Origin: Deltaproteobacteria bacterium
GTDB taxonomy: Bacteria > Desulfobacterota > JAJRXV01
Assembly (NCBI GenBank): GCA_024275075.1
Contig: JAJRZU010000157.1
Span: 1 to 23,566 of the forward strand
Length of the DNA: 23,566 nt
Direction: 5' to 3'
Every line of letters begins with the position of its first letter. Within the stretch, counting starts at the first letter, position 1. Made by a program: the position numbers and the translations under genes. A model generated the notes under the pieces. That model saw nothing but the letters and a program-made list of their open reading frames with translations. It did no database searches and was not told where the DNA came from. Shown here one piece after another: positions 1-23,566 of this stretch.

Positions 1-1059
1 ACCTGGCAACTGCGGTTATCTGACTTCTCTGAAGAGGAGATGGGAATAGGCGAGGTGATAATTCACAACATCAACGATGATGGTTACTTGTCCGTAACTA
101 CTGCTGATCTGGCAGATACATACAGCTATATGGAGGAGAGTGTATTAGATGTCCTTAAAAAGATCCAGAACTTTGACCCGTTAGGCGTCGGCTCAAGGGA
201 TTTGAAGGAGAACCTTTTAAAACAGGCGGAAAGTTACAATCTGGATAACCCGATAGTCATCAGAATTATCAAAGAGCATTTGGGCAACCTTGAGAAGAGG
301 AACTATAAGGCGATAGCAAAGTCTTTATGCGCCCATATAGATGATGTTTACAGTGCGTGCAAGATAATCATATCGATGGAGCCAAGGCCGGGCAGGGTAT
401 TTTCCACAGAGTACGTGCAATATATAACACCGGATATTTACTTGTTTAAAGTAGGTGATAAATACGTCATATCGCTGAACGAGGACGGCCTGCCAAAGCT
501 GAGGGTCAGTCAGTATTACAAAAGAATATTACAAAACGGCAGTAATAATGAGAGTTCTAAGGTAACAAGGGAGTATATTCACAAAAAGCTGCGGTCGGCT
601 GAATGGCTGATAAAGAGTATTCACCAGAGGCAAAGGACTATTTACAAAGTAGCGGAGAGTATCCTTAAGTTCCAGAAGGATTTCTTTGAAAAAGGGGTAG
701 GGCACTTGAAACCGCTTATATTACGTGATGTCGCCAGTGATATTGAGCGGCACGAATCCACTGTAAGCAGGGTTACAAGCAATAAGTACATTTATACGCC
801 GCATGGGTTGTTCAAGTTAAACTACTTTTTCACGAATTCGGTTGATACAATAACCGGTAATGAGCGGGTCGCGACAGAGAACGTTAAGGAGCTTATTAAA
901 GAACTGATCGCTAAGGAGGATAAGAAGAAGCCTCTTAGCGACCAGAAGATATCGAGCGTATTAAAAGATGAAAATATTATCATAGCGAGGAGGACGGTTG
1001 CAAAGTATCGGGAAAACTTAAAAATATTACCATCAAAGATGAGGAAGCGGGCATTTTAA
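1..1059 (+). CDS. rpoN: RNA polymerase sigma-54 factor RpoN, C-terminal part (5' end lies outside the window)
   Basis: The frame is open from base 1 and the ORF table lists 40..1059. The C-terminal 'ARRTVAKYRE' matches the RpoN box. The DNA-binding helix-turn-helix region and the core-binding region look sigma-54-like. Stop is TAA. Confidence 0.85.
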   Translation, partial: TWQLRLSDFSEEEMGIGEVIIHNINDDGYLSVTTADLADTYSYMEESVLDVLKKIQNFDPLGVGSRDLKENLLKQAESYNLDNPIVIRIIKEHLGNLEKRNYKAIAKSLCAHIDDVYSACKIIISMEPRPGRVFSTEYVQYITPDIYLFKVGDKYVISLNEDGLPKLRVSQYYKRILQNGSNNESSKVTREYIHKKLRSAEWLIKSIHQRQRTIYKVAESILKFQKDFFEKGVGHLKPLILRDVASDIERHESTVSRVTSNKYIYTPHGLFKLNYFFTNSVDTITGNERVATENVKELIKELIAKEDKKKPLSDQKISSVLKDENIIIARRTVAKYRENLKILPSKMRKRAF

Positions 1060-1131
1060 GCTTTGATGACAAACGCGGTATAGTTCATTAAGCATGTTTT
1101 ATTATTTATTTATTGTAACGGAGGTTAATAA

Positions 1132-1674
1132 ATGCAAATATTAGTTACTTTCAGACATATGGATGCCACGCAGGCTCTTAAGGCATATGCTGAAGAAAAA
1201 ATAGCACGTGTTAAGAAATATTTATTTGACCCTATAGATGTACATGTGGTCTTAGCTGTTGAGAAAAAGAGGCATATGGCGGAGATAACCATTGTCACTA
1301 ATGGTATCACAATATACGCGGAGGAAGAGACGTTAGATATGTATTCTGCCATAGACGTCACAATTGACAAAATCGAGCGTCAGGTAAAAAAATATAAAGA
1401 GAAGATCAAAGGGAAAAAATCAAATCATAGCAAGAGGCTTAGTGTCAAAATGCAGGTAGTGTCGTCAGAGAGTATTGAATCTGATACAGGGCATAAAGTC
1501 ATCAAGAACAAAAGGTTTTTTGTAAAACCGATGTCTGTAGAGGAAGCGGTCATGCAGATGGACCTTATCCATAATGATTTCTTAGTATTTACTAATGCAA
1601 CATCAGATGAGATCAACGTCATATACAGAAGAAAAGATGGTGATTACGGGCTTATAGAGCCTTACGACGCTTAA
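1132..1674 (+). CDS. hpf: ribosome hibernation promoting factor, long form (sigma-54 modulation protein)
   Basis: The 180 aa protein begins MQILVTFRHMDATQALKAYAEEKIARVKKY, typical of the HPF/RaiA family. It sits at the canonical position directly after rpoN. A strong RBS (ggaggttaataaATG) precedes it. Confidence 0.85.
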   Translation: MQILVTFRHMDATQALKAYAEEKIARVKKYLFDPIDVHVVLAVEKKRHMAEITIVTNGITIYAEEETLDMYSAIDVTIDKIERQVKKYKEKIKGKKSNHSKRLSVKMQVVSSESIESDTGHKVIKNKRFFVKPMSVEEAVMQMDLIHNDFLVFTNATSDEINVIYRRKDGDYGLIEPYDA

Positions 1675-1681
1675 GTGGAAT

Positions 1682-2149
1682 ATGAATATTAGAGATCTAT
1701 TAAACGAAGAAAACATAATTGTAGACTTAAAGGCAACGCTAAAAACGGATGTCTTAAAGGAGCTGGCTACTAAATTAGTCTTGGCGAACCCTGATATTGA
1801 TCTGAATCTCTTGACCGAAAAATTAATCGAGCGGGAGAATCTGAGCAGTACCGGTATTGGGGAGGGTATCGCTATACCGCACTGTAAGTATCAGAACCTC
1901 GGGGGGATACTTATGTCGTTTGGAAGAAGCCTGGCGGGCGTTGATTTCGATTCCATTGACAAAAGGCCGGCAAAGATATTCTTCTTGCTGGTCGCGCCGG
2001 ACACACCAAAGGCGGCCGGTGAGCACTTGCGCACATTAGCGAAAATCACGAGGATATTAAAAAGCAGTGACTTTAGAGATGCCTTGATGTCTGTGGCGAC
2101 CGAGAAGGAAATCTATAAGATGATCGCGATAGAAGATGAGAAATTTTAG
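1682..2149 (+). CDS. ptsN: PTS EIIA-Ntr nitrogen regulatory protein (fructose/mannitol-type EIIA domain)
   Basis: 155 aa with the GIAIPHC active-site His motif of PTS EIIA type 2. It occupies the standard position between hpf and hprK/rapZ. Stop is TAG. Confidence 0.8.
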   Translation: MNIRDLLNEENIIVDLKATLKTDVLKELATKLVLANPDIDLNLLTEKLIERENLSSTGIGEGIAIPHCKYQNLGGILMSFGRSLAGVDFDSIDKRPAKIFFLLVAPDTPKAAGEHLRTLAKITRILKSSDFRDALMSVATEKEIYKMIAIEDEKF

Positions 2150-2173
2150 GCTAAAGTCAGGAAAGCAAGGTTG

Positions 2174-3121
2174 ATGAATTCCATTTCGGTAGAGGAATTA
2201 CTAAAAGAGAAGGGTAAAGATTTTCATTTACAACTCACCGAAGCGGATAAAGGTCTGACCAACAAAATATCCACGCCAAGGATCCAGAAACTTGGCATAG
2301 CCTTAACCGGTTATACCAAATTCCTGCGCCCTAACCGCATACAGATAATCGGGAACACGGAATTATCATACCTTAAGACGCTTGCTCCGCCAGAAAGAAA
2401 GGAGCGGATAAAAAAGGTCTGCGGCAAAGAAGATATCGCCGCGTTTGTCATCACGAAGAATCTGCGGATCCCGAAATTTCTACTCCAGCAGGCGAAGAGC
2501 CAGAAGATACCGGTGCTCAGGACATCTGCGGATACTGCCGCATTCATTACTATCATTACAAGGTATTTAGAAGATGTGCTCTCGCCTTCTACCGTCATAC
2601 ATGGTGTTTTACTTGAGATATTTGGTGTCGGGACGCTTCTGATCGGCAAATCCGGTATCGGTAAAAGTGAGAGCGCGTTAGACCTAGTGCTAAAGGGACA
2701 TCGGCTCGTTGCTGACGATATTGTAAATATAAAGAAGAGGGCGCAGACAGTCCTTCTCGGGGCGGGCGCGGAGCTGATCAAGCATCACATGGAGGTTCGC
2801 GTGCTGGGCATCATCAACATCAAGGACCTGTTCGGCAGCGCTTCTGTCAAGGATATCCAGAAGATAGAGCTTGTCATATATTTATCTGAATGGGATAATA
2901 TGAAAGAATACGACAGGCTTGGTATCGATGAGGAGCAGTATAATATCCTTGATGTTAAGATGCCATTATTGAATATTCCTGTTACGCCAGGCAGGAATAT
3001 GACGACGATCATAGAGGTGGCGTGCAGAAACTTCCTGCTCAAGCAGATGGGTTGCAACTCTGCGCTAAACTTCCATAATGAACTACTGAAGCGGATTCAG
3101 GAAAAAACACTGCATGAATAG
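2174..3121 (+). CDS. hprK: HPr kinase/phosphorylase
   Basis: P-loop GKSGIGKSE. The HprK C-terminal catalytic-domain motifs (LIGKSGIGKSE...ADD, HHMEVRV.GI) are conserved. Length is about 315 aa. The ORF table starts at TTG 2171 and the first ATG is at 2174. Confidence 0.85.
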   Translation: MNSISVEELLKEKGKDFHLQLTEADKGLTNKISTPRIQKLGIALTGYTKFLRPNRIQIIGNTELSYLKTLAPPERKERIKKVCGKEDIAAFVITKNLRIPKFLLQQAKSQKIPVLRTSADTAAFITIITRYLEDVLSPSTVIHGVLLEIFGVGTLLIGKSGIGKSESALDLVLKGHRLVADDIVNIKKRAQTVLLGAGAELIKHHMEVRVLGIINIKDLFGSASVKDIQKIELVIYLSEWDNMKEYDRLGIDEEQYNILDVKMPLLNIPVTPGRNMTTIIEVACRNFLLKQMGCNSALNFHNELLKRIQEKTLHE

Positions 3122-3992
3122 CATTAATATTGTCATAGTAACAGGTCTTTCGGGCTCGGGGAAGTCCACTGTTCTAAAAGTCCTTGAGGATTTAGGGTTC
3201 TTTTGCGTCGATAACCTGCCTGTAGTTTTATTCAATAAATTCCTTGAGTTATGTACGCAGACCACCGGTAACCTGAACAAAGTCGCAATCGGTATGGATA
3301 TCAGAGAGAGGGATTTCTTCAAAGATTACCCCTTGACTTTTAAGGAGTTAAGGGAGGCCGGCTATGATTTTGAGCTGATGTTTTTAGACTGTTCCAGCGA
3401 TGTCATTCTAAGGCGGTTCAGCGAAACGCGCCGCAAACACCCGTTAGAAGGCGGGGGCTCTGTACTTGACAGCATATCAAGGGAAAGACTCAAATTAGCG
3501 GAACTAAAGGATATTGCTACAAAAATAATAGATACGACAAAAATAAACGTTCACGAGCTGAAAAACGAGGTGCGAAAATACTACTCGGATTATTCATCAC
3601 TGCACGCGATGAAGATCACATTGGTATCGTTCGGTTACAAAAATGGCGTACCGACCCCGGCGGATATTGTTATTGATGTGAGGTTCATGACCAATCCATT
3701 CTTTGTCCCTGAGTTAAAGCACCTGACCGGTCTGGATCAAGAGATACGCGATTTCTTGTTTAAAGACAATGATATCGCAAATAGTTTTATCGATAAGTTC
3801 CTCGATTTCCTGAGCTTTTTGATACCGCTGTATGAAAAAGAGGGGAAAAAGTACCTGACGATCGCTATTGGTTGCACAGGTGGCCAGCACCGGTCCGTAG
3901 CTGTTGTGAACAACATATCATCATTGCTGAAAAAAGATTATGAAGAAATAATTGTCACACATAAAGATTTGATTTATAATAAGGAAAAATGA
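3114..3992 (+). CDS. rapZ: RNase adapter protein RapZ (YhbJ/YvcJ family P-loop NTPase)
   Basis: N-terminal Walker A VTGLSGSGKST and the C-terminal domain of the YhbJ family. It overlaps the hprK stop, and ATGA overlaps the next gene. Confidence 0.85.
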   Translation: MNSINIVIVTGLSGSGKSTVLKVLEDLGFFCVDNLPVVLFNKFLELCTQTTGNLNKVAIGMDIRERDFFKDYPLTFKELREAGYDFELMFLDCSSDVILRRFSETRRKHPLEGGGSVLDSISRERLKLAELKDIATKIIDTTKINVHELKNEVRKYYSDYSSLHAMKITLVSFGYKNGVPTPADIVIDVRFMTNPFFVPELKHLTGLDQEIRDFLFKDNDIANSFIDKFLDFLSFLIPLYEKEGKKYLTIAIGCTGGQHRSVAVVNNISSLLKKDYEEIIVTHKDLIYNKEK

Positions 3993-4309
3993 AAGGGAAC
4001 TCGCTTATGGTAGGTATCGTAATCGTAACTCACGGGGAGCTCGCCCACCACCTATTAGAGACGGCAAAAGGCATTGTGGGCGAAGCCAGGCAGGTTGCGA
4101 CGCTCTCTGTCTCTGCTAATAAAGAGATTGCAAAGATAAGGAGTGATCTTTCTGACGCGATTCAAAATGTCGATACGGGTGACGGGGTGTTGATACTGAC
4201 CGATATGTTCGGGGGGACGCCGTCAAACATCAGCCTCTCTTTCTTGAACGAGAAGGAGGTTGAGGTTGTGACAGGGGTCAACCTGCCGATGCTTATAAAG
4301 CTCCTATAG
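3989..4309 (+). CDS. PTS mannose/fructose/sorbose-family EIIA component, interrupted by an in-frame TAG at 4307-4309 (the open part is 106 aa)
   Basis: MVGIVIVTHGELAHH contains the EIIA-Man phosphorylatable His. The ORF stops at TAG 4307-4309. The same frame continues for 41 more codons that resemble the EIIA-Man C-terminus, reaching TGA 4433-4435. See the next feature. Confidence 0.75.
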   Translation: MKGNSLMVGIVIVTHGELAHHLLETAKGIVGEARQVATLSVSANKEIAKIRSDLSDAIQNVDTGDGVLILTDMFGGTPSNISLSFLNEKEVEVVTGVNLPMLIKLL

Positions 4310-4435
4310 ATGCAAGAGAAGAACGAGCTATACTCGCTGGCAAAGAAGATAGAGGTATATGGCAAGAATAACATATACTTAGCAAGTGAAATTCTAAAGA
4401 GCAGGATCGATGTTTCAAAGGGTGGGGAAAATTGA
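4310..4435 (+). other. C-terminal 41 codons of the EIIA-Man gene, in the same frame directly after the internal TAG
   Basis: 4310-4432 encodes MQEKNELYSLAKKIEVYGKNNIYLASEILKSRIDVSKGGEN. It is in frame with 3989 and ends at TGA 4433-4435. That stop overlaps the TTG start of the EIIB gene at 4432, so the ATTGA junction is coupled. The combined length of 147 aa matches a normal EIIA-Man. Confidence 0.6.
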
Positions 4436-4929
4436 GTATTGTCCTTGCAAGAGTTGACAACAGGTTAGTCCATGGGCAGGTGCTTGAGACGTGGGTGCCT
4501 TTCACCAAGGCCAACAGTATTATTGTGCTCAATGACGATGTCTACAATAACCAGTTGCAAAGAGGTATCATACAGTCATGCGTACCGTCATATATTGAAG
4601 TGCTGATCAAAAGAATAGAGGATGTACCGTCGCTTCTTGATTACATATACAGCTCAAATATTAGGTGCATTATACTCTTTTTCAATATTCACGATGCGCT
4701 TGCAGCCTATAAAAGCGGGTTGGCGTTTAATAAACTGAATTTAGGTAATATACATTGCCATACCGGCAGGCGGCAGGTGACCCGTACGATCTACCTGAAC
4801 AATGAGGATATAGAAGGATTAAAGGTGCTTGAGGGGATGAGCATCAAGATAGAGATAAAAACCGTACCACAGGAGAAGGGGGCGGATTTCTTCAAAAAAG
4901 TCGCGAAGATATCCTCATGGGCAAAATGA
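4432..4929 (+). CDS. PTS mannose-family EIIB component
   Basis: LARVDNRLVHGQV is the EIIB-Man/sorbose phospho-His motif. TTG start. Stop is TGA, and it overlaps the EIIC start (ATGGGCAAAATGA). Confidence 0.8.
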   Translation: MSIVLARVDNRLVHGQVLETWVPFTKANSIIVLNDDVYNNQLQRGIIQSCVPSYIEVLIKRIEDVPSLLDYIYSSNIRCIILFFNIHDALAAYKSGLAFNKLNLGNIHCHTGRRQVTRTIYLNNEDIEGLKVLEGMSIKIEIKTVPQEKGADFFKKVAKISSWAK

Positions 4930-5615
4930 TTGATATACTTACTGTAAGTTTATTAGGCGCTCTTTTGTCGCTGGACAGAACGGCGGTGCTGCAATCCATG
5001 ATAGCAAGGCCGATTGTGACAGCCCCACTAATAGGACTCTTGTTAGGGGATGTCTACACCGGGATTGTCATCGGTGCGGCGCTCGAGCTCTTGTGGATAT
5101 CGTTACTGCCGCTTGGCGCATATATACCGCCTGACGAGAATCTGGCGGCGGTTCTGACCACTTCTTGCACGATAATCGGTATGAGGAGCATAAACGTTGA
5201 GCTTCATAACGCGTTCATTGTGTTGAACATATTGTTTTTTATACCTTTCGCCTATTTTGGGAGGACGGTTGACAAATATGTCAGGATCATTAACAACAGG
5301 CTCTCAAATATCGCTGAAAGAGAGTGTGATAATTTTAATTTCACAAAAGTCGAGGCGATGAACATTGCAGGGATGCTGGTATTCTACGCATTGAATTTTA
5401 TTACGATATTTATTCTCTTGTCGATGACTGTAAACATAACGCCGGCTATTTACAATGTGTTGCCGGTATTCTTTACCGATGGACTTGAGATTGCCTATCC
5501 GGTATTCCTGATAGTCGGTGCGGCGGCGGCGCTCTGGGGCAATAAAACGAAAAACTCGTTCATCACTTTTACTGTATCGTTTTTATTGTTTTCGATTATC
5601 CTTGAATTATTATAG
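4917..5615 (+). CDS. PTS mannose-family EIIC membrane component
   Basis: 232 aa multi-pass membrane protein. GDVYTGIVIGAALELLWIS is typical of ManY/AgaW-like EIIC. Stop is TAG. Confidence 0.75.
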   Translation: MGKMIDILTVSLLGALLSLDRTAVLQSMIARPIVTAPLIGLLLGDVYTGIVIGAALELLWISLLPLGAYIPPDENLAAVLTTSCTIIGMRSINVELHNAFIVLNILFFIPFAYFGRTVDKYVRIINNRLSNIAERECDNFNFTKVEAMNIAGMLVFYALNFITIFILLSMTVNITPAIYNVLPVFFTDGLEIAYPVFLIVGAAAALWGNKTKNSFITFTVSFLLFSIILELL

Positions 5616-5625
5616 CAGGTGGAAA

Positions 5626-6423
5626 ATGGTTGTCATTGTAAAAAAGAAGATGAGCTTATTGTTGCTGATGAGGGTACTCGTAAGGAGTCTCTTTATCCAG
5701 TCCGGCTGGAATTTCAAGAAGATGCAGAACCTCGGATTCGCGTTCAGCATCATACCGGCGCTCAAGAGGATATATGGCGATAAGAGCGAGGAGTTGCAGG
5801 CGGCGGTAAAAAGGCACCTTATCTTCTACAATTCTCATCCGTACCTCTCGGCGCCTATATTAGGCGCCACGATCAGCCTTGAGGAGGAGTATAAACTAAC
5901 GGGCGCCGGTATGGAGAACATAAATATCTTCAAGAACAGCATGATGGGTATATGCGGCGGGGTAGGGGACACTTTCTTTTGGGGCGTTGCAAGACCCGTT
6001 GCAGGTTTGTTAGGCGTTATATTGGCGCTCACGGCATATAACATATACGCACCGGTTGCATGTCTCGTATTATATAACATCGTTCATCTGACTTTCAGGG
6101 CGGCTACTTTTTTTTCCAGCTACAAAAACGGGACAGCAGTGACTAAGACAATAATGAAGATCAATCTGAGGACGCAGACGCAAAGACTCAAGAAGCTGGA
6201 GATAGTGTTACTCGGTGCGCTTTTGGCGTTGATAAAAAATAAATTTGTCATTTGCAACTTTGATGTGGTAACTTATAATTTTATCGCGATTTTATTGTTT
6301 ATTTTGATTTTTTTCATTTTATACTTTTTAATTAACAAAAATATTAGTCCGGCGCTGATTGTATATATAGCGGTAACTGCTGTAATATTAATTAGTTATA
6401 TATATAATTCATCGCTCGCTTAA
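5626..6423 (+). CDS. PTS mannose-family EIID membrane component
   Basis: SGWNFKKMQNLGFAFSIIPALKRIY...HLIFYNSHPY...APILGATISLEE aligns along its length with ManZ-type EIID. An RBS (caggtgg) precedes ATG 5626. The ORF table start at 5518 is an upstream in-frame extension that overlaps EIIC. The AT-rich 3' end encodes extra TM helices. Confidence 0.8.
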   Translation: MVVIVKKKMSLLLLMRVLVRSLFIQSGWNFKKMQNLGFAFSIIPALKRIYGDKSEELQAAVKRHLIFYNSHPYLSAPILGATISLEEEYKLTGAGMENINIFKNSMMGICGGVGDTFFWGVARPVAGLLGVILALTAYNIYAPVACLVLYNIVHLTFRAATFFSSYKNGTAVTKTIMKINLRTQTQRLKKLEIVLLGALLALIKNKFVICNFDVVTYNFIAILLFILIFFILYFLINKNISPALIVYIAVTAVILISYIYNSSLA

Positions 6424-6435
6424 CAAGGGAGTTAT

Positions 6436-6708
6436 ATGGAATACGCAGAGATTTTTGAGATTAAGAACAAATTAGGGCTTCATGCGAAGGCAGCGGGGCT
6501 TTTTGTGCAGACGACAAACAAGTTCACCGCCGATTTTTACGTGAAAAAAGATGACATAGAGGTGAACGGTAAGAGCATTATGGGGCTTATGATGTTAGCG
6601 GCCGCGAAAGGGAGCAGGATTTTAGTCAGAGCCAGCGGCAGTGATGCGAAAGAGGGTTTAACTGAGATAAGAGAGCTTATTTTAAGAAAATTCGATGAGG
6701 AAGAATAG
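6436..6708 (+). CDS. ptsH: phosphocarrier protein HPr
   Basis: 90 aa with His15 in GLHAKAA and Ser46 in NGKSIMGLM, the HprK target. Ends with tandem stops TAG TAA. Confidence 0.85.
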   Translation: MEYAEIFEIKNKLGLHAKAAGLFVQTTNKFTADFYVKKDDIEVNGKSIMGLMMLAAAKGSRILVRASGSDAKEGLTEIRELILRKFDEEE

Positions 6709-6713
6709 TAAAT

Positions 6714-8489
6714 ATGAAACATGGAAATAAAATGTATAAGTTGCAGGGTATCGCTGTTTCCCCGGGGATTGTTACCGGTAAGGCGTACCTTTTGGACAGG
6801 AAAAGGGTAAGGCACATTGAAAAGCCGATAAAGGTGGAGAGTGTCGAGCATGAGACCCAAAGGTTCTTAGAGGCGGTTGAGAATTCAAAGAATCAGTTGA
6901 TATCCATTAAAGACAAAATAGCAGGCAGTAAAAGCAAAAAGCCGATCGGGCACGGGCATCTTTATATTATTGATATTCACCTGATGTTCTTAGAAGATAA
7001 GATGCTCATTGACGAAACGATAAATACGATCAGGAAGAAAGAGATAAACGCTGAATGGGCGCTGCGGCTGGTCGTAAAAAACATCCAAAAGGTATTTGAT
7101 AATATCGAAGACGAGTACTTCAAGGAAAGAAGTAGTGATATCATGCACATATCCGAGAGGATTATGAGGAATCTTGTCGGTAAGGAGGAGCAGAGCATTA
7201 TTGAGATCGATGAGGAGATCATAATAATCGCTCACGACCTCTCGCCGGCTGACACTGCACAGATGGCGCTTAACAAGGTAAAGGGGTTCCTCACCGATAT
7301 CGGTAGCAAGACCTCGCATACGGCGATTATGGCGCGCTCTTTGAAAATCCCCGCGATTGTCGGTTTAGAGCGTATAACTGACGTCATAAATGGCGGTGAC
7401 ATAATCATCATCGACGGGATCAGCGGGACGGTGATCATAAATCCGAACGCTGCCACGATAAAAGAGTATGACCAGAAGAAGCTAAACTACGATGAGTATG
7501 AGAAAAAGCTTTTTGTATACAAGAAATTGCCCGCTGTCACGAAGGACGGCAGGAGGATAATCCTAAGCGCAAATATTGAGCTGATTGACGAGATACCGAC
7601 TACCATTGAATATGGCGCCGAGGGGATCGGGTTATATAGAACAGAATTTCTGTATATGAACCGCAAGAATCTCCCTACCGAGGAGGAGCATTTTGAGGTG
7701 TACAAGAACCTCGTTGACGGCATCTCGCCATACCCGATCACAATAAGAACGCTTGACTTAGGCGGTGACAAGTTCATCTCCCAGATACAGCTGGCTGACG
7801 AGATGAACCCGGCAATGGGGCTAAGGGCAATCCGGTTCTGCCTCAAAGAGAAACAGATTTTCAAGACCCAGCTTCGGGCAATACTGCGCGCCAGCCATTA
7901 CGGTGAAATAAAGGTGATGTTCCCGATGATCTCTGGTATCCCTGAGATACGCGAGGCGAAGGGCATATTAGAAGAGGTGAAAACATCCCTTAAGCACGAC
8001 AAGACACCATTTGACGAAAATATTCAGGTCGGTATCATGGTGGAGATTCCCTCGGCCGTGACAATCGCGGATCTACTCGCAAAGGAGGTCGGGTTCTTCA
8101 GCATCGGGACTAACGATCTCATCCAGTACTCTCTGGCTATCGACAGGGTCAACGAACATGTCGCCTACCTGTACGAGCCATTGCATCCGGCTCTGCTCCG
8201 CACGATCAAGCACATCGTGGATACCGCCCATAATGCCGGTATCTCTGTCAGCATGTGCGGCGAGATGGCTGGTGAGCAGGAGTATATTCTCGTTCTACTG
8301 GCGCTCGGGCTCGACCAGCTCAGTATGAACTCGATGTCAATCCCGCGTGTTAAGAAGATCCTGCGCTCATCAAAGTACCATGACGCCAACGAAATTCTAA
8401 ATAACTGCTTCAAGATGTCTACCACCTACGAGATCGAAAAATATGTCCGACAGGAAATGCACACGATGTTCCCCGACGATTTTTCGTAG
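6714..8489 (+). CDS. ptsI: phosphoenolpyruvate-protein phosphotransferase (PTS Enzyme I)
   Basis: 591 aa. The N-terminal region IAVSPGIVTGKAYLL and the phospho-His domain (TSHTAIMARSLKIPAIVG), PEP-binding domain and C-terminal TIM-barrel motifs (GTNDLIQYSLAIDR, SMCGEMAG) are conserved. Confidence 0.9.
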   Translation: MKHGNKMYKLQGIAVSPGIVTGKAYLLDRKRVRHIEKPIKVESVEHETQRFLEAVENSKNQLISIKDKIAGSKSKKPIGHGHLYIIDIHLMFLEDKMLIDETINTIRKKEINAEWALRLVVKNIQKVFDNIEDEYFKERSSDIMHISERIMRNLVGKEEQSIIEIDEEIIIIAHDLSPADTAQMALNKVKGFLTDIGSKTSHTAIMARSLKIPAIVGLERITDVINGGDIIIIDGISGTVIINPNAATIKEYDQKKLNYDEYEKKLFVYKKLPAVTKDGRRIILSANIELIDEIPTTIEYGAEGIGLYRTEFLYMNRKNLPTEEEHFEVYKNLVDGISPYPITIRTLDLGGDKFISQIQLADEMNPAMGLRAIRFCLKEKQIFKTQLRAILRASHYGEIKVMFPMISGIPEIREAKGILEEVKTSLKHDKTPFDENIQVGIMVEIPSAVTIADLLAKEVGFFSIGTNDLIQYSLAIDRVNEHVAYLYEPLHPALLRTIKHIVDTAHNAGISVSMCGEMAGEQEYILVLLALGLDQLSMNSMSIPRVKKILRSSKYHDANEILNNCFKMSTTYEIEKYVRQEMHTMFPDDFS

Positions 8490-8837
8490 GCAGGGAATAG
8501 AGAATAGAAAATAGAGGGTAGGGCGTAGAGTATTGGCGGGGTAGGGGGATACAGTTTACACTACTACAACTACTTGCATATAGCGTACGGAGTATTGAAA
8601 AACAAAACGAGATTCGATGAAGTATTATACAAAAGATGATCCCGCTGGTGCACTATCTTTATTAGATATACAAGCTGAAAAAGGGTGGCATAATGAATTG
8701 ATCCTGTGAGTCCACCTCCATAACAGACTATAATCATTAGTTATATAAGAGAAGGGGGTGTAAATAGCCAGCAAAGCAACGACCGATAAGATATCTTATG
8801 TTAACTCACGCGTGGGGCTGACAAGCAGGGGAAATAA

Positions 8838-9953
8838 TTATAGCAAACTCATAAGGCGGTCGCACTCTGATATCGTATTATAAAAATGTGGTGAGAGTCG
8901 GATCGCGTTGTCCCGGTGCGCGACATTGCAATTATTACCGATAAGCTTTGCGTACAATCTCTTAGTCTCACGATCCTTCGGTACGAAACTGACGATGCCG
9001 GATTTCTCGCCGTCGTCCCGCCTTGGTGAGATTATGGAACACCCAATCCTTCTGAGATTATCGGCGAGATAATCTGTCAGCTCCAAAACAGCGCTCCGTA
9101 CTTTGCTCTGTGTCACTTCTTTCTGTAGCCTAAGTGACCCTCTAACCGCGTGGATACCGAGCATATTCATGCTACCCTCCTCAAAACGCGAGGCGTCGGG
9201 CTTCAGCGTCATACCATAATCCAGGTAATCATCGGAGTTTACTACGCTGGTGTAACCGAGATTTGTCACGTTAAGGATGTCCAAGTTATCGGATTTACAG
9301 TAGAAGAAGCCGACACCCTCGGGGCCTAACAGCCATTTATGCGAGTCCGCCGCCAGAAAGTCGATGTTATCCCTTTTTACATCGATATCAAAAACGCCCA
9401 TGCTTTGGATAGCATCGACAAAGAAGAGAGCGCCTCGTTTTTGCAGCTCACGCCCGAGCTCCTCGAGGTTGACCCTGAAACCGTTTGTAAACTGAACGTG
9501 GCTTATGCTGACGAGCCTTGTTCGTGAATCGATGAGGCCTAAGATATCCTTGATGAGGACGCGACCGGCTGACCACTTGACAAACCTTACATCGACGCCC
9601 TTACGCTTCAGGTTCAGCCATGGGTAAACGTTCGCCGGGAACTCTTTTTCAGGGATGATGACATTGTCGCCATCCTTGAAATCGATGCCGTTCGCGGCTA
9701 ACAAGATACCTGAAGTAGTATTATTTACAATAGCGATTTCATTAGCGTTTGCGCCTATCATGTCAGCCGCCATGCCGCGCGTTTCTTCTACATTAGATAG
9801 CCATTTTCTGTAATGAATACTACCGGTATGAAGGTATTCTTCGAGGAATTTGTTAAGATATTCCAGGGTGAATGTATTCATCGGGGAGACAGCCGCGTGA
9901 TTAAAATATATATAATTATCAGCTACTAAGAAGTGTTTCCTATATTCATTCAT
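8838..9953 (-). CDS. aminotransferase class V-fold PLP-dependent enzyme (cysteine desulfurase / isopenicillin-N-epimerase-like)
   Basis: 371 aa. It has the YFNHAAVSP N-terminus and a PLP lysine motif in SHKWLLGPEGVG. It sits 10 nt downstream of the GT4 gene on the same strand. Confidence 0.7.
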   Translation of the reverse strand: MNEYRKHFLVADNYIYFNHAAVSPMNTFTLEYLNKFLEEYLHTGSIHYRKWLSNVEETRGMAADMIGANANEIAIVNNTTSGILLAANGIDFKDGDNVIIPEKEFPANVYPWLNLKRKGVDVRFVKWSAGRVLIKDILGLIDSRTRLVSISHVQFTNGFRVNLEELGRELQKRGALFFVDAIQSMGVFDIDVKRDNIDFLAADSHKWLLGPEGVGFFYCKSDNLDILNVTNLGYTSVVNSDDYLDYGMTLKPDASRFEEGSMNMLGIHAVRGSLRLQKEVTQSKVRSAVLELTDYLADNLRRIGCSIISPRRDDGEKSGIVSFVPKDRETKRLYAKLIGNNCNVAHRDNAIRLSPHFYNTISECDRLMSLL

Positions 9954-9963
9954 AACGTTTGCA

Positions 9964-10242
9964 TCACCCTTTCGCGGTCACTTTCTTCATAAAATCGGTG
10001 AACTCCACTTTGAACCTATCCGCTGAAAACCGCCTGGCATTCTCGATAATATCCTCGCACGCGAACCCGCCCTGCCCTGCTTCGAATCTCTTGACCGCGT
10101 CAACAAGGCTCTCGATCGTCTGGGAGTCAAAGAATATGCCCGTCTTACCGCTTATGACCGTCTCGGTGGCGCCACCCTTCCCGAACGCGATGACGGGTGT
10201 TCCACACGCCTGCGCCTCAACGGGTACGATACCGAAATCCTC
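9964..10242 (-). other. C-terminal 92 codons of the same GT4 gene, in the same frame directly after the internal TAA
   Basis: The - strand translation [41 protein letters not shown]... is the conserved GT4 catalytic C-terminus (EX7E motif). It is in frame with 10243..11076 and ends at TGA 9964-9966, 10 nt before the aminotransferase start. Confidence 0.65.
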
Positions 10243-11076
10243 TTACGCGGCGAATATGAACGCTTTCGCCCGCAGCATATAGTCACTCAAGGCATCGGCG
10301 CTCTGGTATCCCATGAGCTTGACATTCTTGCCCGCCTTCGCTTTCACCTTCTTTATGTCAGGCCCGTCACCAATGACGACGAGCTCCTTGTCTGGCATCG
10401 TCGAAAAAGCTTCCACTATCAAGTCCATCTTCTTATACGGTACCATCCGTGACGCAGCGAGGTAGAAACCAGCTTTCTCCGTATCAAGGACAGTAGCTGA
10501 ATCCATAATATTAACAGGTGGATATATAACGGTCGCGTCTTTGTTGTAGATCTTCTTGATCCTGCCTGCGGTATATTTTGAGTTCGCGATATAGTGATCG
10601 ACCCTGTTTGCGGTAGTAGCGTCCCAAATCCGCACATAATGCAGGATCGCCTTCGCCATCATCGCTTTTATGCCTCTGGTCAACCCCGCCTCCCTGAGAT
10701 ACTGGTGATACAAATCCCACGCGTAGCGCATCGGTGTGTGGCAGTAGCAGACGTGCGTCTGGTTGGAGCTGACAAGCGCGCCCTTCGCGACCGCGTGAGA
10801 TGACGAGATGACCAGATCGTACCCGGACAGGTCGAACTGTTCGATAGCAAACGGCATCAGCGGCAGGTATGACCGGTACTTGCGCTTCGCAAAGGGCATC
10901 TTCTGCAAAAACGAGGTGTTAGTCGCCTTATCAAGGATAAATCCACGCCCACCCTCTGGCAGGAAATCGACAAGGCAGAATATATCCGCCTCGGGATAGA
11001 GAGAAACTATCTGCTCCAATACCCGCTCGGAACCGGCGTATGTCACGAGCCAGTCATGTACAATTGCAGTCTTCAT
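10243..11076 (-). CDS. GT4-family glycosyltransferase, N-terminal 277 aa up to an in-frame TAA at 10243-10245
   Basis: MKTAIVHDWL...GSERV is a typical GT4/GT-B N-terminal domain. The ORF stops inside the conserved EX7E region (..[26 protein letters not shown]..). Confidence 0.75.
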   Translation of the reverse strand: MKTAIVHDWLVTYAGSERVLEQIVSLYPEADIFCLVDFLPEGGRGFILDKATNTSFLQKMPFAKRKYRSYLPLMPFAIEQFDLSGYDLVISSSHAVAKGALVSSNQTHVCYCHTPMRYAWDLYHQYLREAGLTRGIKAMMAKAILHYVRIWDATTANRVDHYIANSKYTAGRIKKIYNKDATVIYPPVNIMDSATVLDTEKAGFYLAASRMVPYKKMDLIVEAFSTMPDKELVVIGDGPDIKKVKAKAGKNVKLMGYQSADALSDYMLRAKAFIFAA

Positions 11077-11091
11077 AGCTGTAAGTATACT

Positions 11092-11110
11092 ACACTACTT
11101 ATTATTTTCC
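11092..11110 (-). promoter_or_regulatory. candidate sigma-70 promoter for the GT4/aminotransferase operon (-35 TTGACG 11110-11115, 17-nt spacer, -10 TAGTAT 11087-11092); implies a near-leaderless mRNA
   Basis: The - strand reads TTGACG-N17-TAGTAT-acttacagct-ATG. There is no SD sequence before the ATG at 11076. Confidence 0.3.
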
Positions 11111-11159
11111 GTCAAGCAATATGTACCATCAAGATGGATTATAGGGTTAGCGCCGCTGA

Positions 11160-11183
11160 TTTTGTGTTAATATTGACACAAAA
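11160..11183. promoter_or_regulatory. perfect inverted repeat TTTTGTGT-N8-ACACAAAA, a candidate operator upstream of the GT4 operon
   Basis: 8-bp perfect arms separated by TAATATTG. It lies 45 bp upstream of the candidate -35 of the - strand GT4 gene. Confidence 0.35.
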
Positions 11184-11205
11184 CACTCAAGCGGGCGCGT
11201 AGGGT

Positions 11206-11247
11206 AATACAAAAACAGATGGGCAAGCTCATACGCTTGCCCATCTG
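11206..11247 (-). terminator. intrinsic terminator downstream of lpxC
   Basis: The - strand reads CAGATGGGCAAGC-gtatga-GCTTGCCCATCTG, with 13-bp perfect arms, followed by TTTTTGTATT. Confidence 0.7.
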
Positions 11248-11364
11248 AATGAAAAGACATCTAAACAGGGCTTTTCGCCCACAATGGTTACAACAAAGGA
11301 GATCAAAAATTTACTATGTATGTTTTACTATGTATGTTTCAATGTACTATTTTTACTAAAAATT

Positions 11365-12282
11365 TTACTGTGTGCTTAAAGCCAGCTCACCGTGAGCATG
11401 TGAATAGCGCTTGACCTTCTCTTTACTCTTGATCCTGACGATCTCATACTTGTCTTTTTGCGCCAGTACCTTCTTAGCCAATGTATGATTGAGCGTATGA
11501 CCGGATTTATCCGCGAGGAAGTGCCCGACAATCGGTTTCCCGATGAGCGACAAGTCACCGATCGCGTCTAATATCTTGTGCCGGACAAACTCATCCTTGT
11601 ACCTAAGCCCGTCTTCGTTCAAGACCCTGTACTTGTCCAGAACGACTACATTATCCAATGTACCGCCCTTCGCGAGACCCTGCTTCTTCAGGATATTCAC
11701 CTCGTCTAAGAACCCGAAAGTCCGCGCGTTCGCGATCTCTTTCTCAAAGTTCCTGACAGAGAATTTTAAAAGGTACGACTGGGCTGATATTACAGGGTTG
11801 TTGAACTCTATGTTGAAATGTATCTTAAAATCATTTGAAGGTAAGAGATAGGCTTTCTTGTCGCCGTCTCTCACTTTGATCGGCTTCTTGATGCGGATGT
11901 ACTCACGCTCACGCTCCTGCGTCATCGCACCAGCCATCTTGATAAGGTGCACGAAAGGAGCCGCGCTGCCATCCATGATCGGTACTTCATCGGAGCTGAC
12001 TTCCACTATCGCGTTATCTATCTTAAGACCGGAAAATGCCGCTAACAGATGCTCCACTGTCGATATCCTGTGACCGTCTTTTGCGATAGTCGTCGCGTGG
12101 TTCGTCATAACGACATTATCGGCAATAGCCTTTATCTCCGGTCGCGACGGGATATCGCTGCGTATGAATATTATACCGTCATCCGCGCCGGCAGGCCTTA
12201 TCACCAGATCGATCTTCTTACCGGTGTGGAGCCCGATACCCGAACACTTTATCTGTCTTGCTACAGTTCTTTGTAAAGGCAT
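11365..12282 (-). CDS. lpxC: UDP-3-O-acyl-N-acetylglucosamine deacetylase
   Basis: 305 aa. MPLQRTVARQIKCSGIGLHTGKKIDLVIRPA matches the LpxC N-terminus, and the conserved HKILDAIGDL and GHTLNH motifs are present. An RBS (aagggga) precedes the ATG. Confidence 0.9.
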   Translation of the reverse strand: MPLQRTVARQIKCSGIGLHTGKKIDLVIRPAGADDGIIFIRSDIPSRPEIKAIADNVVMTNHATTIAKDGHRISTVEHLLAAFSGLKIDNAIVEVSSDEVPIMDGSAAPFVHLIKMAGAMTQEREREYIRIKKPIKVRDGDKKAYLLPSNDFKIHFNIEFNNPVISAQSYLLKFSVRNFEKEIANARTFGFLDEVNILKKQGLAKGGTLDNVVVLDKYRVLNEDGLRYKDEFVRHKILDAIGDLSLIGKPIVGHFLADKSGHTLNHTLAKKVLAQKDKYEIVRIKSKEKVKRYSHAHGELALSTQ

Positions 12283-12321
12283 AACATTTTCCCCTTATAC
12301 ATAAGTGCTGTACAGTGATTG

Positions 12322-12337
12322 AGCAATTAATGTGCCA
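12322..12337 (-). promoter_or_regulatory. candidate sigma-54 (-24/-12) promoter upstream of lpxC: TGGCAC-ATTAA-TTGCT
   Basis: The - strand sequence TGGCACATTAATTGCT has GG-N10-GC spacing with a perfect -24 TGGCAC and a -12 TTGC. The predicted TSS is about 30 nt upstream of the lpxC ATG. It overlaps a TTGACA-N17-TATTGG sigma-70-like arrangement. Confidence 0.4.
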
Positions 12338-12458
12338 ATAATGCGGCTGTCAGGAGATGTCAAGTAAATACAGTGTATTACAAGATATTATTGTAAGAGG
12401 GGTCTTTTTTCGCATATCGCGATCGGCCATATCGTTGCAATAATACAACACTTTCAGA

Positions 12459-12731
12459 TTAAATATTAGCATTTATGCAACAGAAAGCGGGTAGTAGGCT
12501 GGGCAGGTTTTTTTGCCCATCAACATCAACAAAGGTGACATAGCCCTCGGGCGGTTCGTCGGTGTTATCAGTGTCTCCTTCACCTTCTTCGCCGCCACCT
12601 GTATCTGCTTCGTACATGCTCTCATGGTCGCCGAACCCGTCACCGTCCACGTCCGCGTAATATGTTACGGCTGCATCTTCTTCAGCAGTATCGGCAGTAG
12701 TCTCGCCGCTCGTGCTCTCAAGACAGCTCAT
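12459..12731 (-). CDS. possible small acidic protein with a DxDxDG calcium-binding-like motif (YYADVDGDGFGD); uncertain
   Basis: 90-codon ORF with coding-like GNN periodicity and pI about 3. The RBS is poor and the 3' end overlaps an inverted repeat. It lies in an otherwise non-coding 560 bp between lpxC and tRNA-Arg. Confidence 0.25.
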   Translation of the reverse strand: MSCLESTSGETTADTAEEDAAVTYYADVDGDGFGDHESMYEADTGGGEEGEGDTDNTDEPPEGYVTFVDVDGQKNLPSLLPAFCCINANI

Positions 12732-12847
12732 AGTAAAGGAAATAGTGATTGTCCTTTCTTTTTTCGACCGAGCCGCGACCGATTTTGTAATATTAATGAA
12801 TATCGATGGTTACGGGCGGATCCCTATTAGATTGAACTCTGCGTTCA

Positions 12848-12924
<77 letters not shown>

Positions 12925-12984
12925 ACAATAATATAAACAATACATTCGGCAGGTTATGCATCATGTCTGATATTTTACTTTAGA

Positions 12985-13013
12985 TGTATATCATTTTAAT
13001 TATAATATGTCAA
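12985..13013 (-). promoter_or_regulatory. candidate sigma-70 promoter for tRNA-Arg (-35 TTGACA 13008-13013, 17-nt spacer, -10 TATACA 12985-12990)
   Basis: The - strand reads TTGACA-N17-TATACA, with a leader of about 55 nt before the mature tRNA 5' end. Confidence 0.4.
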
Positions 13014-13017
13014 ACAG

Positions 13018-13092
13018 TTTATTCCATCGCGATGGTTTCTAGTTTATTCCATCGCGATGGTTTCTAGTTTATTCCATCGCGATGGTTTCTAA
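13018..13092. repeat. three tandem 25-bp repeats (TTTATTCCATCGCGATGGTTTCTAG), each containing the perfect 12-bp palindrome CCATCGCGATGG
   Basis: Three head-to-tail copies; the third ends in A instead of G. The array abuts the -35 of the tRNA-Arg promoter candidate and lies 3' of the - strand operon that ends at 13109. Confidence 0.9.
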
Positions 13093-13108
13093 GTTCTCAT
13101 TACCTGAT

Positions 13109-13432
13109 CTATTGTGTGTCGCCACTCTCACTCTTTAGCCTAATACCGGTGCTTTGCCCCGCCGAGATTGCATTATCATCAGCCGTATTATGGTATGGGT
13201 TCTCCGATGCAGTTATTCGCGTCAACGCCGCCTCGATATTCGAGATGGATTTGTTCATCCTGATAAGCTGGCGATATGATTCATTCAGGATCGACTTCAT
13301 CTTGAATACAGCTAATGGCAGAACTATCCACATGACTATAAGCAGGAAAAACAAGAAGATAAGGAAAAAGCTAAGGAGGCTGAAAGAGCCCTGCGTAAAT
13401 ATCTTTATAAAGTCTATTTCATTCGCCATCAT
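13109..13432 (-). CDS. small single-pass membrane protein with a C-terminal coiled-coil or disordered tail (hypothetical)
   Basis: 107 aa. It has a hydrophobic segment LLSFFLIFLFFLLIVMWIVLPLAVF. It overlaps the upstream gene by 4 nt (ATGA), which suggests it is co-translated with the TPR/beta-helix protein. Confidence 0.5.
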   Translation of the reverse strand: MMANEIDFIKIFTQGSFSLLSFFLIFLFFLLIVMWIVLPLAVFKMKSILNESYRQLIRMNKSISNIEAALTRITASENPYHNTADDNAISAGQSTGIRLKSESGDTQ

Positions 13433-14748
13433 CGCTCTATTGCCTTGATATCCTCATTATTGTCATCATAATAATTGTTTATAACATTTACGGTATCAAC
13501 TTTTGATATCCCGATATTATTACTGATAAAGTCATTCGCGTCTATCTCCGCCTTCGATGAGTCGGCGGCGGTAATACCGGTGATAATATTCTCAATAAAT
13601 TTGTTCTGGTAAATCCTTGGCGATGAGTTCTTGACAGAATTGATACCTATCTTGTTCTTTATGAACTCATTCTGGTTAATAAGCGCTTTTGAGTTTCCGG
13701 TCATCGAGATCCCAAGCTTGCACTCTTTAAAGCCATTTTCATATATCTTAGGGAATGATTTATCATAAGTACCAACACCGCAGTTGTTCTGCTCAAAAGT
13801 GTTCTTAGCAATCTCAGGCTTCGAGGAGTCATAGGTCTTAATACCGTAATTGTTCTTTGTAAAATTGTTGTTGATTATATTACTTTTCATGGCACCATCG
13901 CACTCGATCCCTGTCTCGTTTCTATAAAAGATATTATAATCAATAGATACTTTCGATTTGTCAATGAACTTGACAGCGACATCGTTCTTTAAAAATATGT
14001 TGTTCTTAAACAATAATTTCGGGTTACCTTTTATAACGACAGCATTTTTCGCTCTTTCAAATTTAGAGTGCTGTAAGATCGACATTTTACTGCCATCGAA
14101 GATGAGACCGCCCCAAAGCCCGATCCGCTTTGTCGTCAGGTCTTCAAAAGAATTTGAGAAGAGAATCTGGTTCTCTTTCGTCCCTTGCGCGATCAGTGTA
14201 CCACGAACGATAAGTGAGCTGAACCCCTTTGTATCCTCACTCTTCAGATATGGTATTTTTTCGTCACGCCGGCTGGACAATGGCGCGAACATCACTAATG
14301 AACCAGGTTTTATCGTAAGCACAATGTTTTTTGGTATTGTAACATCACCATCGATGAGTATCCAGCCATCCCAGACCTCATATGTCTTCATAGTACCCAC
14401 TGTAGTCGGTTTCGAGAGTACTTTTGCCATATCCCTGATCAGCTTCTTCGCGCTTTTAAGCATCTTCTTGTCAGAGGAAACTTTCAGGAACGTATCAAGG
14501 CTCTTAACGGCAGAAGGGTAGTCTTTGATATGTTTATAAGCTAACCCGAGGTTAAAATAAACATTTATGCTGCTTTCGCTTAATTTCGCCGCTTCTTCAT
14601 AAGCCTTTATCGATTCTTTATAAAGCCCGTCCTTGTAAAAGGCGTTACCATCTTTTATAAGCTCTGAGTAGCTTTTGGCGTACAGCGTACCAGATAAAAA
14701 CAAGGTGAGCAACGAGAAATAAATAAATATTCGTGATACTTTTTTCAT
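13429..14748 (-). CDS. secreted TPR-repeat plus right-handed parallel beta-helix repeat protein
   Basis: 439 aa. A signal peptide (MKKVSRIFIYFSLLTLFLSGTLYA) is followed by TPR-like repeats (AYEEAAKL, YFNLGLAYKHIKDY). About 22-residue repeats rich in N/I/G/K (NNNFTKNNYGIKTYDSS, FEQNNCGVGTYDKS, NEFIKNKIGINSVKNS) are typical of PbH1/NosD-like beta-helices. Confidence 0.6.
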   Translation of the reverse strand: MKKVSRIFIYFSLLTLFLSGTLYAKSYSELIKDGNAFYKDGLYKESIKAYEEAAKLSESSINVYFNLGLAYKHIKDYPSAVKSLDTFLKVSSDKKMLKSAKKLIRDMAKVLSKPTTVGTMKTYEVWDGWILIDGDVTIPKNIVLTIKPGSLVMFAPLSSRRDEKIPYLKSEDTKGFSSLIVRGTLIAQGTKENQILFSNSFEDLTTKRIGLWGGLIFDGSKMSILQHSKFERAKNAVVIKGNPKLLFKNNIFLKNDVAVKFIDKSKVSIDYNIFYRNETGIECDGAMKSNIINNNFTKNNYGIKTYDSSKPEIAKNTFEQNNCGVGTYDKSFPKIYENGFKECKLGISMTGNSKALINQNEFIKNKIGINSVKNSSPRIYQNKFIENIITGITAADSSKAEIDANDFISNNIGISKVDTVNVINNYYDDNNEDIKAIER

Positions 14749-14891
14749 CTTTTACTCCCGATTTTAATGAAATAAGTCAAACAATAACTCATTAAATTTA
14801 CTTATATCTTCATGGCAAACATCATACTTCCATATCATATTACGTAGCCTATTAGTCAGATAACGCATACAAGTCCGCTGAAATTTGCCAT

Positions 14892-14920
14892 ATTCTATTA
14901 CATATAATCAAAACAATCAA
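14892..14920 (-). promoter_or_regulatory. candidate sigma-70 promoter (-35 TTGATT 14915-14920, 17-nt spacer, -10 TAGAAT 14892-14897) for the TPR/beta-helix gene
   Basis: The - strand reads TTGATT-gttttgattatatgtaa-TAGAAT in the 176-bp gap between the SPFH gene and the TPR gene. Confidence 0.3.
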
Positions 14921-14924
14921 TCAT

Positions 14925-16634
14925 TTATTTTTTTCGTACCGGCTTTGGTGCAGCCGCCTTCATCCCCTGCAACAGATTGCTCGCGCCAAGTATCGCGGCG
15001 GCGCCCTGAATACCACCGTCAGCGCCCTGGACATACACGTTTGGTACCTTGACAATCTCGGGTTGCTCAACAGCCGCCTGCAATATCTTTTCTAATATAC
15101 TAAGCTGCATAACACGGGCTTCACCAAGTACTTTAGCCTGCGCTTTTTGCCCTGCGGCGATCTCAAGGAGCCTTAACTTCTCACCTTCGCCCTGCTTTTG
15201 TAACGCCAGTTTCTTCTGTTCGGCTATCTTCACCTCCATCTCCGCCGCGACAAGATTAGGCTGCTGGTCAGCTTCCGCCCGTGACTTCTCGCTTTTTATC
15301 CTTTCGTCCTGAGCGATCTTCTCCTGCTCATAGGCTTTCTTGAGCTGCCCTGCAAGTTGTTCCCTTTGCCGCGCGGTAAGCAGCTCTGGGGGGATGCCCG
15401 GATCACCGAACCGGATCTCCTTGATAGAGACGCCCGCCTTGTCACCCTCGGGTCTTATCTGCTCCTCTACCTTGTCCTCAAGCTCACCACGCTTGTCCTG
15501 AAGGTCAAACACCTTCATCCCCTCTTCGCTGACGACGTTTCGTACGACGCTCCTTATGGCCGGCGTAAGGATCTTGTCCTCTATCTGCTGAAGGCCGCCG
15601 ACAGAAGCGACGACAAACGGCGCGTTCTCCGGCGCCACCTGCACCAACACGCGCAAATCAAGCGGTATCTGCCAACCCTCGACCCGTACGAGTATCGCCG
15701 GATCCGCGGCGTCTTGTGGTACCGGGAACGGCATCTCTCTCTCCTTTTGCGTTATCTCGCCCTTCTGGTTGACAATAAGGTCGATCTGCCTCTTCGTATA
15801 ACCACCGATGTATTCCCACGCCTGCACCAATGTCGATATCTTTGTCAGATGATACGCTCTTTTGTTCAGATAATACATGCCCGGATAAAGCGGCTCATCC
15901 CATACGCCGATACAGCCCTTCGGTACTAACGGTACAGAAAGAGAGCCCTCTTGTGAAACGTGTGTCGGCACACATTTATCGACCTCCTGGACGTTTGATT
16001 TGACAACGCCCACTTCACCGGCGCTGATACTCGTCGCCTCCTCGATCTGCACGTCAAACAGATAGCGGTTCAGCCGGTACATCCCTGGTTTCAGTACGCT
16101 TAGCTGGGCGCCCTTCTGCCCGCCGTTTTTCAGAAAGTACTCCGCGTTGAGCATTTCCTGGAAGTTCTCTTCAGCCCAACCCGCGGCGAGAAACTGCCCC
16201 TTCTTCAGCGGCAGCCCGTCCTTTGCGGTAAGAAGACCATATTTCCCTTCGGGTATGCTGAGAAGTGGATATTCCTCAATCTCATACATCAGATTCAAAA
16301 GAAGCTCAAAATGGAATCCCGGTGCCAGCACCCTCCCCTGAGGGCCGTTTTCGCGGTTAAAGGCGATCACCTGCCCCGCCGGCATGCTCCCCCCGCCATA
16401 TACCCTCTTTAAGTGCCCTACCTTGTTCGAATCGATGATTACGAACGATGTGCTCATGATAGCGGCCAGTGCGAGCACCACGCCCGCTATCCTCGAACCA
16501 TACCTGCCCCACTTGACATAATTAAGCCTGTTGGCGTCGACCGCCACTCCCTGCACAACACTTTGTGTAAAAAACATTTGACCTAGAAAGAATACCGCGA
16601 CTGCGATCAGTAACAAAAGTAATGTTGGTGCCAT
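14925..16634 (-). CDS. SPFH/band-7 domain, flotillin-like membrane protein
   Basis: 569 aa. An N-terminal TM helix is followed by an SPFH-like core (RVLAPGFHFELL). A long C-terminal charged E/A/K/Q-rich coiled coil (ARQREQLAGQLKKAYEQEKIAQDERIKSEKSRAEADQQ) is typical of bacterial flotillins (YqiK/FloT-like). The RBS is gggagg. Confidence 0.5.
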   Translation of the reverse strand: MAPTLLLLLIAVAVFFLGQMFFTQSVVQGVAVDANRLNYVKWGRYGSRIAGVVLALAAIMSTSFVIIDSNKVGHLKRVYGGGSMPAGQVIAFNRENGPQGRVLAPGFHFELLLNLMYEIEEYPLLSIPEGKYGLLTAKDGLPLKKGQFLAAGWAEENFQEMLNAEYFLKNGGQKGAQLSVLKPGMYRLNRYLFDVQIEEATSISAGEVGVVKSNVQEVDKCVPTHVSQEGSLSVPLVPKGCIGVWDEPLYPGMYYLNKRAYHLTKISTLVQAWEYIGGYTKRQIDLIVNQKGEITQKEREMPFPVPQDAADPAILVRVEGWQIPLDLRVLVQVAPENAPFVVASVGGLQQIEDKILTPAIRSVVRNVVSEEGMKVFDLQDKRGELEDKVEEQIRPEGDKAGVSIKEIRFGDPGIPPELLTARQREQLAGQLKKAYEQEKIAQDERIKSEKSRAEADQQPNLVAAEMEVKIAEQKKLALQKQGEGEKLRLLEIAAGQKAQAKVLGEARVMQLSILEKILQAAVEQPEIVKVPNVYVQGADGGIQGAAAILGASNLLQGMKAAAPKPVRKK

Positions 16635-16714
16635 TTTACGCCTCCCATGCTAAACTTCCGCCGTATTACAATATTGATAATATTTTTCCAGGATATAACG
16701 CGCACCGGAAAAGG

Positions 16715-17296
16715 TCAGACAAGCTTTATCACTCCATGCTCCTGCAAATCCCTGATAACTCTGGAGAGCGGGAGCCCGACAACATTAGTATACGAACCGG
16801 TGATCTCCTCCACCATAAACGCGCCGATACCCTGTACTGCATAGCCGCCGGCTTTGTCGTACGGTTCATCGGTGTTGACATAAAACCGCGTCTCATCTTC
16901 TGAAAGCTTCTTTATCTTCACCTTCGAGACAACACAGTCGCCAAGGAGCCTGCCGCGGTTCACGTTCTGCAAACAATAACCGGTATAGACCTCATGCACT
17001 CTGCCGCCCAACAGGTCTAACATACGCCTCGCCCCGCGCTTGTCCTCAGGCTTACCAAGTATCCTGCCGTCGAGCACAACGACAGTGTCCGCCGCCAGTA
17101 CCCACGCGTCAGGGTGAGTATCCGCTATCTTTGCCGCCTTCTTCTTAGACAGGCGGATAACATGCTCCTTTGGGCGCTCACCATTCATATAGTCTTCATC
17201 TACATGGGATGGTATGACATCAATGTCAATCCCCATGGCGCGAAGCATCTTTATCCTTCTTGGTGATGATGACGCTAAAATAAGATCCGCCCCCAA
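16715..17296 (-). CDS. maf: Maf-like nucleoside triphosphate pyrophosphatase (septum formation protein Maf)
   Basis: 193 aa. LILASSSPRRIKML is the Maf N-terminal signature. Length and the rest of the sequence are consistent with Maf. Confidence 0.85.
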   Translation of the reverse strand: MGADLILASSSPRRIKMLRAMGIDIDVIPSHVDEDYMNGERPKEHVIRLSKKKAAKIADTHPDAWVLAADTVVVLDGRILGKPEDKRGARRMLDLLGGRVHEVYTGYCLQNVNRGRLLGDCVVSKVKIKKLSEDETRFYVNTDEPYDKAGGYAVQGIGAFMVEEITGSYTNVVGLPLSRVIRDLQEHGVIKLV

Positions 17297-17312
17297 CTAT
17301 ACCTCGCTTATA

Positions 17313-17516
17313 TTATTTAATACATTGAATAAAATAGTAAATCGATCTGTTAAACTTCTTCTCAGCCTCTTCGGGAAAGAAGCAGCCGGGTAACTCTTCC
17401 CGCCCCTTATGATAAGAGACACACTTGCAACAGTTGCCTCTGCGCGAGCAGCTTGTATAAGTGCATGTACACTCTTTTAAGGTCGATTCTTTGCCGCATT
17501 CCATGGTTTTATGCAC
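17313..17516 (-). CDS. small cysteine-rich protein (9 Cys in 67 aa), possibly metal-binding; hypothetical
   Basis: MHKTMECGKESTLKECTCTYTSCSRRGNCCKCVSYHKGREELPGCFFPEE. It sits 16 nt upstream of maf on the same strand. The alternative start at the second Met (MECGKE) gives 63 aa. Confidence 0.5.
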   Translation of the reverse strand: MHKTMECGKESTLKECTCTYTSCSRRGNCCKCVSYHKGREELPGCFFPEEAEKKFNRSIYYFIQCIK

Positions 17517-17750
17517 CCCCCAGAATAAAAAAATGTGGAATTATTATGACTTATATCTGAACATGATTAAATATTGTGCAAATATTTTTTACTTCGTTGT
17601 TATTACTACGTTATTTAGATTGCATATATTTTAAGCAAAATGCTGTTTTTCTCTATTTTATGCTGTTAAACCAGCCTCACTAACAATGAATTGCACATGT
17701 TATCAACAGTTTTTGTCAATAAATACTCATTATCGATACCGGTGTATTTC

Positions 17751-17766
17751 AACAGGCGCGCCTGTT
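17751..17766. other. perfect 16-bp GC-rich palindrome AACAGGCGCGCCTGTT (hairpin)
   Basis: It lies 50 nt 3' of the - strand gene ending at 17818. It is followed on the + strand by TTTTAT. It may act as a terminator or processing hairpin, or as a protein-binding site. Confidence 0.4.
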
Positions 17767-17817
17767 TTATCTCTGTGTTTGATTCCCCGCATCCCGCCAT
17801 TGAAAAAATCAGCGGAA

Positions 17818-18501
17818 TCACCTTATTTTTACGCGCACATTTTCATTATAAGAGTACCAACTATTAAAGTCAAAGTAAACATCTATATTCCATATAATTT
17901 TCGGGCGGTCTCTTTCAAGTTTCAAGTGTGTGCTTTGAGCGTCATCGGGTAATGTAAGCTGTTTTTCGTATGAATAGCGTTCATCACGCGCTGAAATATC
18001 CCCACCAAGCACGATCTCTTGTTTGAATGGCGTCTCAACGCTGATAGATTCAAAGTCCAGCACTTCGAGTATCGACTCTTTGCGTAACGAAAGGACTAAC
18101 CTGACCTCTTTTAACTCCCGCTTCCTTAGCTGGAAGCTGACATTGACTTTTATCTTATCACCAGAGGCATATTCATCCTTATCCACTTCACAGCTCAAAT
18201 CGTTCAGGCAGCTCCTGATTTGCGCGTTACGTATATATGCCAAAAGGAATATAACGAATGTCAACCAGAACGTAACGGCGAATCCAGTCATGATAAAGGT
18301 GACGACATAATAGACCAGATGCCTTTTGGCCGGATACTTCACCATGTTTATGACAAGCTCCGCCGTAGATATAGTCGCCCCGAAAGCGAGGATGAATGAA
18401 AGCGCGGCAAAAAGACGCATCCTTATCTTCGTAGTTCGCTCTTTGACGCTCGCGATCCTGATTATCTCTTCAATGAACCTTGTCTTGAAAATCTCATCCA
18501 T
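17818..18501 (-). CDS. hypothetical membrane protein (two TM helices plus a C-terminal beta-rich soluble domain of about 120 aa)
   Basis: 227 aa. TM segments are FAALSFILAFGATISTAELVINMV and LVYYVVTFIMTGFAVTFWLTFVIFLLAY. The start is 4 nt after the folC stop (TGAATAATG). I recognise no conserved family. Confidence 0.5.
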   Translation of the reverse strand: MDEIFKTRFIEEIIRIASVKERTTKIRMRLFAALSFILAFGATISTAELVINMVKYPAKRHLVYYVVTFIMTGFAVTFWLTFVIFLLAYIRNAQIRSCLNDLSCEVDKDEYASGDKIKVNVSFQLRKRELKEVRLVLSLRKESILEVLDFESISVETPFKQEIVLGGDISARDERYSYEKQLTLPDDAQSTHLKLERDRPKIIWNIDVYFDFNSWYSYNENVRVKIR

Positions 18502-18504
18502 TAT

Positions 18505-19449
18505 TCAGTCACCTTTTTTCAGATATTTGAGCGCGTCACCAACGGTGAATAAAGAACCTGAGACAAAGATAATCGAGCCGTCCTCGTACAGGTCATACGC
18601 ACGATCCAACGCGCTTTTGACATCAGGTACACTTATCACATTCGCGTCGCTTTCAAAGCCGGTTAGCAGTTTATTCGGGTCCGCCGCGCGGTTTATCGCC
18701 GGTTTGGTCAGGATGACGGTATCAGACACGCCGCACACGCGCTTTAGTATGCCCGCGGTATCCTTGTCACTCATCACACCGATAACGCTTATGATCCTCT
18801 TACCCGCGAAGTTAGCCTTGAGCGTATCGATCGCGGTGCGCATCGACGCGTCATTATGCGCGCCATCTAATATAAGAAGCGGATCGTCAGAAAAGAGATC
18901 GAACCGCCCCGCCCACTTCACGTCGCCAAGCCCGCTTCGTATGCTCCACTCCCCCACCAAAAAGCCGCTACCCTCAATCAGTTCGGTCGCGGCTATCGCC
19001 AGTGAGAAGTTGTCAAACTGGTGCCCACCCATGAGGCTCTTCTTGATACCGCTGTACGATCTGTTGATACCGGTATAATCAAACGTATCCGCACCGATCT
19101 TCGTATACGTAAAATCGCGGTGGAGCTGGTACACCTTCGCGTCCATAGCATCCGCGGCAGCCTCGATGACTTCCCGCGCCCGCTCATCATTTACGCCTGA
19201 GATAACCTCCGCGCCCCTTTTTATGATACCCGCTTTCTCCTTCGCGATCTTTGCTATTGTGTCGCCAAGGTAGCGCTGGTGCTCCATCGATATGCTCGTC
19301 AAAACGCTCACTGTAGGCGTTACAACGTTTGTCGCGTCGAGCCGCCCCCCCATACCGGTCTCTATCACCGCGATATCCACTCCCTTTAACATGAAGTAAT
19401 AAAACGCTATTGCAGTAGTATACTCAAAAAAAGTTATCTCGCAATCCAA
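18505..19449 (-). CDS. folC: bifunctional folylpolyglutamate synthase / dihydrofolate synthase, C-terminal 314 aa (after an in-frame TAG at 19510-19512)
   Basis: ETGMGGRLDATNVV, AKEKAGIIK and ILDGAHNDAS are Mur-ligase/FolC motifs. It is in the same frame as the N-terminal fragment. Confidence 0.85.
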   Translation of the reverse strand: MDCEITFFEYTTAIAFYYFMLKGVDIAVIETGMGGRLDATNVVTPTVSVLTSISMEHQRYLGDTIAKIAKEKAGIIKRGAEVISGVNDERAREVIEAAADAMDAKVYQLHRDFTYTKIGADTFDYTGINRSYSGIKKSLMGGHQFDNFSLAIAATELIEGSGFLVGEWSIRSGLGDVKWAGRFDLFSDDPLLILDGAHNDASMRTAIDTLKANFAGKRIISVIGVMSDKDTAGILKRVCGVSDTVILTKPAINRAADPNKLLTGFESDANVISVPDVKSALDRAYDLYEDGSIIFVSGSLFTVGDALKYLKKGD

Positions 19450-19512
19450 ATTAAGCGCGGCTTTCTTCTCCCGAATGATTCGGGTAATGTCGATAACGCT
19501 CGCATCGTCGAT

Positions 19513-19779
19513 CTAGCCGCCGCCCGCGCGTATCCTCTCATTAAAATCGATAAGGTGGGGAGAAGTGTACAGACCGACTCTATAGCCGCTCTTTGTCAGC
19601 ATGGACTCTATCGCGGCGGCGGTAGACCCTTTCCCGTTAGTACCGGCGATGTGGATAGTCTTGTATTTTTCCTGCGGGGAAGAGAGGGCGGCGAGCAGCT
19701 TACGAATATTTGTGAGCCCGAGCTTGATACCGAATTTCTGCAGGTTGAAAAGATAATCGATCGTCTCTTTGTAATCCAT
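19513..19779 (-). CDS. folC: folC N-terminal fragment (ATP-binding P-loop region), ending at an in-frame TAG
   Basis: MDYKETIDYLFNLQKFGIKLGL...HIAGTNGKGSTAA...YTSPHLIDFNERIRAGGG* matches the FolC N-terminus, including the GTNGKGST P-loop. The ORF table starts at TTG 19815; ATG 19779 aligns better with FolC N-termini. Confidence 0.8.
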   Translation of the reverse strand: MDYKETIDYLFNLQKFGIKLGLTNIRKLLAALSSPQEKYKTIHIAGTNGKGSTAAAIESMLTKSGYRVGLYTSPHLIDFNERIRAGGG

Positions 19780-19820
19780 CAAATCATTTCTTTGCCGGTC
19801 GATGCTGATAAACAAAACAG

Positions 19821-19877
19821 GCGCTTAGTGAAATACAGGGCGCTTAGTGAAATACAGGGCGCTTAGTGAAATACAGG
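19821..19877. repeat. three tandem 19-bp repeats (GCGCTTAGTGAAATACAGG) between the cytochrome c gene and folC
   Basis: Three perfect head-to-tail copies lie 40-100 nt upstream of the folC start on the - strand. They are followed by the 8-bp inverted repeat CAGGGCGC...GCGCCCTG. Confidence 0.9.
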
Positions 19878-19906
19878 GTATACTATTCATTACAATGCGC
19901 CCTGCC

Positions 19907-20167
19907 CTATTCCCCTGGCTCAGGTTGCGGGGCATGGCAGCCATAGCACCTTGTCCTTTTTACATGAGTATCGGGTATCGGGTACTCGCCGCCCTTGAAA
20001 TGGCACTTCCCGCATTCTTTGTGCATATCCCTTTTGGTAGTCGCTTTCACGGCATTCAGGTGCGTCTCGTCTGCGGGATAGTAAGAGCCCTTCTTCTCAG
20101 GCGCCATAAGGAGTACCGTTAGTACCGCCGCCATCACCAAAACGAAGGCCACATGCTTCTTTAACAT
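19907..20167 (-). CDS. small dihaem c-type cytochrome (signal peptide plus two CXXCH motifs)
   Basis: 86 aa. Signal peptide is MLKKHVAFVLVMAAVLTVLLMA. Haem-binding motifs are CGKCH and CYGCH. Confidence 0.6.
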   Translation of the reverse strand: MLKKHVAFVLVMAAVLTVLLMAPEKKGSYYPADETHLNAVKATTKRDMHKECGKCHFKGGEYPIPDTHVKRTRCYGCHAPQPEPGE

Positions 20168-20433
20168 ATAATCCCCTTCTATGAATCGTTAGTTCATCAA
20201 AGCCATTTTATTGCAAGTAAATTTATAGCAAGTAAATTAAAAAAAATCAAATCAAATAAAATATAATATAATATTAAGCGCCTCTGAACGGCTAATAAAA
20301 GTCAGTTTTTATTTCATTGCAATGACGAGCCGCGCAAAGATGTCTTATTAATGGGATAACGAAAGGATCAGTAGCCTCTGTGGTTAAATAGAAAAACTAC
20401 GGGGCATATATCGATGAGTGTAGAAAATATGAA

Positions 20434-20462
20434 TTGACATTAAATGCTGTTTTGTCTATTAT
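20434..20462 (+). promoter_or_regulatory. sigma-70 promoter for the TPR lipoprotein gene (-35 TTGACA 20434-20439, 17-nt spacer, -10 TATTAT 20457-20462)
   Basis: Consensus -35, a 17-nt spacer and a near-consensus -10. The ATG at 20497, with RBS aggaggtgggg, lies about 30 nt downstream of the predicted TSS. Confidence 0.55.
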
Positions 20463-20496
20463 TTGGATGTTATTAATATTAACAGGAGGTGGGGAT

Positions 20497-21126
20497 ATGA
20501 GAAAGGCTTACATAATTGTACTTGCATTATCAACGTTTTTGTTCTTTATCGGGTGCGCGGATAAAGTCGAGAAATCCGACAAGCAGTATAAGAAAGGCGT
20601 AGACGCCCTGCAGGAAGGTAAAACCGATGATGCGAAGAAGTTGTTCAAGAAAGCGATCACGACAAACCCGGACAACGCGAGGGCATTGTTCCAGCTTGGT
20701 ATTATACACTCTAGGATACCAGAGAATATCGAGATCGCGATAAGCTACTTAAAGCAAAGTACTGACATATTCCCGAAAAATGAAGTGGCTCATTATACAT
20801 TAGCGTCCTTGTATGGGGAGAAGGGTCTTGTAGAATATGAGATATCTGAGTTACTTAAGACGATCGCGATAAATAATGACAACGATGGCGCGCACTATAA
20901 TCTTGGCGTCATATATGCTCAGAAGGGTCTTTATGACGAAGCGCTCGTTGAATTCAACGAGGTGTTGCGCATAAACCCGAAAGATACAGGTGCGATGCTT
21001 AATACCGGTATCGCGTATTTAAGGAAAGGGGAAAAAGATAAAGCGATCGGGGTCAGGGATAAGCTCAAGGGCATGAACGAGAAACTGGCTGATACTTTAA
21101 CTAAACTACTCGATCAGATCAAGTGA
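20497..21126 (+). CDS. TPR-repeat lipoprotein
   Basis: MRKAYIIVLALSTFLFFIGC has a lipobox (FFIGC). At least 4 TPR units follow (AKKLFKKAITTNPDNARALFQLGII, AHYTLASLYGEKG, AHYNLGVIYAQKGLYDEALVEFNEVLRINPKD). The ORF table start at TTG 20434 is the -35 element; the true start is ATG 20497. Confidence 0.7.
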   Translation: MRKAYIIVLALSTFLFFIGCADKVEKSDKQYKKGVDALQEGKTDDAKKLFKKAITTNPDNARALFQLGIIHSRIPENIEIAISYLKQSTDIFPKNEVAHYTLASLYGEKGLVEYEISELLKTIAINNDNDGAHYNLGVIYAQKGLYDEALVEFNEVLRINPKDTGAMLNTGIAYLRKGEKDKAIGVRDKLKGMNEKLADTLTKLLDQIK

Positions 21127-21213
21127 AGCGGCATATTATGAGTGAGATTAAGAATATAATCAACTACTTTGCGGCAAGCTGTCTGGGTGTCAGGTTTAAG
21201 CCTCAAAGCAAGC

Positions 21214-21267
21214 TGCGGGGAATTAAACCCGCAAAAAAAAAACAGGTGAGCCTGTTGAAAGTTTTTT
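21214..21267 (+). other. two hairpins flanking an A10 tract: GCGGG-N8-CCCGC, A10, then AACAGG-TGAG-CCTGTT followed by GAAAG-TTTTTT
   Basis: It lies about 90 nt after the TPR lipoprotein stop and immediately before or at the 5' end of the DUF3857 gene. It may be a weak intrinsic terminator or attenuator. The A10 homopolymer is at 21233-21242. Confidence 0.4.
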
Positions 21268-23402
21268 CGCTTTTCTTTTTGTTTCTTTGTATCGCATCTG
21301 TTTCAAAGGCAGACCTCCTTATCACAAACAGCGGCAGAGAACTTAAAGGCGAAGTAAAAAGCATTGACAGCGAATCTGTAACTATCATCGTCAACAATGA
21401 AGAGAAGGTCTTAAAAAAAGGCGATATATTAAGGATAGACTTTACGAAGGATATCTCCGCAGACAGCGCCGTACCCTTGTCTGCTCTGAATGATACGCTC
21501 CTTAGCGACGCCGTCTCGAAGAAGGTAGCCCCCGCGGATTACCCGAACGCCGGTTATATAAAACTCTACAGCGAGCGGCAGTTTACCTATACAAAAGAAG
21601 GCGCTTTCATAGCGACATACCGTGAGATCAGGCAGATATTGCAAGAGCGCGGCAAGAATACCGGTATAGTAACCTTTGCGTATAAGAAGGGGGTTCAGAC
21701 CGCTAAAGTCGATTATGGCAGAACGGTGAACGATGAGCTTGTCTTTAAACCAGAAAACGCTAAAAACAGCATCTATAAAAGGATGGTCACCGACTATGAC
21801 CAGTCCTCTTACCGGGAATCCTCATACTTTTACCGGTACCCTGACTATGACAAGATGATGAGGATCAAATTCCCACTGCCAAACATAGTCGTCGGGTCCG
21901 TCATCGATTATCAGTTTACCGTTGAGCAGCGCATCATCGACACATTCGAACCGGTATTCAAAGAGGTCTACTTTTCGAGCAATGAACCGGTACTAAAGCA
22001 ACGCCTGATAATCAGGCGCCCGAAAGATTCCGGCGATCTGAAGATATCGTCGCGCCTCATGGGGCAGGCGGGAAGCGACTTCACCTATACTGAGAAGGAA
22101 GATGGCGAATATACTGTAATCACTTATGAAAAAGAGAACATCAAACCAGTGGAAGATGAATCGTATATGCCGTCAGACGAGATGATAATGCCAAGGGTGA
22201 TAGTATCGCTAAGCCCGAATCTCAAGGATATCGCCAAAGCGTACAGCAGGCGGCTTGAGAGGCTCCTTTTCATCAACGATGAGATAAGGGGCAAACTCTA
22301 TGAAATATTGATCGGCGCTGACGGCAGGGAAGACAAGGTATTCAGGATATACGATTATATATCAAAGGAGATAAGCGAGATACCGATCAGCCCTGAATAT
22401 TTCAGTTACCTGCCGAAAAAGAGCGATTACATATTCAGCAAAAAATCCGGTAGCAGTATCGATAAGGTGTTTATGTTATACGCTTTTTTACAGGCGGCGG
22501 ATATTGCGTGCGATTTCGCGCTGGTGCGGGACAGGAACGCCGGCGGTATATTCATGGAGAATCAGTCTATCAGGCAGTTCGGGTATCCGGTAATCATCGT
22601 ACCGCTTGATATCACTACCTTGTATATCACCGCGTTAGACAGGAACCTGACGATAAGGGATATCGACAGCTATTTGCAGGGCGGTGAATATATTATCGTA
22701 TCTGGTGATACAAGCGGCGAAGTCCGCAAGCTCCCGCTGAGGTCACCAGAGCGGGAGAGTATCTCTGACAGTTATGAGATAGAGCTTTTTGAGGACGGCG
22801 GCATTATGGTGCTCGAAAAGAGGACGGCTGCCGGTAACAAGCAGGGCTCCCTGAGACGCTACCAGTATATGCCGAAAAAGAACCTCAGGCAGGCTATGGT
22901 CAAGCGTACGCACCGGATTCACCCTAATGCTGAGTTAAAGGACTATAAATTCAAAAATTTAAGCGACCTGTCAAAAGCGCCGGAGATGGAGATAAAGTAC
23001 AGTATCGATGATTATATGATCTCCGCAGGCGACAGGTTATTCGCCTTCCAGTTGCCATCGCTCTCTTACTCCGCCTACGGGGTCGCGAAGAGTACGCGGA
23101 AGTTCCCCGTCAGCTTCGGACTGCCGATTATGACCAAAAAGAGTTATACGATAAAACTACCAAAGAACTATAAGATATACTATATGCCCGATAAATTCTC
23201 ATATAAATCCGATAACTTCACCTATGAAGCCGCATACGAAGCGAATGGAGATACTATCGTCTTTAAGGATTCATATAAAAGAGCGGATACCTTTATGCCG
23301 AAGGAAGCCTACTACGAGCTGAAAAAGTGTCTTGAGACCAGGGCGGACGTAGCCAAGGGATGGATAGTCATCGAAAGGGAGCCAAACGCTCCACCGAATT
23401 AA
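21246..23402 (+). CDS. DUF3857 / transglutaminase-like (probably catalytically inactive) / DUF3858-type secreted protein
   Basis: A signal peptide (V/M)SLLKVFSLFFLFLCIASVSKA follows GTG 21246. The central region YIFSKKSGSSIDKVFMLYAFLQAADIACDFALVRD resembles the transglutaminase core, with Ser where the catalytic Cys is expected. The ORF table gives a longer version from GTG 21123, and ATG 21138 is also possible. The 5' 120 nt carry two hairpins and an A10 tract. Confidence 0.55.
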   Translation: MSLLKVFSLFFLFLCIASVSKADLLITNSGRELKGEVKSIDSESVTIIVNNEEKVLKKGDILRIDFTKDISADSAVPLSALNDTLLSDAVSKKVAPADYPNAGYIKLYSERQFTYTKEGAFIATYREIRQILQERGKNTGIVTFAYKKGVQTAKVDYGRTVNDELVFKPENAKNSIYKRMVTDYDQSSYRESSYFYRYPDYDKMMRIKFPLPNIVVGSVIDYQFTVEQRIIDTFEPVFKEVYFSSNEPVLKQRLIIRRPKDSGDLKISSRLMGQAGSDFTYTEKEDGEYTVITYEKENIKPVEDESYMPSDEMIMPRVIVSLSPNLKDIAKAYSRRLERLLFINDEIRGKLYEILIGADGREDKVFRIYDYISKEISEIPISPEYFSYLPKKSDYIFSKKSGSSIDKVFMLYAFLQAADIACDFALVRDRNAGGIFMENQSIRQFGYPVIIVPLDITTLYITALDRNLTIRDIDSYLQGGEYIIVSGDTSGEVRKLPLRSPERESISDSYEIELFEDGGIMVLEKRTAAGNKQGSLRRYQYMPKKNLRQAMVKRTHRIHPNAELKDYKFKNLSDLSKAPEMEIKYSIDDYMISAGDRLFAFQLPSLSYSAYGVAKSTRKFPVSFGLPIMTKKSYTIKLPKNYKIYYMPDKFSYKSDNFTYEAAYEANGDTIVFKDSYKRADTFMPKEAYYELKKCLETRADVAKGWIVIEREPNAPPN

Positions 23403-23566
23403 GGGAGCCAAACGCTCCACCGAATTAAGGGAGCCAAACGCTCCACCGAAATAAGGGAGCCAAACGCTCCACCGAAATAAGGGAGCCAAACGCTCCACCG
23501 AAATAAGGGAGCCAAACGCTCCACCGAAATAAGGGAGCCAAACGCTCCACCGAAATAAGGGAGCCA
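23377..23566. repeat. tandem array of a 26-bp unit GGGAGCCAAACGCTCCACCGAA(T/A)TAA, at least 7.3 copies, continuing beyond the window end
   Basis: The first unit is the last 8 codons plus the stop of the DUF3857 gene. Units 1-2 read GAATTAA and units 3-7 read GAAATAA. Each unit can form the hairpin GGAGC-CAAAC-GCTCC. There are no spacers, so it is not CRISPR-like. Confidence 0.9.

Follow-up and report, generated by a model that had tools for sequence, protein, structure and literature searches.

The mannose-family EIIA gene (EIIA-Man) in the window, a complete NCBI contig of 23566 bp, is interrupted by a single in-frame TAG at positions 4307-4309 of the + strand, and two unrelated housekeeping genes on the same contig carry the same type of lesion. 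The reading that we prefer, with a probability of about 0.5, is an unprogrammed point substitution present as a flaw of the consensus sequence. The TAG would then have arisen by a single-base change in a normal EIIA-Man gene, most simply Ser TCG>TAG, and the flaw itself may lie in base calling or assembly, or the assembler may have captured a minority or mutant allele. As one of three such substitutions on the 23.6-kb contig, it would belong to the sequence record and would not be a feature of the PTS.

The interrupted EIIA-Man gene and its PTS cluster

The TAG is found in the EIIA-Man ORF in the letters analysed (...AAG CTC CTA TAG ATG CAA GAG... on the + strand) and equally in the deposited public record of the contig. 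Past the TAG the same frame stays open for 41 codons (4310-4432) and ends at a TGA (4433-4435) that shares bases with the TTG start of EIIB at 4432 (A-TTG-A). The interruption consists of one stop codon and involves no frameshift. On the single in-frame stop, the open frame beyond it and the overlap at 4432-4435, the first-pass annotation of the stretch was correct. Its length for the protein, 106 + 41 = 147 aa, stands for the 41 codons only. Single-frame translation of 3989-4435 does give an N-terminal part of 106 residues, the stop and 41 codons, and ATG 3989 is an alternative upstream start that overlaps the rapZ stop. The likely start is ATG 4007, because all relatives begin with MVGIVIV and the public gene call on the contig (P0008, 100 aa) starts there. 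The corrected layout is a 5' part of 100 codons (4007..4306, +, beginning MVGIVIVTHG), the TAG as codon 101, and a 3' part of 41 codons plus TGA (4310..4435, +) that covers the C-terminal helix region, or 142 in total.

With X at the stop, Pfam PF03610 (EIIA-man) matched in one stretch across the interruption, at profile positions 1-115 of 116, with a score of 100.6 bits against a cut-off of 21.4; the gene has no uninterrupted ORF for the whole of this domain. The 41-residue tail was identical to the closest intact relative, P0001, at 31 of 35 residues (E = 3e-21), so the continuation past the TAG is homologous and is no chance open frame, as had been claimed for a conserved C-terminus. Judged from its sequence, 3989-4435 is one EIIA-Man gene broken by one codon. 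The phospho-acceptor His9 is present in the N-terminal T-H-G loop, where an alignment of 24 sequences, that of the window among them, shows no variation at T8 and H9 and almost none at G10. PF03610 and the THG phospho-His loop are shared with the IIA domain of E. coli ManX (PDB 1PDO/1VSQ) and with Thermoanaerobacter 3LFH, and the DMFGGTP loop is common to the window protein and known mannose-family EIIA-Man proteins. In contrast to these, the ORF in the window is cut by the TAG at the end of helix D, and the last ~40 residues fall outside the translated protein.

The cluster around the gene has the order rpoN (partial), hpf, ptsN, hprK, rapZ, EIIA-Man, EIIB, EIIC, EIID, HPr and EI. The three loci nearest to the window, L001 (from NCBI GCA_024276115.1), L082 and L083 (both from JGI metagenomes), share this order. 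Upstream of EIIA-Man and belonging to the same conserved cluster are ptsN (EIIA-Ntr), hprK and rapZ (1682..3992, +). Downstream, likewise on the + strand, are EIIB (PTSIIB_sorb, 4432..4929, TTG start; PF03830, 138.8 bits), EIIC (EII-Sor by Pfam, 4917..5615), EIID (EIID-AGA by Pfam, 5623..6423), the phosphorelay component HPr (6436-6708) and Enzyme I (EI, 6714-8489), which together with HPr completes the phosphorelay. The gene is thus a member of an operon with mannose-family IIB, IIC, IID, HPr and EI, and operons with sorbose-type IIB, IIC, IID, HPr and EI are also known for mannose-family EIIA-Man. The overlap of the EIIA stop with the EIIB start recurs in L001 and L083. A sigma-70-like site (TTGTCA, 17 nt, TATAAT; 11/12 consensus positions, a consensus match only) lies at 3952-3980 (+) in the 3'-terminal part of rapZ, a short way upstream of EIIA-Man, and could be a candidate internal promoter of the permease genes. 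Linkage of EIIA-Man to hprK and ptsN in an rpoN-associated neighbourhood resembles the regulatory PTS clusters of proteobacteria such as Brucella melitensis (PMC2937029). Unlike the HprK / EIIA-Man-like / NPr regulatory system of that species, which is without a permease (PMC2937029), the window has the full permease (IIB, IIC and IID) and, since the permease is complete, its PTS could transport a sugar.

In the AlphaFold model of P0001 (mean pLDDT 82.5), strands are predicted at 3-8, 30-34, 61-65 and 85-89, helix D at 93-101 and a C-terminal helix at 108-137. The position of the stop is residue 101, which alignment to the PDB places at LVELLT/SINV of 3LFH. If the stop is taken literally, the product would be a 100-residue fragment that keeps His9 and the four-stranded core through helix D and lacks the C-terminal helix/strand region of roughly 40 residues; in E. 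coli IIA-Man (1PDO), this region supplies a swapped strand of the dimer. With ribosomes terminating 123 nt short of the EIIB start, translational coupling into EIIB would be lost, and EIIB would then rely on its own GGGTGGGG site. These functional consequences of truncation are what we infer.

Age of the stop and two further in-frame stops

All 119 EIIA-Man relatives listed are full length (133-152 aa), and none of them ends at the site of the TAG, an ending that the first-pass annotation had named as counting against its own view; the only short entry is the window's own fragment. The alignment that it had proposed for reading the residue at the site gave Ser (7 sequences), Ala (1) and Thr (3) in the close clade, and Asp, Glu or Asn in more distant relatives. 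The corresponding codons are TCA in L001, TCT in L082 and GCG in L083. Because the closest relatives carry Ser, Ala or Thr here, TCG>TAG would be the simplest change behind the stop. The Met that follows the site is conserved in the relatives, and ATG 4310-4312, directly 3' of the TAG, is therefore ancestral and not newly evolved.

The best relatives were 82% (EIIA), 81% (EI) and 64% (FolC) identical to the window, and synonymous sites were saturated against every available relative (pS 0.77-1.07). The EIIA-Man tail nevertheless had a pN of only 0.14 against L001, where pairs of intact relatives gave 0.17-0.22; the tail is undecayed, and relaxed constraint downstream of the stop was not found. 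From the low pN of the tail and the saturated synonymous sites it follows that the stop postdates by far the divergence from every relative. It should then be very recent, or spurious, or ineffective as a stop, and the choice among a recent nonsense mutation, a base-call error and read-through, as the annotation had put it, was the right set of options. A lesion within a conserved domain, with intact orthologues elsewhere, is the profile of a nonsense pseudogene, and EIIA-Man has it. Exact look-ups of the window's RapZ, EIIA fragment and EI returned nothing on record. A contig scan, in which the generic TDMFGGTP motif dominated, recovered only distant EIIA-Man loci (45-57% identity), and a degenerate DNA pattern for PML[IV]KL[LI]xMQ[ED] gave 2 chance matches, in unrelated genes, among metagenome contigs.

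The contig was scanned for same-frame open segments split by one stop, and these were translated, which yielded two additional cases. The first-pass annotation had described an otherwise intact setting; this is true of the operon, and the two further interrupted genes on the contig had been missed. One is the GT4 glycosyltransferase gene (9964-11076, -), in which a TAA at 10243-10245 (context AKAFIFAA-stop-EDFGIVPVEA) lies directly before the E-x7-E motif and is spanned by Glycos_transf_1 (200-349). The residue at this site is Glu in 55 of 98 representative relatives and Asp (GAT) in the syntenic L082, and a single step, GAA>TAA, gives the stop; the 92 codons of the tail are intact, and no in-frame start was present among the codons just after the stop. 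The other is folC (18505-19815, -; probable start ATG 19779), with a TAG at 19513-19515 (context ...RIRAGGG-stop-IDDASV) that is spanned by Mur_ligase_M (56-276). The syntenic loci L084 and L085 have GAG and CAG, respectively, at this site and then the same ATC GAC GA, and the change from GAG or CAG (Glu/Gln) to TAG is again one step. The folC gene is normally essential.

Internal in-frame stops on the contig were TAG and TAA only, never TGA, and all three fall in variable alignment columns. By eye, a shared motif around the three stops, of the kind that a methylation- or context-specific error might leave, was unconvincing, as TAGAT occurs at two sites and is absent at the third. When the proteins of the window were searched by tblastn against five related loci, 48 alignments covering 20 genes were obtained, each a single near-full-length match, and no in-frame stop and no frameshift was seen in these 48 orthologue alignments. 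Three of the 20 genes so aligned are interrupted in the window (rough hypergeometric p = 0.02). The stops therefore characterise the contig or genome rather than the PTS operon or the clade; their cause is not PTS-specific, because two unrelated genes carry the same lesion type.

Several other features of the region around folC were recorded. The four codons before its stop, GCG GGC GGC GGC (AGGG), form a GC-rich triplet run that replaces VN(K/R)(E/Y) of L084/L085 with the length unchanged; a frameshift or compensated frameshift in this segment was rejected, as the alignment is equal in length and has no indel. An 86-aa ORF at 19907-20167 (-) with two CxxCH motifs, next to folC in L084 and L085 as well (66-70% identity), resembles a small dihaem cytochrome c. 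L084 (12077-12832) and L085 (3144-3884) have a Lactamase_B_3 gene of about 250 aa between maf and the hypothetical gene that lies downstream of folC; the window (17297-17817) is without this gene and keeps only a conserved 67-aa Cys-rich ORF (17313-17516, -).

Tests for read-through, recoding and decay

Among 24 genes of the window, TGA was the terminator of 9, TAA of 8 and TAG of 7 (TAG and TAA together 15/24), and the C-termini of the window genes agreed with those of orthologues. Several of the TAG/TAA gene ends have no nearby back-up stop; no sign of a guard against read-through was seen, and reading through such normal ends would be costly. The TAG of ptsN is in frame with hprK (2147-3121, +), and its read-through would create a PtsN-HprK fusion with 324 codons to the next stop; IIC would be extended by 56 codons past its TAG and IID by 95 codons past its TAA. 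Folding of the 93-94 nt at and after each stop, compared with shuffled sequences, revealed no stable structure (z = -0.94 for EIIA-Man, -0.42 and -0.61 for the others). Rfam and ARAGORN searches over the 23.6-kb window found tRNA-Arg(TCG) only and no suppressor tRNA. This tRNA gene, at 12848-12924 (-), was the only RNA gene found in the window; beside it is a very acidic 90-aa ORF (12459-12731, -) with a YYADVDGDGFGD motif and without a signal peptide. None of the relatives has a stop at the EIIA-Man site, so that the conserved stop looked for as a mark of recoding was not found.

Reassignment of the code was ruled out, since all three stop codons serve as normal terminators, and pyrrolysine was rejected because it leaves the TAA unexplained and TAG is abundant. 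To our knowledge, no bacterial reassignment of TAG or TAA has been described. Programmed recoding, whether by pyrrolysine at UAG or by amber or ochre suppressor tRNAs, likewise places in-frame UAG or UAA in functional-looking genes. It differs from the case of the window, where the stop is unconserved, UAG is undepleted as a terminator, no downstream element is present and no decoding machinery is visible within the window. Regulated read-through is thus unsupported. The proposal that a read-through stop controls the dosage of this PTS is not supported, given the unconserved stop, the missing structure (z = -0.9), the use of TAG to end 7 of 24 genes and the presence of the same lesion type in GT4 and folC.

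In four-taxon alignments of 11 cluster genes (2746 codons), 157 private amino-acid changes were counted in the window; the counts for the relatives were 183, 142 and 114. EI, FolC and EIIA have 294 columns that are conserved to at least 95% among more distant homologues, and there the window deviated 8 times; at the same columns, the relatives of the clade showed 1-8 deviations per protein, mostly at shared positions. General decay was not seen in the window, and a decaying genome would be expected to show a missense excess. A random substitution in these genes yields a stop in 4.1% of cases, and in 8.1% for G:C>T:A changes; three stops would thus be accompanied by a total of about 35-70 substitutions on the contig, of which about 25-55 would be missense. 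A matching missense excess was not seen in the private-change and conserved-column tests, both of which have low power. The lesions on the contig are substitutions only, with no frameshifts.

Base composition is uneven along the contig. GC per 1-kb window varies between 0.38 and 0.54, and the GT4, band-7, maf and folC genes are richer in GC than the PTS genes. Overall GC of the window is 45.4%, higher than in any of five related loci (36.6-43.8%). Genomes of multicellular magnetotactic consortia have 36.2-38.4% GC (PMC11239054), and an origin of the window from such a consortium, with within-consortium heterogeneity, was rejected on this difference.

Origin and meaning of the stops

Ordinary nonsense pseudogenes and the internal stops of draft genomes show what is seen here, namely one substituted base within a conserved domain, orthologues that are full length everywhere else and an undecayed tail. 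In kind, the EIIA-Man gene is an ordinary case of nonsense interruption in a well-known family. It stands out only by how densely clean in-frame stops occur on its contig, with 3 genes affected in 23.6 kb, again without frameshifts and without a visible missense excess. For a consensus flaw speak the non-conserved site, the undecayed tail, the two further in-domain stops on the contig, the lack of general decay, and the failure of RNA folding, the tRNA and Rfam scans and terminator usage to reveal a read-through device. Against it, the expected missense excess did not appear (in tests of low power), frameshifts of the kind produced by indel-type long-read error are lacking, and the implied error rate, about 0.2-0.3%, is unusually high for a short-read consensus. 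On balance, we infer an artefact rather than a true allele. A real and very recent nonsense allele, with EIIA-Man a fresh pseudogene and the GT4 and folC stops likewise real, is a tentative alternative at clearly lower odds, which could have originated under relaxed selection, in a bottleneck, in a polyploid whose intact copies mask the lesions, or because loss of function was selected for. All three changes replace G or C by T or A, as is usual under bacterial mutation bias, and the undecayed tails and the purely substitutional lesions without indels fit a recent origin. Three lesions in about 22 genes, folC included, are however far above ordinary pseudogene loads; they come with neither a missense excess nor a frameshift, and the relatives look like ordinary intact genomes.

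That the stops are decoded, a natural suppressor giving useful read-through so that the genes stay functional, we regard as improbable. An ochre-type tRNA with anticodon UUA, which would read both UAA and UAG, is a candidate decoder that would suit the confinement of the internal stops to TAG and TAA, their position in variable columns, the missing missense excess and the interruption of an essential gene such as folC. Such a suppressor would nevertheless have to act where 15 of 24 genes end at TAG or TAA, their C-termini matching those of the relatives, and where ptsN, IIC and IID would gain 324, 56 and 95 codons with no nearby back-up stops. The stops are moreover unconserved in any relative and have no RNA structure downstream, the one tRNA within the 23.6-kb window is tRNA-Arg(TCG), and we know of no bacterial precedent for TAG or TAA reassignment. 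A milder version, in which this uncultured Desulfobacterota lineage tolerates in-frame UAG and UAA by partial decoding, for example through an ochre-type suppressor tRNA, seems about as improbable; the stops would then have drifted into variable positions of EIIA-Man, GT4 and folC and would still terminate. Highly improbable, in our view, is a functional split gene, with termination at the TAG and restart at the adjacent ATG (UAGAUG), and no better odds attach to its further step, in which the 100-aa and 41-aa pieces would reassemble into a working EIIA and coupling to EIIB would be restored. The ATG directly 3' of the TAG and the separate helical element formed by the tail in the P0001 model would suit it, but the Met is ancestral, no Shine-Dalgarno-like sequence precedes ATG 4310, and no relative among the 119 listed is split. 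Nor do GT4 and folC have a start at their stops, the first start in folC being a TTG 21 codons downstream.

As it stands, the EIIA-Man stop is of little importance beyond flagging a quality problem or a pseudogene on one draft contig. In practice, the whole contig should be examined for similar lesions before an in-frame stop is made the basis of regulatory claims. If partial decoding were true, the contig would represent stop-codon reassignment at an early, still ambiguous stage in a free-living bacterium. Were the stops confirmed and a suppressor present, this would be a rare case of natural ambiguous UAG/UAA decoding in a bacterium.

Follow-up and report, generated by a model that had tools for sequence, protein, structure and literature searches.

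Gene content of the window and the three interrupted genes

The window, i.e., the whole stretch of DNA that was analysed (23,566 nucleotides), is an entire MAG contig in NCBI from a Desulfobacterota-like organism. It holds about 25 genes, which amount to about 20.7 kb of coding sequence, and the 5′ end of rpoN runs off the contig. Neither coding density nor operon structure is impaired in the window, and none of its approximately 25 genes has a frameshift. A six-frame reading of the intergenic regions revealed no further hidden in-frame stops or gene remnants, and no gene remnants were found there by tblastn with the genes of relatives.

Three genes of the window are interrupted by an in-frame stop codon: those of a PTS EIIA protein of the mannose family, a GT4-family glycosyltransferase (GT) and FolC, the folylpolyglutamate/dihydrofolate synthase (Table 1). 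The three stops (TAG, TAA and TAG, respectively) had been proposed in a sequence-only reading of this DNA, and we found them at the places given there. The same reading held that no frameshift accompanies them, and this was borne out: the length from the start to the true stop is a multiple of 3 in each gene, so there is no frameshift, and homologues align unbroken. Each gene thus has one lesion in an intact frame.

Table 1. Interrupted genes, their premature stops and the altered HprK codon, in window coordinates
Feature	Position	Strand	Details
HprK codon GTG (Val), replacing Gly of the E-[IV]-R-G-L-G-I-I motif	2801..2803	+	GGN>GTN, G>T type
PTS EIIA (mannose family) gene, interrupted	3989/4007..4435	+	likely start ATG 4007 (MVGIV...); true stop TGA 4433-4435
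In-frame TAG in EIIA (CTA TAG ATG)	4307-4309	+	premature stop
GT4-family glycosyltransferase gene, interrupted	11076..9964	-	true stop TGA 9966-9964
In-frame TAA in GT (GCG TAA GAG GAT TTC)	10245-10243	-	residue directly before the E-x7-E motif
folC gene, interrupted	19779..18505	-	start ATG 19779; true stop TGA 18507-18505
In-frame TAG in folC (GGC TAG ATC)	19515-19513	-	variable position after the ERIR motif

Domain and structure comparisons support the continuity of the three proteins. The Pfam EIIA-man domain (3-115) continues across the stop in EIIA, Glycos_transf_1 (200-349) bridges it in GT, which also has Glyco_transf_4 at 57-189, and Mur_ligase_M (44-264) spans it in FolC, where Mur_ligase_C was also matched. 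PDB homologues align without a break across the stop in all three genes, among them 3lfh and 5im4 for EIIA and 1o5z, aligned over 1-423, for FolC. In the public protein database, fragments of 100, 277 and 295 aa (P0248, P0121 and P0001) are 100% identical to the window genes; thus, the stops are part of the public record, whose gene calls break off at these positions. In good genomes, the share of genes with internal stops is expected to be well under 1%, and 3 of about 25 genes lie far above that expectation.

No conspecific sequence was found in the collections searched. Exact look-ups of LpxC and P0001 matched no record, the top match in a scan of genome contigs with LpxC was 74%, and the best non-self protein matches were 64% for FolC, 69% for GT and 82% for EIIA. 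The closest relatives share only 59-82% identity at the protein level. In the three family-level relatives (65-80% amino acid identity), which derive from metagenome samples, EIIA, GT and folC are all intact. The EIIA proteins of relatives are intact at 137-141 aa, GT homologues with 62-69% identity have 365-390 aa, and FolC is intact at 424-436 aa, the gene being whole in every relative found. With respect to relatives B and C, the syntenic block in the window is without Metallophos_2 and Lactamase_B_3.

Stop sites and probable ancestral codons

At the three stop positions, every homologue has a sense codon. At the EIIA site, the column of 119 homologues contains T (51), D (24), N (24) and S (17); the closest homologues have Ser (TCA, TCT), with Ala (GCG) in one, and relatives A and B have Ser TCN. 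The simplest origin of the EIIA TAG is likely TCG>TAG, a C>A change. At the GT site, Glu occupies the column in 111 of 119 homologues, which read FAA-E-EDFGI, and the comparison firmly points to GAA>TAA (G>T in the coding strand). The folC column is mixed (E 41, P 37, L 15, A 7 and Q 5), and close relatives have Q, E, E, N, N and D, with GAG in relative C and Gln in the closest match, P0002. The folC TAG likely arose as GAG>TAG (G>T), while CAG>TAG (C>T) is possible.

Based on these comparisons, the most economical origin would be a single G:C>T:A transversion at each site (TCG>TAG from Ser, and GAA>TAA and GAG>TAG from Glu), where the ancestral codons at the EIIA and folC sites, both variable positions, are taken from relatives with 60-80% identity. 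A fourth anomalous change, also of the G>T type, is the loss of Gly from HprK (Table 1), a residue shared by all 23 further homologues that were gathered and by the three aligned PDB structures of HprK. On the + strand, the stop changes would all be C>A and the HprK change is G>T; therefore, we claim no strand-specific process. A sequence motif shared by the three sites was considered unconvincing, since only TAGAT is common, and only to the two TAG sites.

Genetic code and stop-codon usage

The genetic code of this organism is the standard one, in which TAA and TAG act as normal terminators. These two codons end 16 genes of the window, and each of the 12 for which a relative has an ortholog finishes 0-4 residues from the end of that ortholog, which excludes reassignment and agrees with the sequence-only reading, where wholesale reassignment was judged unlikely. 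Additionally, tandem in-frame stops follow rpoN and ptsH. The genuine stops of the window are TAA (9), TGA (9) and TAG (7), and those of the relatives are TAA (55), TGA (18) and TAG (17), a difference that looks small. TAG had been put forward as the commonest genuine stop of the window; it leads in the rpoN-ptsI operon (5/11), not window-wide, and the argument drawn from its atypical frequency rests on a miscount.

An altered code, in which TAG, TAA or both encode an amino acid (including pyrrolysine at TAG), would account for in-frame TAG and TAA codons inside conserved genes, its sole support. We consider it extremely improbable, given the ortholog-matched ends described above and the different residues that align with the three stops (Ser/Thr in EIIA, Glu in GT, and Glu/Pro/Gln in FolC). 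Pyrrolysine in particular is disfavoured, as EIIA-Man, the GT4 transferase and FolC are not methylamine methyltransferases and one of the stops is TAA, which cannot be pyrrolysine. Known systems of reassignment or suppression, such as bacterial UGA>Trp/Gly, pyrrolysine UAG and amber-recoded phages (PMC8629427), resemble the present case in having in-frame stops at sense positions of conserved proteins. The window differs from them in that TAA and TAG still end most genes, two stop codons are involved, the aligned residues vary, the stops are absent from relatives, and searches of the window revealed neither a suppressor tRNA nor a recoding structure. Whether the stops are errors or real, the contig provides no evidence for a new genetic code.

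Conservation of the interrupted genes and substitution spectrum

The three interrupted proteins retain their conserved residues. At columns conserved in at least 95% of the homologues (119 for each protein), FolC deviates in 2 of 79, GT in 2 of 119 and EIIA in 0 of 35, values inside the range of the homologues. The branch-length ratios of the window are 1.29 for EIIA and 1.46 for folC, compared with 0.83-1.78 for other genes. Old, decaying pseudogenes were ruled out by the single lesions, the kept frames, the kept conserved residues and the normal divergence. With branch lengths of this kind, the lesions are either extremely young or not biological. Ongoing gene decay, one of three explanations offered in the sequence-only reading, is thus contradicted, leaving only very recent mutations on the biological side.

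In a four-taxon spectrum of lineage-specific changes over 2747 codons, the window has 18 C>A and 13 G>T changes, much like its relatives; this low-power test shows no global excess of either class. Over 491 conserved columns from nine families, the window has 8 deviations, of which 6 are window-specific, versus 5, 2 and 2 in the relatives, a comparison of low power, as even an error rate of 0.3% would be expected to add only some 3-5 deviations.

Origin of the stops

The likeliest origin of the three stops, to which we give about an even chance, is that erroneous substitutions, or damage to the template, became fixed in the MAG consensus. The three genes would then be normal and recently functional, each stop being a single-base substitution confined to the deposited consensus and not part of the sequence that the cells translate. 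Such substitutions might come from base miscalls at thinly covered positions, or from miscoding template damage, e.g., 8-oxoguanine, through the amplification of few template molecules. Several results argue for this origin: the lesions are substitution-only, conserved columns are kept and branch lengths are normal; folC, a normally indispensable gene, is intact in all relatives found; each stop would lie one G:C>T:A step from the residue of its nearest homologues; and HprK lost a universally conserved Gly by a further change of the G>T type. The lesions lie in otherwise intact genes of one assembly, as in an assembly artefact, with the relatives' genes intact.

Comparable cases are documented. 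Cooley & Wright (2024, PMC11017572) gauged assembly error by the excess of internal stops, and their spurious internal-stop pseudogenes share with the present ones isolated, frameshift-free in-frame stops in otherwise intact conserved genes of one assembly. In their reassembly experiments, internal stops tracked base-call error, low-quality reads added internal stops and not frameshifts, and of the RefSeq assemblies tested, all of which had a neighbour at ≥99.9% ANI, 3.6% were rejected because they contained too many internal stops (PMC11017572). The premise of the sequence-only reading that assembly errors mostly produce frameshifts therefore fails for short-read data, where low-quality reads mainly add internal stops. 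The density found here, three stops in 23.6 kb, is nevertheless far above the "one per Mbp" at ≤10-fold coverage of that study (PMC11017572), and an error in the window would be an indirect deduction. As for damage, guanine that is oxidised while libraries are prepared gives rise to the G:C>T:A class (Costello et al. 2013, PMC3616734). One such step would explain each of the three stops and Gly>Val in HprK, where the class is judged from relatives with 60-80% identity and is firm only at the GT site. That artefact occurs at a low allelic fraction (PMC3616734), in contrast with the consensus changes here; it would reach a consensus only with few templates or at very low depth.

Other considerations weigh against error. 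Nothing in the material analysed directly contradicts the stops. For about 20.7 kb of coding sequence to have acquired three nonsense changes, roughly 30-70 substitutions would be needed in all, i.e., a consensus error of 0.1-0.3%, which is very high for a 23.6-kb contig, whose assembly calls for decent coverage. At conserved columns, the window has only slightly more changes of its own than the relatives have, and the spectrum of lineage-specific changes has no global excess of C>A/G>T, a test with little power.

The main rival is that the stops are real nonsense mutations that arose very recently in the population sampled for sequencing, the genes being newly dead or complemented. This could have happened in a clonal lineage with defective 8-oxoG repair (mutM/mutY type), giving G:C>T:A, or where selection was suddenly relaxed, owing to a small population, partner dependence or many genome copies per cell. 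G:C>T:A from 8-oxoguanine is the signature of mutM/mutY/mutT mutators, and the three stops and the HprK change would fit this class. Moreover, the stops stand in a public consensus, which normally reports the majority allele; a contig of 23.6 kb argues for adequate coverage and hence a reliable consensus; and the missing Metallophos_2 and Lactamase_B_3 could hint at gene loss. Pseudogenes build up under relaxed selection, e.g., in recently host-restricted bacteria, where, as here, several genes, including housekeeping ones, are hit by single lesions. Unlike in such bacteria, the window shows neither frameshifts nor faster protein evolution, conserved residues are not lost in excess, coding density and operon structure are undiminished, and the relatives keep the genes intact. 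Three knock-outs in 25 genes with neither a frameshift nor raised divergence would require a very short and very intense burst of mutation, and a free-living bacterium that lost folC would be expected to die or to be severely impaired. We therefore rank recent mutation below consensus error, as a possible but rather unlikely origin.

It could also be that the stops are real and read through, by a suppressor tRNA (CUA/UUA), a weakened release factor, or re-initiation after termination. Apart from the stop, the genes have the look of fully functional ones, two of the three sites are variable so that any residue might do, both TAGs are followed by AT, and an ATG directly follows the TAG in EIIA. 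Additionally, all three interrupted genes end in TGA, versus 9 of the 25 genes (about 0.04 in our own, post hoc calculation). These points are opposed by the 16 window genes that terminate at TAA or TAG with ortholog-matched ends, by the tandem stops behind rpoN and ptsH, by the fact that no relative has the stops, and by the need for a single mechanism to serve both UAG and UAA; the known bacterial stop reassignments all involve UGA (PMC8629427). The sole tRNA of the window is Arg(TCG), with no suppressor tRNA among its genes, the release-factor genes prfA and prfB lie outside the contig, and an Rfam search of the window gave no match besides this tRNA. No stimulatory RNA structure was detected in the 120 nt from each stop in comparison with shuffled sequences (z of -0.02, 0.12 and -0.02). 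A programmed read-through or recoding site was rejected, as the stops are not conserved in relatives and no downstream structure is present. We regard read-through as very improbable, and the suppressor tRNA or leaky termination suggested in the sequence-only reading found no support in the window.

The third explanation offered there, substitution error, was dismissed too quickly, all stops fitting G:C>T:A. Improbable as well is the more novel proposal that the stops are genuine and tolerated by this uncultured Desulfobacterota lineage, either as a natural hypermutator that has lost 8-oxoG repair or through tolerance of UAG/UAA by a suppressor tRNA, leaky termination or multi-copy complementation, with both codons still acting as terminators.

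Implications

If the three stops are errors, the contig would be a worked example of how spurious pseudogenes can be spotted in MAGs, with stops due to single substitutions, one mutational class and otherwise full purifying selection as their marks. It would also call for caution in using this MAG to infer gene loss or metabolism, e.g., the loss of folate synthesis or of the PTS. Real stops would instead point to a hypermutator in the environment or to a lineage that tolerates stops, a finding of moderate interest.

Interrupted genes and gene context

In the window, an in-frame TAG interrupts the gene of the mannose-family PTS component EIIA (...LIKLL*MQEKNE...), a TAA the GT4 glycosyltransferase gene (...FIFAA*EDFGIVPVEAQ...) and a TAG folC (...ERIRAGGG*IDDAS...). 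In each of the three genes, the length from start to true stop is divisible by three, a single Pfam domain bridges the premature stop, and the alignments with PDB homologues run unbroken over it; these results confirm the sequence-only reading, whose observation is correct and statistically unusual. The corresponding public-record protein fragments (P0001, P0121 and P0248) are 100% identical to the window ORFs and are recorded from an NCBI contig of the window's exact length. TGA is the true stop of each interrupted gene but of only 9 of the 25 window genes; this coincidence, as we treat it, has a chance of ~0.04 by our own calculation and was spotted post hoc.

Gene order and located features of the window, a complete contig (23,566 bp) of an NCBI metagenome-assembled genome
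Feature	Strand	Place	Coordinates
rpoN	+	first gene, 5′ end off contig	
hpf, ptsN, hprK, rapZ	+	in this order after rpoN	ptsN TAG, 2147-2149; HprK Val codon, 2801-2803
Mannose-family PTS EIIA, EIIB, EIIC, EIID	+	after rapZ	EIIA in-frame TAG, 4307-4309; EIIA TGA, 4433-4435; EIIB TTG start, 4432-4434
ptsH, ptsI	+	after mannose-family PTS	
Class-V aminotransferase, GT4 glycosyltransferase, lpxC	-	after ptsI	glycosyltransferase in-frame TAA, 10245-10243; TGA, 9964-9966
90-aa acidic ORF	-	adjoins tRNA-Arg	12459-12731
tRNA-Arg(TCG)	listed with - block	after lpxC	
Perfect tandem array, 25 bp x 3		spacer downstream of 107-aa ORF	13016-13091
TPR/beta-helix protein, SPFH (Band_7) protein, maf	- block	after tRNA-Arg(TCG)	
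DUF6485-like ORF, 227-aa ORF, folC, 86-aa ORF	- block	after maf	folC in-frame TAG, 19515-19513; TGA, 18505-18507
Perfect tandem array, 19 bp x 3.1		spacer immediately upstream of folC	19820-19878
TPR protein, DUF3857 protein	+	last two genes	
Perfect tandem array, 26 bp x 7.4		last codons of DUF3857 gene to contig end	23375-23566

The 26-bp array (unit AAGGGAGCCAAACGCTCCACCGAAAT) probably caused the assembly break at the contig end. The 90-aa ORF is strongly acidic, with abundant Asp, Gly and Glu (…DVDGDGFGD…EGEGDTDNTDEPPEG…), has no Pfam match, and may be a piece of a secreted repeat protein or not a gene. LpxC is 74% identical to the homologue of a 'Deltaproteobacteria bacterium' MAG and ~50-55% to those of other Desulfobacterota MAGs. 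For comparison, we used syntenic loci of three family-level relatives (amino-acid identity 65-80%): A (GCA_024276115.1; L083, L001), B (JGI sample 3300041080; L084, L082) and C (JGI sample 3300041085; L085, L081).

Stop-codon usage and decoding

The genuine stops of the window are TAA (9), TGA (9) and TAG (7); TAG, proposed earlier as the commonest, leads only within the rpoN-ptsI operon, and its share, 28%, is not far from the 19% found among 90 genes from the relatives, the shares being compared as they stand. All 12 TAA- or TAG-ending genes with an orthologue in A, B or C end 0-4 residues from the orthologue's end, which upholds the earlier opinion that wholesale codon reassignment is unlikely. 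In-frame stops follow shortly downstream of the end of rpoN, and a second stop directly follows the first in ptsH. Seven sense codons separate the ptsN stop (region 2147-2173) from hprK, which lies in the same frame, and four codons separate the EIID TAA from ptsH, again in frame; both are normal terminations, since the orthologue ends match.

Based on alignments with 119 homologues per gene, the EIIA stop column holds Ser in the closest homologues and T, D, N or S more widely, the glycosyltransferase column holds Glu in 111 of 119, and the FolC column holds Q, E, E, N, N and D in the six closest and E, P or L more widely. The aligned residues thus differ from site to site, and no EIIA, glycosyltransferase or FolC homologue compared carries a stop codon at any of the three positions. 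Additionally, none of the 120-nt stretches beginning at the stops shows a better fold than shuffled sequence, and the window encodes no suppressor tRNA, its sole tRNA being Arg(TCG). A screen of >250,000 genomes showed that every known bacterial stop reassignment involves UGA (PMC8629427). Together, these results give no support to reassignment, pyrrolysine or programmed read-through. We therefore reject an altered code, and reassignment of TAG or TAA is scarcely conceivable; tolerance of the stops by read-through, which a suppressor encoded elsewhere in the genome might bring about, is improbable. The stops are not evidence for unusual decoding.

Conservation of the interrupted genes

Columns at least 95% conserved in these alignments number 79 in FolC, 119 in the glycosyltransferase and 35 in EIIA; the window deviates at 2, 2 and 0 of them, respectively, inside the homologues' range in each case. 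The relative branch lengths of the window (three-taxon estimates), 1.29 for EIIA and 1.46 for folC, compare with 0.83-1.78 across 13 genes that carry no interruption. The window also agrees with the relatives in gene lengths, in operon order and in overlaps. These results contradict the ongoing decay listed as one option in the sequence-only reading, and we reject decaying pseudogenes; the lesions are therefore extremely recent or not biological. The EIIB start overlaps the EIIA stop (A-TTGA-G), a lineage feature and no lesion, kept in all three relatives (L083-L085).

Mutational class and substitution load

Because Glu is nearly invariant at the glycosyltransferase site, GAA>TAA (G>T) is the sole one-step route. 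Ser (TCA, TCT) occupies the EIIA site in A and B, and Ala (GCG) in C; here the simplest origin would be TCG>TAG (C>A). For FolC, GAG>TAG (G>T) is simplest, given GAG in relative C, and CAG>TAG is an alternative, given Gln in the closest match, P0002. Judged from these codons, all three stops appear to fit G:C>T:A transversions. We also looked for further changes of this class. In HprK, Val (GTG) replaces the Gly of the E-[IV]-R-G-L-G-I-I motif, and each of the 23 other homologues gathered, like the three aligned PDB structures, has Gly there; this G>T-type change, of the class common to the three stops, is probably damaging. RapZ has Leu>Ile (CTT>ATT) at a conserved column.

Window-wide, neither substitution load nor spectrum is an outlier: across nine proteins with 491 conserved columns, window-specific deviations number 6 (A, 5; B, 2; C, 2), and the lineage-specific spectrum over 2747 codons (C>A, 18; G>T, 13) is similar in the relatives. 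Three nonsense changes would, as we estimate, correspond to ~30-70 substitutions across the contig; since only ~3-5 of those are expected in the conserved columns tested, the models cannot be told apart in this way.

Origin of the stops

We give about an even chance to the leading explanation, errors fixed in the consensus. Such fixation could follow from low local depth, or from amplification that started from a few damaged template molecules. The restriction to substitutions of one class, the lack of decay, the involvement of an essential gene and the intact relatives are exactly what consensus-fixed errors would produce. The earlier premise that assembly errors mostly yield frameshifts is untrue for short-read assemblies: in controlled reassemblies, low-quality reads chiefly raise internal stops, whose spurious count follows overall identity to the true genome with R2 = 0.96, and the pattern in the window resembles that of such poor assemblies (PMC11017572). 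Nevertheless, for a contig this long the implied error rate of ~0.1-0.3% is very high, and oxidation artefacts are usually confined to low allele fractions.

In mutM/mutY-deficient mutators, 8-oxoguanine generates G:C>T:A transversions. Library preparation can also create this class as an artefact of 8-oxoguanine (PMC3616734). The main rival explanation, less likely than consensus errors, is that genuine G:C>T:A mutations arose very recently, in a burst, within the sequenced population, whose lineage would be GO-repair-deficient or otherwise relaxed. This rival explains the stops as the consensus allele but demands the loss of folC and two more genes with no further sign of relaxed selection. 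It may be tied to the folC-maf block: in B and C (L082, L081), the block orf86-folC-orf227-DUF6485-maf-SPFH includes Metallophos_2 before folC and Lactamase_B_3 after orf227, both absent from the window, with no remnant by tblastn or six-frame reading (17517-17817, 19816-19906). The explanation lies in well-known phenomena, either internal-stop 'pseudogenes' created by base errors or fresh nonsense mutations.

Follow-up and report, generated by a model that had tools for sequence, protein, structure and literature searches.

Three in-frame stop codons, one of them within a conserved GT4 glycosyltransferase gene, in a single deltaproteobacterial contig

We found that a conserved GT4 glycosyltransferase gene of a deltaproteobacterial contig is interrupted by a single in-frame TAA directly in front of its EX7E motif, and that two other genes of the contig carry equally clean in-frame stops. 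A one-base nonsense interruption of a glycosyltransferase is an ordinary pseudogene or an ordinary sequence error, and it calls for no new mechanism. Our tentative reading, which we put a little short of an even chance, is that the stops are base errors of the 8-oxoG type fixed in the deposited consensus and that the real GT4 gene is intact and functional. All positions refer to the window, the whole stretch of 23,566 nucleotides that was analysed (contig JAJRZU010000157.1, assembly GCA_024275075.1).

Results

A single GT4 gene interrupted at codon 278

The GT4 reading frame (9964..11076, minus strand) has 370 codon positions including the internal TAA. Translation gave 277 sense codons (10246..11076), the TAA at codon 278 (10243..10245), 92 further codons (9967..10242) and a terminal TGA (9964-9966). 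The first 277 codons encode the N-terminal Rossmann domain in full and the C-terminal domain as far as its first strands, and they are the only part of the gene translated under the standard code (ORF 10243..11076). The last 92 carry the C-terminal helices and the EX7E motif, E279-DFGIVPV-E287 (10216..10242), which lies directly downstream of the TAA. The first-pass annotation had placed the stop exactly one codon before EX7E; the translation, which reads around the break as it was written there, and the alignment of E279-x7-E287 both bear this out.

We used profile searches to ask how the two parts relate. With the stop masked as X, residues 200-349 of the 370-aa product matched positions 13-171 of the 172 in PF00534 (Glycos_transf_1) in a single stretch, at 102.7 bits against a gathering cut-off of 26.4 bits. 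Searched separately, the N part matched profile positions 13-99 (33.5 bits) and the C part positions 103-171 (60.6 bits). PF13439 (Glyco_transf_4) was found at residues 57-189 (38.6 bits, cut-off 28.5 bits). Since the PF00534 match runs unbroken across the stop, both halves belong to one protein. The profile alignment that the first-pass annotation had proposed as a check is therefore continuous, its description of a clean stop without a frameshift holds, and the N- and C-terminal parts align to the same proteins. The read-through product aligned to hundreds of intact proteins of 365-382 aa at 62-69% identity over 97-100% of its length, so chance cannot account for its continuity. In an alignment of 25 GT4 sequences there was no gap at the stop column, and E279, D280, F281, G282, I283, P285 and E287 were invariant.

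The AF2 model of the read-through protein (pLDDT 83.9, pTM 0.83) has a GT-B fold with two Rossmann domains, and the TAA falls between strand 272-276 and the EX7E helix (283-290). Its best Foldseek matches were 5n80, MshA (3c4q), HepE (4xsu) and BshA (6d9t), all with a probability of 1.00 and query TM-scores of up to 0.71; GlgM and PimA/PimB' were also matched. Both Pfam domains, the EX7E motif and the GT-B model thus agree with the GT4 assignment made at first reading. No NCBIfam equivalog cut-off was reached by the protein, the best being BshA (46.6 bits vs 273.7). The segment 9964..11076 is a single gene for a retaining GT4 enzyme of the GT-B fold, with its predicted activity and sugar specificity left unassigned by profile.

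Compared with the retaining GT-B enzymes of CAZy family GT4 (WbaZ-type mannosyltransferases, the LPS-biosynthesis enzyme 5n80, MshA, BshA, HepE, PimA/PimB'), the window protein has the same two-domain Pfam architecture and the invariant EX7E, and its predicted fold agrees with the solved structures (query TM-score 0.6-0.7). It differs from them by the interruption at codon 278, and its identity to any solved structure is 13-19%.

Under the standard code, translation of GT4 would stop at residue 277. The product would be without the EX7E donor-binding helix, the C-terminal helices and what else remains of the C-terminal Rossmann domain; judging from the GT-B fold, we expect such a fragment to have no activity. 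Translation would also leave out the 279 nt behind the stop, and by polarity this could lower expression of the aminotransferase gene that begins 10 nt further downstream.

A split enzyme, in which the 277-aa and 92-aa pieces are made separately and assemble into an active GT-B fold, can be imagined. Stand-alone GT4 C-terminal domains exist, and the best PDB sequence match of our protein, 2f9f (the C-domain of the WbaZ-1 mannosyltransferase, a chain of 177 residues), aligns to query residues 203-339 only, that is solely to the C-terminal domain. However, the domain linker is near residue 195, whereas the break interrupts the C-terminal Rossmann domain itself, after strand 272-276, which makes such an arrangement implausible. 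Nor can the C-terminal piece be made alone: it lacks a usable start codon and ribosome-binding arrangement, and of ATG, GTG and TTG the first to occur in frame is a GTG 14 codons from the end. No minus-strand ORF of at least 60 aa was found within the post-stop region, and no GT4 orthologue is split at codon 278. We give a split enzyme next to no weight.

Genomic context and conservation of the gene

The GT4 gene is followed by a gene for a class-V aminotransferase of the SufS/cysteine-desulfurase-like type (8838..9953, minus strand; PF00266, 169.7 bits), which scored below every NCBIfam equivalog cut-off. As the first-pass annotation had described, translation showed 92 conserved codons after the stop and a TGA at 9964-9966, 10 nt ahead of the ATG (9953) of this co-oriented gene. 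The two genes are probably co-transcribed. Upstream of GT4 we noted a sigma-70-like promoter match, TTGACG-17-TAGTAT (11087..11115, minus strand), a consensus match of a kind no more numerous in the window than in shuffled sequence, and a strong terminator (11216-11247) follows lpxC. Taken together, the promoter-like match and the lpxC terminator suggest that GT4 and the aminotransferase may form a transcription unit of their own.

Syntenic relatives were located via a PtsI search. One of them, L086 (a 219-kb contig), has the exact gene order of the window, rpoN-hpf-ptsN-hprK-rapZ-EIIA-EIIB-EIIC-EIID-HPr-ptsI followed by convergent aminotransferase-GT4-lpxC, and its GT4 is intact at 368 aa. 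In L083, a Thermodesulfobacteriota MAG, the shared part is GT4-aminotransferase-ptsI, and here too GT4 is intact (365 aa). The GT4-aminotransferase pair is thus kept in both. More distant orthologues are found in polysaccharide clusters (O-antigen/EPS-type) together with Wzx-type flippases and other glycosyltransferases, whereas in the lineage of the window the gene stands alone beside lpxC and the class-V aminotransferase. On the strength of the synteny in relatives and of the polysaccharide-cluster context further afield, GT4 is a conserved and selected gene of this lineage, with a predicted role in cell-envelope glycan synthesis.

To see what the stop had replaced, we compared orthologous genome loci. 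The stop column is Glu in 75 of the 81 (GAA in 45, GAG in 30), Asp in three, and Gln, Lys and Val in one each. Among 24 aligned homologues it is Glu in 23 and Lys in the other. At the same position L083 has GAG and L086 has GAT. Since Glu occupies the column in 75/81 orthologues, the most parsimonious history appears to be a one-step GAA>TAA (Glu278>stop), a G>T on the coding strand and a C>A at plus-strand position 10245. The first-pass annotation had spoken of one replaced residue, commonly Tyr, Gln or Glu. A single residue is indeed replaced and Glu fits the column, but Tyr does not, and Gln, seen once in 81 loci, hardly counts as common.

An internal stop was found in none of the 81 orthologues, all of which have an uninterrupted full-length frame, as the GT4 of the window does not. 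Relative to the intact orthologues the window gene shows this one substitution and no other disabling change. An apparent internal stop in one orthologue (L022) proved to be its normal terminator, and long tblastn matches at some loci (e.g. L001), which had the look of disrupted orthologues, came from adjacent GT4 paralogues. The protein collection holds no near-identical GT4 sequence, and its 90% clusters are singletons.

Two further in-frame stops in the contig

Three clean in-frame stops, in GT4, folC and the gene for PTS EIIA-Man, and no frameshifts were found among the approximately 25 genes of the contig. The first-pass annotation had counted the GT4 stop as the second case in the window; it is one of three.

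The folC gene (18505..19779, minus strand) has a TAG at 19513-19515, for which the likely change is GAG>TAG (G>T). The protein aligned unbroken across the stop with PDB FolC structures and with 18 homologues. In the six closest relatives the stop column holds E, Q, N or D; more distant ones also have A, P, L or T. In L081, folC reads GAG ATC GAC where the window reads TAG ATC GAC, and the gene is intact in both L081 and L082. Separately, a Lactamase_B_3 gene present in these two relatives is absent from the window, a lineage-specific gene loss.

The EIIA-Man gene (3989..4435, plus strand) has a TAG at 4307-4309, which probably arose by TCG>TAG (C>A). PF03610 spans this stop (profile positions 1-115 of 116), and the 41 codons beyond it align well with homologues. 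The closest relatives have S/TCT, S/TCA or A/GCG at the position; L088, for example, reads KLLSMQEKND against KLL-stop-MQEKNE in the window. The gene is intact in L086, L087 and L088.

About 20 other ORFs that were scanned are uninterrupted, and each Pfam domain in them was detected near full length; three small ORFs match no family. The contexts of the three stops (GCG-TAA-GAG, GGC-TAG-ATC and CTA-TAG-ATG) gave no convincing shared motif or methylation context. The higher GC of GT4 and folC raised the question of horizontal transfer or a chimeric assembly. We rejected both, as GC3 is also 0.60-0.67 in several neighbours, the difference lies mostly in GC1/GC2, and both genes are syntenic in relatives.

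Genetic code, suppression and recoding

We next looked at how genes end in this contig. TAA terminates nine genes, TAG six and TGA eight, and the product lengths match those of the orthologues in L086, L087 and L088. Since all three codons end genes at orthologous positions, the contig uses the standard genetic code, and both global and partial reassignment were rejected. The in-frame stops amount to three in about 6,900 codons (~0.04%), whereas reassignment would need many across most genes. In known cases of stop reassignment or suppression (code 4/25 bacteria, TAG/TGA-recoded phages, pyrrolysine decoding) the likeness is that conserved genes contain in-frame stops. There, however, they number dozens per gene, while in the window they are rare, TAA, TAG and TGA all terminate, and no suppressor tRNA was seen.

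The first-pass annotation had hinted at a systematic cause such as recoding, which our results do not support: 15 other genes terminate in TAA or TAG, no orthologue has a stop at this position, and no RNA structure was found. For the last point, the 100 nt from each of the three stops were folded, and none gave a structure beyond that of shuffled sequences (z = -0.02, -0.87 and -1.31). An Rfam scan of the window returned no element besides a tRNA-Arg. A conserved stop, as expected of programmed recoding, is absent from all 81 loci (E, D, Q, K or V in its place) and from the 24 aligned proteins. Recoding of the Sec or Pyl type is also at odds with the codon itself, as Sec uses TGA and Pyl uses TAG and neither accounts for TAA. 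Reassignment of TAA is not known in bacteria. The presence of in-frame stops in conserved genes is the one observation that speaks for genome-wide TAA/TAG reassignment or for programmed recoding of the Sec/Pyl type; with 15 genes ended by TAA or TAG at orthologous positions, we consider these readings extremely improbable.

A natural suppressor deserves more attention. If the organism had an ochre-type tRNA, whose UUA anticodon decodes UAA as well as UAG, part of its GT4, FolC and EIIA would still be full length, and TAA/TAG nonsense alleles would be free to drift. In favour of this, each of the three stops belongs to the TAA/TAG pair that an ochre suppressor recognises. Also, the three genes are otherwise conserved, including after the stop, one of them is of an essential type, and none has a frameshift. 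However, 85% of the single-step nonsense paths in the three genes lead to TAA or TAG, so a pattern of three out of three is expected by chance (P = 0.62) and is uninformative as evidence for a suppressor. The contig does not shun TAA and TAG at gene ends, with 15 of 23 genes using them, nor do its genes show a pattern of back-up stops; were ptsN or EIID read through, they would be fused in frame to hprK or HPr. No relative shows such stops, the only tRNA in the window is Arg-TCG, and no structure follows the stops. We regard tolerance through such a suppressor as unlikely. Its wider version, an uncultivated Thermodesulfobacteriota-related lineage in which an ochre-type suppressor tRNA or some other leaky termination lets nonsense alleles be partly read through, seems to us just as hard to credit, if not slightly more so. 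If true, it would mean that a bacterium can live with two of its stop codons being decoded ambiguously at a low level. Neither programmed recoding nor suppression has any positive support in our data.

Age and mutational class of the stops

To gauge the age of the stops, we compared post-stop with pre-stop identity. The ratio was 0.862 for GT4, against 0.889 +/- 0.087 between intact homologues; for the other two genes it was 0.742 vs 0.743 and 0.662 vs 0.672 (intact homologues second). Departures at family-invariant columns were few (2 of 99 in GT4, 1 of 84 in folC) and within the range of other homologues. The window is as distant from L086, L087 and L088 as those three are among themselves. 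It has 157 private amino-acid changes against 114-181 in the three relatives, which is no significant excess in a comparison of low power at 65-80% amino-acid identity. Since the sequence after each stop is as conserved as in intact homologues, the stops are, by these comparisons, evolutionarily instantaneous: they are very recent mutations, or they are not real.

The three probable changes, GAA>TAA, GAG>TAG and TCG>TAG, all fit G:C>T:A. This class makes up 774 of the 2533 nonsense paths, giving p = 0.029 for three out of three. The shared class is suggestive of an 8-oxoguanine signature, in a set of just three events whose ancestral codons are taken from relatives 60-80% identical. Among private non-synonymous changes of a single step, G:C>T:A accounts for 19% in the window and 10-14% in the three relatives, a difference that is not significant in a low-power test; the corresponding test on private synonymous changes, also of low power, showed no G:C>T:A excess over the three relatives. 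If substitutions fell at random, it would take about 74 of them in 20.7 kb to yield three stops, a rate of 0.36% per base (95% CI 0.07-1.0%). The three stops in about 25 genes are equally recent, leave the frame intact and share a mutational class, which points to a cause that is contig-wide and not specific to GT4.

Discussion

Two explanations share most of the weight. The first is the one preferred above, errors in the consensus. The deposited GT4 would then have TAA in place of GAA at Glu278 through one G:C>T:A base change. The stop is private to this contig, and GT4, EIIA and folC are all intact in syntenic relatives. In E. coli, folC is normally indispensable. An error is favoured over real mutation for this reason, and also because three simultaneous fresh knock-outs without any other decay fit poorly with a viable lineage.

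Several points go against an origin by error. A rate of 0.36% per base would be a very poor consensus for a 23.5-kb contig without indel errors, being high for Illumina and odd for long-read data. In tests of low power, neither private changes nor G:C>T:A changes are significantly more frequent than in the three relatives. Oxidised guanine (8-oxoG) formed in library preparation is a documented source of G:C>T:A artefacts (Costello et al. 2013, PMC3616734), and the three changes proposed here are of the same class. Such artefacts are normally sub-clonal, at low allele fraction, and should not reach the consensus at normal coverage (PMC3616734), whereas the changes in the window are in the consensus, with ancestral codons deduced from relatives rather than observed. 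That library artefacts normally stay sub-clonal thus counts against the reading that we prefer.

The second explanation is that the stops are real and very recent nonsense mutations in the population, with GT4 a newly formed pseudogene that yields a dead 277-aa fragment. We consider this possible, though on balance doubtful, and lean slightly towards error over a fresh nonsense allele. The stops are, after all, present in the deposited sequence. A possible setting would be a mutator lineage deficient in GO repair (mutY/mutM-type) or relaxed selection, with folC and EIIA lost as well or made up for elsewhere in the genome. In vivo, mutY/mutM deficiency leaves a G:C>T:A signature, and all three events fit it. 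Glycosyltransferases for surface polysaccharides and PTS components are often dispensable, and the absence of Lactamase_B_3 indicates that the contig has undergone genuine lineage-specific loss. On the other hand, three fresh knock-outs in about 25 genes come to ~12%, which we judge to be far above normal pseudogene loads, and one of them is in the normally essential folC. Indels are usually about as frequent a source of bacterial pseudogenes as nonsense changes, yet none of the three is a frameshift. There is also no decay downstream of the stops, and no excess of private substitutions.

Bacterial genomes commonly contain in-frame stop polymorphisms that persist only briefly (Belinky et al. 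2021, PMC7918605), which speaks for real alleles. Like those young nonsense pseudogenes, the GT4 of the window has a single nonsense substitution with no surrounding decay, and its stop is not shared with related species (PMC7918605). The window differs in that three such stops fall within 23.5 kb, share a mutational class and include one in folC. Readings other than consensus error, real alleles and a suppressor together make up only a very small part of the probability.

These results are of use mainly as a flag: premature stops of the G:C>T:A type are unusually numerous in the contig, and probably in its MAG too. Three frame-preserving stops of one class among 25 genes suggest that the consensus is laden with errors or that the lineage is a mutator. 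Real genes will then be split or lost in automatic annotation, which is what has become of GT4, folC and EIIA in the public protein collection, where the 277-aa GT4 fragment is on record. If the stops are real and extend across the genome, the MAG would be an example of a natural G:C>T:A mutator or of tolerated nonsense.

In-frame stops in folC and PTS EIIA-Man and a point against leaky termination

The folC gene (18505..19779, minus strand), which is as a rule essential, was found to contain an in-frame TAG at 19513-19515 (minus strand). At this point the product reads ERIRAGGG*IDDASV, and homology runs contiguously on either side of the stop. The codon directly follows a (GGC)3 run (GCG GGC GGC GGC TAG), and relatives read V/I-N-x-x where the run is found.

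A third clean in-frame stop of the window, absent from the first-pass annotation, is a TAG at 4307-4309 (plus strand) inside the PTS EIIA-Man gene (3989..4435). In the alignment, the 41 codons past the TAG match the C-terminus of EIIA-Man homologues, and relatives carry Ser or Ala at the stop position.

Such stops could be read as leaky termination, with TAA or TAG partly read through by an ochre-type suppressor tRNA. Two pairs of neighbouring genes count against this reading here. ptsN, which ends in TAG, shares one frame with hprK (1682-3121), and EIID, which ends in TAA, shares one frame with HPr (5623-6708), in both cases without an additional stop in between. Read-through of TAG or TAA in this organism would therefore produce fused ptsN-hprK and EIID-HPr proteins.

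Gene content and order compared with relatives

In L081 and L082, two relatives with intact folC, a Lactamase_B_3 gene (245-251 aa) separates DUF6485 from a 227-aa gene adjacent to folC. All that the window has at this place is an AT-rich gap of 300 nt (17517-17817), in which no remnant ORF was found; this comparison of gene content indicates a lineage-specific gene loss. The order lpxC, GT4 and class-V aminotransferase, convergent with ptsI, is kept in the clade (8838-12282 in the window, 11991-15304 and 6001-8263 in the syntenic relatives L086 and L083, respectively). This conserved arrangement suggests that the GT4-aminotransferase pair acts on the cell envelope (LPS), outside any large O-antigen cluster.

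Small ORFs and tandem repeats

The 620-nt gap upstream of folC holds an unannotated-looking 86-aa ORF (19907-20167, minus strand) with an N-terminal hydrophobic segment and two apparent CxxCH haem-binding motifs (read by eye only, from the reverse complement), making it a candidate small dihaem cytochrome c. It is doubtful that an extremely acidic, D/E/G-rich 90-aa ORF (12459-12731, minus strand) is a gene: no family match was found for it and a 105-aa ORF overlaps it on the opposite strand.

Two perfect intergenic tandem repeats, a 19-nt unit GGCGCTTAGTGAAATACAG (3.1 copies, 19820-19878) just upstream of folC and a 25-nt unit AGTTTATTCCATCGCGATGGTTTCT (3 copies, 13016-13091) between tRNA-Arg and a 107-aa ORF, may be regulatory or repeat elements. 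A perfect 26-nt tandem array, AAGGGAGCCAAACGCTCCACCGAAAT (23375-23566; 7.4 copies, 99% identical), begins inside the DUF3857 gene, at its 3' end, and extends to the contig end, which makes it the probable cause of the assembly break.

Follow-up and report, generated by a model that had tools for sequence, protein, structure and literature searches.

Pseudogenes with internal stop codons have been catalogued in recently degraded or clonal genomes, including those of Salmonella Typhi, Yersinia pestis, and Shigella. In marine Deltaproteobacteria, Pyl-decoding amber suppressor tRNAs have been documented, with Pyl sites at conserved active-site positions of methylamine methyltransferases (PMC8318568), and code 15 phages read TAG as Gln (PMC9523058; bioRxiv 10.1101/2021.08.26.457843). 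In sequence data, Illumina reads can be miscalled after GGC motifs, on one strand only and with the wrong base copying those before it (Nakamura et al., 2011; PMC3141275). Here, we analyze a folC gene with an in-frame TAG in a 23,566-nt window, which is the whole of a public contig. We conclude that this TAG is very probably an ordinary substitution, arising either as a recent mutation or as a consensus error and involving no recoding, and that it belongs to an excess of point nonsense codons seen across the contig, with no device specific to folC.

The folC gene (dihydrofolate synthase / folylpolyglutamate synthase) occupies 18505..19779 on the minus strand and has 424 codons if read through. 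It starts at an ATG at 19779 (MDYKETIDYL...), and its true stop is a TGA at 18507-18505. The N-terminal part, with its GTNGKGS P-loop and TSPH omega loop, ends ...ERIRAGGG directly 5' of the TAG at 19512-19510; in the minus-strand frame, ...YTSPHLIDFNERIRAGGG is followed by this TAG and then, in the same frame, by IDDASVIDITRIIREKKAALNLDCEITFFEY... as far as the TGA. The protein sequence after the TAG begins IDDASVIDITRIIREKK..., with a further 335 codons in unchanged frame. If translation ends at the TAG, the product is an N-terminal fragment of 88 aa (19513..19779, minus strand), and this fragment appears as a separate gene call, P0123, in a public protein collection.

Multiple comparisons support assignment of the interrupted gene to the FolC family. 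First, the read-through protein matched TIGR01499 with 383.3 bits over model positions 1-400 of 400, against a curated cut-off of 162.65, and contained Pfam Mur_ligase_M (residues 44-264) and Mur_ligase_C (residues 291-409) domains. Second, it aligned over residues 1-423 with Thermotoga maritima FolC (PDB 1O5Z; E 3e-76), and PDB structures of FolC/FPGS enzymes matched it with E values from 3e-76 to 3e-48. Third, the catalytic motifs GTNGKGS, SPH, and DGAHN were all present, and columns G46-S52, S73-H75, and D305/A307-N309 were invariant across the window protein and 11 homologues. Finally, tblastn with the FolC proteins of relatives gave a single alignment segment that spans the stop. The gene therefore matches its family (TIGR01499, in the Mur-ligase superfamily) from end to end, and what it lacks is the uninterrupted coding sequence of ~420 aa. 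The closest FolC proteins (P0002-P0007) are 57-64% identical, are 424-436 aa long, and have no interruption; among the matches listed, leaving aside the window's own fragment, the other homologues are likewise all full-length (411-618 aa). The initial annotation had read this gene as folC with an in-frame TAG at 19510-19512 and had stated that the frame continues unchanged past it, and both readings are borne out by the TIGR01499, Mur_ligase_M/C, and 1O5Z matches, by the read-through to the TGA at 18507-18505, and by the single tblastn segment. It had also placed the stop between the P-loop domain and the rest of the Mur-ligase fold. That placement was mistaken, because a single Mur_ligase_M match runs across residue 89, and the stop is thus not at a domain boundary.

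The TAG is codon 89 of folC (19510..19512, minus strand) and falls at a variable loop column within Mur_ligase_M. The local sequence is GGC GGC GGC TAG ATC GAC, and the stop cuts the ATP-binding domain 14 residues past the SPH omega-loop motif. In the 11 homologues, the stop column contains Q/E/E/N/N/D/E/D/L/E/P and is variable; T. maritima has Y there and L. casei has P. By contrast with this column, neither the adjacent I90 nor the SPH motif varies in the same alignment. At the DNA level, the aligned codon in the folC genes of three relatives is GAG (L001), AAT (L002), or AAC (L003), and L001, whose FolC is 63% identical to that of the window, has TAT GAG ATC GAC opposite GGC TAG ATC GAC. 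Because L001 has GAG at this codon, a single G-to-T change is the simplest origin of the TAG; judged from these aligned codons, GAG to TAG (a G-to-T transversion) would be the most parsimonious direction, with a C-to-T change from CAG also possible. The AGGG stretch just before the TAG (codons 85-88, GCG GGC GGC GGC) differs from the V/I-N/S-G/K-x pattern of all relatives, suggesting that local divergence of this loop preceded or accompanied the nonsense change.

Past the stop, folC shows no decay. Mean identity of this part of the window protein to five outgroups was 0.422, within the 0.412-0.436 found for its six nearest relatives, and a private change was present at just 1 of 108 otherwise invariant sites, with 0-10 such changes in intact homologues. 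We looked for signs of relaxed selection on folC, namely extra lesions, an accelerated branch, or lost invariant residues, and found none. The lesion, if real, would be recent as judged from this conservation. The earlier statement that the gene carries no other decay therefore holds, but the conclusion drawn from it, that an intact downstream part argues against simple pseudogenisation, does not follow: the picture would be identical if the mutation were very recent or the base miscalled, and intact downstream sequence fits a recent lesion, a base error, or a tolerated stop equally well. As expected for a nonsense pseudogene, the in-frame stop lies in a region collinear with full-length homologues and is absent from orthologues. 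No positive evidence supports reading the folC TAG as more than a simple nonsense lesion.

Two other genes in the window carry lesions of the same type. A GT4 glycosyltransferase gene (9964..11076, minus strand; 370 codons if read through) contains an in-frame TAA at 10243-10245 in the context ...AKAFIFAA*EDFGIVPVEAQACGTPVIA..., one codon before the EX7E motif (EDFGIVPVE). The stopped ORF reaches only position 99 of the 172-position Glycos_transf_1 model, the read-through protein covers positions 13-171, and 98-100% of its length aligns with homologues of 365-382 aa. The stop column is Glu in 13/13 homologues (FAAEEDFGI), and the lesion would be a single G-to-T change of GAA to TAA if these aligned residues reflect the original codon. 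The second gene encodes a PTS EIIA component of the Man family (3989..4435, plus strand) and has an in-frame TAG at 4307-4309. Its read-through ends at a TGA at 4433-4435, which overlaps the EIIB start at 4432 in a TTGA of the kind typical of translational coupling. Against the 116-position EIIA-man model, the stopped ORF matches positions 1-99 and the read-through protein positions 1-115; PDB EIIA-Man chains align with the read-through protein as far as residue 131. Most homologues have 130-150 aa, and the residues encoded past the stop align with their conserved C-terminal helix (an LA..YG..I..LASE segment). The stop column itself is variable.

These observations place three nonsense-interrupted genes (TAG, TAA, TAG) among ~27 on the 23.6-kb contig, with each stop being the sole defect of its gene. 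Domain scans detected no frameshifts among the scanned window genes, and all scanned genes other than these three gave full-length domain matches, including the 3' part of rpoN, hpf, ptsN, hprK, rapZ, EIIB/C/D, HPr, ptsI, a class V aminotransferase gene, lpxC, maf, and band-7. Several of these genes form a compact cluster at 40-8489 (plus strand; rpoN(3' part)-hpf-ptsN-hprK-rapZ-EIIA/B/C/D(Man)-HPr-ptsI), in which a full mannose-family PTS is found together with the regulatory PTS genes linked to rpoN. The density of UAG/UAA-interrupted but otherwise pristine genes on this contig is unusual. Free-living genomes contain roughly 1-5% pseudogenes, and 3 in ~27 exceeds the norm both for a free-living genome and for an Illumina consensus. 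This high frequency counts against ordinary substitution as the explanation, which we nevertheless regard as very probable for the reasons given below.

If the folC TAG is an ordinary substitution, then a GAG-to-TAG change would have occurred in an otherwise intact and conserved folC gene, with no programmed recoding site. Ribosomes would end at codon 89 and release the 88-aa fragment, which would be without most of the ATP-binding domain and without the whole C-terminal domain, and full-length FolC would then be made only through basal near-cognate read-through. Because each of the three nonsense codons is the sole defect of its gene, we infer a shared cause that acted either on the DNA itself or on the way its sequence was determined. 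This cause might be a set of mutations that arose very recently and became fixed in the population sampled, as in a GC-to-TA-biased mutator or a relaxed clonal lineage, or it might be consensus base errors in the assembly. The position of the GT4 stop at an invariant Glu speaks for random mutation, which strikes such a column as readily as any other, whereas tolerated recoding would not favor it.

Between these two causes, we lean slightly toward real, recent mutations over consensus error, and a real, recent mutation is the somewhat probable status of the folC TAG itself. Two considerations count against it. Selection should act strongly against a consensus-level nonsense codon in folC if this is an essential gene present in one copy, and the window shows no independent sign of genome erosion, with a GC content like that of its relatives. 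Relative to L001 and L002, the window does lack Metallophos_2 and Lactamase_B_3 genes beside folC, but we dropped erosion as an explanation of this difference, because L003 is equally short and has the gene order of the window, and the two 'missing' genes are thus not a window-specific loss. Directly upstream of folC in the window is a 92-nt spacer that contains a perfect 19-nt tandem repeat at 19820-19878 (GGCGCTTAGTGAAATACAG, 3.1 copies); L001 and L002 have the Metallophos_2 gene at this position, and L003 has a spacer of 226 nt. Farther upstream, at 19907-20167 (minus strand), is a gene for a conserved 86-aa protein. Its N-terminus is signal-like, its two CxxCH motifs are CGKCH and CYGCH, and from its sequence it looks like a small dihaem cytochrome c; the gene is syntenic with folC in L001, L002, and L003. 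Promoter, terminator, and Rfam scans around folC gave nothing relevant.

Consensus or base-calling error is a less probable but still serious cause of the folC TAG. At 19510-19512 the organism itself would then carry a sense codon (probably GAG or CAG), the T would stem from sequencing or assembly, and the GT4 and EIIA stops would be artefactual too. One lesion per gene in otherwise perfectly conserved sequence is what such errors would leave, and all three lesions are substitutions with no indels, as short-read errors would give. The organism also appears to have been seen once, possibly at low coverage: five window proteins were found in a 15-billion-protein collection, which includes Logan assemblies of public runs, and each was a singleton cluster. 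An exact-pattern scan of JGI metagenome contigs did not find the folC site. A scan of 185,579 species-representative genomes gave relatives only, at no more than 59% identity. The 23.6-kb length of the contig, however, implies usable coverage. As a general estimate, ~4-5% of random coding substitutions create stops; to yield three of them, 23 kb would have to contain tens of errors, far beyond Illumina consensus rates. The sequence context is similarly two-sided. The folC site is immediately 3' of (GGC)3, and GGC is a known trigger of sequence-specific Illumina error (PMC3141275), but miscalls of this kind copy the preceding one or two bases in one read direction, and the bases here are G and C rather than T. 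We therefore rejected a GGC-triggered miscall as the source of the folC T, as the described miscall type does not yield T at this position. The EIIA site, moreover, has no GGC context. The contig ends in a 26-nt tandem repeat (AAGGGAGCCAAACGCTCCACCGAAAT; 23375-23566; 7.4 copies at 99% identity) that includes a GGAGC/GCTCC inverted repeat. The tandem repeat begins inside the 3' end of a 759-aa DUF3857 gene, reaches the contig end, and probably explains why the assembly stopped there.

Natural suppression is an unlikely explanation but has several points in its favor. According to this model, an amber- or ochre-reading tRNA (anticodon CUA or UUA; Pyl or other) would keep folC, GT4, and EIIA functional via partial read-through. 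Each of the three internal stops is a UAR codon and none is UGA, the interrupted genes all have UGA as their final stop, and downstream sequence shows no decay; this pattern of UAR inside and UGA at the end was noticed post hoc, and its chance is ~0.05 for all three genes ending in TGA and ~0.3 for no internal TGA. In addition, two of the three stops (folC and EIIA) are at variable columns where any residue would do, and the nearest genome is labelled Deltaproteobacteria, in marine members of which Pyl-decoding amber suppressor tRNAs are documented (PMC8318568). Other evidence weighs against suppression. UAG or UAA ends most window genes (about 10 TAA, 9 TAG, and 7 TGA across the ORF calls, so that ~19 of 26 end in TAA or TAG), often with UAR-only back-up stops, and efficient suppression would be costly. 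The GT4 TAA replaces an invariant Glu beside the catalytic EX7E motif, and a Pyl tRNA would not read UAA. Neither the gene calls of L001 and L002 nor a rough, noisy, homology-free scan of L001-L003 for same-frame ORF pairs gave evidence of interrupted genes.

Searches of the window for the components or signals of recoding were also negative. An Rfam scan of the window detected tRNA only, and the sole tRNA is a tRNA-Arg(TCG) rather than a suppressor; Pfam scans of the window detected no pyl genes. Between this tRNA gene (12848-12924) and an ORF at 13109-13432 is a perfect 25-nt tandem repeat (13016-13091; 3.0 copies) holding the 12-nt palindrome CCATCGCGATGG. The three interrupted sites have no common context or structure, and the 106 nt from each stop folded no better than shuffled sequences (z = -0.51 for folC and -0.11 and -0.43 for the others). 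A CCCGAA/TTCGGG hairpin 30 nt past the folC TAG was considered and set aside, as it is not significant and L001 has CC GGG CTT TTA AGG at those codons. In alignments of FolC, GT4, and EIIA homologues, all had sense residues at the three stop columns. The interrupted site thus has neither of the features of programmed read-through, a cis signal like SECIS or PYLIS and a conserved stop, and it does not resemble Pyl recoding, which uses a conserved UAG shared by orthologues of a known Pyl-protein family; the host protein here is FolC.

A functional split enzyme, in which the 88-aa P-loop piece would join a C-terminal piece translated from its own start to give active FolC, is very unlikely. Both pieces are conserved and intact, and the gene caller gave two products, of 88 aa and 295 aa. 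Nevertheless, the cut is within one domain, with Mur_ligase_M (44-264) running across it, and the 20 codons past the TAG contain no ATG, GTG, or TTG restart codon; the first in-frame start is a TTG 20 codons downstream, without a convincing ribosome-binding site. A separately initiated C-terminal fragment would consequently lose conserved residues, and the 295-aa call, which begins ~40 codons downstream, does lose them, including the invariant I90. No comparable split product is present among the homologues listed, all of which are 411-618 aa. Genome-wide reassignment of TAG (and TAA) to sense, as in code 15 phages, would account for the stops inside conserved genes (TAG twice and TAA once), but we exclude it as hardly conceivable, because the genes are bacterial housekeeping genes rather than phage genes and because the band-7 (TAA), DUF6485 (TAA), and 86-aa dihaem-like cytochrome (TAG) genes end exactly at the C-termini of their homologues in L001 and L002, which shows TAG and TAA to be genuine terminators here.

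For practical use of this genome, the folC, glycosyltransferase, and PTS EIIA genes should carry an 'internal stop' flag, and metabolic reconstructions should treat them with caution. Whether the folC TAG is a mutation or a sequence error, a gene with an internal stop and a sequencing error are each an already known kind of feature. Natural suppression would have a different meaning if true, as judged by a genome-wide excess of such genes together with a suppressor tRNA: it would represent natural partial UAG/UAA suppression in a cellular bacterium and would mean that UAR decoding in a free-living bacterium is ambiguous and at an intermediate stage. To our knowledge, systematic code screens have not reported such a state of partial suppression for UAG or UAA in bacteria.

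Like the genes of code 15 phages (PMC9523058; bioRxiv 10.1101/2021.08.26.457843), otherwise conserved genes in the window contain in-frame TAG codons; unlike in those phages, the locus is cellular and housekeeping, TAG and TAA still act as terminators, three sites only are affected, and the window has no suppressor tRNA. The likeness to Pyl decoding in marine Deltaproteobacteria (PMC8318568) consists of an in-frame UAG and of a nearest genome with the label of a group whose Pyl-decoding members carry an amber suppressor tRNA. Pyl sites, however, are conserved active-site positions of methylamine methyltransferases, whereas the window UAG is at a variable FolC column at which orthologues have ordinary residues; moreover, UAA accounts for one of the three window stops, genes on the contig commonly end in TAG, and pyl genes are absent from the window. 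The folC TAG, directly 3' of GGC GGC GGC, resembles the sites of GGC-dependent Illumina errors (PMC3141275) but differs in that T is not a preceding base, in that EIIA lacks the motif, and in that strand-specific miscalls rarely reach a consensus. Single-lesion pseudogenes of recently degraded or clonal genomes differ from the window genes in three respects, as the window has nonsense codons only and no frameshifts, a gene normally deemed essential is hit, and there is no independent sign of erosion. They share with the window genes a single premature stop, intact orthologues, no other decay, and the occurrence of several such genes in one stretch of DNA.

Follow-up and report, generated by a model that had tools for sequence, protein, structure and literature searches.

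How should a contig be read that breaks off in a run of identical short repeats immediately after a gene: as a functional element, as a dispersed repeat, as a fault of the assembly, or as a recent duplication of the genome's own DNA? The question is raised by a 23,566-nt contig of a Deltaproteobacteria bacterium (GCA_024275075.1, JAJRZU010000157.1). The window, i.e. the whole stretch of DNA analysed here, is the entire contig (23,566 nt), and the array is therefore located at the contig end.

A preliminary description of the window had reported a 26-bp tandem array of at least seven copies, starting at position 23377 and running off the window. The array is real. Specifically, TRF returns a head-to-tail array on the plus strand at 23375..23566, with a period of 26, 7.4 copies, 99% matches and a score of 370, and a pattern search finds seven exact copies of the unit at 23377-23558, where none are expected (none in 100 shuffled sequences). 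The proposed limits need some correction: periodicity sets in at 23375 (AAGGGAGCC), and what the array runs off is the contig itself. The unit is GGGAGCCAAACGCTCCACCGAA(T/A)TAA, present as seven full copies that are followed by the first 8 bases of an eighth (23559-23566), up to the contig's last base. At unit position 23, copies 1-2 (23377..23428, ending …CCGAATTAA) carry a T and copies 3-7 (23429..23558, ending …CCGAAATAA) carry an A, which confirms the two sub-variants noted before and supports the stepwise expansion proposed from them.

Every unit is headed by a Shine-Dalgarno-like AAGGGAG (first instance at 23375..23381, recognized by comparison with homologues), the GGAG of which is also the 5′ arm of a predicted hairpin, GGAGC-CAAAC-GCTCC (first instance at 23378..23392, recurring every 26 nt). 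Folding predicts this structure, five base pairs closing a loop of 5 nt, in every unit, and it matches the inverted repeat that had been noticed before. The unit, as read from its sequence, holds no ATG, GTG or TTG. An in-frame TAA had been ascribed to each copy, which is correct for copy 1 but not for the others: as 26 equals 2 modulo 3, each successive TAA falls in another frame, and all three plus-strand frames are closed within three copies. Similarly, the opposite-strand reading CTTATTT is found in the A-variant copies, whereas the T-variant copies read CTTAATT.

The array starts within a gene. On the plus strand, 21138..23402 encodes a DUF3857-domain protein (PF12969, E 2e-11) of 754 aa, taking the ATG at 21138 as the start (759 aa from the GTG at 21123 that opens the ORF); a database homologue of 754 aa (P0001) is 100% identical and is the window's own protein. 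The ORF start is overlapped by a TPR-repeat gene (20434..21126, plus strand, from the Pfam scan), a conserved upstream partner in relatives that is also found upstream of the DUF3857 homologue in loci L003 and L005. The last nine codons of the DUF3857 gene and its stop fall in array copy 1, and translation confirms the C-terminus EREPNAPPN-stop that had been read there (copy 1, counted from 23377, supplies the codons PNAPPN and the stop).

Five homologues of this protein (47-56% identity) were fetched with their loci (L001-L005) and compared, and the comparison points to the source of the unit. The homologues end ...WIVIEKE-stop, and the repeat unit begins at the equivalent codons, in keeping with the earlier proposal that the array was seeded inside the final DUF3857 codons. 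Three of the five relatives (L001, L004 and L005) have no repeat, only a junction of 4-5 nt: the gene ends GAAAAGGAGTGA (in L004, AAAAGGAAGTGA), that is, by codon, ...ATA GAA AAG GAG TGA (in L004, ATT AAA AGG AAG TGA), and the ATG of yjbQ lies 4-5 nt past the gene end. The DUF3857 gene's end thus also provides the Shine-Dalgarno box of yjbQ in these three loci. The gene in the window ends ATC GAA AGG GAG CCA AAC GCT CCA CCG AAT TAA, and the AAGGGAG with which the unit starts occupies the position of AAGGAG in the homologues' last codons, a few bases before yjbQ. The L003 homologue has a C-terminal extension of nearly equal length, ending ...TCTCCGAATTAA (TCT CCG AAT TAA). Anchored on the stop codon, copy 1 and the L003 homologue agree in all of their last 9 nt (CCGAATTAA), and for this reason the T variant is probably the ancestral form. 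The A variant would most likely be a later mutation that then expanded on the distal side. Judged from these gene ends, the array is built from native local DNA and is not an inserted element. A derivation of the unit from the Shine-Dalgarno box plus the 5′ end of yjbQ, suggested by an ACCGAAT that the unit shares with that region, was also tried and was rejected, the alignment being no better than that of shuffled units (p 0.4-0.95).

The remaining relative, L002, has a DUF3857-yjbQ spacer of 230 nt that contains at least three decayed copies of another unit, 23-24 nt long (GG, a 5-bp stem, a T-run, TAG), and the stop codon of the gene is again provided by the first of these copies. The DUF3857-yjbQ junction is thus struck by hairpin-unit duplication in two lineages. 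The reading preferred here is that of a structural hotspot, and the recurrence may otherwise reflect tolerance for, or benefit from, hairpins at this position. Homology between the two units was considered and is not claimed: only the layout is shared (GG, 5-bp stem, tail, stop codon), with no convincing identity by eye.

A dispersed repeat family, which would have been a simple explanation, finds no support in any of the searches made. No further copy of the unit with up to three mismatches exists on either strand of the whole 23.5-kb contig beyond the array, and its hairpin core has no other instance in the window. The seven related loci that were fetched (L001-L007) hold no copy either. A search for the 22-nt core of the unit in genome, metagenome and viral collections gave no exact match, and neither plasmids nor phages matched the array in blastn. 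Protein-guided locus searches of genome and metagenome contig collections found no relatives.

It seems probable to us that the array is a young, slippage-generated VNTR (minisatellite) that arose from the genome's own sequence, and it is probably neutral. In outline, a 26-nt segment would have been duplicated once at the gene end, the segment comprising the last DUF3857 codons, the TAA stop and the Shine-Dalgarno-like box that serves yjbQ in the relatives. The copies would then have multiplied through slipped-strand mispairing or unequal recombination, a process plausibly helped by the small hairpin that each unit carries, and one copy would have gained the T-to-A change, after which the A variant would have expanded gene-distally. 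Because copy 1 already ends the DUF3857 protein, that protein would be unaltered by copy number. The next gene, presumably yjbQ by comparison with the relatives, would be displaced by at least about 220 nt, abolishing the tight coupling of three of the relatives. The array probably has no selected function, neutrality being an argument from absence of evidence.

Among known systems, VNTRs or minisatellites (such as MLVA loci) offer the closest likeness. Shared with them are nearly identical direct copies, a unit of tens of bases, a polar variant, a position in or beside a gene end, and a unit that comes from local sequence instead of having been inserted. At such loci slippage is the accepted mechanism of expansion, and short-read assemblies are typically broken. 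Copy-number variation is the defining property of this class, to which the array is compared here from a single assembled contig. It differs from VNTR loci in that its unit matches nothing in the collections searched.

By position, the closest named family is the MIRU, as the array overlaps the upstream stop. MIRUs (Supply et al. 1997; reviews, PMC3184786 and PMC12548453) are tandem units between co-oriented operon genes, the ends of which overlap the flanking stop and start codons and which are transcribed within the polycistronic mRNA; they measure 40-100 bp, occupy about 40-50 loci per genome, have the look of insertions and contain small ORFs that are coupled to the following gene (PMC3184786, PMC12548453). 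Membership was rejected for the array: its unit has 26 nt, no start codon and a local origin, it is seen at one locus, and it supplies only the upstream stop. A further candidate was the REP/BIME type. These are small G+C-rich hairpins located just past a stop codon, sometimes clustered, which can stabilise the upstream mRNA; they exist as hundreds of dispersed copies, with longer imperfect palindromes, and their clusters alternate in orientation. The array resembles them in its clustered small hairpins just after a stop codon, but it was set apart from them by units that are all direct and identical and by the 5-bp stem; the 23.5 kb of the contig hold no other copy. CRISPR arrays likewise have short repeats of such a length (here 26 nt) with an internal palindrome. 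The start-to-start spacing of the copies is 26 nt, i.e. equal to the unit length, leaving no spacers, and no cas genes are found among the 20 contig ORFs scanned with Pfam; the earlier statement that this is not a CRISPR is upheld.

Two observations serve as a counterpoint to a neutral VNTR. The decayed hairpin-plus-stop units of L002 lie at the same junction, so that hairpins there could be tolerated or even favoured, and each unit has its Shine-Dalgarno-like box buried in a stem, a layout that a regulatory element could use.

One functional proposal, which we regard as unlikely, is that the array forms a string of intercistronic or 3′-UTR hairpins, either guarding the upstream mRNA from 3′-to-5′ decay in the manner of REP/BIME or tuning downstream translation by hiding or presenting the Shine-Dalgarno-like GGAG. 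It draws on the hairpin predicted on the plus strand in every unit, on the positional equality of each unit's AAGGGAG with the Shine-Dalgarno box of yjbQ in the relatives, and on the decayed hairpin-plus-stop units at the L002 junction. The hairpin is nevertheless a weak one as modelled: its stem has only 5 bp, its predicted RNA free energy is about -8.1 kcal/mol on the plus strand (-9.6 on the minus strand), and with a z of about -2 its advantage over shuffled sequences is modest. A fold of the whole array gives promiscuous pairing between units. Moreover, identical copies indicate recent expansion and not conservation, three of the five relatives do without any repeat in a junction of 4-5 nt, and the downstream gene lies off the contig. 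Nor does Rfam lend support: at gathering level, its only match on the contig is the tRNA at 12851-12924, and at E<=10 over 23200-23566 there is one chance match, outside the array. The same result, together with a 5-bp hairpin only modestly better than shuffles, gives no support to the small structured RNA repeat that had been listed among the possibilities.

A more speculative form of the same proposal, which we hold to be quite improbable, is that the junction is a site where this uncultured Thermodesulfobacteriota lineage repeatedly builds hairpin arrays, each unit with a stop codon and a Shine-Dalgarno-like box (fresh in the window, decayed in L002), and that these arrays could insulate or attenuate translational coupling in a manner tunable by copy number, or form a tail that stabilises the mRNA. 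If true, the hairpin-array junction would represent an intercistronic regulatory repeat of a new kind, one that is generated locally.

The units could also serve, on the minus strand, as weak intrinsic terminators in series for a convergent gene beyond the contig end. In a scan of that strand with a permissive terminator consensus, four A-variant units pass (GGAGCGTTTGGCTCC then CTTATTTCGG); the A variant, read as T on this strand, makes for a better T-run, and it is the A variant that has expanded. These candidates, however, have 5-bp stems and an interrupted T-tract, and would be very weak. In addition, yjbQ is co-oriented with the DUF3857 gene, not convergent, in all four relatives for which downstream sequence is available, and we therefore give this proposal little credence.

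The array could also be thought of as a set of direct repeats for a DNA-binding protein, iteron- or operator-like. Such an arrangement would agree with direct repeats at a regular spacing, and two of the three further perfect intergenic tandem arrays on this contig (all detected by TRF) resemble operator layouts, namely one of 25 nt x3 with a 12-nt palindrome (13016-13091) and one of 19 nt x3.1 upstream of a gene (19820-19878); the third is of 14 nt x2.1 (11310-11339). The units of the contig's four arrays are, however, mutually unrelated. The surroundings are chromosomal and of housekeeping type: the contig carries rpoN-hpf-ptsN-hprK-rapZ-PTS(man)-ptsI, lpxC, tRNA-Arg, maf and other housekeeping genes, and the neighbours recognized among the 20 ORFs scanned with Pfam comprise genes for TPR, DUF3857, Mur ligase, Maf, SPFH and PTS proteins. 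The scanned ORFs include neither a replication initiator nor a partition gene, and iterons or a replication origin were rejected for want of rep, par or dnaA genes among the scanned neighbours. Perfect identity of the copies and absence from the relatives point to recent duplication, and a 26-nt period corresponds to 2.5 helical turns, which would place neighbouring sites on opposite faces of the helix. On these grounds protein binding is highly improbable as the reason for the array.

Why, then, does the contig end where it does, and can the copies be trusted? The perfectly periodic suffix of the contig was measured at 23426..23566: it starts just past the last T-variant base (23425) and is exactly 141 nt long. 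In the default k-list of MEGAHIT, the largest k is 141, and MEGAHIT-style k141_ naming is present on the record of L005, an unrelated record. In a simulation with an edge-centric de Bruijn graph, built from the real left flank plus N copies of the A variant, the periodic suffix at the end of the unitig coming from the left is always of length k. With k=141, it stops only if the pure A-variant run is at least 167 nt, at which point a cycle of 26 nodes closes: six A copies are read through and seven or more lead to a stop. The 141-nt suffix is thus what a de Bruijn unitig with k=141 would leave on halting at the entrance to a cycle, and from the number 141 by itself we infer the assembler to have been MEGAHIT. 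The contig would end inside the array because the identical copies extend over more than the largest k-mer of the assembler (141), and as it stops where the k=141 graph turns cyclic, more copies must exist. The real array would have at least about 8-9 copies, and the assembled copy number would be a floor set by k=141 and not a measurement, truncated rather than inflated. A replication-slippage hotspot and the edge of a larger array, two options that had been offered at the outset, accordingly fit best with this contig end.

The opposite concern is an artefact of the assembly: the true genome would have one or two copies, and the assembler would have walked round a loop. An array at a contig end does sit where de Bruijn assemblers misbehave. 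But this contig halts at the first k-mer in the cycle and not after a circuit, each 141-mer of a unitig must exist in the reads, the order T, T, A, A, A... requires spanning reads, and the simulation stops here only if the data contain a pure repeat of 167 nt or more, all of which makes an artefact a very remote prospect.

Scarcely credible, finally, is minus-strand coding, i.e. a gene entering from beyond the contig end whose protein would have a conceptual 26-residue repeat (LFRWSVWLPYFGGAFGSLISVERLAP): the A-variant copies have no stop codon in any minus-strand frame, but an open 26-nt unit has a chance of roughly 0.3 and is not significant, of the three frames, two are closed by the T-variant copies and the last runs out about 40 codons into the DUF3857 antisense, no Pfam match passes the threshold, and a 26-nt period that cycles through three frames is atypical of repeat proteins.

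The wider contig bears on the preferred reading of a neutral, slippage-generated VNTR. The density of perfect short tandem duplications on it is unusual: at the same threshold, no tandem repeats with a period of at least 10 are found in 39 kb from L006 and L007, two partly syntenic relatives with 80% PtsI identity. The PtsI of the contig reaches at most 80% identity to metagenomic proteins, and about 60% to those of Thermodesulfobacteriota or 'Deltaproteobacteria' MAGs. Two conserved genes of the contig have in-frame stops. One is a glycosyltransferase gene with a TAA at 10243-10245, the product of which otherwise shares 64% identity with the intact L007 protein over 364 residues, and the other is a Mur-ligase gene that, according to Pfam scans, is split by a TAG at 19513-19515. 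Taken together, the extra arrays and interrupted genes suggest a genome, or a data set, that accumulates short duplications and lesions, and such accumulation is more in line with a neutral origin of the 26-nt array by mutation than with a dedicated function. Relaxed selection, a mutator background or data quality could lie behind these duplications and lesions.

The array is one more bacterial minisatellite, in a MAG of an uncultured member of the Thermodesulfobacteriota, and its biological significance is small. It explains the position at which the contig ends, and the locus is a possible strain marker, should long reads become available. Beyond the locus, the arrays and interrupted genes of this contig matter to anyone using the MAG.

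In the locus of one relative that carries a homologue of the DUF3857 gene (L002), the spacer between this gene and the next one, yjbQ, is 230 nt long, compared with 4-5 nt in three other relatives, and is made up of decayed copies of a 23-24-nt unit (positions 12085-12285 of that locus). The unit is laid out as GG, a GCAGC/GCTGC stem, a T-run and TAG, and its first copy provides the stop codon of the DUF3857 gene. Within the 21.6-kb locus the unit has just one further match, an exact repeat of 13 nt at 12202.

Short, perfect tandem repeats are also found elsewhere in the window. Three copies of a 25-nt unit, AGTTTATTCCATCGCGATGGTTTCT, which includes the 12-nt palindrome CCATCGCGATGG, lie at 13016-13091, flanked by a 107-aa ORF (13109-13432, minus strand) and tRNA-Arg(TCG) (12848-12924, minus strand). 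A 14-nt unit, TTTACTATGTATGT, is tandemly duplicated (2.1 copies) at 11310-11339, just downstream of lpxC (11365-12282, minus strand); this repeat was not found in the syntenic spacer of L007, one of two relatives' loci (with L006) that show 80% PtsI identity and partial synteny with the window. A 19-nt unit, GGCGCTTAGTGAAATACAG, present in 3.1 copies at 19820-19878, directly precedes a minus-strand Mur-ligase gene whose N-terminal fragment starts at 19815. An in-frame TAG at 19513-19515 splits this gene into two ORFs of the same frame, the first (19513-19815) matching the start of Mur_ligase_M and the second (18505-19449) its remainder plus Mur_ligase_C.

At the opposite contig end, rpoN is cut mid-gene (1-1059) and lacks the activator-interacting domain; no repeat is present at this end, and the gene is complete (477-479 aa) in L006 and L007.

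The frame of a GT4/GT1 glycosyltransferase gene (9976-11076, minus strand) is broken by an in-frame TAA (10243-10245, minus strand) at a conserved ...FAA(D)EDFG... position. Apart from this stop, the product aligns with its intact homologue in L007 at 64% identity across 364 aa; the interruption is either a nonsense mutation, a pseudogene or a consensus error.
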